A stretch of 63,616 nt of DNA, the filler included. It is 8 parts of 8 records of this genome, joined end to end, with 100 filler letters (N's around TTAATTAATTAA, not from the genome) between each part and the next. Parts side by side here need not be neighbours in the genome. Positions count along the whole stretch, not along the records: positions 1 to 20,747 come from SRR7504441_1670; 7 more parts are not named here. One strand, given 5' to 3'. A program made the position numbers and the translations under genes. Within the stretch, counting starts at the first letter, position 1. Each line of letters opens with the position of its first letter. The notes beneath the pieces were generated by a model. That model saw only the letters and a program-made list of their open reading frames with translations, had not been told where the DNA came from and ran no database searches. Of the stretch, positions 1 through 63,616 are shown one piece after another.

Positions 1-3000
1 GGGGGGGGTGATACACCTGCAGTTGCGCTAGGCGCGCTAAAGACTCGAGTGGGCCACTCTGAGTACGCAGCGGGACTGGCCGGACTGGCACAGGCAGTGT
101 TAGGGCTGCAGCTGGCCTGGACAGCGCCGAATTTGCACCTGTGCCGGGTCAATTCGTACCTTGAACTGGAGGATCCTTACATCACTCTGCCGAGCCAGAA
201 TGGTAGCAGCTTGGCTAGCACGGGCGGAATCAGCTCTTTTGGGTTCACAGGAACGAACAGTCATGCAGTGCTGGCACGACCAAGCACGTCAGAAAGCTTC
301 TTTGCTCCAACGGCCAAAAAAGCTCCATTAGTAGTGTATGAGCACGTAGCATTCCCCTGGTGGAGTACTAGCCACTTTGCCATCGCCAGAGCACCCGGGC
401 CTGCCACATCGGAGCTTTCAGAGAGCTTGGACACACCCATATCATTCGGGTGCCTCAACGACTCCCGTGATGCCTCAACTTGGCAAAAGGCCTGGCATGC
501 GGCAAGCTGTTTATACACAGCCCACCATCGTGTTGGATCGGCCTCCGTTGTACCTGGAACTGGATTCATTTGCTTGGTGCAGCAGGCAGTGTTGGCAAGC
601 AGTGGACAGGACTTGCTGGTACAGCTCCACGAGGCGGCCTTCATTGCCATGTTTGTCCTGGTCGGTTTTCAGCCACTTGTGAGGCTATCAATGCTGCCCT
701 CAGACGCAACAGGAAAAGCAATGGTTACGATTGAATCTAGCATGGACGGACCTGGGTGGGTAAAGCATGTCGAAATATCTGCCACCGCTTCAAGAGAACA
801 AAGATCATTCAACTTGCCTCTGGCAGCACAGCATACTATCTTTCTCAGTTGTGCAACATCCAGCAGCACTCAATACCAAACCTTTGTACCAGTGAGTCTG
901 TCACAACATGCGTTTGCAAAGCTGTCCATGCAAACATCACTGGCAGCATCCACACATCTCCTGCCATGCGACAAGCTAGAGCCTAGCGGCATGGTTGGTT
1001 GGATTTGTCATGTGCATGGTAGTACAGCTCGAGGTTCATACTTGCATTGTGGGCAGCCAGAAAGATTACAATCCGAACGCAAACTGTACCATATAGAGTG
1101 GGCGGAGGAGGAAATTGTGACCTCGCGACTGAAGCGTGCAATGACCCTAGAATGGGGTCCTGGGAACGATACCCCGATTCAATCAATCGAAAAAAGCAGC
1201 ATCAGCGTCATGACCTTGGAGGAGTGTCTGTGCGAACAGGTTCATTGTTCTATTTTGCTGTGCGCGTGCTTGGGCTCTCAAAATACGATACCTGAGGCTC
1301 TTCAGGCAATGAGAGCTGCTGCAAACCATCATTCAGCTATATGGATTGCATCATCATGTGGTTTAGACAGAAGTGCCCTTTGGGGTTTGGTAACTTCGGT
1401 GAACGCTGAGCACCCGCAGTCGGCCCGATGCGTGTACGTCGATTCTGAGTGCAAAATGAGTAGTTACTTAGCAGCTGGACACTGTCCTAGGGAATCGCAG
1501 CTGGCGCTCAAAAAGGAGGGCATTACTCTTGTTGCCAGGCTAACAACGAAGCGTTACCGAGTGCAAGACCCAATCCAGTTGATCGTGCGTGGGCGTGGAG
1601 CTTTGTCCTCTGCCACAACGCAATTGCAGCGCAGAGTACATCTCTTCGCAGGATCCAGCACAGTTCAAGTTAGAGCAGTTGGTCTTAACTTCAGAGATGT
1701 CCTCAATGTATTGGGCATGTACCCAGGAGATCCTGGACCACCTGGGGCTGACTTTGGTGGAGTCGTGTCAGTTCATGGTGGTGCAGAACAGAATGTGCTT
1801 GGCTGGGCATTGGGGAGCCTGCAGTCATATGCTGTGACAGATCCTCGATTGCTAAGTGTGGTGCCGGAGCGCTGGTCGTATAAGGAAGCATGTGCAGTTC
1901 CATCAACATGGGTGACTGCATGGATGTGTCTGGAGGAGCAATTGGGTATGCGGTCGAGTACTGCATTGCTAGTGCAAGCGGCAACGGGTGGATTAGGTCT
2001 AATGGCAGTGCAGTTTGCCTCGTGCGCTAGTGCCAAGCTGTGCGGAACAGCAGGACACGCCAAGAAGAAAGCATTCCTACACTGCTCCTGCAGACTGCAT
2101 CTAGTCAGCACAACAAGGGACGTCGGAGTGTTTGAGGCTGATTCGCGCTACATCCTTGGTACCAGGAGTGCAGGGTGGGCAGCTGTGATCAACAGCCTCT
2201 CACATGACAATTACATTGCAATTGCTCTTGGGCTGGTCACCGAGGGTGGACTATTTGTGGAGATCGGTAAGCGTGGAATCTGGAATCGGAACCAGGTGGC
2301 AACATCAGGAGTGTGCTACAGCGTGGTGGCAATGGATGTTCGTGGGAGCCTGGACCGAGACTGGCAACACGCTGTGCTACGAGGCCTGAGCTTTCGAGGC
2401 GGTAAATCACTGCCCTTGCATATCTTTGACCTCCACCGCGATGGAGTAGAAGGATTCAGGCTACTGCAACGGGCAGGTAGCCAAGCGTCAGTGTTTGCCT
2501 TTCCCTGCTTCTATAGAGTATCATTTAGCGCATAACGTTAGTGCTAAGGGTTTAATATAATTGCGTCTCTCAGTTGTTTGTCCAGGCCAAATCGGGAAGG
2601 TCGTGGTGAATACGAACCAAAGACACCGGTTGTGGACTGCAAGTGTCGACTCTTCGAGCGCCCACACTGCATGCTATCTTGTGACGGGAGGCACTGGAGC
2701 ATTGGGTTTGTCATTTGGACAGTGGCTGATGGATAGCTGCAACAACATCCAACTATTATCACGCAGCGGAATAGTCGTCGAAGGACTAAAGCAGCTATGG
2801 GAACAGTGTGTAACAGGCGTCTCTGGCAATCTGCAGGTTGGGCTATGCAACGTTTCGCAGTCCCACGAGCTACAGCTATCAGTTGAGCGCCAGTTGTCTG
2901 GATTAATGCACTCTGCCGGGGCTCTTGCAGATGGTCTCCTGCAGGATCAGACTCAAAGTGGGTTGCGACGAGTTTGGGCACCAAAGGCACGTGCTGCATG

Positions 3001-3690
3001 GAATCTGCATGAAGCAGTCACTCATGAAAATTCAGAGTTTCAGACTTTCATACTTTTCTCGTCGATCGCTGTGCTACTTGCAGGGCCAGGTCAGGCTAAT
3101 TATGTGTCAGCCAATGCTTCCTTGGATGCCTTGGCAAGGCTCAGAAGTGGGCAAGGATTAGCTGCAATCAGTGTACAGTGGGGATCGTGGTCTGGAGCTG
3201 GGATGGCGGTTCAGACTGGTGTGGTGCAGTATCTCAGAAAGCAAGGGATGGAATCCCTTAAAGCCGAGCAAGGAGTTCGAGCTCTTGAGCTAGCTGTAAG
3301 TGCAGAGCATACAGTAGTCGCAGCTTCACTCATCAAATGGCCAGATTTTCTTGAAAGTCACCCATCGGCAGTACTCACAGGATTTCTGGATATGTTTGTG
3401 ACTCAGAAAACCGTATCTTGGCAGCACCATGCATCGTCTGTTGCAAAGTTTGGCATGCAGGACATCGATGGTAGATCCGTGGAGGCAATGGTGTCATCCA
3501 AGGTATGGGAGGCCGCAGGAGTGAAGATTGCGGTGGATGCACCACTGGCAGAGAATGGTGTCGACTCACTGTCGGCTGCGGAGCTGCGGAACTTGCTGCA
3601 GCTTGAACTTGGGGAGGCAGTGAAACTGCCCAGCTCTGTTGTCTTTGAGTATCCCACAGTGTCGATGCTTGGGCACTTTTTGCTGACACA
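1..3690 (+). other. Fully reducing PKS module: KS C-terminus, DH, pseudo-KR, ER, KR, ACP
   Basis: KS GALKTRVGHSEYAAG and SSFGFTGTNSHAVL; DH HRVGSASVVP (HxxxGxxxxP); ER VRAVGLNFRDVL and AATGGLGLMAVQ; KR TGGTGALG, HSAGALADG and GQANYVSAN; ACP GVDSL...VFEYPT. Confidence 0.92.
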
Positions 3691-6600
3691 GCTGTGTGCA
3701 CATCGAAGTTGGTCACATGATGTGCAATCGGCTTCTCTGCCCGAGAGCATGATCCTTCCTGACACAAAAACATTTGAGACTGTTGGTGTAGCGTGCCTGC
3801 TCCCTGGAAAGACATCCACATCATTCGACTTGTGGGAAACCTTGATGCTGGGATGCGTACACATCACTAGCAACCCACCGCTCAGGTGGCAGGAAGCCTG
3901 TTCTTTGGCTGGAGCCCCAGAAGCCGTGTACACTGGGGCGTTTGTCGAAATGAACAGACATACAGACTTGCTCAACGAGGCTGATGATCACCTCAAGCTT
4001 ATGGTTGGAGTGAGTCGCGATGCAATATTAGATACCAGAAGCCTCGTGCAACCGTATACGTGTGGGCTTTTTACTGCGGCTGCAGCACAGTCTTTTGTGA
4101 TCCCACTATCACAATTCCACATTTCTCGCGTCGTTGCGCAGAGTTTGAAGATCGGAGGACCTCATCACAATGCAGATGCTGCGTGCTCATCAGGTTATCT
4201 TGCGTTTGTGTATGCACTTGAGGCCCTAGGATCAGGAAGCTGTGGAGCTGCTGTGGTGACTTATGCTAATTTGCCTCTGTATTGACGATAGGTCTGTGCA
4301 GGTGTGCGGCGTATCACTACTCCGAGACCCGGCTATGCCCATATCGCTTTTGGACATGGGTATTCTGTCACCATCTGGCTCCATGTGTCCGTGGGATGCT
4401 AGCGCTGATGGAATGGTGTGGGGCGAGGGCTGCTGCTCCGCAGTAGTGCAGCACGCTACCTCCAAACAGGAGTACGTGACCATCACCGGATGGGGAGTGA
4501 CACAGACCAGTTCACAGCTTCCGCTCGGGTTCTCGGATCCTGCTGCAATGGAGTCTTCAATCTTACGTGCCATGTCATGCGCTATACTCCAGCCTCAGAC
4601 AGTTGAGCTGATACATATGCACGCAATGGGAAGCCCGGCATCGGATATCCCTGAGCTGATGGCTGTTACAAATGGATTGTGTGGAGTCGAAAGAATAGCG
4701 CTAGCAATCGTGAATCATAAGGCTAACTTCGGGCACGCTGTGACTGCTGCTGGGCTAATGGCAGTTCTCACCACAATCGTGGCAGTTCAGCAACGACAGG
4801 CTCCTCCGCTTTACAGCATCACATGTCCCATCAAAGAGGTCACGGCAGCGTGCCTTTCATTACCCTTGGATTGTAAGCTCAACCTCCGGGCGCAAGGTAT
4901 CGTCCACGCTGGCATACATGGGACAAGCGTGAGTGGTGATAACATCTTCATGCTTGCTTGCCAATGCCAGGAAAGTCGCGGATTACAATTGAATCAGTTC
5001 GTCAATGCTGCTTCTTTTTCATCATTGGTTAATCCGGCGTTACAAGATCAGCACCGAGAAAATTGCGATTCTAGCTCTCTTTCGCCGCTCATTGGTTTGT
5101 GCTGCAGAAACTTGTCTGAACTCGCATCGCAAATCGCCGACCGGACGGTTTTTGCCGATGATCAGCTGCTTGGGGATGCACTGAATTCGGTGCAACTTGT
5201 GCGTTTTACCCAGCGGGCACAGAAAGAGTTTGGAATGGAAATTCTGCCAGCTGTGGTGATCGAGCACAAAACTATTCGAGCTGCTCTTGCATTCATGGCC
5301 TCTATGGATGAAGCTGTTCAGGAAGGCGATAGCCAATCCAGCTCCAACGGACAGATGGCAATGGGCCATCCACAAGACAATATTAAAGAGCGCTGTCTTG
5401 AAGCTCTGGGCTCAGATCCTCCACAACCGCCCCTGCGCTTAGACCCCGTTGAAGAAGCTACCAAATCTCGAGAGCAGTTTCAAAATGCACCAACACCCAT
5501 GCTTCAATTCAGTATTTTGTTCTTTGGTTCAGACTTGGACGACACGGCTGAAGCTTACCAACTTGTGTTTGACATGTCACTGCTGGCAGACAGGAATGGG
5601 TTTCAAGCTGTGTGGTTTCCAGAAAGGCACTTTGAAGTGTTTGGAGGATCATTTCCGAATCCAAACCCTCTTGCTGCGTCTGTTGCAAAGCTCACTAGCA
5701 AGATTCGCCTGAGAGCTGGTAGCGTCAACATCCCACAGCATTTTTCGCCGCTAAGGGTGGCTGAGGACTGGGCAATGGTTGATAACTTGTCAGGTGGGCG
5801 TGTCGATATCAGTTTTGGTGCAGGTTGGAATGCAGTCGACTTTGCACTGCAGCCCCAGAATTTCTTCGTAAATAAGTTGGTGCTTTGGGAATCGATTCGA
5901 GCTGTCCGCCATCTATGGCAAGGTGGAAAGCTACAGGTCCGCGACGGCCTTCGTAAGGAGATCAGCATTGGAACACGCCCTCGTCCGATCCAGCCTGCTC
6001 TCGAGGCGTGGGTCAGTGCATCGGTCAACCCACAGACCTTTTGGGATGCTGGTGCTGTTGGATGCAACATATTGTGCAGCGTATTTGGTCAGACATGGTC
6101 AGATCTCGGCCAGAAAACCGAGTTCCACAGGCTTTCTCTCACACATCATGGGTTTGACCCAACGCAGCGGACTGCTACATGCCTTGTGCATACCTTCATG
6201 CTTGAATCCGACCAAGCCGCGCAGGCTGTGGCCAGAAAGCCTCTGGTGGATTATCTACTCAAGGGAATACATCTAATCAGATTGCAAGACCCAGCTATTG
6301 CTGAACTGCCAGATACAGAGCTCGCATCAGTCGCTGCATCCCGCTTTCTGCAAACAGCAAGCTTGATTGGTAGCCTGGAGAGCTGCAAAGCGATGGCATC
6401 GAGGATACGCTCAGTAGCAGGAATTGACGAAATTGCGTGCTTGGTCGACTTTGTGACAAACCGAAGGAAGGTGATTGACAGTTTTGGGTATATTACTCGG
6501 CTTTCTACATCTTTTAGCCAGAGATTGCCTCACCAACGAAAGATTCCTGCGATACGTGCTGATGCACTCACAACACCGTTTCCTCTGGCACATCGGAGCG

Positions 6601-9600
6601 CTAGAAGACATGCATGCTTCCTCAAGAGAGTCGAGTGTGTGCCTGGGACTGAATGTTTCGTTGTGACAATTCATTTTGATACCATGCCAAGCTTTATCCC
6701 TGGTCAACACGTCGTTTTGCTTCACGTCGACTCAGAAGACACGGTCTATGTGTTCGCATCACTCAGCGACGTGAATCTTTCCAATCAAACCATCGAGCTG
6801 GTGCTAAGAGCTGGGTTCTGGCCACCAATTCTCTCGCGTTTGCCTCACATGTCAGCAGGAACCCCGCTACAAGTTGATGGCGCTCATGGCACCATGATTC
6901 TGCCATCCCTAAAGGACTTGGATGGATTCAGGCGCATAACACTCATCGGGGCAGGTACTGGCATAGCTGGCTTGCGATGTATCCTCAAAAGTCTTCTCCT
7001 CAGCAAACCTTCACTCAAAGTCAATCTTGTTTATTCATGGAACTGTGCAAAATACCCTTCAATACTTTACCACGATGAGTTTCTGCTCATGGCACAACGA
7101 GGTCAGATCTCGTATACGCTCTGTGCAACTGGCGATAACAAAATTGTCAGTAGCCCGAACGTAAGGATCTTCCACCACCGTATGGACGCGGAGGTTTTGA
7201 GAAACGAAGTGTGCCGAGAGACGCTCGTTTTTGTGAGCGGGATGCCACTAATGGTCGGTCATGTGCTGATTCAGTTGAAACTCCTGGGAGTGCCGTCGTA
7301 CCACGTCAAGACAGAGTCGTATGGAGTTGAGTCTGCGAGAGCTTACCTTGAGGAAAAGCCTATTTCCTTCGTAGCTCACAGTACCACGTCTGGCGCCGAA
7401 CATCTCAGCATTCAGTGTGAAGTAGAAAGCCAGCCGTTCAGTACTGTCCCCCTGTCGTTTCCGGTATCCTTGCCAGACGAGGCTGCTGGGGTCGGTATTG
7501 TAGGTCTAGCCTGCCGCTTGGCAGCAGACGCGAATGCAGCTCCGAGCTTATGGAATGCACTCGGGTCGAATCTGTGTACGGTGACACGCTCTCCCCCTGC
7601 CAGATGGGTGGAGGCTTGCAAACAAGAAGGCATCTCTTCCTTGCCAGGTGCATTCATCGATGCATCAGAGCAGATTGACTGGCTCAAAGGCCCAGCAGTC
7701 GATGCCGAGCAGTTAGATTCTCACCTTCAAGTTCTGCTGAGCGTCATGGATGAAGCTCTGGTAGCTTCTGGCAAGCCTCGCGCCATGTGCCAGTACCAAT
7801 GTATTGGTGTTTTTACTGCGGTCGAATCTTGCCGACTCGTGGTTCCTACCCCAACCTGGCTGATTTCTGGCCTGGTTGGCCAGCTGTTGCAGCTGAATGG
7901 ACCACACAGAAATTCAGATGCGACATGTGCTTCTGGGTATCTGTCTGTTTGCTTGGCAGTGGAAAGCATCCGGTTTGGTCATTGTCAGTGTGCTGTTGCT
8001 GGTGGATCGGCTCTCAGTCTTCGAGCAGGGCCAATGTATTCGATGTTGGTCCAAGGAATATTTTCTAGAAGTGGCCGCATCGCGCCGTTAGACACGAGTG
8101 CAGATGGCACTGTTATCGCAGAAGGTTCGGTGGCCATCACACTGACCTCGAATACGTCCGACAGCCATGCATCTATCACTGGCTTCGGCACTTGTCGTAC
8201 CCTCTGCGCAGCGGTTACAGGAGTCACCAGCCCGATAGAGATGCAACGCGCTTGTGCGTCTTCTCTTGCAGCTGCCCGATATAAAGCAGGGGATATAAAC
8301 TTGGTCCATCTACATGCAACAGGTAATCCTCATGCGGATATTCCAGAAGTCACAGCCATGGCAGAGGTTCTGACCAATAGCGCCTGTTCAACCAACGATG
8401 CACTCATTCTTTTGGGTCACAAGGGAGTATTTGGGCACACTGAACCGAATAGTGGCATTCTAGGGATTGTTGCGACCGCTCTTAGTCTCAGTCACCGCCT
8501 TGTACCGAGTCACGTTCGTATAAGGAAGACTGTGACAGAGGTAGCCGCTCGTAAAGAATTGGACCTTCCTGTTACATATCCTCGAAAGCTGGAGGCCGTC
8601 AGACCACTGCGAGCTTCAGTCAATGCTAATTCAGGTAGTGGGGACAGTGTGCACATAGTGATGGAGGCGTGCGCGCGCAGTTGTGCCCAACATTCTCTGT
8701 CATGGGCTCACACAGCTCTGAAGGTGCCAGACCTCGTCTTCATTCCACATCATGTTGGCATTGCTATTCACAATATCGACAACACGTTGAGTTCTCTCAT
8801 TGGCCTAGGATTTCGACGAGTGAGTAGATTTATATCTGAAGCTGAGCACGTAGAGGTGCACAAACCCATCTTTTTGTGCTCTGTAATCTTACTGACCGGT
8901 TGCTCTGGTTTTAGGTTTGCTTCGTTGACATCGGCGGGCCGGTCTTGCTCGAGCTTGTTCAGGGCTTGGACAAGTACTCGCCGGTTCAAAAGCTGTTAGA
9001 AGACACTGGGCCCGCTCCATATCATATTTGCTATCAGGTTCAGGATCTGCAAAGGGCACTGGCTCATCTTGAGGGCTGTGGTCACACGGTCACAACCAGG
9101 CAGTCTGAATTTCATGCATTTGTACTCTCTCCAGATAAGCAACTAGTCGAATTAGTGAGCTTTGACATCTCAAAGTATTGGATTGGCTCTGATGGTAAGA
9201 TCAACTTACTAACAAGCCATGCAGCTGCTCCCATGCCTTGTGCCATGAAAGCTGAGTTGAACTTTGTTGGGTTTTGTGTCCGCTGCACTAAAACCGCGGT
9301 TGCTCTGTGCAAACAAAGCTTTGGATTCGACGTACTGGAATCCTCAGGCAATTCTTCACATTCTGTCATCCTGAATGCTGGCGGAGGGCTGGCAATCAAA
9401 GTTTTCGAGCCTAATAACGAGCTTGAATCAAGGGACCGCCGGTTTGAGAGACCTGGGGCATACCACTTATGCTTCTCCCGTGTACACGCTGATGACTGCG
9501 CGAAAGAGTTGACCCTTTTGAGTACCGCATATCAACACAGCGAGATTCGCCAAATGTCGGACGGACAATTGTTGTGCTGGTCACCTGATTCTCAGATTCG

Positions 9601-12600
9601 CCACCAGGCCCAGCTCTTGAAGAAATCACGTGGGGTTTCCAGCATGGCCAATCGCAACAGCGAGGAGTCACGCTCCCCTGTCATGCCATCTAATCACACG
9701 CCTGACCTCCTGCTGAGCATTATATCACGGCATGTGAATGATATAGCTCAGAAGTGCGTGGATGTTTCCTCGCCCCTCATGAAATCTGGACTAAGCTCGC
9801 GCGGGGCTCTTGTCCTCCAAAAAGCTATCACGGAAAGATTCCAGGGCATCCAGGTATCTCCAGTACTGATCTTTGACTACCCGACTGTCACAGAAATTGC
9901 CGCCCATATTCACGCCTTGCTTGAACCGATGGACATCAGGTGACTTGATGCATCGCCTATGATCGTGTGGAATTGACCTTGGTGTATGATGCAGGTGTGA
10001 CCATGACCAGCTAGCATCAGAATTACCGATGGGCGCAAAATCGGTCCAGAGTGTCGTTGCAGCAGAGTGCTCTGCTCCCGGTGGCTGTCGTACCTCTAAT
10101 AGTCTGTGGAGCTCACTCAACTCGGCGCATAATAGCGCTGAGCAAATTCCTCAGTGTCGCTTCGATTTGGGGGCATATGACGAGCTCAGTGTCAATGTAG
10201 GTCACTTTCTGAAAGATGTGGAATTGTTTGATCATATCTACTTTGACATGGGATCGCTGGAAGTAGAAGCTACAGATCCTCACCATCGGATATTCTTGGA
10301 GCTTGCTGCAGAGCTTTGCGCGGCCGGTCATGTGAAGCGTTCGCTTTCAGGTCTGGCCATGGGGGTTTTTGCAGGACTCTGTTACAATGATTGGATGAAA
10401 GTGGAACGTGGCAGCGAGACCTCGATCTTCTCAGCGCATGGTGGCGACATGAGCTCTGCCTCAAGTCGAGTTTCGTACTTGTTTGGGCTCAAAGGGCCAT
10501 CTATGACTATCAATACCGGCTGTTCGTCAGGACTTACAGCACTGGACACTGCACGTCACAACGTGAAGGCACTAGCATGTAGGTCGTCCTTGGTTCTTGC
10601 AGTAAACTTGCACCTTTCTGTTGATGGGTGGATTGCTCTCGGTGTCATTGGTGTGCTTGCTCCTGACGGCCAATCCAAGACATTTGATATCAAAGCAGAT
10701 GGGATGGGCTACTCAGAGGCGAGTGGGGGTGTGCTGATACAACCTGACTCATTCCACGCCCCTTGCTGTGTGGCTGGCTCAGCTGTGAATCAAGATGGCC
10801 GAAGTGCAAACTTCATGGCACCCAATGGATTGGCTCAACAAGCTGTCATTCAAGCTGCTCTGGAGGCCAGAAGCGTTGAGCATCATGTCGAAGTGCATGG
10901 CACAGGCACACAACTCGGTGATTCGGTCGAAATGGCATCGTTGTGTAGCGGACTGCTTCGTAACAGTAAAAGGCACATAGGGTTAGTGGTTGCCGGGGCT
11001 GTAAAATCCAACCTTGGGCACACAGAGGCGGCGTCTTCACTGGTAGGGCTCGTTAAGACCATTACCACCCTGCAGCGCGAATACGTGGCACCGAATCTAC
11101 ATCTGACACAAACCAATCCTAATTTGGACCAGCAGCTAGTTGAGAGTGTATCACCATCTGAATCAGCCCGGGTTGCCTTTGGTATGAACTGCATTGAGCG
11201 CGTTGGGGGCATCAGTGCCTTCAGCTTCAGTGGCACAAACACTCATGCCGTTGTTGTGTCTGGAGACAGGTTGGTCCAGTCAGAATTGGCAAAGCGCCGT
11301 CCCATGGTGCAGTTTTGCCACCAAGTCTTTTCATGGTGGTCTGCACCATTTACACAAGGGTCTCCATCCAAGACTGGTGTCTACAGGTTGGAAACTGTGG
11401 TGCTTGAACAAGTTGCAAGAATAGTAGGTACACGTGTCGGGCTAGATGAACCGCTTGCCGAAGCGGGATTTGTGTCTTTGCTGGCGGTCGAGTTACAACG
11501 ACAATTATCGTCTACTTTAGGCGTGCCACTTCCAGCAACAATTTTCTTTGATCATCCATCAATCTCAGAGCTTACTTTATACATCACGGAGGTCATAGGA
11601 TCCAACAAAGGACTTGATGCTCCAATTTCCAGCCAGACATCATTGCCCCAGATGGGAATTGTCTTTTCAGAGCAGAGCATCAGCGCACACGACTGGTCTT
11701 TACCTGCTGTGCTCTCTTATGAGCAAGAACAGTTTCTTACGCAGCAAGAAATGGCCCCAAGCTGCACTGCTTTCAATCTACTCTTTTGCTCAAAGGCCTA
11801 TCGTCATCTAGGCCTACATCAAGTAGAGGAAGCTGTGCGAAGCATCATCAGGCGTCATGGTATCCTGCGAACGTCCTATTCTTTCGAAGCAGGTGAGGCC
11901 AGACAGAGGATTGTTGATTGGGAGCCAGCCATTACAACCGTGCAGTCGCTCAAAGATGTTTTTCTTCATGCAAGCCGGCCGTTCGATCTTTTGTCGGGCC
12001 AGCCTCCAATTCGAGTTGTTCTTGTAAACGCTCGCGATGCACACTTTTTAGTGCTCATATCGCATCACATTGCTATCGATGGGATCTCTATTGCCATTCT
12101 GCAGGACGAGCTGAACCTTTCATTATCCACACTTTCCTGTGGAAAGGGGCTGGAGCAGATCGAAGATTTGCCGCCTTTACACTCGATGGCATTATACGCC
12201 ACGCAGCAGCGATCTCTGCGAGGCGACTATTGCGATTCTTCCTTGTCCTACTGGCGTGACAAATTTAAGGACAAACCTAGAAGTTTAGACTTCGGATGCA
12301 CACGCCCTAAGACCTTCACACATCTTGGAGCTAGTGTTCCAGTGGTTATTCCTGCGGGTTCCTGGACTGCAATCACAGCTGCTGGAGCCAAGGTAGCTGC
12401 ATCTCCCGCGGCCTGCTTGTTTGCATTATGGGCTGCTTTGTTGAACTGTTACACCAAACAGGACCAAATTGGGCTGCTTGTGCCGGTTGACCAGCGTGGA
12501 TTTCGTCGTTGCTTTACTGGAGTAGTTGGAAATATGGCAAACATGGTAGCCCTGTGGGTTGACGTTGGTTCTGTCGGATCAGTGATATCCTTGATGCGTC

Positions 12601-15600
12601 ACGCAGAGTGTGTATTGCTAGAGGCGCTCCAGCATGCCGACGTCCCTTGGCCGCTGGTAGTTGAATCGGTCTACGAGGCGCATGGCATCTTGCGAGATCC
12701 GAGCTCTGCTCCGTTGTGTCAGACCGTGGCACAGCTCTTGTCCTTCGAGCAACCTGCTTCGGAGTGTGAAGACGACATCTCATCGATTTACAACTCGATG
12801 TACTCTCACATTGGGGTGGAAACCGATCTACAGCTGCTGTTTCACGAAGATCCAGGGACAAAAGAGATAAACGCGCAGCTCGTATACTACGCTGGGCTGT
12901 TCACTCACAATTCTGCTATGCGAATGGCGTCACATATAGAATCCGTAGTGAGATTGCTGGCAAAAGATCCTGATCTGCAGATTGAAGACTTGCAGAAGAA
13001 AATCACAGGAAGTGTAAAAGGCGATGTTGTTGCATTAGAGTCACCAGGCTCCATATTCGCTCTTACGGGTTTACAGCTAGGATATGTGTATGGCAGAAAA
13101 GGCACAGTGGGTTCTCATTGTTACATGGAAATCGATGTCGACAGAATTGATGTCTCTCGTGTAGAGCTTGCCCTCAACAAGCTCATTTCTCGGCACGAGA
13201 TGCTCAGGGCTGTCGTCCGCACTGATGGGATGCAAGAGATAGTACCAGATGCTGAAGTTCCGTGGTACTCTATTTGTGTGAAACATGATTTCAAGAGTTC
13301 AACACAACGTGATGTGTACTTGAAGTGTTGTCGGCTCAATGCACACAAATCGCCGTATCCATATGACATTGAAACGTTTCCCGGTTGGTCTGTCCGGGCA
13401 ACAGAGATCGACAATGACTGCTTGCGGTTTCACATCGATACTGATCTCGTCACTACCGGAAATAGCCTCGAGCTGCTAGCCCTCGAATTAGCTCTGCTAT
13501 ACAATGATCCAGAGGCATTGCTTCCACCAATCAACAAAACATTCCGCGAGTGTTGTTCCGGCCACTACAAGCCTGAAGAGGTTCGTGCTTCTCAGACGTT
13601 TTGGGCGGATCGTCTGCACCAGATTCCTGGCCCCCCAGCGTTTCCTGCTTGCTGGGGAGCAGGATTCAACGCGGAGACTCCTGCGATGCAACGTTTCGAC
13701 GACGTACTGACAGAGAAGGAATGGACATCTCTCCAGCAGAAAGCGGGAAATTATGATGTATCGTCCACTGATTTAATCATAGGGCTTTTCTGCGAGGTCT
13801 TGCGAGTGCATGTGGAGGATCCAAACTTTACACTCACGGTTGTCACAAATCGCCGAGATGAGGAATCTGCAAATGTTGTGGGTGAGTTTCACGAAATTCT
13901 GTTGCTTGACGTCCATTCTGGATTTGAAGATACCCTCGAAGAGCGAATCTCTCTCCTGGCGGGACGTATGTCAACAAATAGTAAGAACAATAGAATCGGG
14001 GGCACAGAAGTGCTCCGACAACTGCGTCAGTGCCACAACAACTTCACACTGAACTTCCCCGTAGTCGTAACGCCAATGCTTGCGCAAGATATCAAGCAAG
14101 ATATCACGTTCCCAACGATCGAGGGTAGACCACGCGTGGTGTTTTCGAGCTCTGCAACAACCGGTGTTACTCTCGATTTCCAGTTTTTAGATCGTGATGG
14201 CACTCTAATATATGGTTGGGATATGGATTCAAGAGTCTTTGGCGAGAATGCAGGTCGGGTGATGTTCAATAGCTTTTCTCATTTGCTTCATCGGGTCAGC
14301 CTCGATGCTGGACTTGCAGCGTGCGATACTAGTGACTTGTATTGTCGCCACGCTGCCGTGTTAGACAGATGGAACGCCACAGCCGCACCTCAGTGCTTAG
14401 ATGTGTGTTCTCAGTTTGAAATCGCGGCAACTGCCTGCCCTCAGAGTATCGCTGTCCTGTTTGAGGGTCAATCACTGAGCTATGCAAATGCCGAACGGTG
14501 CACATCAGTCTTTGCAGCTGCGATCCGTCACTATTGCAGATCAAGTCAGTCCTGTATTGTTGGGATATGCGCAAAAAAGAGCATCGAAGAAGTAGCTGGG
14601 ATAATGGGTTGTATGCGAGCTGGATTTGCCTATGTCCCACTCGATCCTAAGTTGCCTAGCAAGCGAATGGACCATCTGCTGGTGTGCACGGAGTGTGTGG
14701 CTGTTGTGATACAGCAGCAGCTCTGGAACGAGCTTCGGCCCCACCTAGAAAAGCATGACATTTTGTGTCTGAATGCAGAAGCTGAATTGCTTGGTAGGCA
14801 CCAAGTGAGTTCCTGCGTACTGGCCTCAAGAACCGGAGCGTTGGCGTATGTGTTGTTCACCTCGGGTTCAACAGGGGTACCAAAAGGTGTGATGGTCGAG
14901 CATACCTCGTTGATGGCATTAGTATCCTCAGCACAGCAACATCTATCGTTGTCCACCATCGACAATGTTCTTTACAGCATAGCGTTCACGTTCGACCCAT
15001 CCATTGGGCTACTGTGCTTCACGCTATCGTCACAAGCTTGTCTCGTTGTCGCGAGGGACGGGGCTTTGACCAATCCTATGTACCTTCAGGAACGAATGAT
15101 GACTGCGCAGATCACATTCACACATGCTGTGCCCGCTCCAACTTCACTCTACCTGGACATCGTACAGGAGCCAGCTTTCCCACCCTCTCTGCTTTTCTTG
15201 TATATGAGTGGTGAGATCTTGACCCCTGAGCTAGCACTGAAAATACTGGAACACCACTCTGGATTGACACTCTGGAATCGCTACGGACCGGTCGAGTCGA
15301 CTGTCGATTCACACATGCATTTCTGTCATTTCGATCGAGCAAACGCGCCAGCCGTTGTGCCAATTGGATGTCTGTTGCCGCATTCAACTTGTTGTGTAGT
15401 TCATCCTCAATTTCATAGCATTCCAATGCCACTCTTTGCGCCTGGCGAGCTATACCTTGGGGGTCCAAAATTATCTTGTGGTTACATCGGCCAGCAAGAC
15501 CTCACATGTGCTACCTTCAAGTCTGAGACAAAGGAGCGGGTGTATCGTACTGGAGATCGCGCTATGTGGCTCGACTCGGGCAGTATACAGTACCTCGGGC

Positions 15601-18600
15601 GTGTCGACTTCCAGGTCAAGCTCAATGGTCAGCGAATTGAGCTTGGTGAAATAGAAGCCGTGGCTCAGCAGACAGAAGGAGTTTCTGACACCAGAGTCCT
15701 GTTGCATCAGAGCAAAACGAGCGTGGCCCAATTGGTCATCTATGTGGTGCCGGTGGGAGTACAGCCAAGCGAGGTATTGGAGACATGCTGCAGTGCACTT
15801 CCGACTTACATGGTACCGTCCCTCGTAGTCCCACTTGCACAGTGGCCACTCAATTCGTCAGGCAAGGTTGACAGAAAGGCCCTTCTTTGTCAGCTTGATG
15901 ATTTGCAGCTTCGAAGACACGCATGTCCTAATCTGCCCCAACATCTGAATCCCGGAGCCAGTCACCAGGAAGTGGTCACTCCAGAGTTTCTCCAGAGTCA
16001 TGAAGAGCATTTAATCTTAGTACTGCAGATTATTCAATCGCTGATCGGGCGATCCATCGACACGGACAAGGAGCTAATGACACAAGGTTTCAACTCTCTA
16101 GCAGGAATCCGTTTACGTCACATGCTCCAGACCAAACTCAAAATGGATCTGCCTCAGACAGTTGTCTTTGACCATCCGACAGCAAGAAGCTTAGCAGAGG
16201 CTGCACGGCCCAATGTAAAATGCCAAGATCAGACAAATCTGATGCCAAAGTCAGAGTCGCATAGCCCTCACAGCCACTTTCATCCAAACGGGATCGAACT
16301 GCTTCCTAGCAATCCAGTCACATGGACTGTTGCGCAGGTTGTCGAATGGTTAGAGTGCGAATTGCCCTTCGGCGAAGTGTACCGCGACCACTTTGCCGAG
16401 CTTCGGATCAATGGAGATGCGCTTTTAAACGATTTATGCGAGTCTGACCTTGAAGAGATGGGGATGGCAAGGGTGCAGCGGACGCAGTTCTTGCGGAAGT
16501 TGAAAGGCAGGCAAGAACATGAGCCAGCTGTTTTTACACCTGTCGTAGAGGACCAGGATACAGGTATGTCAGTGGACAAGCTTTTTGCGGGGCCAATTGG
16601 TGACCAGCTGGATCCTGTAGCAGTAGTGGCCGTTTCCTGTCACCTTCCCGGTAATATCCACTCGCCAGACGATCTTTGGCATGTGCTTAGTACAGGTGAA
16701 ACGCTCTTAACCGGAGCAGTTCCCACCGCACTGGCCAAAGTCGTACCACAAGGGTACTCTGGCGCATACTTAGAGAATGCTACGGAAAGGAATGGGACAG
16801 TTCCCCAAAGCATGCTGCGTACTGCAAGAACAGTAATGTCGGAAGCTGGCCTAGATGCGTTGGCGCAAAAGGGCAGTATAGCTATCTTTTATGCAAGCCA
16901 TCACATAGGCCAGGACCATATCAGAAACGCTCCTGCTATACTTCTGGGAGATGCGCTCAACTTGTCAGGCGGATCAAGAAGCCATTTCAATTGTGGGACA
17001 ACTGCCTCACATTTAGCATTGCATACTGCAAGCAAAGGCCTTTTAGATGGTGCGTGTACATCTGCTCTTGTAGCTGGATCCTCGATGTTTGAAACCTTGT
17101 GGTGGCAGCCGGTGGCAGATCTCGTGTCCCCGACTGGCCGTGTTCGTGCATATGATATCAAAGCCGATGGAATTGTTTTTGCTGAAGGGTGTGTCGCTGC
17201 GCTGCTGCAACGCAAAAGCACCGCAAAGAGTCGACCGCTGGCTCTCATTCTCGGTTCTGCTGTATCAGTAAATAATCCTGAGCTTCCACCTAACTTTCCT
17301 GATCAGGAAGCAGAGGAGCTTGCAATGAGTCAGGCTATTTGGGCAAGTAAGATCGTTGCTACAGATTTGGCTTTTGTAGAGTTGGTTGGGAATGGCAATC
17401 CCGTAGGAGAGTATACTGAATTGAAAGCGGCTACAGAACAGCTTTTGGGGACACGCAGCGTCAAGCGCCCACTGCTGATTGGTTGTTTCAATGGAAACTT
17501 GGGTCATGCTTCGTTCTCGGTTGGGTTGATTGCACTTTTGAAGGTAACTCTACAGTTTCAACACAAGTCTGTTGCCCCGGTGATCCATCACTCAGATCCG
17601 ATTGAGATCATTCAACAATGTAGCGGGAAATTACTTGTGCCAACATCCTTGCAGGGCATTTGGTCAGACCATGGGCAAATGTACGGATCCATTCACGGAC
17701 ACTCTGTCGGCGGTGCCCCTAATGTTCATTTGGTGGTGAGCGCTGAGGTTAGTAGTCCGGGACTCGATTACAGCGAGGTTGAACAGTGTGTAGAGGCTAT
17801 CGCGTGGGTGAACAAAGCTGTGGTGGTGCTCAAGGATGGGAGGGCAGTTGGTTACGCGCAAAGTTCGCAGTCAGACTCTGACAAAAAGTCATTTCGCTTG
17901 GAGCAGCATGGACTTAGAGACTACGGGAACGCCACACAGATCAAGCTTTGTAGAAGTGGACATGATGGTGTCCATCACTACAGACGCAAGTCGTATCGCA
18001 AATTCATTGGCGGGCTTGAATGGTCAGAAGTTGAGAAGTTAACCGAGTTTCTGTCAGAGTGTCGGTTTCCTGAGAAGTTGCAAGGTACGAGCCCTGGATG
18101 TATAACTATTGATGAGCTATCGAAATTCTTTCAATGCATCTCAGCACTGATTTCTCCATCTGAGGTTCTCCCAAAGTATCGATATCCATCGGCTGGTTCG
18201 AGCTACGGGGTTCAAGTGTACATGAGTAACTCAGGCTGCAGAGGTCTCTCCCGTGGAATCTATTACTACGATCCGATGGATCATAGCCTTGTGCTCGTAA
18301 GTAGCAAGCCACTGTCCGCCCAAAGTGCGCTGTTCCTTGTCGGGAAGGATAGTGCGATCCGGCCGCTATATGGAGATTGGGCATTGCGGTTTCAGCAGCT
18401 TGAAGCTGGCTATATGCTTGAGTTGCTTCAGCAAAGTTATATGCATATCTGTGGATCCTTGATGGCACATTTAGATCTTGACTGCGATCTTGCATTGTTA
18501 GCAACGGAGGCTGGTATGATGAGTTCCGCCGACCATCTCTTGGGCGCGTTCTCCTTTGACTTTGAATCTGTACCTCCCCCTTTGAGAGAAGACCTTGCTC

Positions 18601-20747
18601 TGGAAGTCGACATATTTGTCCGCGCCGAACCGTGGGGTCTGTTTGACCACGAGAAAAACTCAGTCAAGGTAGGCGATGTGCCATCAGAAGGCGCTCCTAT
18701 CGTCTTGTATTTGGCGCACAGCAGTTCCGACGCACGACTGGCCAACTTGCAGCTAGGACAGTTGGGGCAACGGATCTTTACTCGCAAGAATTCGCTTGGT
18801 TTGGGCTGGTGTCCTTGGGGAAAGATCATGGACCTTGAAGTGGCACCGAATGCGCTGGTGCATGGTCTAATTGGCGGCAAGGTCAGTTTGGAACAGACAG
18901 ACAGTCTATTTGCACCAGAGGATACACTGGAAGCAAAGATAATGACTGAGCTCAAGGATAAATTACCGAATCACGACCTTCCAATAATGTGGACCGTGGA
19001 ATCTTATCCACTTCCCTTGGATGCCAACAGCATGATTGATAGAAGATTGCTAGCATCGGAAGACTATATCTGGGATCTACCAAGAAGTGGGCCACCAGTA
19101 ACCAAGCAATACTCAGCAGATCATAGTGAAATCTGTTCAGCAATTATGGCCCAGGTGTCCAGTCTGATCACGAATCCAACTTCTAGAATAACACCCAGGA
19201 CAAAGCTCCTTGCTGGTGGGATGACTTCGATCCAGGCAGTGCAGTTGAGTAGTGCTCTGTCACGCAGCTCTGGACTTAAACTGCCACCCACCCTTGTCTT
19301 CAATTATCCATGTGTAGAGGATATTGCTGTGTTCGTTGGGCAGAAGTCTGGCCTGATTGACTCCAGTTCACCTCCGCCAGAGGTGAAGTCAGATTCTCTT
19401 CCGGGCGATCCACAGGGCATCGCTGTGATGGCTGCGGTGTACACGTTTTCTGGCCGAGATCATGATTTGTCCCACATACTGCTGGGAGGCATCGATCGCT
19501 GTCAACAAGTTCCAGCGACAAGGTTCGCTGTTCCCGACGAAGTCTATGCCAAGCATGGGTATTTTATCGAGAGCCCAGAAATGTTCGACAACGACCTTTT
19601 TGAAATCAGCCTCGGAGAAGCTACAGCGCTCGACCCACATCAACGACTAGGTTTGGCGTCAAGCTACAGTGCACTTCTCAAAACAGGCAGCTTTTCGAGA
19701 TTATCTCTCGTGGGCTCGTCTGTTGGTGTGTTTGTTGGGACGATGACTGGTACAGAATGGACCGGATGTGCCTCTGATTCTGTTTACAGTGCTACTTCAT
19801 CTGGAGCAGCTTTCCTGGCCGGCAGAATCTCATATGTCCTCGGTTTGCAAGGACCGTCATTTGTGGTCGAAACTCTGTGCTCTTCGTCACTAGTGGCTCT
19901 GGACGCCGGGAGACATAATTTGAACACGAATCGATGCTCGCATGCGCTGGTGACTAGTACCAACCTCCTCTTATCAGGACAAGTCTTCCACATTCTCTGC
20001 AAGATTCGCGCCATGTCTCCAGATAGCAAGTGTAAGACCTTTGACAAGTCAGCAGATGGGATGGCCCGTGGTGAAGCATCTGTGTCTATTGCTCTCTGTC
20101 CATATCATACAAAACAAACACGCATTGCTGGCACTGGTATAAATCAGGATGGAGCAAGCGCATCAATGACTGCACCGAACGGCATTGCACAGGGAACACT
20201 GATACGCTCATTGCATGTCCAGTGTCAAACTCTGGGTGTCACTGGTAGCTCCGAGACTCATGGGACAGGAACCCCACTCGGTGATCCCATTGAGGTTGGT
20301 GCTTTAAGTACTGTATTTAAGTTCAGCTGTGATGCGACGCCGATGGCGTTTGGCGCCCTCAAGTCACACATGGGGCACACAGAGGGAGCTGCTGGAATCA
20401 TGGGGATACTGAAGGTGCTGCTTAATATGAAGAAGGCACAGGCAATTCCGAACCTGCACTTCCGCGAGGCGAACCCTAAATTGCAATTGGAAGATCTTGC
20501 CCTGATGTTGCCATCAGGCTTGCTCGCAGTCAACTTTATCCCAACTTTGGTGTCAGGTATTAGTGCATTTGGGATGTCGGGCACTAATGCCCATGCTGTA
20601 ATGTCTTGTTCAAGGATGCGAAACGTCACCGATGCGATGGAGTCCACGCAATTTCCTACGATCCGCTACAAACTCATAGCTTTCTGTTGGTGGAACCCTT
20701 CGGCATCCGTCGTTGCCGCGTCTCCAGTACGGCGATTCATTCCTCAA
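1..20747 (+). CDS. Giant trans-AT hybrid PKS-NRPS megasynthase, 5'- and 3'-partial; exons 1-2476, 2586-4255, 4302-8855, 8915-9939, 9995-20747 (about 6,826 aa)
   Basis: ORFs 49-2535, 2561-4285, 4263-8999, 8945-9943 and 10029-20795 join in phase across GT-AG introns. The joins restore motifs: LLQRAG|QIGKVVV (ER end), GSCGAAV|VCGVSLL (KS) and EHVE|VCFVDIG (VOC). Many KS/KR/ER/ACP/C/A motifs are present and no AT (GHSxG) domain was recognised. Confidence 0.93.
2477..2585 (+). other. Spliceosomal intron 1 of megasynthase (109 nt, phase 1)
   Basis: GCAG|GTAGCC...TGTCCAG|GCCAA; removal gives RAGQIGKVVV, the ER terminal motif. Confidence 0.88.
3775..5300 (+). other. Divergent shortened KS followed by ACP-like domain
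   Basis: DAACSSGY (catalytic Cys), HMHAMGS in place of HGTGT, HKANFGH; ACP-like GDALNSVQL...VIEHKTI. Confidence 0.8.
4256..4301 (+). other. Spliceosomal intron 2 of megasynthase (46 nt, phase 0)
   Basis: GTG|GTGACT...GTGCAG|GTGTGC with branch-like CTAAT/TTGAC; removes the stop at 4283. Confidence 0.85.
5499..6510 (+). other. Luciferase-like monooxygenase (LLM) domain, MupA/Atu3671 natural-product type
   Basis: FSILFF, ADRNGFQAVWFPERHFEVFGGSFPNP, IRLRAGSV, RVAEDWAMVDNLSGGRVDISFGAGW, GIDEIACLVDF. Confidence 0.92.
6610..7325 (+). other. Ferredoxin-NADP-reductase-family (FAD/NAD-binding) oxidoreductase domain
   Basis: FIPGQHV, LQVDGAHG, LIGAGTGIAG, VNLVYS, VFVSGMPLMV, LGVPSYHVKTESY. Confidence 0.85.
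7488..8670 (+). other. Second divergent shortened KS domain
   Basis: GIVGLACRL, DATCASGY, HLHATGN, HKGVFGHTE. Confidence 0.82.
8740..9920 (+). other. Tandem VOC/glyoxalase (methylmalonyl-CoA epimerase-like) domains plus ACP
   Basis: First VOC: HHVGIAI, LLELVQ, PYHICYQV, LVELV. Second, degenerate copy: NFVGFCV...PGAYHLCF. ACP: PLMKSGLSS...IFDYPT. Confidence 0.82.
8856..8914 (+). other. Spliceosomal intron 3 of megasynthase (59 nt, phase 0)
   Basis: GAG|GTGCAC...ACTGAC...TTTTAG|GTTTGC; joins the two halves of the first VOC domain. Confidence 0.87.
9940..9994 (+). other. Spliceosomal intron 4 of megasynthase (55 nt, phase 2)
   Basis: CAG|GTGACT...TTGAC...ATGCAG|GTGT; runs without a stop into the frame of ORF 10029. 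Confidence 0.82.
10050..11600 (+). other. Canonical KS plus ACP (non-reducing module)
   Basis: NTGCSSG, EVHGTGT, KSNLGHTE; ACP AGFVSLL...FFDHPS. Confidence 0.9.
11705..16205 (+). other. NRPS module C-Cy-A-T
   Basis: C: HHIAIDG. Cy: LTGLQLGYVYGR, RHEMLR, FPVVVT, VTLDFQ...LIYGWD. A: FTSGSTGVPKG, YGPVE, YRTGD, NSSGKVDRKAL. T: GFNSL. Confidence 0.9.
16310..16510 (+). other. Sterile alpha motif (SAM) domain inside the megasynthase
   Basis: WTVAQVVEWL...YRDHFAELRINGDALL..LCESDLEEMGM..VQRTQFLRKL matches the SAM consensus (W..V..WL...Y...F....I.G..LL.L...DL..MG....R..L). Confidence 0.85.
16610..19340 (+). other. Non-elongating KS0, then an A-subdomain remnant with inserted SagB/EpoB-type oxidase (Ox), then T/ACP
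   Basis: KS with NCGTTAS (Cys position is Thr) and VGNGN (His lost); A8-like LDYSEVEQ..VNKAVVV; Ox RRKSYRKF, PKYRYPSAGSSYGVQVY, GIYYYDP, LEAGYM; A10-like LPLDANSMIDRRLL; carrier GMTSI...VFNYP. Confidence 0.82.
19415..20610 (+). other. Canonical KS of the next (truncated) module
   Basis: ETLCSSSL, ETHGTGTPLGDPIE, KSHMGHTE, SAFGMSGTNAH. Confidence 0.92.
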
Positions 20748-20847
20748 NNNNNNNNNNNNNNNNNNNNNNNNNNNNNNNNNNNNNNNNNNNNTTAATTAAT
20801 TAANNNNNNNNNNNNNNNNNNNNNNNNNNNNNNNNNNNNNNNNNNNN
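20748..20847. other. Artificial contig spacer
   Basis: 44 N + TTAATTAATTAA (stops in all six frames) + 44 N. Confidence 0.98.
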
Positions 20848-20989
20848 TAGCCCAGATCGATGTCGCGAAATCATTTTGAAAATTAAATATGTACAATTTA
20901 AGATTTGAGTGCCGAGATGATCGGGGTTGATCTGCAGCGCTATTGCAGCGCCCGCGTGCTCATCAGTTCGTGATCGCCGTTAGAACAGG

Positions 20990-22057
20990 ATGCGCCTGCT
21001 CCCGGTGCTGGCCCGTTCTGCAGGCAGCTGGGCACGGCGGGCCACGGAGCGGCCGGGCAACTGGACGCGGCGGGCCACGGAGCGGCCGGGCCGCGGGGCG
21101 CGAGGCCGACTGCGCCGGCTGGAGGAGCTTGCACGGTCAAACGCGGCGGAGATCTCGAACAACCGAGCGCAGCTGGGGGCGCTAGGGGCGAGCCTGCGGG
21201 CGCGTGTGCAGGATCTGAATAGCGTGCTGCACCGGGTAGGCGAGCTCAAGCTGCCGGGCACCTCGTACCACGTGAACAGCTTCGTCAACTGGTACACTGC
21301 GCCAGCCGGGCTGGTGCTCTGCGCCCTGGCGTACGCGGTGTGGGGCCGGGCGGCCAAGGAGGAGGTCTACGACAAGGCAGCCGCGCGGGGCTCGGGCGGG
21401 GAGTGATCGAGGGGCCAGATTGGGAAGGAGGCGTCAGATGTGGTCCAGCGAGTGATCCAGGACAAGGAGCTGCACGACACGGCGATCAAGCTCATCCAGG
21501 GGCTGGCCGAGGATCCGGTCACTGTCGCCGCGCTAGTCGAGCTGCTCAAGCAACTGGTCAACGACCCAACCTCGCAGCAGGCTCGCCCGCGGGCGGTGGC
21601 AGGCTGAGCGCGGCCTCCAGGTGCTGGTCGGGTTGTTGAAGAAGCTGTTTACGGATGAGCAAACGATTCACAACTTGCTGGTGCTTCTCAAGGCCTCTAG
21701 AGGCTCGGGCGGCGGAGAGCGGCCGGCTGCAGGTGGTGTTCTCGGACCCAGAGCTGCAGTGCAAGGTGGGAGAGTTTCTGCTGGAGGCGCTGGACACGCC
21801 GGAGGCCAAGAGGATGCTGTACCATCAGGTGCACCGGACTATGGATGGGGCTTATGGCCGGGCAGACTGCAGCGCTGGTCAGCAACACGGTGCTGGACGA
21901 ACAGGTCCAGACCGATACTGGGCGGGGAATCCGGGCAGCTGCGATGCATGCGGCGCTGCCATGGCGCTGGTTTGGCCACAAAACCACAGTGAAACGTGAT
22001 GACGAACGTAAGTTTGATGATAACATTGATAATATCAAGAATGTAGAAATAGGCTGA
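20990..22057 (+). CDS. Hypothetical protein with one TM helix and an Arg-rich N-terminus (possible organelle targeting); 5 exons
   Basis: Introns 21377-21418, 21581-21620 and 21693-21732 (GC-AG) and 21829-21865 (GT-AG) give a continuous helical ORF; 33-nt tandem repeat encoding WxRRATERPG at about 21024-21090. Confidence 0.7.
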
Positions 22058-22112
22058 TCTCAGCAATCGATCTTAAACATATTAGGAAACCAATCTTTGT
22101 AATCCGATACAG

Positions 22113-23336
22113 TCAGTTTTGTAGAAGGACGGTCCGATAGAGCTCAGTCTGCATGTAGATACTGCGGCGAGTGTACACAGTCATCACATGTACTGGTACG
22201 AGGCCGCTTCAAAAATGCCTCTGCATACGTCAAGCTTGCACATAACGCGGTGTGCTGCTCTGACTTTTCGGTGGCAAAGCTAGATTTAGACACGGGCAGG
22301 CAGTGGGTGCCGTCTTACGAGAGTTGAAAGCGTGCAGCAAGCGGGCCCGCAACCACAACGGCTCACTGGTGAATCATGCTGAAGATAAGAAACATAGTAG
22401 ACAGGCATAGTACGACCACACGGAAGCAGTTGTCATTTCTGTAGTAGATTTTCAGCGACTTGGAGATTCGGGTGCGCCTTGCAACAGAAAGTGCGACGTC
22501 AACTTCGAGGCGAGCAGCGCGCTCACTCAGCAGAATCAAACCTGCGAAAGATGCATGAAACAGAAACTGACTGATGCTGAGTGAGGCACTTACATTTCTT
22601 TGTGAAATCGTCGACTTTGTCGGAGCATTGTTCGGGCTGCAAAGAAAGGATCTGTCTTTTCAGCTCGCTCTGTATGTCATGGACTCGATTTTTCTCCTCG
22701 AGCACGCGGAGTTCTTCCAGTCGCTGCATCTCCTGAGAGCCGCTCAATGAACCGTCGCGCCGTCTGGCCCTTTTCTCGCCTGATCGCTGGTAGAAACTAG
22801 CGCCAGCTCCGTCTTCAAGGCCTGAATCGTGGACTGGTGCGTGCGTAGTTCTGCCTGCATCGTCTGAGCAGTGGTTTTGTATGCACCCAGCTGCTGCTGC
22901 TGCGCTTGCATGTGTGCCCTGGCCTGTGGCGGCATTCGAGGCTGCTCTGCAGGTTAAGAGCACCTCTTCGATCTCACGTTCGCGCCGGAGGCAGCTGGTG
23001 GTCTCCTGAGGCCGCACTATGAGCGAGCCATCCTCCCAGGTCCACCGGACCTCCTCGAGGCGCTCCGTCAGCTGCGACTGCGCATGCTTGGCCTCCCGGA
23101 GCCGCAGATCTTTCTCGGCATTCTCTTTCCTGAGCTCATTCACCCTTGCACAAATGCTCTGAGTGCAGAGCGCGCACGGGGCAGCACGTCATCGCGGGGT
23201 CGCTCGCCTCGCCAGTGGAGCCGTCCTGCTTCGGCTGCACGCACTCCGGAGCAAGCTCGATGGCCTCGCCCTCGGTGGCCTCGCCCTCGCGCAGTGCCTG
23301 GCTGAGTTGGTGGACCGCTCTCTCTTTACGGCCCAT
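22113..23336 (-). CDS. Coiled-coil protein with a C-terminal hydrophobic segment (multi-exon)
   Basis: ORF pieces 23136-23336, 22523-23143 and 22744-22935 are Q/E/L-rich; VVVLCLSTMFLIFSM lies near the 3' end; boundaries approximate. Confidence 0.5.
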
Positions 23337-23417
23337 CGGTTCAGTGTCGGCGCCCCTGTCTCCGAGCAGCCCGAAAATCTGTCCGTTGGGGCGAGCCCGG
23401 GCGCATCAGGTGGCGCG

Positions 23418-26400
23418 ATGGTTTCAGTCTCGGAGCTGATCCGGGCGCTGGTGACCGACGCGGCCTCGCGACTAGCCAGCGAGGTGCTCCCGAGGTGCCG
23501 CCGGCTGGGCGCCAGTCGGGCTGATCGGCCGGCAGCGGAGCCGACCGGAAGGGCCACCTGCTTCGGTTCTGTCGGGTGCTTCGGCACCAGCTGCTCCGCC
23601 TGCGGGTTCTAGTCCGCTGGTGCCACGACCAGGCCGCGCTCATCAACCGCTCCCAGGCGCTTCCTCCCCCCCTTTACTCCCGGGCCAGCCGCCGGCAGAG
23701 CCTGCGCCAGCTGCTAGAGGAGAGGCATGCCAATATAGTCAACTCGGTAGACGCGCTGGTCGAATGGTACAACGCCAGCTGCTACACCCCGTGCGCCACC
23801 CCAGCCTCCCCTGCCGTCGGTAAAAGGTCTGCCACCGCAGGTTACGGCTCCCGATCTTCCAAGTTGGTGCAGCCGCCGACGTGCTCACGGGGGGGGTCCC
23901 ACCCCTCCCCGGGATCGTGGAGCGCGTCGGCGAGGCGGCCGCCCGCACCGCGAGCCAACAGGAGGCCACAGCCGCTCTGGCTGGACTCGACCTCTTCCTG
24001 CGCAGCCGGCTGCTCCGCACCAGCGACGCCTCGAGCTTTTCTGGGCTCACGATAGGTGCCTGGCGCCACCCTGAGCGGCCGCTCACCTGCCGGGCAGCCA
24101 ACGGACAAGTGCTGTGCGAGGTGCATAGGGAGTTCCGATTGTGGCTCACCCGGGACGGGGCGGCCGAGGAGGCCCCGTGGCGGCTGCTGGAGCTGGAGGT
24201 GTTGGTAGAGTCTATAGAAGGTAGTGTGCCCGCCGCCCGGGTGCGAGCAAGGGCGTAGGCCGGGTGGTGCCGCGGTCGCAACGACTGGAGATGATCTACT
24301 TCCTGCAGCAGCAGCTGATCAAGCCCGGGCCCCAGCCCTTGGACCGGCTGTGCAAGACTCTGAGTGCGACTGCCAATGAGGCCGGGCCGAGTTGCTGGCG
24401 CAGGGCTGTTCTGTCTCAAGCTAACCATGCAGATCCTGCACAGCCAGGGCACCGAGCTCAGCCAGTGCCAGTGCACGGGCGAGTTACTCGGGCCGGAGCA
24501 CCGGAGCCTCCGTCTCGCGTTCTGGGGCCCAGCTGACCCTTGTCATATTGATATCGAATTCGATCTCAGCTCGTCACAAAAGCTGCTGATCGCAGTCCGT
24601 CCCGCCTCCAAGGCGCTCACCCCGGCGGTGCTAGAGGAGCACTTGGTGCTGGGCCGTGCCGGGCGGCGGGTGAGCCTGGGGGCAGTGGTGGGAGGGCAGA
24701 TTGCTGGACCTGAGAGGCCTGCTGCACAAGGTCCAGCGAGAGCTGGCAAAGCAACGACTGGCCGACCTGCACAAGAAACTCTGCAGTGACCCATTGCTAC
24801 AACCCGACGCAGTGCAGCTCCATACGTCCGGGGACAGCGGTCCGCCCGAGCCGGATCCGCTGCTCAGACGGTGGCTGTGTCAGATCATATCGAGCTGCAG
24901 CTGTCGGAGCTCGATAGTGTCTCGGTTCACCTTGACCTGCGCACCGGCCAGTTCGAGCTGCTGAGCCCGAGCCTGCCCACCCGCGCTCTGACCGAGCTCG
25001 AACTCCGGATAAACAGTGCGGGCCCCTTGTGCTGGCTGAGCCAAGAGCCAGGCGACGCAATCGACCGGCCAGGGTTCGTCGCTGGGCTGCAGCGCCGGAG
25101 CATGGCCGTTGAATTGTGCGCCACAGCCCAAGCGATCGGGCTACAGCCTTACCTGCGGGGAGTCCTGTCTGTGCCGGCACTTGATGCGCCGCCACCTGCG
25201 GTGCCGCCAGGGCTTGACTGCGAGCACACGGTGCAGATAAGGTGACGGGCGGGAGGGGGTGGGGGTGAGCTGGCTGCAGGTTCCCAGAGTGTACAAGCAC
25301 CTTCCTGGCCGCAACTGTGGGCCCGAACCTGGAACCGAGCTTCTCTCTTGTCTCTGCCACTGCAGAGAGTAGCAGGCCGCTGCCACACAGCACGGTGGGC
25401 GGACATCCTGAAAGACAAGCAGGCTGACTGTGCCGATGCAGGAGATCCCAACAGGCCAAAGCGCCCCCACGCCAGGCCACAAGAGGAAGCAACGGGAGGG
25501 AGAGCAGGAAGACGAGATGCCCGCCAAGCGGCTCCAGATGTCCGCAGCTGGCCAGATTGAGCAGGGCGCCCAGACAGGCCAACTGCAGTCCCGCTGCGCT
25601 GCGCTGCTCCAGTCAACTATCGCAATCAACCGGCCGATCGCTCAAACCATGGAGCTTGTGCAACTGGTCTCGGCCGCCAATGTGCCTTTCAAAGAGAAGG
25701 AGCACGGTGGGCTTCACTGTGGCTGTGCCTGCTGAGTCTGCGGGCCCAGGCGTGCTCGAGATCTCGCTCGAAGCGGAGCCGCTCCAAATCAGCAGCGCCA
25801 GCATCCAATTCACTGAGGAGGGCCGCTTCAAAGTGGATCTGGTCGAGCGCGCCAAATCGTTTGAGAGCACGGCGGACAAGGCGCTTTGGCTGGCCAGGCG
25901 GGGGCTGAGTGGGCTTGCAGCCGATTAGCCTGCGAAATCCGGCCGGGAGCGGAGTACTCACCCAGACCGACCAGCTGCTTAGTTTTAGATACGATAAGCA
26001 CAGCAGCTGGGCGTGCTTCCACAACGATTTGCAGTTGGTGCGTACAATGACTCGCGTGTGCATCGAGCTGGCCGCTCTGGCCGCAGCCTGCAGCGAATCT
26101 TTTGAAATCACGGTGCGTGGATGTGCTGAGCTCTGGACTCACAGCTATGGGCAGGAGCTGTCGCTCGGACAAGCTTCAGTGCTTTACAGCCCATCCGAGA
26201 AAGCGTCGAAAAAGAAGGCTGCCCCAAAGCACGAGCAGCAGCTTTTGACATTCAGATGCGCATATAGGGAGGGCCGGCCAACGATCCTGCTCCACCGTTC
26301 CCCTGGCTGCCCTGACACGGATCCACATCTCGGAATTTTGCTCCAACAGCAGCAAAGGCGAGATGTGACATTAGCCTCTGGTCTGAGCCGGCCGGGCAGT

Positions 26401-27615
26401 CCTAGGGTGGTGCTCGAGGCTCTGGCGCAGATGTGGCCGAGCTACCAGATCCTCAAGGGCTTTGTGGCCACGATGCCCGCAAGCTACGCCATAATCATGC
26501 ACAGCCACCGGAGGGCGCGGCTTGTCCATCTAAAGTCGCTTTATGGCTTTGATATCGAGTTCCAGATACATGGGGTGCGTGTGTGTAGTATGGTAGGATA
26601 TAGCACGGCAAGCGTAGTATAGTATAATAGTACTTCTAGTATAGTATGTCTATCTGAAGTGGCTCCATGGCTTTGATGTTGAGTTTCTCTCCATCAACAC
26701 AGCTGCCGCTGTGGCGGGTGATGACCTAACGGCTGGCTGCAGGTCAGTTTCAGTGCGACAAGACCCGGCGAACAGGGCGCAGCCCGGATTACAGTTCCCA
26801 AGTTCAACCAATTTCTAGCAAATTTCTTGATTCCAAACGTGCTGAGTGAGGCCAAGGCTCGGTGAGTGGCCGCGTTTGCGCTCGGCGTCACCTGGCCGGA
26901 CAGCGAGAGTCTCAAGGCGGATGCACCCATCCCGCAAGCCAAGCTGCTCAAGGCGCTCGAGAGCGCCCACAGATACATGGGGTGCGCCGCCCCGAGATGG
27001 AGTTGAGCTCTGGGGCGCAGGGCAATGTTCCTTTTCACGTTTACGAGGTCACTTGAGAAGGACAAGATAACCGTGGCGGAGGCCCCTGTCGAGTTCTCGA
27101 TCCTGAACTTCCAAGCACTGACGATCAAGTTTGGCCATGCAAAGCCACCAGCCAAGGAAATCCAGACGCTTCTTGCGGTCCTCAAGGGTTTTGTCGAGCA
27201 GAGCATTGAAGCGTTCGACAAGCGTGGGCTGAGCTCGTTCGTACGACTGCTGACGCTGCCTCATCCTGTGCTCCGGCTGTTTGTAGAGATCATGAAAGCG
27301 GCCCAGGAAGGCGGCAGCAAGAGAAGTGCTCAGCCCGTGCAGCTGTGCATGAGCGATTCGGATGGCTTTGAAGTCAAGGTGGCACGTGAGACTGGTGCTG
27401 ACTCCCAGCCATCGGTTGGCTTAGTCCACTTCAGTGTAAATCCAGCCAAGTCTACGGAGGTGTTGAAGTTTAGTCTGTCGTACCGGGATCTAACTAAGGG
27501 CACTCTGAAGCTGCAGAATCCGCCGGATGCTACCCAGGCCACCTGGAGCGTTTCATTTGACCAACCACGCAGCTTGCTTTCATTAGTTTCTGAGGTTTGC
27601 ACTTCAGTTACTTGA
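23418..27615 (+). CDS. MED14: Mediator of RNA polymerase II transcription subunit 14 (multi-exon)
   Basis: Spliced N-terminus MVSVSELIRAL...DRKGHLLRF...RHQLLRLRVLVRW, then APIFQVGAAADVLTGG, matches the Med14 N-domain. Continuity to 27615 is inferred from successive same-strand exons. Confidence 0.75.
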
Positions 27616-27850
27616 TCAAGACCTTACAATAACAAATGATTCTACTTTTGTAGTACAAGTACTTTCCTGAGTCCTATTACTTGTTACCGCGTAACATACA
27701 AGACGCGTAGATTACTATATACATATAATAACAATGGCTCCATGCGCATGCAGGCGACCAATAAACAATGGTGTCCCATGCGATATACTAGGATGCTCGT
27801 ATTCTAATGAAATTCTACAGAAATTCTAGGAGATAACAGGTACTCTCGAA

Positions 27851-30589
27851 CTATGCGAATTCCATGATGAAGCGAAAGGCAGCATTGAGGCCAAGGGCCG
27901 CATCTTGTGTCCCATAGCCAAAGACTCCTTCGAATGGGTACCACTGGGGAAAGTTGGTGTTCCATATGTTGTTCTGCACATTCCAGTGCAGCCCACGAGC
28001 CATGTAGTCCTCCAGGAGCACCTGAGAGCTATTGCCTGGGGTCGGGAAGGGCGAGAGCAGCCCACACGAGACCACAGGGGCGTCAACACTTGCAATAGAC
28101 ATGGTGCCTTCGGGCCCGGTGTAGTGCAAGGAACTGTCGGGTCCCATTGAATGCAGATGGACTGCGCCATGCTCGACCACGTCAGTCGGATCAACGATAC
28201 CTCCAAGGTTATGGATCCGCCACCCTGCTGAAGCATTGCGAAGCGGAGCCCCCGCTGCCCCAGGCACAAATGATACGAAGGAAGCCTCTGCCAGCCGCGT
28301 GGTGGTCTTGTTGAGCCAGCCCACTGCAAGGTCGATACTCACCTGCAGGGAGAGGCGATTAGCACGATGAAACAGACAAGGAGCCTCTTATCAATCTATG
28401 TAAATATGGAATACCTTATTTGGCAGCGCCGCTGCTGTGATCTTGATCTCACTCCAAACCTTGCTTGGGCCACCATATTTTGTATGCGTTACCCCGTTGG
28501 CATCATCATTTGGCATTTCCGCCTCCACGATGAGATGGCAATCTCCCATGGCAGACTGCTGCACCCAGATGGCACTGAGCTGGGCTGCCACTTCCCAATG
28601 CTGGGGGTTGGCTGAGCTCATATTGGGTTTGTTGAAGTTGTGGCAGCCAGGGTTCTCGGTGGTTGGGCCGCAGCTTGGGTTGCCATAGTCTTGATCAAAG
28701 GCAGTGAAGTCAGCTGCACTCAGGGTCTGGTAGACGTATCGCCCCAGCGCTGGGCTGCTAGCCTGATCTGTGCTGAGCGCATCATTCACCCAGACTTGCT
28801 CGCCTATCTGCAGCGAGCCGATTCCTCCCCTGGATCCAGCCTTGATTGTAACCCCTGCCCCGACCGTGCAATGGAACTCTGTTGCAAGATCAGAGACTTG
28901 CTTAAATCCTTGATCACTACTGGGCGAGCTGTATGCTGTCAGATTAGCATAGCCGTCCAATGCTTTGGCCAGCTCGGCTCCAAAAGCTGCATACCGAGGC
29001 TCGCTGGAACGACGGGCCAACTCAACGGCGTTCACCAAGTAGGAGCGCTGTTCCCGCCACGATTCTACTGTCATGGCATAATTATCCTGCTGCATGGCTG
29101 ACATTATCTGCGGATTAGTCCAGTTGTTGTAGTCATGCAAGTACCAGGTTGTATCCTCACCCCACGTGTGCTCCGGGATTTTGGTCAACAGCCGGTCGAA
29201 GTTGCGCATAAATGCATCGGATGGGTCACATCGCCCTGCAGCTCAAGGGTTTGTATTATCAAGGCAGCGGGAGGCTGACCTGCACTGACGCAGGTAGTCC
29301 GAAGGCGAGAGATCTCCCGAAACCACACATTCTTGAGTGGATCTGAAGGGATGCCATACAGCCAGGTGTCGCCGATCTCTTGCGTGACGACTGGAAGTTC
29401 TGCCGGGAAAGAGCCATCGGCACCCTGCGCAGCTGCATTTCGCTTATTCATCTCACTTGGTATTTCTGGCGGCACCGTCTAGGAAGGCGTCAAACGTGCT
29501 CGAAAACACCTCGGCGTGTGGATATTTTTCCCGCAGCCCTTTCAGCGTCGACTGGATGTCGGTGGCTGACTTGGGACCACCTACAACACAGCTTCGCTCA
29601 GAACCGCTTCGCTCATGCAAGTACCGTTATCCGTGTTCCATGAGCAGTACAGGGCATGACCATTCGGGAGGATGTGAGTCCCGCCACCGTACCTGCGTAA
29701 ACAGTAAATAATAATCATGACGATGATATTAGTAATACCCGTGGTCGTAACTGAACAGCATCTCGTCGCCTGTTGCCTCGTCTCTCCAGCGGAACAGGTC
29801 AGGCAGCCCAAACAGCGCAGTCCCGGAGCCAAGGCTGATCATGCTCACGTTGTTCTTGCGGAGCAGTGCGAGGGCGGCTCTAGTGATCCCGGTCTCGTCC
29901 CGCTGTGAGTACGTACGCGGGCGCGGCACGTTCAACTGGTCGGCCATGCTGAAGCCCATCATGAGCGAAGCGTTGAAGAGAGACTCGTCGTAGATCCCGG
30001 GCATGGCATTGTGCGGGAACGCGTGCCAGAAGATCTCGCCCCGCTGCACCGCCTGCGCAAATGCTGCGCGCGCAGTTTCGTTGGGGCACTGGAGGATGCT
30101 CGGCCCTCCGCCCCCTGCCGGGTTGCGCCAATCCCAGATCCCGGAAGTGGCGTTGTCGCAGTGCATGTAGAACGAGGCCACCCACGGCTGCGTCATGTAG
30201 ATGTACCGATCGGTGCTACTGTTGCGCATCGCGTCGGCAGCCCGCCATGCAGTGGGCAGAAAGTCATTTACGCTCTCGTTCAGGACCCAGTACCCCCACG
30301 GCCGACACGGCTGGCCATTCGCGGAGTTTGCCGTCGATGAGCAGGCACCGCCGTCGCCGTCACACCAGGCTCGGACATTGAATCCAATGTCCAGGTGATT
30401 GCTAAACACCACGTGCAGGTGGGTCACGTTGTTCATGCTCTCCGGATTGCGGTGCCGCGGGTTGCTGGGCATGAAGCCATTCTGATTCTCCCAGGCCGCG
30501 GTCGCAGTGGTGCATTCATTCTGAAAGGGGTCAGCGGTGGGCAGCACTGATGCTTGAGCTGCGCACAACAAAAGCCAGGGCAGCAGCAT
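27851..30589 (-). CDS. Secreted glycoside-hydrolase-like protein (GH38-N-like / DUF5054 type), multi-exon
   Basis: Signal peptide MLLPWLLLCAAQA; VVFSNHLDIGF, WHAFPHN, EIGDTWLYGIPSDPLK, KIPEHTWG, NNIWNTNFPQW. Confidence 0.75.
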
Positions 30590-30756
30590 CGCAGCAGGAC
30601 CTCACCGGCGCGACGCTCGATCCCCTCCTGACTTTTGACACACAGATTTCCCGCACCCAGGGCGGCCAGTACACGGGGACGTTCCCCGCGGAAATCGGGC
30701 GCCTCACGCTGCCTCGCTCCGACGAGAATTCCGTTATATAAAATCGAACGGCTCAG

Positions 30757-30838
30757 ATGCCTGCAGCTGGTGCGGATCGACTGAGTGTCGAGGTGCTCGA
30801 GCTGATTGCCGCGAGCCTCCCTCTAAAGCATCTCTGCT
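30757..30838 (+). CDS. 5' fragment of a probable F-box protein
   Basis: MPAAGADRLSVEVLELIAASLPLKHLC resembles the F-box start (L..E.L..I...L...L); cut by the contig end. Confidence 0.45.
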
Positions 30839-30938
30839 NNNNNNNNNNNNNNNNNNNNNNNNNNNNNNNNNNNNNNNNNNNNTTAATTAATTAANNNNNN
30901 NNNNNNNNNNNNNNNNNNNNNNNNNNNNNNNNNNNNNN
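30839..30938. other. Artificial contig spacer
   Basis: N44-TTAATTAATTAA-N44. Confidence 0.98.
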
Positions 30939-33900
30939 CGGCCCAAGGTATGTACACGACGAGTGGTGCCAGCGTGTGCTGGGGATTAAGTACCTGACCG
31001 AGGACCCCATGGATGACGATCTTGTCTATATATATTTCAAAGACGACAGCGACATGCTGAGGGCCTCCGAAGATCCGCAGCTGCAGCCGGCGCCGATTTG
31101 TGACATCCACTATTTGGAGGTTTATATTCCAATGAGGCTACTCAGCAACAATATAGACAACAACGTGAACGATCAGCAGCTGCAGGAGTGGCTGGAGCTG
31201 GCTGAGCAGCACGAATGGTCGCGATCCCAAAGCACGGGGACGCCCGAGGAGCACCCCAGGGCGCGTCGCCTACAGCGGTATATGACCGGAATAGCGATGC
31301 CAGAAATAAGATCTGAAGAGAGCACGAACTACTCCAAGCTTCTGGACTATTTTGACAGCCGTTGTACCATCTGGATCCAGCACAAGAAAGAGATGCTAGC
31401 AAAACTGATACCCAAGCGGCCACAGGAGATGAGTTTGTCTTGGTTCAAACGCAACATTCAGTCCGTGTGCATTCACTACAACTCGGATGAAAAATACATC
31501 AACCAACACGGAATGTACAATCTCAGGGTTGAGTTAACGAATCTGGACGCTGCCATTATGTTGAGTAAGCACTTGGTGAGCCTGAAAGACGACACAGAGT
31601 TCGGACAGTTTGGTCTCGCCAGTCTAGCCCGCGTGGCAATCACTCCGAGATTTGAAGGACAATCACAGCGGACGCATTTCGAAATCGATCAAGACGAGTT
31701 CAGTCAGCAGCAACACGCCCAGGACTTGCTGAGGGCGTTGAAGAAGGTGAAGGAACAGGTGCTCAACAAGCTACCAGAACCTCAGCATGTCGCTGTCATC
31801 TTAAAATTTGGAAGCTGGTGTAGCGGCGTTTCGTCACTTTCAAAAATTGTGCCCTACAGGTAGCCTTAGGGGCTTAAGCGCGCTCACTTGCTTGTTTGCC
31901 AGTGAAATGTGGTTTCCAATCAACTGCCGAGGAGCAGTGATGAAGGCGATTAACGAGTGCAGTGGTGGTGGGTATGGGCTGCAAGTGCACCTCGGGACGC
32001 GGCGGCAAGCTTCGTACCGCAGCTGCCTCCAGCTGAAGGCGGCCTATCCTGACATTGCACCCGATTCAAGGGGCGGCGTCACCACTGGAATCGGTTCATT
32101 AGTCGGATCATCAGCGTGGGGATACGCTGCGGGTAACCTGTATGTTGTGAAAGGCGAGAGATCAATCTGTGAGTCCAATCTTGTGGAGTCGCAAGCGATG
32201 AGTGCGTGTGATGCTGAACTCACAAACAAGGCATGTATCGCCCGCCTGCTGGCACAATCCGACGAGGAGGAGCACTTGTTGCCTTCGGAGCTAGAGCAGA
32301 TCCAGCAACGACTCGACAGTGAGAGCGGGTTCCCCCATGGGCCGTTAGGCAGGTATCCTTATCACCATGTGTCCACCGAATCTTACTCGGCCGCGCAATT
32401 TGACGCTTATTCGCTGTTCAGTATGGACTCTATGTCGGAGGCCGCTTCGATGATGGATGGCCTGACCCAGGTACCAAGGACCGTTCGATTTGTAAAGCTC
32501 GTTTCATCAGAGTACTGCAATCATCGTCATTATCCGGACGGGGACAACCCACATGATCCGATGCCAGAAACCGTGGTGTCAATGCCCAGACTTACCCAAA
32601 TGCGCTCAGTCGAGGCCGTCGAGGCGTATGCCGACCTTAGGCGTCTGCACAACCGGGTTCACAGGGAAGCTGCCACGTCCTCCACTCGGCTGGCGCCATT
32701 TGCCTGCGCTAGTGCCACGTCGAGACTCAAGAGCCCCAAAGCGGCGGCAACCCTGGCCTACAATCAGCTTATCAGCGAACTGAATAGCACCGACGATTTG
32801 AGAAGCAGCCAGCCGTGTTCTTCCGAGGAGTCGCTGAAGCAACCCACTGCTCTGTTGCTTTTCACAGTCGGACACCTCCAGGCTGATGTGCAGGAAATCC
32901 TCAAGACGCTAAAAAAGCTAGCCCCACAAGAGGCACCCGGGTGTAAAATCATAGGTGGATCTAGCCACAGTGCGACATTGACTCAGGATGGTTTCCAAGC
33001 TGCCACGGGGCGACTCGACGGCTCTAGCCGCATCGAGGGCTCGGGCCGGCTGCTGACGCTCTTTGCGATCTACGACCCGGCGGGCCGGTACGAGGTGGTG
33101 GCGGGGCAAGAGCTCGGCAAGGATCAGGTTCGGGCACTGCTGGAGCCGTGGCGCGGGCAGGAGCCTAAGATGATCTTGTCGAGCATGCCGATTAGGCATG
33201 AAATGCCCATCATGGAGGCCTTGAACGAGGTTATAGGTGACCAACAACAATGCGATTCATTGACTTAAGAATGATGTGTTAGGCGACCAAGTGCCAGTGC
33301 TGGGCTTCTCGAGCGCGCCGTGGCGACCGCCGGATGACAGCGGAGAGCAGTTGTTGGAGGGTTTGCAACTGGCTGGCGAGCAAGTGTTCAACCAGGGATT
33401 CGCGCTTTTGATCATGTGGCCGACAGTGGAGACGCATGTGAATTTGACGCATCCGTTCCGACAGGTCGAGAGCAAGACAGCGATCGTTCAGGACGTCGAG
33501 CATAAAGCTGGCTATAGCGAAGTCACACAACTCCGGGTCCAGGCGACGACCGGACATCTGCCTCACAGTGCCGAGACAGTCCGACCGGCCAGTGAGGTCT
33601 TCGGGGAATGGCTGAGGGATGTTGAACCGAGCATGCTAACAGCTCTCGAAATAGAACAGAAATTGTGTGAAACACAAGGCGGTGAGACTTGTCAGATCAA
33701 GTTTTGCGCAGTCACGTCTAAATCCGGTGACGAAACGAAAGACGATCTGCACCAGCGCGATCCGGTTCAGATGGTGCTGCCTCTGATGCCAGAGATCCGA
33801 AGGGGCGACCGAGTGACGCTTGTGTGTGCCACGTCCCGACATGTGTCTTCGTCGATGGTCTCTTCGCTGCGCACTGCGATAAGGAAGTCTGGGTTTGCGG

Positions 33901-34290
33901 ATGATGCCAAGGCGGGCAGTCTGTACGGTGGAATACTGGTTTGCTGCGCCGGCATGCTGCGGAATATGCCGGCGGGTATTAAGGGAGCCGCATGCGAGAT
34001 GGTCTCCAATCTGAAGCATTGCCCAGTCGCAGGTCAACACCGCCTTTTAAATAAGCAAATGATCTGTTATCACAGGCTGCTTTAGCTTCGGAGAGAATGG
34101 ACCGGTGAAACAGACCGTCGCCGCGCCGCCGACGGCTGACTCGCAGCCACTGGTAGTTGGTATGGAAACAATGGGCGATGCGTCCGTGGAGAAGACATAC
34201 AACGTCCATGGAAATCTCATGTTTGGCTGCTTGCTGTTCGGTCGGTCCAGGGGGTCGTATCACCGCGGGCTCACACAGTGTGGTCAGTAG
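30939..34290 (+). CDS. Large protein with C-terminal FIST sensory domains (5'-partial, multi-exon)
   Basis: IIGGSSHSATLTQDG, LFAIYDPAG, VPVLGFSSA, GGILVCCAG; spliced PVAG|CFSFGENG...HGNLM; introns 33237-33282 and 34033-34075. Confidence 0.72.
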
Positions 34291-34773
34291 GAAAATTCTA
34301 ACCGCAAGCCTCCGAAGCCCTCGCAGTCAGCTCTGCTTTTTTAATAGTTCGTCAGTTCGAGCTCGCACAGACACGGGTGGTCGGGCCACTCGATGGTTCT
34401 CATGTGGCTATAAGGCTCACGATGCCATAAGTCATTGCAGTCTAATGACAAGTAGGTCAGTGCTGTCAGTATTATTGTACTAAGCTTAGGGGAGCAAATC
34501 AAAGTTGAAATGAATGCGTCAATACAATGTCATCATTGTCATGTACATTACATGTACACTGTAATAATTTTTACCATAATGTACTTTACAACATTTTAGT
34601 TTATCATTACTTTCAGAGTACTTTCGGAGGTGTTTTGAACACAATCATGCATCGGAGGGCGTGTCTCATGATTAGCTAATAAAGTCTGGTACAAGATGAT
34701 GTAAGAATGGTGCATTACTCCAGACTCCCCTTCTCTGCACGCTCCATACCCCGGTAATCACACGGATTGGCGG

Positions 34774-36404
34774 TTAGATGACTGGGTATGCCGAGCTACG
34801 CACGAGGTCTTCCTGCACCTCACCTTTGGCGGCGCTAGCAGCCATCCACGCACACCTCGGCACGTCTGCCCATCTCGGCTCTTACTCTAGCCAGCTCCGC
34901 CTTCATGTTCTGGAGCGCCAGCGCAGTAGATTCAGTTGGCTGTACTATTTGCTCGGTCGCTGCCTCCCTGTGAGCGGCAGCCCAGGTCTTGGGCACACCT
35001 AGCCCTGGTGGAGGGTGCAGCGGTGGCGGGGGAGAGACGTGCATCTCGGGCGGTGGATGCCGCCAGTTCTCTCGCACCATCGAGCCCAGCTTTGACTCGA
35101 CATACCGCGACTGCACCGCCAGTCAGCCCCAGCCTGCCAGCCGCTGCACCTTTGGGATTTCACGCCCGGCGCGCATCTCTTCAATAGCCTGGCGGACGGA
35201 GCTCAACCTCTCCTGGTTCTGCTCGTGCGTGATGGCCGGGCCCACTGCCGGTGGTGGACTGACGGGCGGGCCGATCAATTGGGCCACGCGCGCGTGTACG
35301 GGCGAGTCCATGGGCGGTGGTGAGCCCGGCAGGAGCCGGCCCGACCTGAATTGATCCAGATCGCGGATTGCGCGGTCGGCGGCGGCACGCGCGTCGGCCT
35401 CAGCCTGGGACCGGGTGGTCTGTGAAGGCTGCGGGCGCCGGGCACCTGCGTGAGGTGGCGGCATCGCTGCTCCATTGCCAGCAGTTCGGCCTGGCCGCAG
35501 GTGAAACCGTGGAGGCTTCAGTTGCACCTTGAGCCTGCGGTGCCCGTCTGCCATCTCCCTGGCCGCCTGGGCGTCGTCCGCCTTGGCCGAGTGAAGCAGC
35601 TGCAACTCGCGCTCTGCCTCGCCTGCACCTGATCGGCCAGGCCCGGCCTGCAAAGCCCACCGAGCCTCTCTAGCATCTCATTCACAGCATTTGGGTCGGC
35701 CACCACTGGCGGGGGCGGCGGAATGCCGTTCTGGCCAGCCGTTCAGTCGCCGGCCGAGCCGCCCGGCGCACCTTGAGCAGGCACTCGGTGTGTAGCATTG
35801 CCAGCTCGTCCTCAAGCCGCTGCCTTTCGGCCTCGCACCGAGCCAGATGTTCTCCCATGTCAGCCAGCTGGCCCTCGAGCAGCTGGATCCGGCCCGACTG
35901 ATCCGCCGGGGCCTCCATCCCCTGCTCCAGCTCGGCGATGATCGCGGTGGCAGTCTGCAGCCTCGACCAGAGCTGCGCCACCACGGAGTTCCCCCACCAG
36001 GTGGTCACAGCGACTGCGGCTTGCTTGGTCGTGTTGCTCAGCACCGCGCGGAGGGTGCAATGCGCCAGATGCTGCAGCAGCTGCTGGCTGGACACTGAGG
36101 GGGGCGCCTCACGTTGTTGGCTCAGCTGAGCTTCGAGGGCCGCGATCTGGCTTCTGAAGCAGGCGCACTCCTTCTCGGCTAGCTCGGACAGCCGAGCGAT
36201 CTCGGCCCGCAGCCGCTTGTTCTCCTCCTCAATGGCCACCACCATCATCCGAGCCTCGGCCTCCATCAGCCCTTGCTCGGCTTTGACTGTGCGCACCTCC
36301 TGCTGCAGGGTCTCGATCGACTGCTCGTGCGCGGTCTCCGGGGCCACCCCGGCCTCGCAGACCACATTGTACAGCCCGGCCACCGTCTCGCTCTCCAGCT
36401 CCGA
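34774..36404 (-). CDS. Coiled-coil hypothetical protein (5'-partial, multi-exon)
   Basis: ORFs 35682-36383, 35123-35653 and 34835-35116 are E/Q/L/A-rich with heptad pattern. Confidence 0.55.
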
Positions 36405-36504
36405 NNNNNNNNNNNNNNNNNNNNNNNNNNNNNNNNNNNNNNNNNNNNTTAATTAATTAANNNNNNNNNNNNNNNNNNNNNNNNNNNNNNNNNNNNNNNN
36501 NNNN
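36405..36504. other. Artificial contig spacer
   Basis: N44-TTAATTAATTAA-N44. Confidence 0.98.
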
Positions 36505-39500
36505 TCCGGTGTGATTACTAGTCTTGCGTGCCGCGCTCGGTAGACCTCTTAGCTTGTGCACGCACGCACCCAAACCCCCGTTGTCGACCTTGAAAGCCTC
36601 GTCCTTTGACCCTTTGTCTATACCCGACATACAAAAATTTCTCTTCCAATTGGCTGCGGCAGCGGCGAACAGCGGGTAAATGTGCAGGGATTCACGCAGG
36701 GCCTTTACCCGTCTCACGCGAGCCATGTTGCGGAAACAGGTGGCTTGGTCTTCCACCGTCAACGTTTTGAGAACGCGCACCGCTGCCTCACGCACATCCC
36801 TGACATCATCCAGCTTAGCCTCGAATTGCTCACTCATGTCTATAAGCGCTTCCGGAGAGAGCTTTCTCAGGACATCGACAACGGCTGCCCGCACCCCTGG
36901 ATGGCTGCGCCCGAGCTTCATCACCAGCCGCTCCTTGAGCTCTCCGAGCGCATCTTGCGGCAGCTTACCCAGCGCCTCCACCACCGCCGCCCTTACTCCC
37001 GGGTGGCTGTCCTCGAGCCGGCCTAGCAGCCGCTCTTTGGTGTCAGACAGCGCCTCCACCGAAAGTTGGGCCAAGGTTGCTATCACTGCAGCGCGGATTC
37101 CCGAGTTGCTGTGCTCCAGCTTTGCGATGAGCTGAGGCTTCACCGCATCAAGCACATGGATAGGGAGCTTGCTGAGAGCTTTGCGCACTGCAGCACGCAC
37201 ATTCGTATCGCTATCCTCAAGCCTCTCAACCAACTGGCTCTTGACATCGGCCAAAGCTTCCGCAGGGAGCTTTTCAAGCGCCTCCACTACCGCTCTCCGC
37301 ACACCTTCACACGTAAAGTCAGGCAACAGATCTAGGCAAGGGTCTATGCACCTGAGTGGCTGTGCTCAAGCTTGCTCACCAGCGCTTCCTTGGTCTCAGC
37401 CAGGTCACAGGCTGAAAGCTTGCCCAACGCCTGAGTGGCTCCAAAGCGGACGTCAGAGTCCAAATCGTCCAACCTTGCCACTAGGTGCTCCTTCACCCCA
37501 GCGAGCTCTTCTCCTGTTATCTTTGCAAGCACTTCCACCGCTGCGGCTCTCACGCCTGGACGTGCGTCTTGAAGCTTCGCGGCGAGATCTTCCTTCAGCT
37601 CGGCGAGTGCTTGGACTGGCAACCTCCCGAGCACCTCTGACACTGCTGCTCGAACGCCAGGGTGGCCGTCGCTTTCATCCAGTTTGGCAACTAGCTCTTC
37701 CTTTGTACGGGTCAGAATGACTACAGGTAGCTTGCTCATAGCCTGCACTGCCGCAAAGCGGACGTCCGAGTCTGCATCCAGAAGCTTCTGCATCAGTGGC
37801 TCCTTGAGTTCCGCAAGCTCATCTTCGGGCAGCCTGCCTAGAGCCTCGAGAGACACGATGCGAACATCGGCGTCGCTGTCCTCAAGGCGGCCCAGCAGCT
37901 GCTCCTTGGTGTCAGACAGCGCCTTCACTGAAAACTTGGCCATGGCAGAGATGGCCGAGGCCCGAATTCCCGAGTTGCTGTGCTCCAGTTTCGCCACGAG
38001 CTGAGGCTTCAATGCGTCAAGCACAGGGACAGGAAGCTTGCCTAGGGCAGCAACCACAGCTCGGCGCACCCCTGGGTCGCTGCATTCGAGTTGGGCGATC
38101 ATTTGTTCCCTGAGAGCAGCGAGCGCGTCCGCGCGTAGCCCGCCAAGGACCTCAATCACCGCCACACGAACCCGGGGATGGGAATCTTCGAGTCTGCAAA
38201 CTAGCTCTTGGTTCAAACCAGCTAGCACTTCCGGGGAGAGGCTGCCCAGCGTCTGCACCACAGCTCGGCGCACATCTGAGCTAGTGTCCTCGAGCCGAGC
38301 CACCAGCTGGTCTTGGACTTCAGCGAGGGCCAGCGATGGCAGTAGCTTCAGCAGCTCGGCCACTGCGCGACGCGGTATCGGATGGACATGCTCAAGCTTG
38401 GCTGCAAGCTCCTCTTTCACCTCGGCGAGTGCTTCTGGGGCGAGAACTTCCAGCACGCGTCGTGCCGCCCAGCCCCGCTCGGCGTCAAACGATGTCTTGG
38501 TGTCTTCTAGCGTGCCGACCAAAAGCTGCTTTATATCGGCCAGGCTACTCTGAGGAAGCTTACAGAGGGCCCACACAGCATCTTCTCGCACATCTGGGTC
38601 GCTGTCTTCAAGTCTGCACACGAGCGCTTCCTTCACTTGGTCCAGTACATCGAGTGTCAGGTTGCCCAATCCCTGAATAGACGCTCGCCGGACTCCTGCA
38701 TGGGGTTCTCGCAGTCTCTGTACTAGCTGCTGCACGCTGTTTTCTTTCTGGTTGCGAGCCTCCATCTCGGCAAGTTGTTGTTTGACCGTTTCTGGCAGCT
38801 CCTGCATTCGGAAATCCTGTATTCTCTTGTTCAGCCGATTGAACCCGCCTTCCTTCTGCCGTATCAGATTTACCAACATCGCCTCATCCGGAGGATGTCC
38901 GCATTTTGCCTGGATCGTATGTGCGTAGATCCCAGCACCGTCGAGGCAGTCTTGCGCTTGGGTAAACCCTTGACTGATGAACATCTCTACTCGGCGCTCC
39001 ATTGCTGCTACGTACTCTTCGCTCATTGCAGAGCGAAGCGCTACATCCTCACGGTCCTCGGCCTCGTCCACTTCGTGAACACACCTGCCAGAACTCAGGC
39101 AACCCTTTTCGTGAGCACACCAGAGCCGACCGTAGAGGTCTTCCTTTGAGGTGTGCACAGCCACGATGCCGTAGCCGCCTGAGCCTATTTGTTAGTGCAA
39201 GTCTGTTGACACGAATCTACCGCAGCTGGTAGCGATAGCGTCAGAATTGATTACGGATGCGAACGGCTGCATCTTGAGTTGCTGGCTGATCGAGGGACCG
39301 GCCCCGTCCTCTGCCTGATAACTGCAACACCACACTCAGCAATGCCAGCCTAACTCACTTGCAACTTGGCAAACACGCAAAACCAGACAGGCGTGTCCAG
39401 ACCAATGTTGTACTTATCCACAAATCTTCTCATCGAACGGCAGCACTCGGCCACGTCTTCGCCCCACGCGTGGCTAATCATCATCTTGGCGCGGTCCTCG

Positions 39501-41153
39501 CGCTCCTTGCTGGCCATCACCGCTAGTCCGCATCCAGATCCACTGGTCCACGGAACAACGAAATGGGTATTCATCGCGTACATGCTTAGCCAGTTGGTAT
39601 TGGTGGCCTTCTTTAGGCTCGCGTACTCTGGCGAAGAAAGCATGTGCTCAAGTATCCCAAACCACTCACTCATGGTGAGCGTCCACTGTTCTGGGTCTCT
39701 CCGCTGTCGCTCCCGCATAGCCTCATTCACCTCACCGGTTCCGAGCTCAGCCGGCAATGTCTGATGCCTATCGCTAGCTTCCACCCGTTCGCCGTACAAG
39801 GCTGAGCTGTCTGGATCCAGCTGCTCCAGTTTTGCGAGCTCGGACATGAAACTAGTTTTGGCCAGCTTGACCACCTGGTCTTTAAGCTTCGAATCCGGGT
39901 CTTGGTGATGGTTGAGCATCAGACCCATCTGCCGTGTGGCTCAGCCCAGCCGCGCAACAGACGGCCTACTCACTCTGTAGCCCCGCTGGAGGAAGCTGCC
40001 ACACAAGATCTGCTGGCCCTCGCTAAAGCCTGGCTGCTCGGTTGAAACGCCGATTATGTTGTGATCTACCCCATCCACCCGGTGCTCTACCGGGGTATAA
40101 AGCAGCCTCCGGACCAGAGGCACCGCCGCCAGCAGCGCGAGGGAGTCGTACATCTGGAAGGATGCGATCAGGTCCCAGATTGAGTCAGCACTCGATCGAT
40201 CATTGAGTTGCGCCGAGTCGTTGCAGAAGGTTTTCTTGAACCACGCGCGGTCGCACCGGGTCGGCAGCCCGTTCCTGGCCTGGCCCGCGCTGTTCACCCG
40301 CCGCCAGACCTCTTGGATGCTCCCCTTCTGCGCGGCCCGCAGTCGGCGGCCGATCTCCGACCCGATTGAGGCCAGCTGGTCATAAATCTGGCGGGGGACA
40401 GGGCAGGCATACGCCGCGCTCCGGGATAGAATCACCAACGGAACCCACAGCTGCTGGCACCGCCGGTAGAAATACTCGGCTGAGGCAGAATCAAACTGGT
40501 TATTGTGAGCTGTGTCTGGTTGGAGCAGCTGGCCCGGCTGTGGGCTGTGCACGCCGCCCATGATTACGACCTCTTTGATCTTCTGCTGGAAAAGCAGCTC
40601 GTTCTCTCTCAGCAGCAGCGCCGCGTCCTTGATCGACGAGATGAGCAGCAGCGTCAGGCTCCGGTCCGGTGACTGACTGAGCGCCCTGCCCCGCCCTGTC
40701 ACCGACCTTCCAGCAGGCCAGGCTACCTGTGCAGTAGACTTGGGCCGGCTTCAATGGTCAGCGACCGCACTGACGGGTCCTGCGGCATATACGGCGCCGT
40801 CTCCGAGAATGTGTCCGTGTAGGCTCCGTCGGAGTCGCCCCCATCGGTGCCCTCGGCCACCGGAACTTCGCACATGCCCAAAAGGTCGAGCGTGCCACGT
40901 GCCAGCAGCGCCCGTCGGCGGGCCGGGTGCAAGTTGGCGACGACCGCCTCGACCTGCACCAGCCCGAGCTCTTTCAGCCAGCGGAGCAGGATCATGGCCA
41001 TCTCGTCATCCAGGTCTTGCCCGGGGTCGGTGATGATCGCCAGCCGGGTCACTGCCAGCTTGGTGCCTTCGGGCGGCTCGAGTTGGTCCAGTTGCTCTTC
41101 GGCTTGCAGCTCCTCGAGCAGCCGGTCCAGCCAGTCCCCCCTTGGCTCCATAC
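36505..41153 (-). CDS. Nucleoside-hydrolase-like + HET/TIR-like + HEAT-repeat fusion protein (both ends partial, multi-exon)
   Basis: NH fold: IITDPGQDLDDEMA, VVIMGG, AHNNQFD, MYDSLA. Phase-0 intron 39929-39973 joins this to ISHAWGE...WFCVFA|NYQ...RLWC.HE. HEAT repeats follow. Confidence 0.8.
36750..38750 (-). repeat. HEAT/PBS-lyase-like repeat array, about 15-16 units of about 38 aa
   Basis: Repeating LE(D/H)S(D/H)xxVRxAxxxxLxKL; near-identical DNA copies, e.g. the LEHSNSGIRA unit at about 37090-37140 and 37960-38010. Confidence 0.9.
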
Positions 41154-41253
41154 NNNNNNNNNNNNNNNNNNNNNNNNNNNNNNNNNNNNNNNNNNNNTTA
41201 ATTAATTAANNNNNNNNNNNNNNNNNNNNNNNNNNNNNNNNNNNNNNNNNNNN
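41154..41253. other. Artificial contig spacer
   Basis: N44-TTAATTAATTAA-N44. Confidence 0.98.
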
Positions 41254-41264
41254 AGCTCGGGGGG

Positions 41265-41899
41265 TCAGGTCAAACCGCGGATCATGTCTACGCATTGCAG
41301 CACCTCCGCCAAACAGAACTCCGGCTCCTCGCGGCTGGTGTAGCTCAGTGGCAGGCTGGGCAGCGTGCCGGTGCTCGGCTCGGCGGCAGTCAAACTGTCC
41401 AGCACCGCCAAGGCCTCCGGCGACCCGAGCGCCGACCGGTGGCTCGGGCTCGGATCCGGGGCCGCCAGTTGGGCGCAGAGCTGCTTCCAGTGCTCGACCT
41501 CCTGCCAGGCCGCCTCCAGGCTCTGCTCGAGCACCCCGAGCACCGCCCCGCCCGCCTCGCCGATCCCGAGCTCCTGCTCCTGCTCGGCGGCCATCAGCTG
41601 CGACCGAAGCAGTGCCCGGTCGGCCAGGTGCCGCCGCCGCTCCAGATCCAGCTCGGCTTCCAGCTCCGGCTCGCGCGAGCGCTGTAGCTCGGCCTCGAGC
41701 TCGGCCACCCTGTTGGCCAGCCGCTCCTGCTCGGCCATCCCCTCCACAGAGCGAGCGAGCAGCCCAAGCAACGAGCTGACAGCCGCACCCGTCAGCCAGC
41801 GCGCGTGCTATCCGGCCACCGGCGCAGCTGGGGCGGGTTGACCAGGTTGACCGCCGTTCTGGCCGCCTCGAACTCAGCCGCTCGTTCCTCCGGGCTCAT
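41265..41899 (-). CDS. Hypothetical coiled-coil protein
   Basis: ORF 41265-41771 plus a probable first exon MSPEERAAEFEAAR starting at 41899. Confidence 0.5.
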
Positions 41900-41943
41900 C
41901 TCAGCAGCATTCCTCGACGAGACCTCCAACGGCTTCTCGAACA

Positions 41944-43802
41944 ATGCAGGTGGGGGGCTTTGGGCTTCTGCTTGCGCTGCTGCTGTGCTGCCGCCTCGGG
42001 AGCGGCGCGAATACAACGGGCGCCGAGCCACAAGCTGCCAGCCCCATTCGTCCGCACATCCTGATGGTGGTGGCCGACGACTGTGCGCGCCGGTCGGAGC
42101 GCATGCCTGAGATGTGCGTGTGCCGCAGTGGGCTATAACGATGTGGGCTGGCACTCGACCGGCCGGACCCAGGTGCCCACCCCGCATCTGGACGCGCTGG
42201 CCAAGGCCGGAGTGGTGCTCCGGAACTACTATGGTGCGCTGGGCGTGGCCGCGGCTGACGGTTTGGCAGTGCAGCCGGTGTGCTCGCCCACACGTTCGTG
42301 CCTGCTCACCGGCCGGCACGTGATCCACACCGGGATCTACGACCCAGACTGCGGCCAAGGCACCACCTACGCCGTGCCCACCCAGTTTAGCATGCTGCCC
42401 GAGCAACTCAAGCCGCTCGGGTACCGGACCGCCGCCATCGGAAAGTGGTCCGCCGCCCCACGCCGTGCCCTTGCCATCACCAACTTCCCAGGCACCTCGG
42501 ATACTTTTCGCAGTCGGTGCTCCCGACCGGCCGTGGGTTTGACAGCTTCTTCGGGTACTACGGCGGGGCGGAGGACTACAGCAGCCATGCGGTGAGCGGG
42601 TACCTCGACCTTCACGACGATCACAACCGCTCGTGCCGGCCGGCGTTTGGGTACGACGGCCAGTACAGCACCGAGCTGTACGCGCGCAAGGCCGTCGAGC
42701 TGATCGGGCGGCACCAGTCGAGCCAGAGCCCCCTCTTCCTGTATCTGGCCTTCCAGGCGATCCACTCGCCGGACCAAGCGCCCCGGAGGTACATCGACCA
42801 GTTCAACCGCACAATCCCCAACCAGCACCGCCGGACGGTAGCCGGGATGATCTCCGCGCTCGACCAGGCGGTCGGCAACGTAACCGGAGCGCTGCAAGCC
42901 GCGGGGATGATGGACACAACCACTATCGTTTTCACAACCGACAATGGTGCTGTGCTGGCCTGCACTTAGCCCACGGCTGTGCCCAGGCGGGCCGGCCGAG
43001 GGATTCAACTCGAACATGGCCTCCAACTGGCCGCTCCGTGGGATGAAGCGCACGCTCTGGGAGGGGGTCCGGCTCGCACGAGCTGGCTGACTCGGGGCAG
43101 GGCGTGAGGGCCAGCGGGTTTGTGACAGGCGCCGGGGTCAAGCCCGGGGTGTCGGATGCGCTGCTGCACGCGGTCGACCTGCCGGTCTCGCTGCTCTCGC
43201 TGGCCTCCAATGGACTCAACAGCACCGGCTGGGTTAGCCCGCAGTTTGAGCCGCCGCTCGAGCTCGGGGACGGGCTGGACGCCTGGCGCACGCTGGCGGA
43301 GGCCAAGCCGAGCCCGCGGACCGAGCTGATCCACGAGGCGCATCCAGCCGGACGCGAGGACGGGAATGGGCAGGCGATCCGGGTGGGAGACTTCAAGCTG
43401 ATACTCGAGAAAGGGCCTGAGTGGCACGGGCCTCCTAATGGTGTGCCTGCCGGCTAGAGACTGGCCGAGCCGGGGGCAGACGGCTGGTACGATAGCTTCT
43501 CTCAGCCCCAAAAGTACACTCACACGATCGAGTGCGGACCGCCGCCAGCAGCGAGCGCTGTGGACTATTGCCATCCGGACCGGCTCCCGTGCTTGTTTGA
43601 CATCAAGACCGACCCGTGCGAGTATCGCGACCTGTCCAAGACAATGCCCGGCAAGCTGAAAGAGCTTATGGCCCGGCTGGCCGAGTATCAGAAGAGCGCA
43701 GTGCCGGTTGGGTTTCACAAGCTGAATGGGACTGGATGCACCAACCCGGATCCAGCCAAGCACCCCGAGTGGAACCGGACGTGGATGCCATTCTGTGATT
43801 GA
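41944..43802 (+). CDS. Secreted arylsulfatase B-like sulfatase (S1 family), multi-exon
   Basis: Signal peptide; PHILMVVADD, TPHLDALA, formylglycine motif CSPTRSCLLTGR, IGKW|HLG, PLFLYLAFQAIHSP, FTTDNG. Confidence 0.92.
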
Positions 43803-43988
43803 ACCAAACTCGAGAGAGACAGTAGCTACGAGCAATTACTCATGGCAACGAATTGCATGTACATGAATGATTCGAATTCAGAAATAAAGAGAATCGAGCT
43901 GGAATCGAGTTAGAATCGAGTATGCACAGTCGGTACCTACCGTACCAAACCCATACTAAGCTAAAGCCATCTTATAAAGTTCGTTAGA

Positions 43989-44885
43989 TTAGTTGAAAGA
44001 CAAGAGCACGCAGTTCTCCACTAGGTCAAAGCTCTTTGCTGGGTATCTCTGTGTGATGGTGTGTGACGCGCACGGCCAAGTCCACTGTCGAGACCTGACC
44101 CCGCCCTGACCACTTCGCCGTTGATCGTCAGCAGTCACCTCCTCGGGAACTAGCCCGTACTGCTCCATATCAGCTGTCTTGGAGGGCGCGGCCTCTTCGG
44201 GACTTAGCCCGTATCGCTGCCGCAACATCAGATCTGCCAGCCAGTTGCGGTGCCTGCGCAGCTACGTGCAAATGGAATGTGCGTTCCTTCCTGTCGGTGG
44301 GCTTGACCTTTAGCTGGGCCACAGATCAGCCAACCAGGTCGGGCGCCGACTCCGAGAGGGCAGGAACAATATAATGATAGGGGCTTTCCACCTTGGCGTG
44401 CAGTTCAAATCTGTCAAACAGCTCGGAGCCCGCCTCGCTTGTCAGCCTCAGCGCGTGCTCGGCTGGCTCGGCCGGGTGGTGGATTCCGTACCTAGATTGG
44501 AGTCGGTCCGGCGGCTGGGCTGCCGGGCTGCCTGCTGATCTGATAGCCCACCCGCTGGCGCTGCTGCTCCGAGTCGTAGACGGCTACCGTGACCTCGCCC
44601 TGCCGGCCGCTGAGCAGCCACCAGCCGCCCGACACCCGGCAGTGCTCGTTCTCGCAGGGCGACCAGCTCCTTACCCGGCCGGTCAGCCGGACGTGCAGCT
44701 GACTGGGGTCGGCCGAGTAGCGCACCTCAGCCGCGCTGGCCCGGGCCGTCCGGCTCAGCTGGGGGCGGGGGGTGCCTGGTGAGCAGCGCGGTGCTGTTGT
44801 CCACCAGCCTGAACTCGGCCGGCGCCCACTCGCCCAGAGTGCCCGCCGCCAGCAGCGCCAGCCCAAGCCACAAGGCCATCGGCAT
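43989..44885 (-). CDS. Hypothetical secreted protein (multi-exon)
   Basis: MPMALWLGLALLAAGTLG signal-like start; ORF pieces 44492-44866 and 43989-44228. Confidence 0.45.
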
Positions 44886-44951
44886 GTCTGGGTCTCTCAG
44901 GCTTTTCGTACCGCGTTTGGGATTCGGCCCAAGGCACGATTCCGCACGCAG

Positions 44952-46676
44952 ATGCTCGCACCCAAGGGCACGGCTTATCGGCCCTGGCACAGTGCGCGGG
45001 GCCGGCTGGCCGGGCTGGCCGGCTGCCTGCTGCTCATTGGGGCCGTGCTCACCTGGCGGCTGGGCAAGCCGGCTGGCCAAGCCGGACAGGGGCCGGTGGT
45101 GGGGCAAGATGTTTGGCGCTTGCTCACTCCGCTCGGCGGGTTGCCCCCGGCCGTCAGAGCGCCCCCGGTGGGCGGGCTGCTAGCCGCCAGCCAGCCGCGC
45201 CCGCGCGATCTGATGCAGATCTACCAGAGCGCCAGTCCGGCCGTGAGGGAGCGGGCGCACAAGGCGTCGGTGACGGTGATCGTGAGCTGCTTCATCCGGC
45301 CCGACGGGATCGGCGAGATCCTGAGCCACTGGCTGGAGCAGAGCGCCAACGTGGAGAGGGTGCTGGTCTACCTGAGCGGGTCGCCAGTGCGGGAGCAGTA
45401 CCTGGCCGTGCTGGGGCCGATCATGGCCGCCCAGCCCAGGGTGGAGCTGTTTGAATCAGGGCTCAACCTCGGGTACTTTGGCCGGCTGCAGCTCGGGATA
45501 CAGATCTTCACAGAGTTTGTGGTGTTCACGGACGACGACATCGTGCAGGGCAAGCACGCGCTGGCCGGGCTGATCACAGGCTTCTACGGCGAGTACAAGG
45601 GGCTGCTCGGGGTGAGGGGCTGCAACTATGTTTGCGAGAACGACAAGTCCCCCGGGCTGTTCAAGCGCTTTGTGACTGGGCCCGATCCAACCAAGCCCGG
45701 CCAGCCCAGCCCGCTCGCCCAGTCCGACATCCGGTCATGCTCGCAGAAGCCAGCACGCTCGCATCTGTGGCCGCCGTCGGGCTCCGAAGTGGACACGCTG
45801 TTCTCATTCTGGCTGATGCCGAGCGAGTGGGTGCGCACCTTGTTCATGGAGCCGCCGCCGACCTACCGGACTGCCGAGGACATGCACATCTCGTTTATGG
45901 TCCGCAAGTACCTCGGCCGACCCACCTACATGCTCAATGGCCCACCTGGCGTTGAGACCGCCAACAGCCGCCGGTTGGAGTACCCGGCTAGCACAGTGGA
46001 CTTTCAGGGCAACCTGCGCGAGGACATAGGATTCAGGAACCGGAGCTGGGTGGACGACGGGATGCACAAGCAGGCCGACCCAACCCAGGCGGCCAAGGCC
46101 AAGGTGCTCCTCCCTCAGCTGCAGCAGGCGCTGGCCGGCCCGATACAGGACAAGGTGGCCGACAGAAAGTACAACTGGGAGCGCGACCAAGTGCTGCTGC
46201 TGCTGGCCGAGCGGGGCAACAGCATGAGCAGGATCCGGCTCAAGCGGGAAGGTTGGGCTCATCCTGCCAGGGCGATAGTGCTGTACGGCGCGAGCGACCT
46301 GGTCCCAGGCACAAGACTCAAGCTGGACCTGGCCAGGGCCGACCCGCACACCTCGATCCTGATAGTGTGCCACCAGCCGGCCTGCTTGGAGTACAAGCAG
46401 TTGGCCGAGCAAGACTGGTGGCTCGGGCAGATGCTGTTTGGGTCACACAAAGCGCTGCTCGAGAGCAAGCTCTACCGACTGCAACCGCCCACCGACCATG
46501 CAGCCATCTTCTTTTCGCGGCTGCTGCTGGACATGTCTACCGTACTCGGCACGCTGCGAGTGAGCAAACTCTATTCCAACGCCAAATCAATGCACAGCTC
46601 CGAGAAGGCTATCGGCAATTTTGTGGCCGAAATGCACGGGATTGAGTCGGTCGCACTCAACGAGTTCACTGCCTAG
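44952..46676 (+). CDS. Type II membrane glycosyltransferase, GT-A fold (GT2-like), apparently intronless
   Basis: N-terminal TM; VTVIVSCFIRP, YFGRLQLG, DxD motif FTDDDI, EDMHISF; ATG at 44952. Confidence 0.8.
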   Translation: MLAPKGTAYRPWHSARGRLAGLAGCLLLIGAVLTWRLGKPAGQAGQGPVVGQDVWRLLTPLGGLPPAVRAPPVGGLLAASQPRPRDLMQIYQSASPAVRERAHKASVTVIVSCFIRPDGIGEILSHWLEQSANVERVLVYLSGSPVREQYLAVLGPIMAAQPRVELFESGLNLGYFGRLQLGIQIFTEFVVFTDDDIVQGKHALAGLITGFYGEYKGLLGVRGCNYVCENDKSPGLFKRFVTGPDPTKPGQPSPLAQSDIRSCSQKPARSHLWPPSGSEVDTLFSFWLMPSEWVRTLFMEPPPTYRTAEDMHISFMVRKYLGRPTYMLNGPPGVETANSRRLEYPASTVDFQGNLREDIGFRNRSWVDDGMHKQADPTQAAKAKVLLPQLQQALAGPIQDKVADRKYNWERDQVLLLLAERGNSMSRIRLKREGWAHPARAIVLYGASDLVPGTRLKLDLARADPHTSILIVCHQPACLEYKQLAEQDWWLGQMLFGSHKALLESKLYRLQPPTDHAAIFFSRLLLDMSTVLGTLRVSKLYSNAKSMHSSEKAIGNFVAEMHGIESVALNEFTA

Positions 46677-46891
46677 CTACTGCCTAGCCGGGCCCCGCCG
46701 ATCTAGATACCTGCGACAAGCTCGGTACTGCCGCCTTAATAACAAAGTAATAATAAAGAGTTGCATTGTTTTAAATTGTTTTAAGTACAAAAAAGACCGG
46801 TCAAGGTAAGCGCTCGAATTTGGGATACAAAAGGTCTTCTACTCAGATAACGTACGCTGGTCAAATGAATAAACAGGTGCATGTGCGGAGA

Positions 46892-48913
46892 TCAGTGAGC
46901 TACATCCTGGGTAGACAGCACAGCGCTATCGTAATTGACGTAAGTCTTGTCATTGACGGTGCGGGCCTCGTTGAAGTTCTCCGAGTAGTAGCCCCAGGCG
47001 CCCATCCCTGCCTGCTCGGCGTTCTGCTGCTTCTGGTCCCACAGCTCCTTCTTCTCCTCCTGGCCAAAGTCGTGCTGGGCAACAGAGTTCTTCTGGATGG
47101 CGGCCTGTTCGTACCTATCGTACGCGCTCCCGCCCGCTGGCTCCTGCTCCAAATCCTCAGAGCAAGGGCTGGGCAGCGGCTCACCTCGACCGGAGCTGGC
47201 AGTGGAGGCGATGGGTCCACCGTGCTGCCTTCGGGTACTGTCCATGCGGATTCGCCGGTCTCGCGGCTGACATAGTATTGATGGCCTTCCAACGTGATGT
47301 GTGTCACCCAGGTGCCTTGCCCTGGCTGCAGCCCACTGCCCGGCTCTTCAGCACCGTCGCCATCCATCCCATTCAGAATGGCATTCAGCCGGTCCTCGCT
47401 CGCTGCGGTCTCGAGCACGCGCTGCACACCCTCCAGCTCAATGATTGGTCTGAGCGCCCGCTCACCTCCGATTCGGCCTGTCGTGCTTCATTGAGTGCCA
47501 CGGCCTGCTTCTGTGCAACCTGACCGGCCAGTCAGGCTGCAGCTAGCAGCGCGCTCACCTCCTGCGCCTCGATGGCCTCCTTGGTCATCGGGAACTGTCC
47601 GTCTGTATTCGGGTAAGCATCGCTCCCCCCGAGTTGGCCCTCTTTGCACACTCGCTTCTCCGGTGGCAGCTGGTAGTCGACAGGGTAGTCGAACGGGGCT
47701 TGGACTAGGCTAACGCCGGCGGCCTCCACCATGTCGAGCGCCTCGCTGAACCGCTCGCGCTTGTTCCGCTCGATCGCCTTTGGGTTAGGGTCGTCGTGTG
47801 CCCTGCGCCGCCGTAAGCCGAGCTGTGCAGATTGCACACCATCGGACGTTCAGGATCTCGTCGTCGTCCAGCGGCTGCTCCATCATCGCCTCGCGCGCAA
47901 ACTCGGCGTTCATGCGGTAGTAGTATCGTACGAACGCGATCTGCTTCTTCTCCACCACGCGATACTCCTGGACTGCACCGACAACTCAGTCCAGCCTGGC
48001 ACACTGCCGGCGCACTGTCGCCCCACTCGGAAAAGTGGCGGTAGATCTGCTCCTCCAGCTCGTTCTTGGGCAGCGGCTTGATGCGGCCTATGTAGAGCGT
48101 GCGAGACTCGCGCACAAAGTTCCCCACACCCATCATATCCTCGCGGTCTGTCGCATGCCGCTCACGCCCAAAGCAGTCGTGCAGCTTCCCGATCCGCTTC
48201 TCGTCGGCCGGGGTGGGCAGACGGTGGTGGTATGTGCAGTCCTTGCCCTGCACTGCTGCTCAGCTGGGTCTGCTGCCCTCTCGCAGCACCTTGGCACAGA
48301 GTCCGCGAGCAAAGTGCAGGCAAAGGAAGCCTTTGGCCCGGGTGTCGGCCAAGGTCTTGCCCGCATCAGTGCAGATGCAGCATCGCCCGTTCGCCCTGCC
48401 CGGCCGGCTGACCGGATGGCCAGCGGTTGGTGCACCTCTCCTCGCCCCGCTGGTGCATCCTATCGCCTTCGTACTTGCCGTACCAGATGTTGTATTCGGT
48501 GCTGTGCTCGGCCGCCTGCAGCCGGTGCGCCTCGATGTGGTCCTTCTGCTTGGGCGCCCTGCACGCGCTCATTGCCTGCGGCCGTGGCCGGCGTACCATC
48601 GAGTGGTCCAGTCCTCCCGGGCCAAAGGCTGGGCCGGTCGGGCGTTAAACGCGTCGCCACCGGCCATGGTCCCCTCGAGATCCTCCGAGGCCGCCGGCCG
48701 CACATACCCTTGTGGGAAGCTGAGCCCGTGCTTGTGTGCGGTGGGTTGGCCGGGCGGCTTCTGGTCGGCCGCCTCCTGCCACTGCTGCTCGGCGGCCATC
48801 ATCCTCAGCTCGCCCCGGTGTTGAGGCATCTGATCGTCCAACTCGCCCGGGCCCATTCCGGCTGCCCGAAACCCGCCGGGCGCCGCTTGCCCCGGGTTTT
48901 TGATCTGGCTCAT
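46892..48913 (-). CDS. CWC2: Pre-mRNA splicing factor Cwc2 (Torus/CCCH + RRM) with C-terminal WW domain
   Basis: EYNIWYGKY, CLHFARG.C, CTYHHRLP, DCFGRERH.TDREDMMGVG.F, TLYIGRI, HFSEWG. Confidence 0.88.
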
Positions 48914-49002
48914 TGTGTCGACGACCCCCTTAGACGTGCGCCGGGGAAGCCAAGGCCGCTGTGCTGTCCGTTGCCGACCCGAGGGAGCTGCTCGACAGGA
49001 CC

Positions 49003-49759
49003 ATGGCGCTGGCCACGCGTCTGGGGATGAAGCGGGCGCCCCTGACCGATTACCGGGACAACCGGTACCAGGTGGGCTCAGTGGGGGACCTGCCGAGCGG
49101 CGGTGCAGGGTTCGCGGAGCGAGCGGGATCGGCAGCTGGCCGAGTCGGCCACCATGTACATCGGCAACCTGTCGTTCTACACCACCGAGGAGCAGGTGCC
49201 CAGCCCGGGGCGACCGGGCGGCACCACCGGGCCAGCTGCACGAGTTCTTTGGCAAGGCTGGCCGGGTGAAGGCCATCGTGATCGGGCTGAACAAGGACAC
49301 CATGTGCCCGTGCGGGTTCGGGTTCGTGGAGTATCGGACCCGGGCGGAGGCCGAGGGCGCGATGCGGCTGCTGAACAAGGCCGTGCTGGACAAGATGGTC
49401 ATCCGGCTCGACTGGGACGCCGGGTTCACGGAGGAACGCCGATACGGCAGCCCGCCCTCCACCGGTCGCCCTCAGCCCGGCGGCCAGGCCGCGGCCGGAG
49501 CGGCGGTCAAGTGAGGGACGAGTTCCGCGAGTTCCACGACCCGAACGTGCCTCCGCCGGCCGGGCGGGCAGCGAGCGGGGGGCAGCGGCCGACGCAAAGG
49601 AGAGGCCGGGACTCTGGAAGCTACACACCCAGAGGTGAGCGGGCTGAGCCCAACGGCCAGCCTGGGCAGGCGTCTCGTGGGACGACCGGGGACGGCGGCG
49701 GCCACGGGAGGATCCGCGGGATCCGCGTTCGGCGGACTCTAAGCGAGCCCGTGCTTTGA
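49003..49759 (+). CDS. NCBP2: Nuclear cap-binding protein subunit 2 (CBP20); 3' end uncertain
   Basis: [32 protein letters not shown], spliced [15 protein letters not shown]; introns 49072-49108, 49196-49235, 49447-49487. Confidence 0.93.
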
Positions 49760-49956
49760 GAGCGCTGGGTAAGGCTGAGGCTGGGCAGGCACCGAGAGCG
49801 CGGGGCACAACCCAAGGTTCCGAGCAGACCGGGAGGAGGAGCGCGGCAACGAGTCCGACTAGCCGCCAAACCTACCCCAAGCCCCGCAATGCTGTTGTTC
49901 GACAGCTAGATTTGGTAAAGGTAGAGAACAATTGATTTTAAGCTTAGTCATGAGCC

Positions 49957-50056
49957 NNNNNNNNNNNNNNNNNNNNNNNNNNNNNNNNNNNNNNNNNNNN
50001 TTAATTAATTAANNNNNNNNNNNNNNNNNNNNNNNNNNNNNNNNNNNNNNNNNNNN
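49957..50056. other. Artificial contig spacer
   Basis: N44-TTAATTAATTAA-N44. Confidence 0.98.
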
Positions 50057-50096
50057 GTTGTAAAATAATTGTAAAGTCACCCACGGATCTAGCTAG

Positions 50097-51359
50097 CTAC
50101 CAATCTGCCACCATCACGGGCACGGGTCTCTTTAGTGCCCGCACCTCCTGCCGCGGCTTATCCCACTGGAATTCACGCACGCGGGTCTGCCGTCCCTTCC
50201 ACTGCCCACTTTGGGTTGTGGTCCAGTCCTGTTTCATCTGGTGCCTCCCCGAAAGGTTCTTTAACGCCTCCCTTTTCTGCGCCTGCTTGTGTCGCGCAAG
50301 CTCCATCCGCCTGTAATACCTGTCCTCGGCCGCCTGCTCCGAGCTGACCAGCTCGTCCGGCTGGTTTATCGTCTGCGCCAGCTCCACCCGCGCAGTCCGG
50401 ATCCGCCCCAGGCTCTCGGGGTTGTATTTGCTAAGGAAGTCCTCCACCCTCTCCCTCGGGTCGCGCGCGCTCGTGTCATACTGACTGTCATATGGCTCGT
50501 AATCCTGCTCGTAATCGTACCGGCTGCTCTGGCCCAGCCTGCCGCCGGTCTCAGCCATTCCCCAGCAGGCCCTCACCCCGGGGCTGAGGTGGCTCGGTCA
50601 GCGGGCTCGGGCAGCTCGGTCGGCTTGGCTGGACGCTCGAGCGCGCTGATCTTAACCCGGTGCTCGAACTTGAACGGCTGGGGCTTGGTCGAGGCCCGAG
50701 TCCAGGTCTGGTTCTTAGGGATCGGCGCCTCAGCTGCCTGGGTGGCCGCCTCGCGCTTGTCTCTGCCAGCCTTCTGTCGCGCCACAAACTTTTCGAACCC
50801 CGTGGCGTGCTCATCCGGCATCGGCGGCGGCACCTGGCTCCCAAAGTACTCCGAGCTGCCCCCCAGCTCGAGCCAGCAGCGGCCGGGCCGCGCACCGCTG
50901 GCTGAGCTGCACGTTGGGCTGGAAGGTGCACTCCTGCATCTCCTTCTGAATCTGCTGCTCGGCCGCCTGGTGCCGCCACTCGTCCCGCCGCTCGTTCCAC
51001 AGCTGGGCGTTCTTGACCACCGAGACGTGGTTCCGGTTGGTGGGCACTTGGTTTATCTGGGGCGAGAAGGTGCACCCGGCCATCTCCTCGTCGATCAGCC
51101 GCTTGCGGATGGTCTCCTGCCGGTATTTGATCTCGTAGTCCTGCGAGGGCACCCCATCAGCCCTGTGCTTGCTGCCTGCGCCCACCTTATTGTGCAGGTA
51201 CTCGCCCCGGTCGCGGCCAGTCACTTCTCCCCTGTCGACACGCGCCTGCTCCATCGCCACCGACCGGGCGTTCAGCCTGGGCTGGAACGTGTACTCATCC
51301 TCGTAGTCCTCCCCCGCTGTCCTGCTCGCACTGCTGCCTCGCGGGGCTGCGAAGGACAT
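50097..51359 (-). CDS. Hypothetical protein with repeated (E/G)(C/Y)TFxP motifs, possibly microtubule- or cilium-associated
   Basis: EYTFQPRLN, GCTFSPQIN, ECTFQPNV, TKPQPFKF across three ORF pieces. Confidence 0.6.
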
Positions 51360-51493
51360 GGTGGTATCTTCTGGTCACGACTCCCTGCCCGCGTGCTTGG
51401 GCAGGCACCACCACACGATCGTATTGTAACGGCTCGCTTCATCAGGATTGCTGCAATCCTGCAATCGCCGATCGGCCGCGAGTGACTCTGGTT

Positions 51494-53098
51494 ATGGACG
51501 CGCCGGTGGCTGGGTCGAGTGCGTACCGCTGGCAGTGCGTCGCGGAGGTGCTGTCCGGCAGCAAGCGCCCCCGCCCGGTCGAGTCCCAGCCGCCGCCGGG
51601 GGGAGCGGCGCTGCAGGAGGCGGTCCGCGCGGCCAGCGCCCTGCCTACGGGCGGCCGCTTGGCCGACGCGGTGGCCGGTCTAGCTCCGGAGCTGGGGGGG
51701 CTGCCGTTGTGGGTAGAGCTGGCGATCGGTAGGGGCCAGGCCGGGCACCCGTGGCACCAGGCGCTGGCCGAACTCGAGCTGCCCAACGGTGCGATCTGGT
51801 GGACGGCCGAGGAGCTCGAGCCGCTGGCCGGGACCGAGGCCGGGCGGGCGGTGGCGGGAGTGATTGAGCAGCTGGACTGGATGCTCGGGCTGGCCCAGGA
51901 GGCCTGCCCCGGGCTGGGCCGCCAGGAGCTGCTCTGGGGCTGGCACTGCTGGCACTGCGGCCGGTGGGCGCTGCCGCCGGGGGTTGGGCTGCCGGCCGGG
52001 TTCGAGTTGGACGGAGTGTGTGCGATGCTGTTGGCGTACGGCCAGTGCAGCAACGCCGAGCTGCTGCTGCTCGAGGGCAGGCCGCTAGAGCACAACCCGT
52101 ACGACAGCACCAGGATATGGCTAGAGCACCAGCACAAGGGCGACCAGCAGCTGCTCCGGCACAAGCAGCGGCTGCTGCACGAGGCGGACGACCTGCCCGA
52201 CTGCGCGCTGCTCCCCGGGTCCAGGCTCAGGATCGGCCCGTTTGTGGTCCGGCGGTCTGCGGCTGCGGCCGAGGCACTCAGCTTCCTGCCTGAGGAGCTG
52301 ATGGTGGGAGGGGTGCCGCTCGGGCTGCTCTGGGCGGTCGGGTGCCTCCAGGTGCAAGAGCTGGGCCAGCCGCCGGACACCGGGCTGGCCGCGCTCGATC
52401 AGCTGGCCGAGCTGCTCCAACAGAACATCCCAAGCTGCTCAGAGATTGAGCGGCCGGCCGAGTTGTACAAGCGCGAGGTGGCCGGGCTGCTGCGCGAGGC
52501 GCTGGGCGAGGTGGCCCGGGTGCGGCGGGAGCACACCCCTCTGAGCGAGCGACACGCCCAGGTTCACGAGCTAGACCAGGTGCTCTCAGCCAACCAGTGC
52601 GCCCAGCTGATCAAGGCCGCCGACGCCAAGGCTGCAGCGGACGGCTGGTGCAAACACAGACACATCGCACACCCGACCACCGACATGCCGGCCGGACAGC
52701 TTGGGCTCGATTGGCTGGAGCCGACGATCAAGCGGGGGCTGCTCCCCAGGGCGGAGGAGCTGTTCGGGATCAAGCCGCTCCGAGTGGACGAGATGTTCGT
52801 GGCGCGGTATGACTGCCAGGGACTCGGGCAGCGGTCGCTAGGCGAGCACGTGGACGGATCGCCCTGGTCGTTCGTGCTGGCGCTGAACAGCGAGTTTGAG
52901 GGCGGGGGCACTCAGTTTGTGCAGCTGGAGGACGATCCTGTGTTTGTGCCGTACGTGGGCGGCTGCATCGTCTTCTCCGGCCGGAACAGGCACCTCGGTA
53001 GGGCGATCAGCAGCGGAGTTAGATACATCCTTGCCGGCTTCCTCGAATACGAGGAGGACCGACCCGACAGTAGATCCGGGAGCGCTAGCCCGACTTAG
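51494..53098 (+). CDS. SET(LSMT/SETD3)-like N-region fused to a 2OG-Fe(II) oxygenase (lysyl/prolyl hydroxylase-like)
   Basis: WTAEELEPLAGT and YGQCSNAELL...NPYD; HPTTD, FVARY, HVD, FEGGGT, H...GVRYILAGF (HxD..H..R). Confidence 0.75.
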   Translation: MDAPVAGSSAYRWQCVAEVLSGSKRPRPVESQPPPGGAALQEAVRAASALPTGGRLADAVAGLAPELGGLPLWVELAIGRGQAGHPWHQALAELELPNGAIWWTAEELEPLAGTEAGRAVAGVIEQLDWMLGLAQEACPGLGRQELLWGWHCWHCGRWALPPGVGLPAGFELDGVCAMLLAYGQCSNAELLLLEGRPLEHNPYDSTRIWLEHQHKGDQQLLRHKQRLLHEADDLPDCALLPGSRLRIGPFVVRRSAAAAEALSFLPEELMVGGVPLGLLWAVGCLQVQELGQPPDTGLAALDQLAELLQQNIPSCSEIERPAELYKREVAGLLREALGEVARVRREHTPLSERHAQVHELDQVLSANQCAQLIKAADAKAAADGWCKHRHIAHPTTDMPAGQLGLDWLEPTIKRGLLPRAEELFGIKPLRVDEMFVARYDCQGLGQRSLGEHVDGSPWSFVLALNSEFEGGGTQFVQLEDDPVFVPYVGGCIVFSGRNRHLGRAISSGVRYILAGFLEYEEDRPDSRSGSASPT

Positions 53099-53233
53099 TT
53101 GCTAGCCCGACTAGCTTGTTAATTAACTACTAAATTTAAGGTTAGGGTTAGGACCGGCAAGGTACCGGCAAGGCAATCCTAAAGTAATCTATATAGGTTA
53201 TTCTAATTCTGTGATCACTGACCAGTTGATCAA

Positions 53234-54751
53234 TCAGCTGACGGGCATGCACTGCTCGACTACGCAGCACGGGCAGGACCAGCCCCATATATTGAACGCG
53301 GAGATGCCCTGCTTGCCCACTCCGAGTTTGGTCCGTTGGGGCTGCTGCTCAGCCGTCGCCCTGTCGTATTCTAGCTGGCCGGCTACCCAGACCTGCTCGA
53401 CTGAAGTCGTTAGCAGCAGCTCCGGATCCTGGGTCACATCGTCTCCGAGGCAGATGAAGTCGGCCAGGTAGCCCACTTGCAGCAGCCCCAGATGGCCCTC
53501 CTGCCGGCCAGCGTACGCCGCGTTGACTGTGTACAGCTCTAGCGCTTGCTCGAAGCTCAGCCGTTGCTCTGGCTGGACCACCTGTCCGTCGAGCCCCCGC
53601 CTGGTGATCGCGTAGTACAGTCCGTGAAGAGGGCGCGGCTCCTCTACTGGAGCGTCGCTCCCGCCGCACACCACCGCCCCGGCCTCTATCAGGCTCCGCC
53701 AGGCGTACGAGCTGCGCAGCCGGTCGGGCCCCACCCGTTTGAGCGCTATGTTCGAGTCCGAGTGCGTGAACTGGGGCTGCACGTTGGCCAGCACCTGCAT
53801 CCTGCCAATTCGCTCAATCAGCGCTGGTGACAGGATCTGGCAGTGCGTGAGCACTGGCCTCGCCTCGCCACCCACTCCGGCTTGGGCCAGCGCGTCGAGC
53901 ACCTCCCGGGCCGCCCGGTCGCCGATCGCGTGCGCCTCTATCCGCCAGCCGGCCGCGTGCAGTTGGCGGACTCGCTCGCGGAGCACCTCCGGCGAGAGCT
54001 GCAGGATCCCGCAGTTGTCCGGCCCGTCGGCATACGGCTGCTCCAGCGCGGCAGTCGAGGCCCCGAGCCCGCCGTCTGCGAATATCTTGGCTCGGTCGCA
54101 GGAGAGCCGGCTGCCGGGCTGCCACGGGCCAGGCGGGGTGCCAGCTGCGAGCGCGTCCGAGTCCGGCAGAGTGAGCAGCACCCTGATCGGGAGCTGGCCC
54201 TCGAGCTGGCGGTAGACGGCCCACGGGTCCTGCACCCCGCCCACCACCGAGCCGTCGTTGGTCTGGACCGAGGTGCACCCGTTCCGCAGGCAGAGCCGCA
54301 GCCCCTCGAGCACCCGCCGCTTGTGCTCCGGCATCCCGTCCGCCTCCCGCCGGGTCAGCGGCCCGAGCAGCTCCATCGCCGCCTCCCGCAGCACCCCGGT
54401 CGGCTCCCCGTCAAGATCCCTGTCGATAAACCCACCGGCCGGCTCCACGGTTTCTTTGCTGATCCCGCAGGCGGCCAGCGCGGCCGAGTTGCAGACGAGC
54501 ACGTGCCAGCACCGGCGGAAGAGCACCGCCGGCCGGTCTGGCAGCACCTGGTCCAGGTCGGCCCGGTGCGGCAGCCGGCCCAGCTTGTCCTGGTCCCAGT
54601 GGGTGCCCTCCACCAGCCGGGCCCCGCAGCCGTCGGCGTGCTCGCGCAGTCGGTCGGCTAGCTCCTCGATCGACCCGGCCTGTTCCAGGTTGAGCGTGCT
54701 CGCCAGGTGCCCGGTCTCGTACACGTGTATGTGCGCGTCGTGCAGCCCCGG
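53234..54751 (-). CDS. Amidohydrolase-3 family protein (YtcJ-like), 5'-partial
   Basis: PGLHDAHIH, KIFADGGLG, AHAIGDRA, GGSDAPV, YTVNAAY, GYLADF. Confidence 0.9.
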   Translation of the reverse strand, partial: PGLHDAHIHVYETGHLASTLNLEQAGSIEELADRLREHADGCGARLVEGTHWDQDKLGRLPHRADLDQVLPDRPAVLFRRCWHVLVCNSAALAACGISKETVEPAGGFIDRDLDGEPTGVLREAAMELLGPLTRREADGMPEHKRRVLEGLRLCLRNGCTSVQTNDGSVVGGVQDPWAVYRQLEGQLPIRVLLTLPDSDALAAGTPPGPWQPGSRLSCDRAKIFADGGLGASTAALEQPYADGPDNCGILQLSPEVLRERVRQLHAAGWRIEAHAIGDRAAREVLDALAQAGVGGEARPVLTHCQILSPALIERIGRMQVLANVQPQFTHSDSNIALKRVGPDRLRSSYAWRSLIEAGAVVCGGSDAPVEEPRPLHGLYYAITRRGLDGQVVQPEQRLSFEQALELYTVNAAYAGRQEGHLGLLQVGYLADFICLGDDVTQDPELLLTTSVEQVWVAGQLEYDRATAEQQPQRTKLGVGKQGISAFNIWGWSCPCCVVEQCMPVS

Positions 54752-54851
54752 NNNNNNNNNNNNNNNNNNNNNNNNNNNNNNNNNNNNNNNNNNNNTTAAT
54801 TAATTAANNNNNNNNNNNNNNNNNNNNNNNNNNNNNNNNNNNNNNNNNNNN
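54752..54851. other. Artificial contig spacer
   Basis: N44-TTAATTAATTAA-N44. Confidence 0.98.
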
Positions 54852-54868
54852 GGGTCCCCGGCGTCGAT

Positions 54869-56774
54869 ATGAGCCGCCCCCCGAGCGCGTCCAAGCTGCA
54901 GCGGGGGACGGGCGGCGGGGAGTCCGGCGGGTTCAGGGCCAGCATGCGCCGGCCGTGGGACGACGAGGGCTCCCCGCCCAAGGCTGCCCACCCGCCGGCC
55001 AGCAAGCCCACCCGGCGGCTCCCCGCCAATAACGCCACCCGACCGGGCCAGCGGCCAGCGACCTCGCACAACAACGCCCGGGGGCGGTGGCCGGACCTGC
55101 AACAGCTCCGGCCCCAGACCTCTTCCAAGCAAGACGCCAACGACCGCCGACTGGCCGGGCTGCCGGCGCTCGAGGTGCTGAGCGGCCGCCTGTGTGCGGA
55201 GCGGCGGCAGGTGGTCAATCTTCAGGCCCAGGTGGCCCAGCTGACCGGAGAGCGGGACCAGGCCCTGGCCGAGATCGAGCAGCTGCAGCAGGTGCCTGCT
55301 CGACAGCCGGGGCTGAGCAGCCGTCAGGCGCTGAAGGCGAGCGAGGCCGAGCGGGATCGGCGGGGAGAGCAGCTGGAGCAGGCCAAGCAGGCGAGCCTGT
55401 CACGGGGCGAGGGAGCTGACTGACGGGGGGCAGGCTGCATCGCTGCAGGGCGAAGAGATCCAGTCCCTGCTCGGGCTGCAGCAGCAGATCGATAGGCTGA
55501 AAGCAGAGGTGTCGCTGCCTAGCCCTTCCCCATGAGGCGGGGCACAGGCCGTGCAAACCGCTGAGGAGCGGACGAAGGAGGTCGAGCGACTGCGCGGCGA
55601 GCATGACGCCCGGTCGAAGGAGTGGTGAGCCTCACAGACCCATCTGCAGTGAAGCTGACGCAGTGCTGCAGGGTACTCGAAAGGAACACCCTCGATCTCA
55701 AATTGCGAGAAATCACAATGAGAGGCGATGGCAGTGCCACTGAGTCGCGAGAGCTCCGCGAGGAGCTCGCTGATGCTCAATCGAAGCTGATGGCAGAGCA
55801 GTCGCAGGTTGCGGCGCTCCGGAAGCAGCTGGAGACTGAGCAACAGAGCAAAGAACAGAGCGAAACACGCGCAAAGCTCGCAGAATCGCAGCACAAGCAA
55901 ATGGAGGCCGAGCTATTCAGAGCGCGACAGGAGGTCAAGAGCGTGAGGACAAGTGCCGAGGTGGAGGCTGAAGAGCAATGGCGTCACGAGCTGGAGCAGA
56001 GTAGGGAACAGCTGGTAACACAGAAAGCTGCGTACGAAAAGGAGACTAGCGATAGGGAGGCAGTGTCGACACGCAGGCTGAGGGAGAGCCAAGAGGAAAC
56101 AGAGAAATGGCGGACCATGGCAGAGCAGGAGCAGAGCAATTCTGCAGGTCGGAGAGCTGAAGTTGAATCTCTCCAGAAAGCACTCGCGGTGATTAAATGA
56201 GGATGTGTTGATGCCTAAGGTAGCTTTGGCAGGAGGTTTCAATGCAAGAACCCAGCGGGAATCAGGAGCTAAGCCGTCGGCTCGAAAGCCTCAAAGAGGT
56301 TGCAGATATACTGTCATTTCTGATCATTGGGTGTAGGTGGTGACACACACTTTGAAGGAAAAGGCTGAGATTGAAGAGGACTATAAAGCTCTACAAGAGC
56401 GATTAGCATCACAGCAGCAACGTGGATCTGTGATTCAGGACTTGCAGGATCGACTAAAGATGGTGAAAGATATGAATTCAAGACTAGACGAAGACAATGA
56501 AGATTTGAGATTACGGCTCAAGACCGCTCACAGTACGCTCCAACAAAACCATGCAGAGAGCAATAGGCTAAAAACTGCTCAGAGCACTCTCTCCGGACAA
56601 AGGTCATGGGCCCCTGCTCCAAAGACTGCAGGGTCAAGGAATCCCAGCAAGCAGAGTTTGAGGCAAAGTTTTAGTTCAACACAGCCAATTGGGATGAATT
56701 TGAGCTCGAGGCTACCACGTTCCATTTCAACGTGCCGCACCTCAGATTCAGGGCACCATTGGTGGGACAGCTAA
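54869..56774 (+). CDS. Long coiled-coil protein (multi-exon)
   Basis: ORFs 54869-55423, 55622-56200 and 56337-56774 are E/Q/K/L-rich, with GT-AG junctions between them. Confidence 0.65.
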
Positions 56775-57732
56775 TGACTTGAGAAACCTAGTAAGGCATG
56801 TGGCAGCCTGCTTGCGGTGTGCAATCTCACGCCTGGTCTGATATCTCTTATACACAGAGCAGATCTTGTTTGCAGCTGTCAATCGACGAGTTGTTACCTT
56901 CCGATAAAGCCAAAGAGAAGCATTGCGTTGGAGTGTATAGGCCGCCTGCTGGCGCTGATGCGCTTCAAACTTCTCATTCCGTGCCTTTTGCAGATGACTG
57001 GCAAAGCATTGCATTCGCGAACAAAGAAAACACAGCTCTAGGCCTCTCTGCTGCTTCTGCATGAGTACCCTCATTTTGACACGGTCAATGCAACGATCTC
57101 GATGCCGCTGACGTCTAAGGAGCCTCGTTTCTAGGGTGTGTGCTCGTGCAGTCTTGAAGCGGGTTGCACGCTCGTGTACTTCCTCCCGCCTGAGCCGATT
57201 CCGGGCCGTCAACGCCTCCTGCATAGTAGATGGGTGGTGGAGTTTGGCATTAGCAATGTTATTGTCGATGCTTATTCTCAGTTTTGGAACTACAGGTTGT
57301 TCCACTGCCTGCATGAATTTGGCGAGATGCTCCGGATCCTGCTGCAGTCGATGAATTGCCGACCCTAATTCAGTGGCAGACGCCATCAGCTTGGACCGGC
57401 CTATGTATCTGTGTTGCAGCTTCTGCACCACTGATGGCAGCTGCGGCACAGAATTGCTCGTACTAGTAACAGCAAACTGACTCGGAGCGATGAGACCCTG
57501 ACACCGAGGAGAGATGCGTGGAAAATGTATTTTGTTCTCTTTCACCCTCTGCTGCAGCACCTGCGCCCGGCCGGTCAGCACCTGCGCCACAGCAGCTGGG
57601 CTTTGCTGAAGTCAGCAAAACTACTTTAGCAGCTGTCGGGCACCTTGTTGAAGCTGCTGGTCCTGTCCACTGGCGAGAGTCGGACTCGTTCCGGCGGGCC
57701 AGTACTGCCGTCCGGCTCGTCCAGGCCGTCAT
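56748..57732 (-). CDS. Basic hypothetical protein with IQ-like helices
   Basis: 280-aa ORF 56748-57590 (AAYTLQRNASLW, AANKICSVYKRY); probable short first exon from 57732. Confidence 0.5.
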
Positions 57733-58024
57733 CCGGCAGAATCAGCGTCGCTTCTGCGTAGAGATCGTCGCTGGACAGCCGGGCCCGGACGGCCCGTCTC
57801 CGCCTGAAGGCAAGCGAGAAAGTCTCGTTGTCCAGAAAGGCCGCTCGACTGGCCTCGGGCTGGCAGGGCGGCGGCACAGGGAGCCCTCCGCCGAGCGAGC
57901 CGAGCATAGCCCCGAGCTATCCCGCAGAGCTATCCATCCGACCTCTCACAGCACCCGGGCACATGATGTGCTCGGATTAGGCTGGATTTTTCCGTTGAGG
58001 CTGCGGCTCGCTCGGCCCGGAATC

Positions 58025-59373
58025 ATGTTGCGCACACTCACCCTGGGATCGGTGGATCACCCCGACGGCTGGTGGCAGCCGGTGGCGTTTGGCTGGCCGC
58101 TCTGGGCCGTGGGCTGCCTGCTCGGGCTCTCGGCCCTCTGCCTCGGGGCCCAGCGGCTGGAGCCGCCGGCCAGCTCTGGGGCGGCCAAGTGCGCCCGGCC
58201 GGCCGGGTTTGACGGATTCCAGCGCAACTACCTGGCGGTGTACCTGGTGATCATGCTGGCCGACTGGCTCCAGGGCACCAACATGTACACGCTCTACATG
58301 AGCTACGGTGTGGACATCGGGGCGCTGTTCCTGACCGGCTTCGCCACCTCCGGAGTGTGCTCGCTGCTGATCGGGCCGTACATCGACCGGTACGGCCGGA
58401 AGGCCGCCTGCGTGCTCTACTGCCTGCTGGAGGTGCTGATCAACGTGCTGGAGCACTGGAACAGCTTCCCTGTGCTGCTGGCCGGCCGGGTGCTCGGGGG
58501 GCTCTCCACCGCCCTGCTTTTCACCGCGCTCGAGAGCTGGATGGTCACGGCCCACCGCCGGTGCCGCCGCGGCCGGTGGGCGGTCTGAGCTGGACTGCAG
58601 GCGAGGCTACCCTGATCAGCTGCTCGGGGAGACTTTTGCGCTCCAGGCGTTTGGGAACGGGCTGGTGGCTGTGCTGGCCGGGGTGGTGGCGCAGGGCATG
58701 ATGGACGCGTACGGCGAGATCGGGCCGTTCAGGGCTGCGATCGGGCTGACGGTGGTGGCGCTGGTGATGATCGTGCTCAGCTGGGAGGAGAATCATGGCG
58801 AGGCGCCGGCTCGCAACAAGAGCCAGGGGGAGAGTGCGCTCCAGGTGGTGCTCCAGGACAGGCGGGTGCTGCTCGTGGGGCTGGTCCAGTCGCTGTTCGA
58901 AGGCGGGATGTACACGTTTGTGTTCAACTGGGTGCCTACGCTCATGAGGCTCACCCCGGAGGGCCGGTTCTCAAAGGTGCAAGGCCTCATATTCTCGTGC
59001 CTGATGCTCTCGATGTCGGCCGGCGGCAGCCTGTTCGGCTGGCTCCAACGGATAGCCCCTGTGGAGTTGTTTAGCGTGGGCGTGATCGCGGTGGCTGCCG
59101 GCTCAATGCTCGTGCCGGTTTTGTCTTCCGACATGGCCACTGTCATGCTTGCCTTCTTCGTGATGGAGGCCTGTGTCGGACTGTTCATGCCATCGGCCGG
59201 CATGATGCGCAGCATGGTGGTCCCTGAACGGATCTCGGCCTCGGTTATGAACTTGTTCCGTGTCCCTCTCAACATCCTGGTCGTGGTGGGCACCAAGCTC
59301 GACGAGTGCGAGTCGCACAAAACAGTCTTCCTCGTGGTGTTCTGCTGGCTGGCGCTGGCGAGCGGCCTCCAGT
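58025..59373 (+). CDS. MFS molybdate-anion transporter family (MOT2/MFSD5-like), 3'-partial
   Basis: FQRNYLAVY...ADWLQG, GRVLGGLSTALLF..ESWM, LFEGGMYTFVFNW, MNLFRVPLN. Confidence 0.9.
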
Positions 59374-59473
59374 NNNNNNNNNNNNNNNNNNNNNNNNNNN
59401 NNNNNNNNNNNNNNNNNTTAATTAATTAANNNNNNNNNNNNNNNNNNNNNNNNNNNNNNNNNNNNNNNNNNNN
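59374..59473. other. Artificial contig spacer
   Basis: N44-TTAATTAATTAA-N44. Confidence 0.98.
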
Positions 59474-59499
59474 GTCGCGCCGACTCGCACACCGAGGGC

Positions 59500-60501
59500 A
59501 TGGGGACGCCACCGGGGGAGGCGGGCAGTTGGGGGCGGTTCGTGTTTGGGGTGGTCGGGATCTACGGCTCGTTCCTCAGCTGGGGCGCGCTGCAGGAGCG
59601 GATCACCTCGTATCGGGCCCCGGACACCGGCGAGCGTTTCGGGCACACGGCGCTCCTAAACTTGCTCTTCTACGCGAGCTCGCTGCTGCTGGCGCTGGTC
59701 GGAATGCGGAGCCAGGGCCGCGGCCTGTCTGGCCTGGCCGCCCGGTACCCGAGCCGCGCCAGGTTCGGCTGGGCGTGGGGCCGGATCGGGCTCTCCAACA
59801 CGCTGGCCTCGGCGCTCGGCTACGCCTCGCTCGACTATATCCCTTACCCGGTGCACCTGCTGGCCAAGAGCTCCAAACTGATCCCGGTGATGCTGGCCGG
59901 CGCGCTGATCAACAAGAAGCGCTACACCGGGCGGGAGATCGGGTGCGTCCTGCTGATCACGGCGGGGGTCTTTGTGTTCAGCTTCTCGCCTAAAGCCGGC
60001 GCGGCCGGGCCGGGTGGCACGGCGAGCACCTGGATCGGGCTGGGGCTGGTGCTGGCCAACCTGTGCTGCGACGGGTTCACAAACGGCTCGCAGGACGCCG
60101 AGAGGACAGAGCGCGGGGTGTCGAACTGGGAGATGATGTTCTGCACCAACGCGCCAGGGGTGGCCCTGCTGCTGATCCGGCTCTGCCTGCCCATAGCAGA
60201 CCCGGCCGGGGCCGCAGCGCTCGCGTTCCTGTACCGCAACCCGAGCCTGTACAAGCTGATTGCCGGATTCGCAGTGTGCGGGGCTCTCGGGCAGTGCTTT
60301 GTTTTCTACACAATATATCACTTTGGCTCGCTCAGCTGTCAAACGATAACACTCACCCGGAAGGCGATCCAGATCTTGCTATCGGTGCTGCTGTTTGGGC
60401 ATCAGATAAGCCCGACCCAATGGCTGGGCTGCGCTATGGTGTTCGGAGGCTTGTTCCTGAAGCAGATTAGCCGCCAACATCAACACCAGAAGCAGCAATG
60501 A
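59500..60501 (+). CDS. UAA-family nucleotide-sugar transporter (SLC35B1/HUT1-like)
   Basis: GIYGSFLSWGALQERI, YIPYPVHLLAKSSKLIPVM, DGFTN..QD, GQCFVF, TITLTRK. Confidence 0.92.
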   Translation: MGTPPGEAGSWGRFVFGVVGIYGSFLSWGALQERITSYRAPDTGERFGHTALLNLLFYASSLLLALVGMRSQGRGLSGLAARYPSRARFGWAWGRIGLSNTLASALGYASLDYIPYPVHLLAKSSKLIPVMLAGALINKKRYTGREIGCVLLITAGVFVFSFSPKAGAAGPGGTASTWIGLGLVLANLCCDGFTNGSQDAERTERGVSNWEMMFCTNAPGVALLLIRLCLPIADPAGAAALAFLYRNPSLYKLIAGFAVCGALGQCFVFYTIYHFGSLSCQTITLTRKAIQILLSVLLFGHQISPTQWLGCAMVFGGLFLKQISRQHQHQKQQ

Positions 60502-60671
60502 CCTTGTATGTACAGAGGCACAATTTGACTCACGATCGTCGCGGCTCGTGCTAATGACGGTCTCTAACCTTTTAAGTGCAGAGATACAATTAAAGCGTAA
60601 TTAATGAGAACCCTTTGACATGGCTAACTAGTAGGGTCTCTTAAGCGTGGACTCGTCGAGCCACAAATTAA

Positions 60672-63164
60672 TTAATCATTGATCCGTGCTAGACCTTGCT
60701 CATGTCCCGGACGAACCCGATTTCCTCTACAATCACGTTGATCTCGGCATCCAGCCTGTCGCGCTCCAAGTTGGACACCTTAAGTTGGTTCTCAACTTGT
60801 TGGCACCTCGCACTGCCCCAGTCTCAGCCAGCCGCACTGCCAACCGGCCACCGCTCAGCCTCGACCGCTTGCTTGGCCAGGGCCAGCTCGGCCTTGGTCT
60901 GCTCGTTCAGCTCCCGAGCCAGCTCGGCCTCCTGCGACTTTTTCTCCAACTGCTCGCGCAGCTCCTCAGCCCGCCGGTACGCCTTGTCGACCTTCAAACC
61001 CCGGTCAGCGCTCGCAGCTCAGGCTTCACCTTGTCTTGGGTCTTGGCGGTCTGCTCGTGCGCTTGCTCCGTCGCCGCGTGAGAATCGGCTGCGCCACCAG
61101 TCAGCGGCCTCGGCAGTTGTCCAGAGCACCGAGCGCTTGTTCGAGCTGAGCGTTGGTCGCCTCCTCGCGGCTGAATCTGGCATAGAGCGCGTGCACCTGC
61201 GAACACTCGGGCCACCCGCGGCCAGCCACCACCTTAGTATCGTTCACCGCCTGGTTCCAAAGCCGGTAACCGCGCGAGAGCTTCCTCTGTCCGGCTGGTG
61301 AGCTCATCATCAGGATGGGAGCGGACCAGCAAGGAGCTACTCAGCTGCTGATCGGCTTGTGAGATCATCATCAGAGCTTGCTTCTGCAGCTCCACAGCCC
61401 GCAGCTGCTCGCCCTTCCGGTCGCTCCTCTGAATCTGCCCCCCGCCGGCTCGGTCGCGGCCCAGCAGGTAGTGCGCCTCGAATAGTAGAGTATAGTAGGA
61501 CTATCTATAGCATAATATAAGTGCAGTACGGTATCAGTATAGCGGCGCTGGCCCACCAGGTAGTGCGCCTTGAGAGCAGAGAACGTGCTCGCGGTCAGCC
61601 CTAGCGACTTCTGTCGCATCACCATACCGAACTTCTTCATCTGCTCGGCCCGCTGCTGTGCGGCCGCCGCCTGGCTCCCAAAGTTGGCACGCATCCCTCC
61701 CACAGCCCAGATCAGCGCGTTCCTGTGCAAGATCTGCTGCATCTGCCGCCCGGCCGCCGTCCTGCTCGCCTCCTCCCGCCGGGCCGTTACAATCGCCAAC
61801 GCGCTCCTCCTGCCAGCCAGCTCAGCCGGTCGGGCGGCGTTTCAACTTGAGTCCATCGAACGTGACTCGGAGTGTCTGCGAGCTCTTCCTCCCGACCACC
61901 CGCGCCATCAGACGCTCGGCTTGCCGCCACTGCCGCTCGCGCTGCTTCTCGTCCGCATCTGCCCCGGCTCAGCCCGGGCCGCCGGGGGCTGTGCCTTGCT
62001 TCCGGGCCGCGTCTCGTTGGGCGCCGTGCTCGGCTCTTGCCTGGCCGGAGTCAGCGGGCGGGTGAGGCTGCGGGCGTACCTGCCGACTGAGCTGATCCCA
62101 GGCCCTGAAGCCTAGACTCAGTTTCCAGAAGCCCACCCGCTTGGCGAACAGCTTGATTTTGATCTCGGCCTGACCCGCTGTCGGCCAGGCGCGCACGGAT
62201 AGGCCGCCTGCGCCGCCATCGCCTGGTCGTGCGAGGCAGTGAGCGCCCCCATCGCCTCCTGCGCACTCTCACGCTCCTGCCAACGGTCAGCAGCCCGCAG
62301 CCGGCGGTTCACCGCGTCTATCTTGCGCTGCTGGTGCGCCGCCCGCCACCGGGCAAACCCTGCGGCAGCCCACTTGGTTTTGACCCGCTTGAGGTTTTGG
62401 CTAATGATCCCTTCGGTCTGCTGCTCCTCGCTGGAGCGCAGGCTGGCCTGCAGGCTGCTGCTCTTGTCGGTCAGCTGGGCCAGCTGCTCGGACAGCCGCG
62501 CCGCCCGCTCTCCAAACACGAAGCTGACCCAGCTGCCGCACGGCTGGCCAGAGTGCCATCGAGCGGCGCACCATCGGAGCCCGCGCAGCTTGGAGTGGTG
62601 CATCAGCCGAAGTCCGTTGAGCCTGGCCTTGGCCGAGTTGCCGTCCATCCGCATCTTGAACAGCTCGGCCTGGCACGCCCCCGCCACCAACTCCGACTTC
62701 TCGGCCTCCCAAGCCAGCCCCTTGGCCGCCTCCGCCAGCCTCTGGTAGACCGAGCGCGCCTCTGCCACCCGCTCGCCCCCGCGGGCCCGGCCCGGCCCAC
62801 CCGCGCAGCTCTGGCCGAGCAGTCCGATCTCGTCGATTAGCTCGCCTGGGGTCGGCTGGCCGGCCGCGCATATCTCGGCGGGGATGTCCTCTGGCCGCTT
62901 GGCGGCGCATCCGGAGACTGCCTGGCGGAGGGTCTGGGTCAGCCCGTCCAGCTCGGCCCGCGCCCCCGCGATCTCTGGCCCCGGGGCTGGTGGCCGGGCC
63001 TGGGCTGTGCCACCTCCGGCCCTGTCGGCCATCTGGCCAGCGTGCTGCAGCTCGGCCTGGTCCAGTCGCTGGCTGGCCAGCTGGTTGGCCGCCTTGAGCT
63101 GCTCCAGCTGCGACAGGATCTCCTCCAGCTCGGCCGTCGCCCGCCGCCGCGGAGGTTCCGCCAT
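60672..63164 (-). CDS. Long coiled-coil hypothetical protein (multi-exon)
   Basis: ORFs 62118-63164 and 61371-61799 plus downstream heptad-rich exons ending at TAA 60672. Confidence 0.55.
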
Positions 63165-63176
63165 CCCGCCGGCCGG

Positions 63177-63262
63177 CCTGCCCGGGTGACCCCTGCAGCA
63201 AATATTGCCAAACGGCTGTCAATCTTGATCAAACGGCCACAACCTGCCCGGGTGACCCCTGC
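63177..63262. repeat. Perfect 20-nt direct repeat CCTGCCCGGGTGACCCCTGC
   Basis: Copies at 63177-63196 and 63243-63262, just upstream of the minus-strand ATG at 63164. Confidence 0.85.
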
Positions 63263-63616
63263 GACGCGATCATGCCAATGTGAAGAAGGCCGAGGTAGGC
63301 CGCGCCTGCTGCCTGCCGGCCGTGCAGCCTGACCGGCCCGACCGTTTCAGGTGCCCGAGGACGGCAGCTCGCCGATGTGCTCCGGCGGCCACACAGCTTT
63401 CAACAGGCGCACCCCGGGCTGCTGGAATCCGGATGGACTCGGATCGACCAATTGTGACCAGAGTTGGTACGTGCTGGACCGGCCGAGGCGGTTGTGGTGC
63501 GATCGGTACCAGCTCTAGTGGCGGAGCGGCAGTCTGGCACCAGATTGGGTAGCGCCGTCAAAGTCCGCATCGAAAGGTGCTAGATGGCGGCGGCGCTGAT
63601 CGGGGCTGGGGCGGAG

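Follow-up and report, generated by a model that had tools for sequence, protein, structure and literature searches.

Modular polyketide synthases (PKSs) of eukaryotes are known mainly by domain counts; according to the account consulted, very few have been described as assembly lines and almost none has been linked to a product (PMC13749307). A single-cell survey reports genes for type I PKSs to be widespread and expressed in uncultured marine protists, at the level of domain presence only (10.64898/2026.04.17.719054). The PKZILLA genes of the haptophyte Prymnesium parvum encode PKSs without integrated AT domains and are described as containing in-line flavoprotein alpha-hydroxylase domains, KS0s and GT-AG introns; in the same preprint, dead or non-elongating ketosynthases (KSs) appear as normal parts of working AT-less lines (10.1101/2024.01.29.577497). 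In bacteria, MupA is described as an alpha-hydroxylase of ACP-bound thioesters, and in the alpha-hydroxylation bimodules of mupirocin (MupA with MmpD/MmpA) and oocydin (OocM) the LLM places a hydroxyl group on the alpha carbon of a thioester attached to a carrier, beside a KS (PMC10952193).

The DNA analysed here (the window, 63,616 nucleotides) consists of eight contigs separated by seven artificial N/stop spacers, joins that the sequence-only reading had overlooked. Contig 1 (positions 1..20747, + strand) is one gene fragment from end to end, with five exons and 6,826 codons. It had been called open at both ends and its frame is indeed open, but the 3' limit at 20747 is simply the end of the contig, after which comes a spacer lying outside the gene (44 N/TTAATTAATTAA/44 N, 20748..20847); the 'stop' at 20793 is inside this spacer. 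In our view, contig 1 is quite probably an inner stretch of a live nuclear gene of some uncultured marine eukaryote, one that codes for a giant modular PKS-NRPS hybrid devoid of AT and is split by four short introns of the spliceosomal type. The gene is real and belongs to the known kind of protist AT-less modular PKSs; its domain order was not previously known. The composition of contig 1 (GC 50.8%, GC3 49%) differs from that of the remaining seven contigs (GC 57-67%, GC3 61-87%). Because contig 1 is also unlinked to the rest of the window, a gene cluster is not inferable from it.

The resemblance to PKZILLA-1 and -2 and to the 44 small trans-AT PKS genes described with them extends to a eukaryotic nuclear location, GT-AG introns, many AT-less modules, non-elongating KSs, in-line flavoprotein alpha-hydroxylases and the fact that ORF-based annotation misses PKZILLA genes (10.1101/2024.01.29.577497). 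The C/Cy/A/Ox module, the FNR fusion and the VOC and SAM domains do not feature in the PKZILLA descriptions consulted; no PKZILLA sequence was present among our homology matches. The nearest named KSs, with 39-40% identity and no AT after the KS, are those of dinoflagellate AT-less PKSs and PKS-NRPS hybrids, Symbiodinium microadriaticum 'pikAI' and Durusdinium trenchii 'PksJ'. These dinoflagellate proteins, compared at the KS level only, differ by their low identity and their other domain order.

Five + strand ORFs of contig 1, in frames 0, 1, 2, 1 and 2, had been proposed to form a single frame through four GT-AG introns, and joining the exons by script bears this out: the product is 20,478 nt long, or 6,826 codons, with 0 stops. 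All four intervals run from GT to AG, their lengths (109, 46, 59 and 55 nt) are never a multiple of three and their GC content is 42-47%, against 51% for the contig. Three of the four hold a stop in the frame of the upstream exon; the interval 8856-8914 has none, but its 59 nt shift the frame.

Exon 1 (1..2476) encodes the C-terminal part of a KS (nt 1-300), a DH (about 448-1350) and most of an ER (from about 1618). Intron 1 (2477..2585) lies inside this ER and splits a codon after the first base; its removal brings back the conserved ER C-terminal motif, and the junction is spanned by 24 of 221 HSPs, gapless in the 8 shown. Exon 2 (2586..4255) carries the ER end, a KR (about 2666-3214), ACP1 (3485-3703) and the N-terminal two thirds of KS1 (from 3764), which intron 2 (4256..4301) interrupts between codons. 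This junction shows no gap in five out of five uninterrupted metagenome homologues, which stem from two clusters only; one has a single gap some 44 residues downstream. Exon 3 (4302..8855) holds the remainder of KS1 (to 4955), ACP2 (5094-5321), a MupA-type LLM (5508-6509), an FNR-fold reductase (about 6612-7331), KS2 (7479-8696) and the start of VOC1 (from 8739). Intron 3 (8856..8914), again between codons, is inside VOC1 and splits Pfam Glyoxalase_4, whose positions 1-36 are matched at the close of exon 3 and positions 39-99 at the beginning of exon 4; the junction is gapless in P0271, the sole homologue spanning it.

Exon 4 (8915..9939) comprises the remainder of VOC1 (to about 9184), VOC2 (about 9242-9514) and ACP3 (9698-9934). 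Intron 4 (9940..9994) splits a codon after the second base in the ACP3-KS3 linker. Its alignment with a homologue has 16 gaps in 99 columns and is not diagnostic because this linker is variable. The exon-4 frame closes at a stop at 9941-9943 and, with a further stop at 9987-9989, the exon-5 frame is open only from 9990; hence no later donor and no earlier acceptor than those proposed could be used. Exon 5 (9995..20747) encodes KS3 (10038-11252), ACP4 (11388-11615), C (11712-12992), Cy (13032-14405), A (14415-15884), PCP (16008-16235), SAM (16314-16484), a dead KS4 (16602-17735), Ox (about 18102-18599), ACP5 (19137-19325) and KS5 (19413-20630), followed by the contig end.

The four introns are thus predicted to be spliced, and their spliceosomal type shows a eukaryotic origin, in keeping with the microbial eukaryote put forward earlier. 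Three of them interrupt a domain (ER, KS or VOC) and so are not gene boundaries. We consider it very improbable that contig 1 represents a bacterial trans-AT PKS-NRPS locus, made of adjacent genes or a frameshifted pseudogene and misbinned with eukaryotic contigs. Such a locus would fit the composition contrast given above, the bacterial identity of the best named matches of LLM, Cy, Ox and A, and the top PDB match shared by KS2, KS3 and KS5, 7zma, which we take to be a bacterial trans-AT bimodule; it sits badly with four GT..AG interruptions out of four, none a multiple of three and all lower in GC than the exons, whose removal rejoins single domains gaplessly. The recovery of the same DNA from independent runs, the presence of a sterile alpha motif domain, the position of the KSs with alveolate KSs and apart from all sampled bacterial-like rows, and the behaviour of the bacterial LLM loci described below also speak against it.

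Four studies have metagenomes, marine or aquatic, that contain near-identical DNA with the introns retained. Among metagenome DNA contigs, X1 record 2 matches across intron 2 with 0 differences, and X2 record 10 does so across intron 1 with a single, exonic difference. At 9902-10053, every X1 variant site has a depth of 3.2, a uniformity that one unlisted contig covering intron 4 would produce. No joints were seen in the DNA contigs of the four compared runs. Since its DNA recurs, introns in place, in metagenome contigs from other runs, contig 1 is not an assembly error.

A total of 63 variant sites was recorded, and 39 of the 40 listed are exonic. Twenty-one of these exonic variants are synonymous and 18 are not, when 23.9% would be synonymous if changes were uniformly random (binomial P 5.5e-5), and 24 of the 39 fall on third codon positions (P 2.9e-4). 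The sole indel seen, in two runs, is a 3-nt in-frame deletion at 17750. The gene is under purifying selection. These observations weigh on the possibility that contig 1 is a relic, a eukaryotic gene no longer expressed or no longer specifying a working assembly line. Although no RNA run is listed among the nine runs with sequence, KS4 is dead, the DxxxxD of Cy is degenerate, five of the six carrier motifs are non-canonical and 18 of 39 exonic variants are non-synonymous, a relic would hardly retain 6,826 codons open after splicing, an excess of synonymous and third-position changes with the only indel in frame, the catalytic residues of four KSs, C, A and Ox, and every carrier serine. Dead or non-elongating KSs being usual in working AT-less lines, as described in the PKZILLA preprint, we find this explanation improbable and continue with a live gene.

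The domain inventory proposed at the outset (six KSs, six carriers, LLM, FNR, two VOCs, C, Cy, A, SAM and Ox) agrees with our domain searches, which add DH, ER and KR. One KS is partial and one catalytically dead; the 6,826 residues hold at least six KS-led modules and about seven collinear modules in all. Exon 1 matches Pfam Ketoacyl-synt_C, PKS_DH_N and ADH_zinc_N as well as the NCBIfam quinone-oxidoreductase and Pks2 ER-type families, and the catalytic His of DH is present in a motif shifted by one residue. In exon 2, Pfam recognizes KR (137.5 bits, Tyr motif visible), PP-binding and a ketoacyl-synt match broken at profile position 197 of 252; PP-binding is matched in exon 4 as well. Cys-His-His is kept in KS1, KS2, KS3 and KS5, while Cys, His and Lys are all missing from KS4, which has Thr in the Cys column and Val in the first-His column, residues that occur there in 1 of 89 rows each. 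The carrier Ser is kept in six of six domains and the canonical Asp-Ser in only one.

The reported lack of an AT also stands. There is no PF00698 match in any exon, the linkers after KS-a and after KS1 to KS4 are too short for an AT, and seven AT queries searched over the whole window reached E 0.3 at best, compared with E <=1e-34 in the AT-vs-AT controls shown; no free-standing AT was seen either. The 'trans-AT' label initially given to the gene is supported only in the operational sense in which the sources consulted use it for algae (PMC4661987; 10.1101/2024.01.29.577497): the modules are without integrated AT, but their KSs fall, provisionally, outside the sampled bacterial AT-less KSs.

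The LLM is by profile a member of the MupA/Atu3671 FMN-dependent family (TIGR04020; score 337.8 bits, cut-off 244.45, match over positions 1-340 of the 341 in the profile), the family to which the mupirocin and oocydin enzymes belong as well. As described in PMC10952193, the mupirocin LLM is a separate protein acting with a bimodule that contains a KS0, whereas the LLM of contig 1 is in-line, fused to the FNR-like region and flanked by KSs with Cys-His-His. The best bacterial LLM loci are 32-39% identical and none of the 18 shows a reductase fusion; in all 18, the match breaks off where the LLM ends or shortly after it (query residue 366 of 663 at the latest), before the FNR-like part.

A fold search was used for the FNR-like region because the PDB sequence search returned nothing better than E 0.22. 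Foldseek matched it at E 8e-15 and probability 1.0, cytochrome b5 reductases being among the matches, and gave a TM-score by target of 0.78 with the E. coli NAD(P)H:flavin oxidoreductase 1qfj; the AF2 model has a pLDDT of 68.7 and a confident core at residues 34-273. Pfam NAD_binding_1 scored 21.8 bits, just below its cut-off of 22. The model has the two-domain fold of a flavin-binding barrel and an NAD(P)-binding Rossmann domain, which suggests a putative flavin reductase. VOC1 matches Glyoxalase_4 with 45.1 bits (cut-off 27), in addition to the 1-36 piece preceding intron 3; VOC2 is weak in Pfam (E 0.068), and the ESM Atlas returned VOC for the 10 best family-assigned matches out of 10, with a score of 0.92. 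Both appear to be methylmalonyl-CoA-epimerase-like members of the VOC superfamily.

In the NRPS part, the C domain has an intact HHxxxDG. Cy domains are characterized by an N-terminal signature and by DxxxxD in place of HHxxxDG; the Cy of contig 1 shows the N-terminal signature, is devoid of HHxxxDG and has the second Asp of DxxxxD replaced. The A domain matches motifs A3, A4, A6, A7 and A10 strictly, A5 being a variant outside the strict pattern; the amino acid predicted for it depends on specificity positions placed by hand. The PCP keeps its Ser. The domain that follows matches Pfam SAM_2 (30.3 bits, cut-off 20.5) and SAM_1 (24.0 bits, cut-off 23) and is, on these profiles, a sterile alpha motif and not a methyltransferase; in the literature searched, no paper brings a sterile alpha motif together with a polyketide synthase and a ketosynthase. 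The Ox region resembles the BmdC oxidase (E 7.8e-6) and the SagB family (E 4.7e-13), with a partial TIGR03605 match of 49 bits, below the cut-off of 78.4, and an ESM Atlas score of 0.82 that serves as a lead only. Both NRPS-Ox signature motifs are visible. The region has the traits of an NRPS-type azoline oxidase that would be SagB/nitroreductase-like. Bacterial Cy-A-PCP modules with Ox, represented by the bacillamide BmdC oxidase (PDB 7ly5/7ly4), share with contig 1 the Cy signature, A motifs, PCP Ser and FMN-oxidase motifs; they differ in that contig 1 has an extra intact C before Cy, a DxxxxD that is not intact, and a SAM domain and dead KS between PCP and Ox. A search with exon 5 returned, among proteins of 1,979-6,299 aa, only bacterial NRPS/PKS with 24-36% identity over 11-41% of the query.

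The domain order had been presented as unrecognised. This holds in so far as the homology searches yielded no named or characterised protein with it, the best named proteins being only about 40% identical, but uncharacterised metagenome relatives share the central cassette. Unnamed fragments with the same LLM-FNR-KS-VOC-VOC-ACP-KS arrangement are 42-54% identical, and the LLM domains of P0271, P0277, P0275, P0121 and P0125 (ENA, JGI, Logan) reach 66-73%. P0271 is collinear with residues 2010-3664 of the gene (LLM end, FNR, KS2, VOC, VOC, ACP and KS3; 44% identity over 1,710 columns), P0277 covers residues 1178-2009 with 42.5% identity and P0275 also has a SAM-like stretch. The gene is thus not a singleton. 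Its relatives differ from it by the absence of breaks at introns 2, 3 and 4, by a break at residue 2009/2010 and, in P0271, by a DH after KS3, where our gene has ACP-C-Cy. ORF-based annotation had been expected to split the gene, and this case shows that ORF-based protein catalogues keep this PKS-NRPS family only as anonymous pieces.

In an 89-row tree, the five KSs of the window included all fall in one 16-row set (SH-aLRT 95), together with four KSs of the relatives, four named alveolate KSs and three unnamed AT-less KSs. A 54-row mixture-model tree places KS3 and KS5 with four alveolate rows in a 10-row set of support 100. The named KSs sharing the set are from Symbiodinium, Durusdinium and Cystoisospora. 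With the exception of the three unnamed AT-less rows, the bulk of the 38 AT-less rows in the sample lies away from the window KSs. The trees support a grouping with dinoflagellate and apicomplexan KSs, and not with the sampled bacterial AT-less KSs; this placement outside bacterial trans-AT KS clades is provisional because the trees were quick searches and the references, drawn from the query's own matches and given AT labels by a simple motif rule, were uncurated. The sampling comprised neither haptophyte nor chlorophyte KSs, and the Bathycoccus copies were left out as too short. Bathycoccus P0295 was separately ruled out as a close relative: it topped the KS5 search because it holds six tandem partial KS copies, each 32-39% identical.

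These comparisons also bear on the idea that a bacterial trans-AT line was recently acquired by horizontal transfer and gained its introns later, in which case the gene would belong to a bacterial family and not to a protist AT-less lineage. We deem this unlikely, somewhat less so than a relic. In its favour, the LLM, Cy/Ox and A domains are of the types found in bacterial secondary metabolism, NRPSs are described as rare in algae (PMC4661987) and the composition of the gene is unlike the rest of the bin; yet identity to bacterial proteins stays at about 40% or less throughout the gene, the KSs sit with alveolate KSs, and the occurrence of relatives 42-54% identical with other intron positions points to a long residence in eukaryotes. 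With its predicted spliceosomal introns, collinear AT-less modules and protist KS affinity, the gene appears to be a protist or algal AT-less multimodular type I PKS.

Contig 1 can be read as an assembly line, module by module, from the known chemistry of its domain families. KS-DH-ER-KR-ACP1 would extend the chain and fully reduce it, and KS1-ACP2 would extend it again, after which the MupA/Atu3671-family LLM would perform an in-line alpha-hydroxylation of the carrier-bound thioester, its reduced flavin being supplied in cis by the fused putative FNR-fold NAD(P)H:flavin reductase. A further extension would occur on KS2-VOC1-VOC2-ACP3, where the VOC pair may carry out an epimerisation or a ketol isomerisation on the enolisable intermediate, which would bear vicinal oxygens. 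This last step is a low-confidence guess; the literature matches listed contained no characterised precedent for VOC/glyoxalase domains in trans-AT lines. KS3-ACP4 would extend the chain without beta-processing and C-Cy-A-PCP would add a Ser-like amino acid and cyclodehydrate it to an azoline. KS4, placed after the sterile-alpha-motif domain and lacking Cys, His and Lys, is probably a scaffold only; the FMN-type NRPS oxidase would convert the azoline into an azole ahead of ACP5, and KS5 suggests that the line continues past the contig end. Extender units would be loaded by an AT encoded elsewhere.

Several features argue against this scheme, namely KS4 without catalytic residues, the unaccounted-for passage of the chain from PCP to ACP5/KS5, the replaced second Asp of Cy, the five non-canonical carriers out of six, the shifted DH motif and the 18 protein-changing variants out of 39. 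The MupA-family LLM supports an oxygenated product and the Cy/A/PCP/Ox part an azole ring, in line with the oxygenated, azole-bearing polyketide first suggested; the product is probably an oxygenated polyketide with an oxazole-type ring. The interest of contig 1 lies in about seven collinear modules with testable chemistry (an LLM with its own reductase, a VOC pair and oxazole formation) and in a eukaryote-type interaction domain, SAM, inside a megasynthase. A broader synthesis is tentative, and we would sooner doubt than endorse it as a whole: contig 1 would offer the first assembly-line view of a protist-specific AT-less PKS-NRPS clade present in several marine/aquatic metagenomes, with a self-sufficient LLM-FNR, a VOC didomain catalyzing an on-line reaction so far undescribed in PKSs (e.g. 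an alpha-hydroxy-beta-keto thioester undergoing epimerisation or ketol isomerisation), a SAM domain organising the megasynthase and, as product, an oxazole-bearing oxygenated polyketide of an uncultured marine protist.

A KS5 scan of JGI metagenome contigs produced 15 loci, the best with 33% identity, and no extension of contig 1; Rfam and tRNA scans of the whole window gave no match. Because the best named match to contig 8's UAA transporter, at 41%, is from Tribonema minus, we abandoned the notion of contig 1 as the low-GC part of a Micromonas-like genome.

The five open reading frames on the + strand of contig 1 (frames 0, 1, 2, 1 and 2) had been joined by a sequence-only reading, through four GT-AG introns, into a single frame of about 6,826 codons open at both ends. 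That reading is correct and the gene is real. The four intervals (introns 1 to 4, at 2477-2585, 4256-4301, 8856-8914 and 9940-9994) all begin with GT and end with AG, measure 109, 46, 59 and 55 nt, none of which is a multiple of three, and have a GC content of 42-47%. Three of them contain a stop in the frame of the upstream exon; intron 3 has none in frame and shifts the frame by its 59-nt length. Joining the exons yields 20,478 nt, or 6,826 codons, without a single stop. The gene extends over exactly contig 1 (1-20747), and the 'stop' closing the last open reading frame (20793-20795) is spacer sequence, so that the gene is indeed open at both contig ends. Seven spacers of the same artificial sequence (44 N, TTAATTAATTAA, 44 N; 20748-20847, 30839-30938, 36405-36504, 41154-41253, 49957-50056, 54752-54851 and 59374-59473) split the window into eight separate contigs of 4.1-20.7 kb; adjacency across them is therefore meaningless and of no use as gene neighbourhood.

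Introns 1-3 are verified by comparison at the sequence level. Intron 1 lies inside the ER, 35 residues ahead of the KR Rossmann motif; splicing it out brings in the conserved ER C-terminal motif, and its junction is gapless in all 8 HSPs listed out of the 24 spanning it (among 221 HSPs to collected PKSs). Intron 2 falls within KS1, where five metagenome homologues that have no interruption, members of two clusters, all align gaplessly at the junction with 44-52 of 91 residues identical around it, as does the paralogous KS2 of the same protein. Intron 3 divides VOC1, positions 1-36 of Pfam Glyoxalase_4 closing exon 3 and positions 39-99 opening exon 4, and the database protein P0271 aligns across this junction without a gap. 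Intron 4 is located in the variable ACP3-KS3 linker, where the alignment is uninformative (16 gaps in 99 columns). It is well constrained by one stop in the exon-4 frame (9941-9943) and another ahead of the exon-5 frame (9987-9989), which allow no later donor and no earlier acceptor than those proposed. The flanking exon base is G on both sides of all four introns (2476/2586, 4255/4302, 8855/8915 and 9939/9995), and two of the four start with GTGAC.

The same DNA is present in other metagenomes. Part of the stretch occurs in seven of the nine public runs listed, and these seven represent five studies; the matching runs are all aquatic, seawater or marine metagenomes, none is recorded as RNA, and one may be the source of this assembly. 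Four runs from four studies (X1-X4) were aligned to 1-20000. X1 gave 33 pieces (24 at 99%+ identity, 8 at 95-99%, 1 at 90-95%), X2 gave 20 (15, 4 and 1 in the same classes), X3 gave 12 (7, 4 and 1) and X4 gave 10, all at 99%+; no joints were found among these pieces on 1-20000. Intron 2 is spanned by X1 record 2 with no difference and intron 1 by X2 record 10 with one difference, which is exonic; from the uniform depth of 3.2 at the X1 variant sites of 9902-10053, we infer that one X1 contig covers intron 4. The pieces and the depth pattern argue that natural populations carry the interruptions in their DNA and that no assembly error produced them. The comparison revealed 63 variant sites. Among the 40 listed, 39 are exonic and one intronic; the 39 comprise 21 synonymous and 18 non-synonymous changes, where 23.9% synonymous would be expected in this frame under uniform random changes uncorrected for transition bias (binomial P 5.5e-5), and 24 of them fall at third codon positions (P 2.9e-4). 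The sole indel seen in X1-X4 is a 3-nt in-frame deletion at 17750, found in X1 and X2, in the linker after KS4. This pattern of variants indicates purifying selection on the gene in its predicted frame.

The domain order of the spliced protein reproduces the six KS, six carriers and embedded LLM, FNR, VOC pair, C, Cy, A, SAM and Ox domains initially recognized. It starts with the C-terminal part of a KS and proceeds as DH-ER-KR-ACP1-KS1-ACP2-LLM-FNR-like-KS2-VOC1-VOC2-ACP3, then KS3-ACP4-C-Cy-A-PCP-SAM-KS4-Ox-ACP5-KS5. The reported absence of an AT also held: no exon matched PF00698, seven AT domains from collected cis-AT PKSs reached at best E 0.3 against the whole window (AT-versus-AT controls: E 1e-34 or better among those listed), and the post-KS linkers are too short to hold an AT.

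On TIGR04020, the model of the MupA/Atu3671 family, the LLM reaches 337.8 bits (cut-off 244.45). The 330 residues that follow give weak matches to NAD_binding_1 (21.8 bits), BenC (E 1.7e-7) and flavin reductase (E 3.7e-5). Their AlphaFold2 model, built from six sequences (mean pLDDT 68.7, confident core at residues 34-273), has a predicted fold matching FNR-family reductases in Foldseek (E 8e-15, probability 1.0), among them the E. coli NAD(P)H:flavin oxidoreductase 1qfj. VOC1 is clearly recognized (45.1 bits), and VOC2 gives a poor Pfam match (E 0.068); in the ESM Atlas, VOC is the family of all ten best matches having one (score 0.92), and one His-containing motif of VOC1 is repeated in VOC2.

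Of the two condensation domains in the NRPS portion, the first has an intact HHxxxDG. The second carries an N-terminal heterocyclization signature, lacks HHxxxDG and has the second Asp of DxxxxD replaced; by motifs that we take to be diagnostic it is a putative Cy domain. Core motifs A3, A4, A6, A7 and A10 are present in the A domain, and A5 is a variant failing the strict pattern. With ten specificity positions placed by hand from anchors that we assume to be right, 5-6 of 10 match what we take to be the serine code, the best agreement, which tentatively suggests a Ser-like substrate. The SAM domain exceeds both cut-offs (SAM_2 30.3 bits, SAM_1 24 bits). The Ox region matches the bacillamide oxidase BmdC (E 7.8e-6) and, partially and under the cut-off, the SagB family (E 4.7e-13); it contains both motifs that we presume to be the NRPS-Ox signature. 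All six carriers keep the Ser, with the canonical Asp-Ser in ACP1 only. In an 89-row alignment, Cys-His-His is kept in KS1, KS2, KS3 and KS5. In KS4, Thr occupies the Cys column and Val that of the first His, each seen in this one row of 89, and the Lys is lost as well; the domain is catalytically dead. Altered motifs around the first His set KS1 and KS2 apart as a divergent subtype, to which the metagenome relatives also belong.

Judging from domain families, the first module would perform full reduction. In the second, chain extension would be followed by alpha-hydroxylation of the carrier-bound thioester by the LLM, by analogy with MupA, described as alpha-hydroxylating the thioester of ACP-bound intermediates (PMC10952193). 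Reduced flavin would be supplied by the fused FNR-fold reductase. VOC enzymes use a metal to stabilize intermediates of the enolate or enediolate type; given the vicinal oxygens of an alpha-hydroxy-beta-keto thioester, a low-confidence guess is that the two methylmalonyl-CoA-epimerase-type VOC domains of the third module catalyze epimerization or ketol isomerization. A literature search found no precedent for a VOC role in an AT-less line. KS3-ACP4 would add an unreduced unit, C-Cy-A-PCP would add and then cyclize a Ser-like residue, and Ox would then convert the ring into an aromatic azole. A structural role is likely for the SAM domain and the dead KS4, which separate PCP from Ox. With KS5 at the contig end, the line continues past the contig.

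Relatives were sought with the 1,200-residue ACP2-to-KS2 stretch among 1.84 billion representatives, giving 41,322 proteins at E <=0.001 whose top matches are short unnamed fragments. These include P0121 (54% identity; LLM and FNR), P0125 (47%; LLM end, FNR and KS start), P0178 (62%) and P0130 (42%), whose clusters hold solely ENA, JGI and Logan metagenome proteins. By BLAST against the spliced protein, P0271 (2,100 aa) matches residues 2010-3664 in unbroken order, with 44% identity across 1,710 columns, covering LLM end, FNR, KS2, both VOC domains, ACP and KS3, and P0277 corresponds to residues 1178-2009 (42.5%). Downstream of KS3, P0271 has a DH, not ACP-C-Cy, and thus represents a different line with the cassette in common. 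LLM identity to the window gene is 66-73% for relatives and about 40% for bacterial proteins. The relatives lack interruptions at window introns 2, 3 and 4. The open reading frames of P0277, P0271 and P0125 end or begin within the LLM at window residue 2009/2010 (nt ~6182), a position that the window gene reads straight through. They may thus carry an intron of their own there, which would mean that introns have been gained or lost in this family. Such differing positions are expected of diverged eukaryotic genes. The FNR-like part occurs in 6 of 414 collected proteins, all six metagenome relatives. For 18 of 18 bacterial loci (32-39% identity to an LLM plus FNR query), the match ends at or just past the LLM, by query residue 366 of 663 at most, and tblastn detected no FNR, VOC or SAM part in 33 collected loci. 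No named protein comes close: exon 5 leads to bacterial NRPS/PKS (24-36% identity) and KS5 to bacteria, Symbiodinium, Durusdinium, Cystoisospora and Bathycoccus (30-40%), the top score of Bathycoccus coming from six tandem partial KS copies. The protein concerned, P0295 (NCBI, Bathycoccus prasinos, 1,867 aa), has about six such copies of about 300 residues each, carriers and no AT, an unusual arrangement that may instead reflect an error in the gene model.

A KS phylogeny, proposed with the initial reading, drew on 1,001 KS domains from 388 collected proteins. The 89-row tree (quick IQ-TREE, LG+G4) comprised the five window KSs, four from relatives, four from named eukaryotes (Symbiodinium x2, Durusdinium x1, Cystoisospora x1), and 38 rows with and 38 without an AT motif after the KS, drawn at random with one KS per protein; copies under 331 of 390 model positions, hence every Bathycoccus copy, and six near-duplicates of relatives were excluded. 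All five window KSs belong to one 16-row set (SH-aLRT 95) along with the four relatives, the four eukaryote rows and three unnamed AT-less rows; KS1, KS2 and KS4 have long branches. In a second quick tree of 54 rows under a PMSF mixture model, omitting these three, the three relatives that go with them and 32 bacterial-like rows picked at random, KS3 and KS5 fall in a 10-row set with all four alveolate rows (support 100). With AT labels assigned by a simple motif rule and a reference set made of the query's own matches, the window KSs provisionally group with protist KSs, outside the sampled bacterial AT-less clades.

PMC4661987 describes multimodular PKSs without AT as well established among algae, regards the displacement of the AT there as probably independent of bacteria, and notes that algal NRPS are rare. 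Prymnesium parvum is reported to possess 44 small trans-AT PKS genes besides the PKZILLAs, and its PKSs resemble the window gene in their GT-AG introns, KS0s and in-line flavoprotein alpha-hydroxylases (10.1101/2024.01.29.577497). Eukaryotic modular PKSs are described as still almost uncharacterized (PMC13749307), and a survey that scores domain presence only reports type I PKS genes to be common in, and expressed by, marine protists not yet in culture (bioRxiv 10.64898/2026.04.17.719054). The AT-less protist PKS is thus a known kind; the named proteins and literature searched held no example of an LLM fused to an FNR, a VOC pair, a tandem of C and Cy, a SAM domain or the dead-KS/Ox arrangement in such an enzyme, in line with the claim that no characterized system is known to have this domain order. 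A search joining sterile alpha motif with polyketide synthase and ketosynthase returned no paper. Given its relatives in public metagenome data, the gene is of moderate-to-high, not exceptional, interest.

Contig 1 has a GC content of 50.8% (49% at third codon positions) and contrasts with the other seven contigs (57-67%; GC3 61-87% in the four open reading frames with Pfam matches there); it may come from a different organism or an atypical genome region. Clear Pfam matches identify a HEAT-repeat protein (37344-39164, -), an Amidohydro_3 enzyme (53234-54724, -) and an MFS_5 transporter (57518-58588, +), while six further long open reading frames of the high-GC contigs have no Pfam match and may be chance ones. 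A UAA-family nucleotide-sugar transporter without introns (59500-60501, +; Pfam E 3.7e-51) has its closest named protein in Tribonema minus at only 41% identity, which places the high-GC part of the bin far from any sequenced relative.

Follow-up and report, generated by a model that had tools for sequence, protein, structure and literature searches.

A pair of VOC domains between ketosynthase and acyl carrier protein in a spliced hybrid PKS/NRPS gene fragment

The PKS/NRPS fragment and its VOC module

The window, which is the whole stretch of DNA analysed here (63,616 nucleotides), consists of 8 joined contigs with N/TTAATTAATTAA spacers between them. Positions 1-20747 form a single contig, truncated at both ends, that lies within an intron-bearing hybrid PKS/NRPS gene, and the remainder is made of 7 other contigs. 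Because the window is a join of this kind, the sequence past 20747 is unlinked to the PKS/NRPS gene, and neighbouring genes were dropped as context for the VOC module. An early guess that a GC step represents a Mamiellales low-GC outlier region lost its basis for this reason too. The features of the module and its surroundings are listed below, where VOC1 and VOC2 denote the two VOC copies and P0003 is an ortholog.

5508..6503, + strand: in-line luciferase-like monooxygenase (LLM) of the PuwE/MupA type (TIGR04020, 6KET, Bac_luciferase)
6648..7337, + strand: flavin reductase domain of the FNR/BenC-like type, joined directly behind the LLM by fusion (NF040810 BenC electron-transfer component, E 9.4e-7)
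7491..8669, + strand: KS of the VOC module (Pfam ketoacyl-synt, E 8.5e-30; Cys/His/His motifs present)
7917, 8313 and 8430, + strand: KS motifs DATCAS, HATGNP and FGHTEPNSG, respectively, with the KS tail VHIVMEA ending at 8669
8733..8855, + strand: N-terminal part of VOC1 (beta1-alpha1-beta2) with candidate ligand 1 (Glyoxalase_4 positions 1-36; subfamily HMM positions 11-48)
8856..8914, + strand: predicted 59-nt phase-0 intron (GTGCAC...TTTTAG; CTGAC branch-like motif at ~8892), from profile continuity and P0003
8915..9160, + strand: C-terminal part of VOC1 with candidate ligands 2-4 (Glyoxalase_4 positions 39-99, E 4e-12)
9161..9253, + strand: linker between the VOC copies, in which AF2 predicts two short strands (88-90 and 96-98, pLDDT ~46-76)
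9254..9598, + strand: VOC2, the degenerate copy (hhalign 96.6 %; Pfam E 0.046)
9701..9939, + strand: ACP of the VOC module (Pfam PP-binding, E 4.2e-7; GLSSRG at 9788-9805)
9940..9994, + strand: 55-nt phase-2 intron (GTGACT...TGCAG), read from the sequence
9995..11106, + strand: downstream KS in exon 5, the presumed receiver of the VOC-module product (Pfam KS N and C matches)

The KS ends at 8669, VOC1 runs from 8733 and the PP-binding match of the ACP (9701-9939) falls at exon-4 residues 277-332. Therefore the VOC pair occupies the slot between KS and ACP, and the KS-VOC-VOC-ACP order given in the initial annotation holds. The KS and the N-terminal part of VOC1 are contained in one open frame (4260-8999) and the C-terminal part, VOC2 and the ACP in the next (8915-9943); the VOC domains are thus predicted to share a polypeptide with the flanking KS and ACP. 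As read from the sequence, KS-VOC1-VOC2-ACP makes up a single module within a hybrid PKS/NRPS that is eukaryotic, spliced and AT-less, an algal-type PKS. Pfam scans found no methyltransferase or AT domain and no halogenase in the 20.7-kb fragment, and no KR, DH, ER or MT between the LLM and the VOC module.

Splicing of intron 8856-8914 was a point on which the initial annotation had made its reading depend. On its removal, the two halves of VOC1 give a gapless profile match of 120.3 bits, while splicing from the GTGAGT at 8820 instead leaves a gap of 13 columns and lowers the score to 95.5 bits (~25 bits worse), and the unspliced sequence gives only 21 bits. P0003 runs from EHVE to VCFVD unbroken across the intron position, and on this and the lower profile score the donor at 8820 was rejected. 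If the intron were retained, the frame would stop at 8997-8999. Excision between the two VOC1 halves is therefore supported by profile continuity, the 25-bit advantage and P0003, evidence that is entirely of the homology kind. The two other introns of the gene have a GTG donor and an AG/G acceptor in common with this one. For intron 9940-9994 the phase is 2, because the frames 8915-9943 and 9990-20795 join only in this way; a GTGACT donor is also present at 4256.

Sequence and predicted fold of the two VOC copies

Translation of the entire window in six frames produced 909 pieces of at least 40 aa, and these were searched with a profile derived from 46 stand-alone relatives. The two pieces at this site were the sole matches, namely exon 4 (E 2.8e-29) and the tail of exon 3 (E 2.1e-4), and their profile coordinates abut (48-137 and 11-48, respectively). 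Pfam Glyoxalase_4 (PF13669), whose gathering cutoff is 27 bits, matched window positions 8915-9640 with 46.8 bits (E 4e-12, profile positions 39-99), and exon 4 alone scored 45.1-46.8 bits, which is above the cutoff. The 52 residues upstream of the intron (8700-8855) cover Glyoxalase_4 positions 1-36 (E 0.0087), so that VOC1 is a complete Glyoxalase_4 domain once the two exon parts are joined.

VOC1 has the motifs HHVGI (8748-8762), LLELV (8945-8959), PYHIC (9017-9031) and LVELV (9143-9157), which supply the candidate ligand codons H 8751-8753, E 8951-8953, H 9023-9025 and E 9149-9151. For the first of these we took the second His of HHVGI, assuming analogy with solved VOC enzymes. In a 49-sequence alignment the columns E83, H107 and E149 (P0003 numbering) are conserved at 90 % or more and the HH column at 70 % or more. 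The H/E/H/E tetrad is kept in VOC1 of both the window and P0003, and the residues of the window copy fit the ligand pattern of the metal-dependent VOC branch (glyoxalase I / MMCE type), with His, Glu/Gln, His and Glu on beta1, beta4, beta5 and beta8. The intact tetrad ascribed earlier to the first VOC is hence found at nearly invariant family columns.

Between the window and P0003, 76 of 123 residues of VOC1 are identical (62 %). The downstream KS reaches 55 % over 305 aa, against only 23-27 % where P0003 is aligned to the remaining parts of the gene that contain a KS, and identity is 30/71 in the ACP, 22/51 in VOC2 module 1, 10/35 in VOC2 module 2 and 8/28 aligned residues in the linker. Since VOC1 exceeds the KS and the KS exceeds the other parts, the putatively catalytic copy is the best-conserved part.

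As VOC1 is split by the intron, the window was modelled as exon 4 only, and the complete domain was viewed in P0003. AF2 placed two beta-alpha-beta-beta-beta modules across VOC1 of P0003, the first with E31-39, H43-54, E57-64, E69-75 and E81-87 and the second with E104-112, H115-124, E128-133, E137-141 and E147-151, i.e. the paired-module barrel of the superfamily. A predicted fold other than VOC had been named beforehand as grounds for refutation, and the VOC fold was confirmed through this model, with pLDDT 90-97 across VOC1 and a Foldseek TM of 0.85 (rmsd 1.7 A) to 2QH0; the TM to 3HDP is 0.84. In the window model, residues 1-80 of exon 4 (the C-terminal part of VOC1) have pLDDT 83-97. The pTM values of the two AF2 models are 0.55 and 0.49, i.e. 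inter-domain confidence is low. Foldseek with the exon-4 model gave 26 matches at E <= 0.001, and all among the matches listed are VOC-superfamily proteins; with TM 0.2-0.4 and rmsd 11-17 A, these matches are useless for domain packing. It may be added that in the ESM Atlas the best score was 0.77 and all clusters were of the Glyoxalase family.

VOC2 alone scores 14.5 bits against Glyoxalase_4 (E 0.046), under the 27-bit cutoff, yet hhalign against the stand-alone family returns a probability of 96.6 % (E 4.8e-10, 89 columns). Where VOC1 has H, E, H and E, VOC2 has F, K, H and C and so lacks the tetrad; hhalign aligns three of these positions, of which one is kept, and the fourth was placed by visual inspection of the pairwise alignment. 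VOC2 of P0003 keeps none of the four and has undergone a partial deletion of the second module. In the exon-4 model, residues 116-164 (VOC2 module 1) have pLDDT 73-83 and beyond ~residue 180 the values are mostly <50. Taking the P0003 and window models together, the first beta-alpha-beta-beta-beta module of VOC2 is alone confidently folded, and the second has decayed. The degeneracy noted in the initial annotation is thus upheld, and by its sequence VOC2 is a true but degenerate VOC homolog, most likely an ancient duplicate whose metal ligands have been lost.

Relatives and characterised VOC enzymes

P0003 (68.9 bits to Glyoxalase_4, E 5.4e-19) has the order VOC-VOC-ACP-KS within one ORF, which corresponds collinearly to the tail of exon 3 followed by exons 4 and 5 in the window. 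A search for further KS-VOC-ACP architectures, proposed in the initial annotation, yielded this one additional PKS-embedded case and no others, and with a single other copy the support for a conserved module type is thin. None of 58 matches was PKS-embedded in a representative library of 1.84 billion proteins, with proteins >2000 aa and eukaryotic contig collections lying outside the search. Two apparently large multi-domain relatives, P0018 (3437 aa) and P0019 (661 aa), were taken as spurious, having GEVED/SdrD and CHU_C domains and no VOC. In bacteria the nearest relatives all stand alone, outside any PKS context. A search of bacterial loci with a 10-sequence alignment as query gave 147 relatives, with 80 loci kept. 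In 28 bacterial loci the open frames were 135-255 aa long in 26 cases, with long ORFs of ~545-580 aa in the other 2. No PKS was seen among the 40 of 82 neighbour ORFs run through Pfam (9 of 10 extracted loci), and radical SAM/SPASM enzymes adjoin or are fused to the relative in 4 of 9 loci. Standing alone beside non-PKS genes and these enzymes, the bacterial relatives are uninformative on chemistry. In the literature searched there was no VOC domain among the described in-line PKS domains, and the words 'glyoxalase', 'VOC' and 'epimerase' are absent from the text of the PKZILLA preprint. From sequence, the VOC pair in this PKS is a real and rare tailoring unit with a putative function.

Among solved structures, Clostridium acetobutylicum glyoxalase I (3HDP, Ni-bound, and 2QH0) is both the best sequence match to VOC1 (E 2.4e-10 and 3.3e-10) and the best structural fit (TM 0.84-0.85, rmsd 1.7 A, ~30 % identity), and the alignment shows the HH..., ...EL..., PYHICY and ...IEL motif positions in common. 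The clostridial enzyme is free-standing (~130 aa) and acts on a glutathione hemithioacetal, whereas VOC1 is fused between KS and ACP and is accompanied by a degenerate second copy. The glyoxalase I models (TIGR00068 / NF050074) gave no match at E <= 0.01 for P0003 or window exon 4, and the stand-alone relatives score merely 26-35 bits against a cutoff of 120. With methylmalonyl-CoA epimerase (MMCE), a free homodimer that acts on CoA esters and enolises a thioester at C-alpha, the in-line VOC1 shares the Pfam family and a two-module single-chain metal site; the MMCE structures 1JC5, 6QH4/3RMU, 6WF6 and 6BU2 superpose at TM 0.70-0.77. Sequence matches to human MCEE (E 5.7e-6) and the Streptomyces enzyme (E 0.04-0.2) are weaker than to the clostridial glyoxalase I. 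The MMCE equivalog TIGR03081 has a cutoff of 114.95 bits, of which P0003 reaches 47.3, window exon 4 (a partial domain) 30.7 and the closest stand-alone relatives only 38-78. The earlier description as MMCE-like therefore stands for Pfam family and fold and fails at the equivalog level, glyoxalase I being nearer. As VOC1 is far below the MMCE cutoff and P0003 matches no glyoxalase I model, no characterised reaction can be transferred to it.

4-Hydroxyphenylpyruvate dioxygenase (HPPD) and hydroxymandelate synthase resemble VOC1-VOC2 in having two VOC barrels on one chain with metal in one. They gave the lowest Foldseek E-values (1.4e-10, 212-244 columns) with a poor fit (TM 0.37-0.39, rmsd 11-13 A). 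These two-barrel dioxygenases are oxygenases that hold Fe(II) through three residues, and their catalytic barrel is C-terminal, whereas the metal-bearing barrel predicted in the window is the N-terminal one. The Zn-dependent cyclopropane-forming VOC enzymes are, we presume, those of the CmaC type, whose substrate is a carrier-protein-bound thioester. According to PMC9396626, Zn-dependent VOC-family enzymes form cyclopropanes in natural-product pathways, and as VOC-fold metalloenzymes that make a C-alpha carbanion they parallel what is proposed below for VOC1. CmaC-type enzymes are stand-alone and require a gamma-halogen leaving group, whereas VOC1 is in-line in a fragment where no halogenase was seen.

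Possible chemistry of the VOC pair

The LLM upstream of the VOC module scores 340 bits against TIGR04020 (cutoff 244.45), and among PDB sequences it matches PuwE (6KET) best (E 2.3e-81; Pfam Bac_luciferase E 1.1e-27). The reductase domain fused to it also matches the NAD(P)H-flavin reductase model NF005963 (E 1.4e-4) and, below cutoff, Pfam NAD_binding_1 (E 0.0019). PMC4219810 assigns the Ox domain of PuwE, by bioinformatics only, to 2-hydroxylation, giving a 3-amino-2-hydroxy acyl chain after an elongation-only PKS module. PuwE Ox, which is an LLM, and an aminotransferase are described there as non-canonical enzymes that act inside the megasynthase on the carrier-bound chain, a situation comparable with the present one. 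The window LLM is a close relative of PuwE. Its PuwE/MupA type and the assignment of PuwE Ox to 2-hydroxylation lend indirect support to the functional link between LLM and VOC pair that the initial annotation suggested, a link that is still conjectural, like the epimerisation or cyclisation proposed there.

Our leading reading, which we hold tentatively and by analogy, is that within this spliced PKS/NRPS module a 2-hydroxy-3-oxo thioester on the ACP would be enolised by VOC1, leading to epimerisation or a ketol shift, and that VOC2 would be the structural partner of VOC1. VOC1 would be a single-chain metal site of the MMCE / clostridial glyoxalase I class, binding a divalent metal through His-Glu-His-Glu. 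The metal would chelate two adjacent oxygens on the ACP-tethered thioester, and a ligand glutamate would take and give back a proton via an enolate or enediolate. The likeliest substrate feature would be a 2-hydroxy-3-oxo motif from the upstream PuwE-type hydroxylase, and the outcome would be a 1,2 ketol (carbonyl) shift or else epimerisation at the carbon that bears the hydroxyl. With no KR, DH, ER or MT in between, the hydroxy-keto motif would survive up to the VOC module. VOC2 probably acts as a packing partner, in the role of the second subunit of free-standing VOC enzymes. The pseudo-dimer suggested in the initial annotation is a putative one, given pTM values of 0.55 and 0.49 and a single confidently folded module in VOC2. 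As a counterpoint to coupling, by sequence the LLM is placed in the previous module with a KS in between, and since this KS looks elongation-competent, the motif would lie one extension further from the thioester. A more specific proposal, which is unlikely on the same analogies, is that the VOC pair works together with the hydroxylase, to which a flavin reductase is fused, as an on-line device that achieves 1,2-carbonyl transposition or stereocentre reset in two steps. The first step would oxygenate C-2 of a 3-oxoacyl-ACP, and in the second a glyoxalase-I-like metal-chelated enediolate would move the carbonyl or reset the stereocentre of the vicinal-oxygen motif.

The alternative that survives best, although we consider it rather less probable than enolisation of the hydroxy-keto thioester, is a strict MMCE-type epimerase, where VOC1 would invert the configuration either of the 2-substituted 3-oxoacyl product or of an extender such as methyl-, hydroxy- or similarly substituted malonyl-ACP, and the LLM would be uninvolved. 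TIGR03081 is the only NCBIfam match of P0003 outside the KS/PKS families (E 2.9e-12), the four MMCE structures superpose as given above, and by established MMCE chemistry nothing resembles methylmalonyl-CoA more closely than a thioester of the malonyl type carried by the ACP of this module. The TIGR03081 scores of 47 and 31 bits, far under the cutoff of 115, speak against it, and with no methyltransferase or AT in the 20.7-kb fragment the LLM is the only source of a 2-substituent seen; moreover, 2-methyl epimerisation in modular PKSs is normally ascribed to KR domains.

A non-catalytic pair, serving as a structural or dimerisation element or as a product-binding (bleomycin-resistance-like) self-protection domain, is unlikely. 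At least half of the unit is no enzyme, given the ligands lost from VOC2 and the partial deletion in P0003; many VOC-family members pair modules across chains, and the superfamily contains pure binding proteins such as the mitomycin-binding protein 1KLL, a Foldseek match. But all four ligands of VOC1 are kept in two proteins just 62 % identical in this domain, which is also better conserved than the ACP or KS. We give still less weight to a redox role, in which VOC1, with Fe(II) or Mn(II) as its metal, would use O2 for oxidation or cleavage of the carrier-bound chain in the manner of dioxygenase-type VOC enzymes. It draws on the lowest Foldseek E-values, those of HPPD and hydroxymandelate synthase, also with one degenerate barrel, and on another oxygenase beside the VOC module. 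The superposition on these enzymes is poor, with single-domain glyoxalase I/MMCE fitting at rmsd 1.7-3.1 A, and H/E/H/E is the non-redox VOC pattern as opposed to the 2-His-1-carboxylate site of dioxygenases.

A shade less probable again is a loading function, by which the ACP phosphopantetheine thiol adds to a 2-oxoaldehyde and VOC1 isomerises the hemithioacetal to a 2-hydroxyacyl-S-ACP; carrier proteins are not known to be charged in this way. A thiol-bound substrate is what glyoxalase I handles, and the Ni-bound 3HDP is the best solved relative; however, P0003 has no glyoxalase I model match, the intact catalytic triad of the upstream KS leads one to expect a malonyl extender on the ACP, and we know of no precedent for carrier loading of the glyoxalase I type. 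It is highly improbable that the VOC pair lies outside the synthase, as a small independent gene or a pseudogene remnant among PKS exons: the contig is a fragment and GTGCAC is a less canonical donor than the GTGAGT at 8820, but no stop intervenes from KS into VOC1 or from VOC2 into ACP, the unspliced synthase would end at 8999 and orphan 11 kb of in-frame PKS/NRPS, and P0003 has the identical order in one ORF, with the splice-site type recurring in the other two introns.

Modular PKSs use a small and well-catalogued set of in-line domains. If our leading reading is true, this set would be extended by a metal-dependent VOC domain in the KS-to-ACP slot, and with it by proton transfers beyond the standard reductive loop (epimerisation, ketol shift or carbanion capture). 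Under the unlikely two-step device, 1,2-carbonyl transposition in a PKS line would fall to a class of domains that is not known to have been assigned to PKSs. The compact didomain (~290 aa), with its clear ligand residues, is amenable to expression and assay. The case would represent an obligate-dimer fold recruited into a megasynthase through tandem duplication and decay of one copy, and product prediction from protist megasynthase sequences would change.

Contig structure and the splice junction within VOC1

The window carries seven spacers (20748-20847, 30839-30938, 36405-36504, 41154-41253, 49957-50056, 54752-54851 and 59374-59473), each of the form N44-TTAATTAATTAA-N44, and is therefore made of eight joined contigs and not one locus. 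GC content is ~50 % on the contig with the polyketide synthase (PKS; 1-20747) against 53-66 % on the others, so that linkage and common origin of the contigs cannot be assumed. The PKS contig is cut at both ends and holds a single gene, with long open frames separated by short GT...AG introns.

Long open frames and introns of the PKS contig
1-2535, + strand, open frame
2561-4285, + strand, open frame
4256-4301, + strand, intron, 46 nt, donor GTGACT
4260-8999, + strand, open frame (exon 3)
8856-8914, + strand, intron, 59 nt, donor GTGCAC
8915-9943, + strand, open frame (exon 4)
9940-9994, + strand, intron, 55 nt, donor GTGACT
9990-20795, + strand, open frame (exon 5)

The Pfam domain order is [KS]-DH-ER / KR-ACP-KS / KS-ACP-LLM-reductase-KS-VOC / VOC-VOC-ACP / KS-ACP-C-A-...-SAM domain-...-ACP-KS (LLM, luciferase-like monooxygenase), and Pfam scans of these frames found no acyltransferase or methyltransferase domain at E <= 0.01. 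The three introns read form a compact, uniform class (46-59 nt, GTG start, AG/G acceptor), with TTGAC or CTGAC 15-25 nt ahead of the acceptor in each. The PKS/NRPS polypeptide includes a sterile-alpha-motif (SAM_2/SAM_1) domain at ~16317-16481 (exon 5 residues 2110-2164; E 1.4e-5, 25.6 bits, cutoff 20.5); to our knowledge this protein-interaction domain is not usual in assembly lines. As sequence features, the introns and this domain point to a eukaryote as the host of the gene. A SagB-like FMN dehydrogenase segment at ~18108-18314, 3′ of the C-A module (TIGR03605, 45.9 bits, under the cutoff of 78.4), may be an azoline-oxidising Ox domain. The splicing of intron 8856-8914 that the initial annotation proposed is supported by three independent lines, all of them homology-based, the first being that the domain profiles continue from one exon into the next. 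When gene models were scored against the profile of the stand-alone family, removal of 8856-8914 gave a gapless domain of 120.3 bits. A GTGAGT donor at 8820, more canonical and in frame, was rejected at only 95.5 bits with a 13-column deletion, as was the unspliced frame, at 21 bits and with a stop at 8997-8999 that would end the protein ahead of the ACP and of 11 kb of further in-frame synthase sequence. P0003, a database protein of 728 aa (ENA), runs unbroken across the junction, its residues corresponding one-to-one with both exons. Another database protein, P0064 (83 aa), shares 90 % identity with the first part of P0003 (residues 1-70) and departs from it four residues before the intron position of the window, a possible sign that a close relative has an intron at a slightly displaced position.

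Identity of VOC1 and decay of VOC2

The VOC unit at this site is real, as the Glyoxalase_4 and stand-alone-family profiles match on both flanking exons. Glyoxalase_4 (PF13669) matches 8915-9640 at E 4e-12 and 46.8 bits (cutoff 27; profile positions 39-99), and profile positions 1-36 are covered, at E 0.0087, by the 52 residues 5′ of the proposed intron. Of 909 six-frame pieces from the whole window, the profile built from 46 stand-alone relatives matched two only, both at the VOC site (E 2.8e-29 and 2.1e-4), which adjoin each other on the profile (11-48, then 48-137). The four metal ligands proposed earlier for VOC1 fall on nearly invariant columns of a 49-sequence alignment (E83, H107 and E149 nearly invariant, the HH pair at least 70 %), which also has a nearly invariant Cys two residues past the second ligand His. 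From this alignment AF2 modelled P0003 residues 1-290 with pLDDT 90-97 over 30-151, and the predicted structure has the two beta-alpha-beta-beta-beta modules of a VOC fold. Foldseek superposes it best, among PDB entries, on 2QH0 and 3HDP (TM 0.85 and 0.84, rmsd 1.7 A; both Clostridium acetobutylicum glyoxalase I), followed by the methylmalonyl-CoA epimerase (MMCE) structures 6QH4 (0.77), 6WF6 (0.76), 1JC5 (0.73) and 6BU2 (0.70). The nearest solved relative by sequence is again the Clostridium acetobutylicum glyoxalase I (E 2.4e-10; human MCEE, E 5.7e-6). Of the MMCE-like label in the initial annotation, the part that stands is the branch of the fold shared by MMCE and clostridial glyoxalase I; assignment to MMCE itself does not, since P0003 (47.3 bits) and exon 4 (30.7 bits) lie far under the equivalog cutoff of 114.95. 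Neither of them matched a glyoxalase I model at E <= 0.01. Judged from sequence and model, VOC1 belongs to this branch, in which a single chain supplies the complete metal site, and can be assigned to neither enzyme.

The second copy, described as degenerate from the outset, has indeed lost most of its ligands and its second module has decayed. By Pfam alone it is not significant (E 0.046), and its homology is significant profile-to-profile: a two-sequence VOC2 profile (window and P0003) aligns with the stand-alone family in hhalign at a probability of 96.6 %, E 4.8e-10, over 89 columns. The ligand columns read F, K, H and C in the window, the C being assigned by eye outside the hhalign match, and VOC2 of P0003 keeps none of the four. 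AF2 is confident for the first module only (P0003 183-229, pLDDT 72-86; exon 4 residues 116-164, pLDDT 73-83), while the second module falls below 50, with a helix deleted in P0003. On these comparisons and models VOC2 is a genuine but decayed duplicate. Because the free-standing enzymes of the branch are dimers, a pseudo-dimer of VOC1 and VOC2 is, by analogy, a reasonable but putative reading, at a low pTM of 0.55 (P0003) and 0.49 (exon 4), and the build resembles that of VOC enzymes with two barrels, one of which is degenerate.

Relatives and conservation

A HMMER search of 1.84 billion representatives gave 58 matches at E <= 0.001, 53 of them of 80-204 aa. The five longer ones comprise a VOC-radical SAM/SPASM fusion (P0020), two tandem-VOC proteins (P0047, P0050) and P0018 and P0019, rejected as spurious; none of the nine of these 58 given a Pfam scan has a KS. 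In word-indexed searches P0003 was the sole match among proteins of 425-2000 aa, so that in this size range the in-module architecture recurs in one second protein. Proteins of 28-508 aa gave 12 matches, namely nine stand-alone VOCs, P0064 and two GNAT-VOC fusions. The fusions (P0063, P0068; PF13420/PF13302 with PF13669) are bacterial, of the same VOC subfamily, and hint at acyl-CoA-linked chemistry for it. The exon 3 tail, exon 4 and first KS of exon 5 are collinear with P0003; this KS is 55 % identical to it over 305 aa, against 23-27 % for the other KS-bearing parts. Within the block VOC1 is best conserved (76 of 123 residues identical), with 30/71 for the ACP, 22/51 and 10/35 for modules 1 and 2 of VOC2 and 8/28 for the linker, a sequence pattern consistent with VOC1 being functional and VOC2 being under relaxed constraint. 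Bacterial relatives numbered 147 (80 loci kept), mostly from Acidobacteriota and Bacteroidales, and 26 of the 28 loci checked have an open frame of 135-255 aa, the other two having long ORFs of ~545-580 aa. A Pfam scan of 40 of 82 neighbour ORFs, at 9 of 10 extracted loci, found no PKS; a radical SAM/SPASM gene adjoins the VOC in three loci and is fused to it in one. This pairing (L002 5797-7530, L005 6285-7490, L006 6288-7487, L007 6168-7496, and P0020) is conserved among the closest stand-alone relatives of VOC1 in Acidobacteriota, where some of the loci have a lipid A acyltransferase, AMP-ligase, MsbA-like ABC transporter and Wzy_C nearby.

Proposed working of the VOC module

Neither the VOC module nor the one before it has KR, DH or ER by Pfam. 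The preceding module has an ACP, then the LLM, then an FNR-like reductase, and the LLM exceeds the cutoff of the MupA/Atu3671 secondary-metabolism model (TIGR04020, 340 bits against 244) and matches the solved PuwE domain 6KET at E 2.3e-81. This PuwE/MupA-type LLM and an FNR/BenC-like flavin reductase form a fusion within the synthase (5508-7337), and the two may act as a self-sufficient two-component oxygenase placed after the ACP rather than before it. The account of PuwE in PMC4219810 assigns, from bioinformatics, C-2 hydroxylation to its monooxygenase, which with the aminotransferase domain would turn an elongated-only chain into a 3-amino-2-hydroxy acyl group. The KS ahead of VOC1 retains the Cys and both His motifs, so the VOC module probably elongates. 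By analogy with PuwE, the chain reaching it would bear a hydroxyl beside a ketone. Such a vicinal oxygen pair gives the VOC superfamily its name; its enzymes form a metal-stabilised enolate or enediolate and return the proton, to the same carbon in MMCE and to the neighbouring carbon in glyoxalase I. As this is the family chemistry, VOC1 might epimerise the intermediate held on the ACP or catalyse its ketol shift, a working like that of MMCE and glyoxalase I in a unit that fails the curated models of both. A catalytic VOC1 is favoured, with some reserve; the specific substrate and reaction are put forward tentatively and are rather unlikely to be right in full. Among rival readings, VOC1 as a strict epimerase of the 2-substituent or extender comes first, having the MMCE branch in its favour and the low equivalog score against it. 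A non-catalytic scaffold or binder would suit the ligand loss of VOC2 and sits poorly with the intact ligands of VOC1. An Fe/Mn oxygenase has the better superposition on glyoxalase I and MMCE against it, and a glyoxalase-type ACP loader would draw on the glyoxalase I superposition, set against a KS that probably elongates. A gene-model artefact has the unbroken reading of P0003 against it, a genuine in-line VOC unit being very probable. In the literature searched, no PKS module with an internal VOC domain is described, and the main texts of the PKZILLA preprint, PMC4661987 (algal PKS survey), the Mamiellales preprint, PMC7073580 and PMC4647583 have no in-line glyoxalase/VOC domain, though their supplementary domain tables could mention one. 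A passage of PMC9396626 mentions VOC-family Zn enzymes, stand-alone ones, that act in natural-product cyclopropanation, together with LrgB, a stand-alone VOC protein given there as of unknown role. The VOC unit is thereby one of known fold and chemistry in an undescribed location, inside a PKS module.

Follow-up and report, generated by a model that had tools for sequence, protein, structure and literature searches.

Nonribosomal peptide synthetase (NRPS) oxidases of the EpoB/MtaD type are Ox domains embedded in an adenylation (A) domain, and in EpoB the oxidase is inserted between the A8 and A9 motifs. Modules of the BlmIII type have a non-functional A domain and carry Ox after the carrier. 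The mupirocin alpha-hydroxylation bimodule is an example of tailoring with a non-elongating ketosynthase (KS0); a normal KS0 retains its catalytic Cys, which is used for chain translocation. According to PMC8795117, the stand-alone bacillamide synthetase oxidase BmdC (PDB 7ly4-7ly7) acts on a PCP-bound thiazoline and docks by the A-subdomain loop where embedded Ox domains insert, and IndC is proposed to be a pseudodimer. PMC7586987 describes the lobatamide LbmA KS0-Ox as a KS0 module hosting the tailoring of an NRPS-derived upstream unit. In eukaryotes, the haptophyte PKZILLAs are presented as PKS genes of the trans-AT kind that have GT-AG introns and encode numerous KS0 modules, KS0 bimodules among them (bioRxiv 10.1101/2024.01.29.577497).

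Here we describe a module, found in a window of 63,616 nt (the whole stretch of DNA analysed, filler included), that is a rare rearrangement of known parts. It shares with embedded Ox domains of the EpoB/MtaD type (P0003, P0009 and P0020 among its relatives) the oxidase family, the insertion between A8 and A9, the motifs, and the carrier and KS that follow; there, however, an A core in most cases lies directly upstream, whereas here and in one relative, P0006, a KS-like domain stands in that position and the A8/A10 catalytic residues are lost. The logic is that of trans-AT KS0 tailoring modules, in which a non-elongating KS, a tailoring domain and a carrier act on the unit of the upstream module, but the oxidizing domains of those modules are flavin monooxygenases of other families, and the KS described here has lost its Cys. 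As in the BlmIII type and in four relatives with the order A-T-Ox-KS (P0126, P0132, P0096 and P0127), Ox is independent of adenylation by its own module and a KS comes next; unlike here, Ox lies behind the carrier in those proteins and the A core is still there. In the part of the literature that was searched, we found no account of an Ox embedded in an A subdomain being joined to a KS or KS0.

The gene and its likely host

The module spans residues 2195-3104 of a 3588-aa open frame (P0001) at 10029-20747 on the plus strand, with all five of its elements in a single uninterrupted reading frame (Table 1). To convert between the two, residue n of P0001 lies at base 10029+3(n-1) of the window; the frame is ended by the contig end, and an N linker follows from 20748. 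The gene, a giant one for a polyketide-peptide synthase, seems to come from a marine protist. It carries putative short GT-AG introns (4256-4301, 8856-8914 and 9940-9994) and encodes a SAM domain (SAM_2 3.7e-7, 30.7 bits, cut-off 20.5) whose sequence matches the SAM domains of Scm, CNK2, SARM1 and Shank in a phmmer search of the PDB; these introns and the SAM domain suggest a eukaryotic, trans-AT-like gene. Across the contig (20.7 kb, five open frames) no Pfam acyltransferase family matched; the gene is cut at both contig ends, and no trans-AT gene was seen. The nearest Atlas cluster is a eukaryotic one in which Haptophyta are most frequent (score 0.78), no more than a lead. No RNA run was found to contain the stretch. 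A hidden in-frame intron at 14332 (GTGACTT) was considered and rejected, as by eye these bases encode 'WNAT', with which A domains usually begin. The eukaryotic look of the gene (introns and SAM domain) and the conservation of the module elsewhere were absent from the first-pass annotation of this DNA.

Table 1. Domains encoded by P0001, in window coordinates
Feature	Position	Strand	Basis
Upstream NRPS module, C domain (HHIAIDG, His679)	11712..12992	+	Pfam PF00668, best stretch 562-988
Cy-type domain, DxxxxD degenerate (HIDTDLVTTGNS), 'PVVVT' and 'GVTLD' kept	13029..14363	+	alignment with relatives
Complete A domain with both a core and a C-terminal subdomain of its own (A10 'SSGKVDRK')	14415..15866	+	PF00501 1.2e-46, residues 1463-1819
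Carrier T2 (Ser2023)	16020..16202	+	PF00550 7.2e-10
SAM (sterile alpha motif) domain, after T2 and before the dead KS	16317..16487	+	Pfam SAM_2
KS-like domain, no catalytic Cys, no first His	16611..17738	+	Pfam PF00109/PF02801 and KS alignment
Orphan A C-terminal subdomain, N-terminal part (degenerate A8 hairpin, post-A8 helix and strands)	17739..17891	+	alignment, fold
FMN oxidase (Ox) of the SagB/BmdC type, inserted between A8 and A9	17892..18896	+	profiles, alignment, fold
Orphan A subdomain, C-terminal part (A9 'LPNHDLP', A10 'NSMIDR')	18897..19064	+	alignment, fold
Carrier T3 (Ser3067)	19143..19328	+	PF00550 3.7e-9
Downstream KS (Cys3284 and both His), then contig end	19428..20627	+	Pfam, KS alignment

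Dead KS, orphan A subdomain and oxidase

The first-pass annotation had read here a KS without its catalytic Cys and first His, A8-like sequence, a SagB/EpoB-type FMN oxidase, an A10-like NSMIDR without its Lys, and a carrier, with no A core, and each of these elements was recovered at the coordinates it gave. The KS-like domain scores above the Pfam cut-offs (PF00109 3.7e-16, PF02801 5.7e-14), and its active-site columns were read from an alignment with the three other KS domains of the same contig. Thr2324 (16998-17000; NCGTTAS) occupies the column of the catalytic Cys and Val2453 (17385-17387; VELVGNGNP) that of the first His, so that the HGTGT histidine is lost; the second His, H2493, is retained, and the Lys preceding it is replaced by Asn2488. 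A Cys, C2322, lies two residues before Thr2324. The N-terminal half of the domain has deletions in the same alignment, and its AF2 model, from a 4-row alignment, reached a pLDDT of 32.7. With Thr2324 in place of Cys, the domain would be unable to hand a chain from T2 to T3 as a normal KS0 does. The carrier T3 matches PF00550 at residues 3039-3100 (37.2 bits against a cut-off of 20.8).

No AMP-binding match occurs within residues 2195-3104, the only one in the 3588 residues being that of the upstream module (Table 1). In an alignment with ten canonical A(Ox)-T proteins (MAFFT), YxTGD and GRxDxQVK are not present; A7 and the first half of A8 are missing, and the C-terminal strand of the KS, 'GAPNVHLVV' (ending at V2570), stands there instead. 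The alignment begins with 'LDYSEVEQCVEAIAWVNKAVVVLKD..GRAVGYAQS', directly after the A8 motif 'GxRVELGEIE', and resumes beyond the oxidase at A9/A10, with no linker between the KS-like domain and the A C-terminal subdomain. A8 itself is degenerate, with one of nine conserved columns kept against 9/13 for A9/A10, and the A10 Lys, present in 50 of 51 comparison rows, is Met3002. As the A8 Lys/Arg and the A10 Lys are both gone, what remains of the A subdomain is probably no longer part of adenylation.

Pfam AMP-binding_C, which had been proposed as a check on this subdomain, went undetected on either flank of the oxidase. Structure prediction had been proposed alongside it: in an AF2 model of residues 2560-3012 (pLDDT 82.5, pTM 0.83) the two flanks together match ANL C-terminal subdomains (VIA-align Z 8.2-9.5, 82-92 residues aligned, rmsd 2.3-3.1 A). 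The matches span model residues 13-19 to 449-453 and include 5n9w 428-527 and 1amu 433-527, with further fold matches to 1t5d, 1md9 and 9bfd_B. Model residue 14 corresponds to GrsA 433, which places the KS junction exactly at the hinge between A core and A subdomain.

Conservation of the oxidase was scored over the 67 columns that are at least 70% identical in 51 long A(Ox) rows. P0001 keeps 54 of these in all, and 44 of the 45 that lie within the oxidase, including RKSYR (2653-2657), KY-YPSAG (2716-2723) and ExGY with Y2795; listed by motif, the kept columns include RKSYR, KY-YPSAG-Y, AIxPxYG, LExG and GxCxxG. TIGR03605, the profile suggested for it at the outset, does match (3e-12 to 2.6e-13, 46.4-49.9 bits), but below its curated cut-off of 78.4 and only over positions 2-75 of 173, that is, the first half; the Pfam Nitroreductase score is only 0.12. 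In a phmmer search of the PDB the best solved sequence relative is BmdC (5e-6), with CyaGox at 8e-3, and the oxidase YPSAG is aligned with BmdC 183-187. The nitroreductase fold is recovered from the AF2 model by VIA-align (3eo7 Z 24.0 with 287 residues aligned, ThcOx 18.5, BmdC 17.1, McbC 14.3), and Foldseek agrees (E 1.8e-10 to 1.2e-4).

In BmdC, as set out in PMC8795117, an R-R-S-x-R cluster contacts the FMN phosphate and isoalloxazine, residues 182-186 make backbone contacts, and Tyr260 is the proposed base. No equivalents of BmdC Asn236 and Gly294 were mapped in the oxidase. Judged from its sequence, the oxidase looks intact, and FMN binding is predicted for it. BmdC forms a dimer as a protein of its own and has an RRE-like domain, whereas the oxidase here is embedded, and its second lobe fits the tandem nitroreductase 3eo7 better than it fits BmdC, which in the model suggests a pseudodimer.

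Relatives and sequence variation

Two relatives share the arrangement, both of them fragments with the KS active site outside their limits. P0006 has 38% identity over the KS end, the A8 remnant and the oxidase, with the same KS/A junction; P0144 has 37% identity over the oxidase end, A9/A10, the carrier Ser and a KS, which in this fragment occurs downstream of the oxidase only. The A10 of P0144 reads 'NGEVDR', in which the Lys is lost too, with Glu there. Among the 150 best oxidase relatives, an A core lies directly upstream of Ox in 114 of 155 Ox occurrences, and P0006 is the only one with a KS in place of the core. Forty of the 150 have no A core before their first Ox; apart from P0006 all of these are fragments by eye and none has a KS upstream of Ox, those that reach far beginning within A-core/A8 motifs. 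A search for relatives of near-full length also returned P0006 only (E<=1e-25). The homology search with residues 2195-3104 returned mostly multi-KS actinomycete PKSs.

Contigs were also scanned with two short peptide patterns. In metagenome contigs this gave 33 loci, with the KS part matched in none and the earliest start at residue 93 of query A2; in genome contigs 80 of 89 loci were kept, with the earliest starts at residues 61-83, and the three early-start loci inspected (residues 62, 61 and 75) each have a normal AMP-binding core upstream. Since both scans rest on two short patterns, they do not prove that further examples are absent.

Among the variable sites listed, at a contig depth of 2-6, 25 fall in the frame (another 24 sites of the 20-kb stretch lie outside this listing), 14 of them synonymous and 11 not; within 17760-19055, at the same depth, the listed sites divide into 7 synonymous and 3 not. 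The sole indel among them is an in-frame 3-nt deletion at 17750, in the A8 remnant.

Proposed origin, function and significance

Sequence comparison supports the view that the Asub(Ox)-T unit descends from a canonical A(Ox)-T module minus its A core: the best non-orthologous matches to A9/A10-T3 are the tails of bacterial A(Ox)-T proteins (P0020, 28% over 143 aa, 2.6e-9). Tandem duplication of an [Asub(Ox)-T-KS] unit was considered and rejected, as A9/A10-T3 has no BLAST match to the protein's own Asub-T2 at E<=1e-3, and the KS-like domain is 22% identical to the downstream KS, against 21-23% to other KSs. The downstream KS is no closer to six post-Ox KSs than to ten other KSs among the hits. 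It had been suggested that recombination replaced the A core with a KS0; the loss of the core and the position of the KS at the hinge bear this out in part, but recombination is one route among others, such as deletion and domain swap.

On balance we lean towards an oxidation cassette that does not elongate, comes from a canonical A(Ox)-T module and makes an azole. In its favour are the anatomy and motif losses, the well-kept oxidase, the predicted folds, the two relatives, the bridged KS/A junction, the excess of synonymous sites among those listed and the KS0 precedents. A canonical NRPS A(Ox)-T unit, with its oxidase between A8 and A9, would have shed its adenylating core and been fused, at the core/subdomain hinge, to a KS-like domain lacking the nucleophile and one histidine; the A subdomain remnant would then serve as a scaffold that keeps the oxidase beside its carrier. 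In the preceding C-Cy-A-T module the intact C domain would form the amide and the Cy-type domain close the ring, after which the oxidase would dehydrogenate the carrier-bound azoline to an azole and the active downstream KS extend the chain. The dead KS, perhaps with the SAM domain that precedes it, may act as a structural or oligomerizing platform, with no catalysis.

It is plausible that the preceding module makes an azoline. Its Cy domain finds and aligns with the Cy domains of ten relatives and not with C domains; its DxxxxD motif is without the second Asp, which counts against the oxidation cassette. In the upstream A domain AMP-binding_C is weak (residues 1874-1946), and its pocket positions are D-P-G-H-(Y)-S-R-V-D, whereas of 91 Cy-A(Ox) relatives all 91 have DLYNxxLIW. 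With such a non-Cys-type pocket a thiazoline is unlikely, and if an azoline is made, oxazoline is at least as likely.

Further points against the oxidation cassette are the partial, below-cut-off TIGR03605 match, the low Nitroreductase score, the undetected AMP-binding_C, the unmapped BmdC Asn236 and Gly294, the small number of relatives (two fragments), the lack of an RNA run with the stretch and the low contig depth behind the site counts. Also against it, the change of Cys to Thr2324 leaves T3 without an evident way to receive a chain, even though its Ser is kept in both P0001 and P0144. The kept Ser would be explained if the module were an A-less elongation module, a reading that we think unlikely though it deserves weight, in which Cys, Ser or Thr is loaded in trans onto T3, by the upstream A domain (serving two carriers) or by a free-standing one, and the module adds a residue. 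Aminoacyl-T3 would be the acceptor for Cy and T2 that for C, giving the tandem C and Cy domains two separate jobs, and, just as in canonical A(Ox)-T modules, the oxidase would act on the carrier downstream of itself; the preserved canonical Asub-T linkage is accounted for, no KS cysteine is required, and in yersiniabactin synthetase several carriers are indeed loaded by one A domain. However, the degenerate DxxxxD speaks against condensation by Cy, the 20.7-kb contig is without a second A domain, and the upstream pocket is not of the Cys type. That same pocket, with the degenerate Cy motif, would fit an oxidase active in another dehydrogenation of a carrier-bound intermediate, such as alpha,beta-desaturation of an aminoacyl or acyl thioester as by indigoidine synthetase's Ox domain, and A8/A9-embedded Ox domains with non-azoline substrates do exist (IndC, PMC8795117). 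We nevertheless hold this improbable: the closest full-length oxidase relatives follow Cy and a Cys-type A core (91 such cores from the 150 best hits), and the preceding module has a Cy-type domain with 'PVVVT' and 'GVTLD'.

The loss of three KS catalytic residues and of the A-domain lysines, the deletions in the KS and the failure to find the stretch in any RNA run would also be expected of an evolutionary relic, a skipped and functionless module in a decaying gene. Yet the frame stays open over 3588 codons, nearly all oxidase-conserved positions are kept, another organism retains the arrangement at 37-38% identity, synonymous changes exceed nonsynonymous ones among the sites listed and the indel is in frame, which makes decay very improbable in our estimation. 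We give next to no credence to an assembly chimera of a PKS contig and an NRPS contig, despite a window that strings together short contigs of a fragmented assembly, because an independent run yielded a 403-nt contig (X1 record 8) that spans 17535-17940 and bridges the KS/A8 junction, P0006 has the same junction, and P0144 has the oxidase-A9/A10-T-KS continuation.

A bolder proposal, which we offer tentatively and regard as doubtful, is that the module is a marine protist's azole-forming NRPS cassette of a kind unseen in the collections searched, in which the A C-terminal subdomain serves on its own as the scaffold of an FMN oxidase and is joined, at the hinge, to a KS without a nucleophile that is preceded by a SAM oligomerization domain, with KS translocation bypassed. 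The carrier would then be charged in trans, or the oxidase would reach back to the upstream carrier. The module poses the mechanistic question of how a carrier behind a cysteine-less KS is served. If its eukaryotic origin is true, it places Cy/Ox heterocycle chemistry in trans-AT-like assembly lines of protists, few products of which are known. For megasynthase engineering it represents a natural experiment, in which an A subdomain with its inserted oxidase was cut from the core at the hinge, grafted to another upstream domain and kept by selection.

A KS-like domain joined to a split adenylation subdomain

The module behind the SAM domain of P0001, the 3588-codon open frame of the first contig (1-20747), contains every element that the first-pass annotation had listed (a KS without its catalytic Cys and first His, A8-like sequence, an FMN oxidase, an A10 motif without its Lys, and a carrier), as judged by Pfam, by alignment with three other KS domains of the contig, by a second alignment, to ten canonical A(Ox)-T proteins, and by PF00550. 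In the KS alignment the Cys column is occupied by Thr2324, with a Cys two residues before, and the first His column by Val2453; His2493 is retained, Asn2488 replaces the Lys ahead of it, and the N-terminal half carries deletions. The last KS strand, 'GAPNVHLVV', ends at residue 2570, and the alignment to the A(Ox)-T proteins begins directly after it. It takes in the latter half of A8, the entire oxidase, A9 ('LPNHDLP') and A10 ('NSMIDR') and continues into the carrier T3, which passes PF00550 and has Ser3067. The same alignment offers no counterpart in the module to A7 'YxTGD' or to 'GRxDxQVK'. One point of the annotation needs correction: the 'A8-like' motif proper is almost erased. Pfam finds a single AMP-binding core in P0001, at residues 1463-1819.

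An AlphaFold2 model of residues 2560-3012 (45-row alignment; mean pLDDT 82.5, pTM 0.83) was matched by Foldseek to the tandem nitroreductase 3eo7, the bacillamide synthetase oxidase BmdC, ThcOx and McbC. A structural search against representatives gave Z 24.0 for 3eo7 (287 residues, model 56-394), 18.5 for ThcOx, 17.1 for BmdC (model 117-289) and 14.3 for McbC. ANL C-terminal subdomains, among them 5n9w 428-527, DhbE 433-531, GrsA-PheA 433-527 and TycB 868-961, align at Z 8.2-9.5 over 82-92 residues (2.3-3.1 A), from model residues 13-19 to 449-453. Since these alignments span both ends of the model, the flanks are predicted to form one A subdomain that begins right behind the hinge and into which the oxidase is inserted. 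That two-lobed 3eo7 fits better than BmdC suggests a pseudodimeric oxidase, as likewise proposed for IndC in the BmdC paper (PMC8795117).

Conservation was scored with a profile built from the 150 best of the 1147 matches at E<=1e-3 that an exhaustive HMMER search drew from 1.84 billion representatives; 51 rows span more than 300 positions, and a column counts as conserved at 70% or more. The query keeps 54 of the 67 conserved columns overall: 44 of 45 in the oxidase (the exception being Leu to Phe2701), one of nine in A8, and nine of 13 in A9/A10, where Tyr is changed to His, Met to Asp, Gly to Ser and Lys to Met. Oxidase positions retained include RKSYR-F, LPKY-YPSAGS-Y, G-YY-P, AI-P-YG, LE-G and G-C-x-x-G. 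The BmdC paper names Arg145, Arg146, Ser147 and Arg149 as FMN contacts, residues 182-186 as backbone contacts, and Tyr260 as the proposed base (PMC8795117). In the HMMER alignment the YPSAG of the query falls on BmdC 183-187, and from spacing we infer that RKSYR and ExGY(2795) would be the equivalents of the other BmdC sites. Curated models respond less well to this oxidase: TIGR03605 covers its first 75 positions only, at 46-50 bits against a cut-off of 78.4, and the Pfam Nitroreductase score is only 0.12.

Features of the window
Feature	Position	Remark
FMN luciferase-like monooxygenase domain (MupA/Atu3671-type) within PKS	5535-6248	PF00296 1.2e-27; named relatives
Glyoxalase/VOC-type domain, then ACP, within assembly line	8770-9943	Intron-split
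46-nt GT-AG segment	4256-4301	
59-nt segment	8856-8914	GTGCAC...ACTGAC...TTTTAG
55-nt segment	9940-9994	
Open frame P0001	10029-20747 (+)	Reaches into linker
Tandem C-Cy ahead of single A-T	11712-14363	
A domain	14415-15866	
SAM (sterile alpha motif) domain between T2 and dead KS	16317-16487	Pfam SAM_2 3.7e-7, above cut-off
KS-like domain	16611-17738	Both Pfam KS models passed
Linkers	20748-20847, 30839-30938, 36405-36504, 41154-41253, 49957-50056, 54752-54851, 59374-59473	

Relatives and independent DNA

The 150 best relatives were annotated by phmmer with the window's own domains as queries. An A core precedes Ox in 114 of 155 occurrences and a carrier in one (A-T-Ox-KS type); nothing lies upstream in 39, which are fragments, those extending far enough beginning within A-core or A8 motifs. 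A KS precedes Ox in one alone, P0006, a 395-aa fragment of 38% identity that runs from a KS 'FNANLGH' via an A8 remnant into the oxidase and is the sole match at E<=1e-25 in a near-length search. A second fragment, P0144 (37% identity), runs from the oxidase end through A9/A10 and the carrier Ser to the next KS, and its A10, 'NGEVDR', has also lost the Lys. About 60 residues, in a variable part of the oxidase, separate the end of P0006 from the start of P0144, as would be expected if an intron divides the ortholog. The arrangement is kept in at least one other organism.

Scans with two short peptide patterns each, which do not prove absence, returned only canonical A(Ox) loci. Among JGI metagenome contigs (33 loci) no match extended into the KS part. 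In prokaryotic genomes, one for each species, 80 loci were kept, the earliest alignments starting at query residues 61-83; the three early-start loci examined (residues 62, 61 and 75) each have an ordinary AMP-binding core upstream, and such scans did not find the module's arrangement in the prokaryotic collections searched. Nor was a description of it found in the part of the literature searched.

Seven metagenomic DNA runs, aquatic or marine in origin, contain parts of the 20.7-kb contig, and none of them is recorded as RNA. Four of these (X1-X4) were compared with the contig. Short contigs of X1-X3 mostly match at 95-100% identity (55 of 67 contigs, 47 of these at 99% or more), X4 gives mainly weak partial matches, and the KS/A8 junction is spanned by one X1 record (record 8, 17535-17940). 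A 3-nt deletion at 17750, which keeps the frame, is the sole indel observed; it occurs in contigs of two independent runs and shortens 'VSSPG', within the erased A8 hairpin where KS and A meet, by a single Ser. Depths are 2-6, so that single differences may be errors; the 25 variable sites listed within the frame (24 more in the 20-kb stretch are not included) comprise 14 synonymous and 11 nonsynonymous ones, the ratio within 17760-19055 being 7 to 3.

A gene of eukaryotic appearance

The window is not one molecule: its eight contigs are joined by linkers of the form 44N-TTAATTAATTAA-44N. G+C is about 50% in the first contig and 53-66% in the others, so more than one organism may be represented. 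Other contigs encode a UAA nucleotide-sugar-type transporter, an MFS_5 protein and HEAT-repeat proteins, without implying the same organism. P0001 runs into a linker and is therefore cut by the contig end; its Pfam order is KS, ACP, C, C-like (Cy), A, T, SAM, KS, a stretch without assignment, T, KS. Four upstream frames encode KS-DH; KR-ACP-KS; KS-ACP-luciferase-like monooxygenase-KS; and glyoxalase-ACP, and Pfam detects no acyltransferase in these or in P0001. Behind the monooxygenase domain lies a stretch of some 300 aa (about 6300-7300) with no Pfam match at E<=0.001, which looks, by eye, like a flavin reductase of the ferredoxin-reductase type. The best relative, P0273 (45% identity), also bears KS domains. 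Elsewhere on the contig (7470-8700, 4263-4800), KS domains show unusual active-site motifs (HATGNP, HAMGSP, KGVFGH, KANFGH) and keep the Cys where visible. The whole synthase is far from bacterial PKSs, with 21-35% identity to KSs among the matches.

From its sequence the gene looks eukaryotic. Domains are divided between the upstream frames: without the 46-nt segment a KS is regained in which active-site helix and 'LSPxG' lie exactly as far apart as usual, removal of the 59-nt segment repairs the glyoxalase/VOC domain, and the 55-nt segment links an ACP with the following KS. The 46- and 55-nt segments have common ends and an internal TTGAC (GGTGACTT...ATTGAC...TGCAG/GTGTG), and all three are of the GT-AG type, start with GTG(A/C)AC at the 5' side, contain a yTGAC box whose distance to the 3' (C/T)AG is 17-22 nt, and lie between the exon ends G/.../GT. 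A fourth intron is likely near 2477-2573, and the contig is probably one giant gene. A candidate at 14332 within the frame (the sole GTGACTT there) was rejected, as it encodes a normal A-domain start; the module itself lies within one long exon. PDB matches of the SAM domain are the SAM of Scm, CNK2, SARM1 and Shank, its closest solved relatives being animal polymerising SAM domains, and it may be an oligomerisation element. A language-model look-up, with a weak score of 0.78, placed the gene nearest a eukaryotic KS-ACP cluster whose most frequent members are Haptophyta, which is no more than a lead. Trans-AT PKS genes that carry GT-AG introns and many KS0 (non-elongating KS) modules have been described from a haptophyte (bioRxiv 10.1101/2024.01.29.577497).

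Origin and possible role of the module

Searched by itself, the A9/A10-T3 segment retrieves the ortholog first and next the C-terminal ends of A(Ox)-T modules from bacteria (28% over 143 aa, 2.6e-9); at E<=1e-3 it has no match to the Asub-T2 of the same gene, and the KS0 is equally far (21-23%) from the other KSs. Internal duplication is thereby rejected as the origin of the cassette, in favour of a canonical A(Ox)-T module that had its core, as far as the hinge, deleted or exchanged. To this extent the first-pass interpretation, in which recombination put a KS0 in place of an A core to yield a module that aromatises the azoline of the preceding one, was borne out; its functional half sits less well with the Thr at the KS Cys position and with an upstream A domain that is not Cys-type.

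The leading C domain of the C-Cy-A-T module upstream carries an intact HHxxxDG motif (HHIAIDG). The second finds and aligns with Cy domains; its DxxxxD is without the second Asp ('HIDTDLVTTGNS'), and it retains 'PVVVT' and 'GVTLD' at the places of 'PVVFTS' and 'QVWLD', the type of motif in which the cyclodehydration residues of Cy domains reside. A split of labour in which C condenses and Cy cyclises is plausible, VibF being a precedent. The A pocket, as given by motif anchors that the reference set places off by one at two positions, is D-P-G-H-(Y)-S-R-V-D(-K), against DLYNxxLIW in 91 of the 91 relatives' A cores between Cy and Ox; the domain is therefore not Cys-type. An Arg at the NxYGPxE position and a Gly at the floor are also unusual. 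About half of the pocket positions are common to Ser codes, so that an oxazoline would be the better guess.

In trans-AT PKSs a non-elongating KS followed by a tailoring domain and a carrier is the standard route to modify the unit of the previous module. A KS0-Ox module of lobatamide works on a glycine unit (PMC7586987), and KS0 modules of PKZILLA have a like design of KS0, tailoring domain and carrier (10.1101/2024.01.29.577497). In such modules the chain is taken to pass via the KS0 cysteine. The module here has Thr, so that one of three options must hold. The oxidase could reach back to T2, the carrier of the C-Cy-A-T module, leaving T3 idle; the chain could be moved by some other transfer, of a kind not known; or T3 could be charged in trans and serve the Cy domain as acceptor, a less likely reading. 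The degenerate Cy motif speaks against condensation by that domain. Two features speak for a role of T3: its Ser, kept in both sequences, and the canonical Asub-T linkage, which is kept as well. The module is a rearranged set of known components: an embedded oxidase of the EpoB type and a non-elongating module of the trans-AT type.
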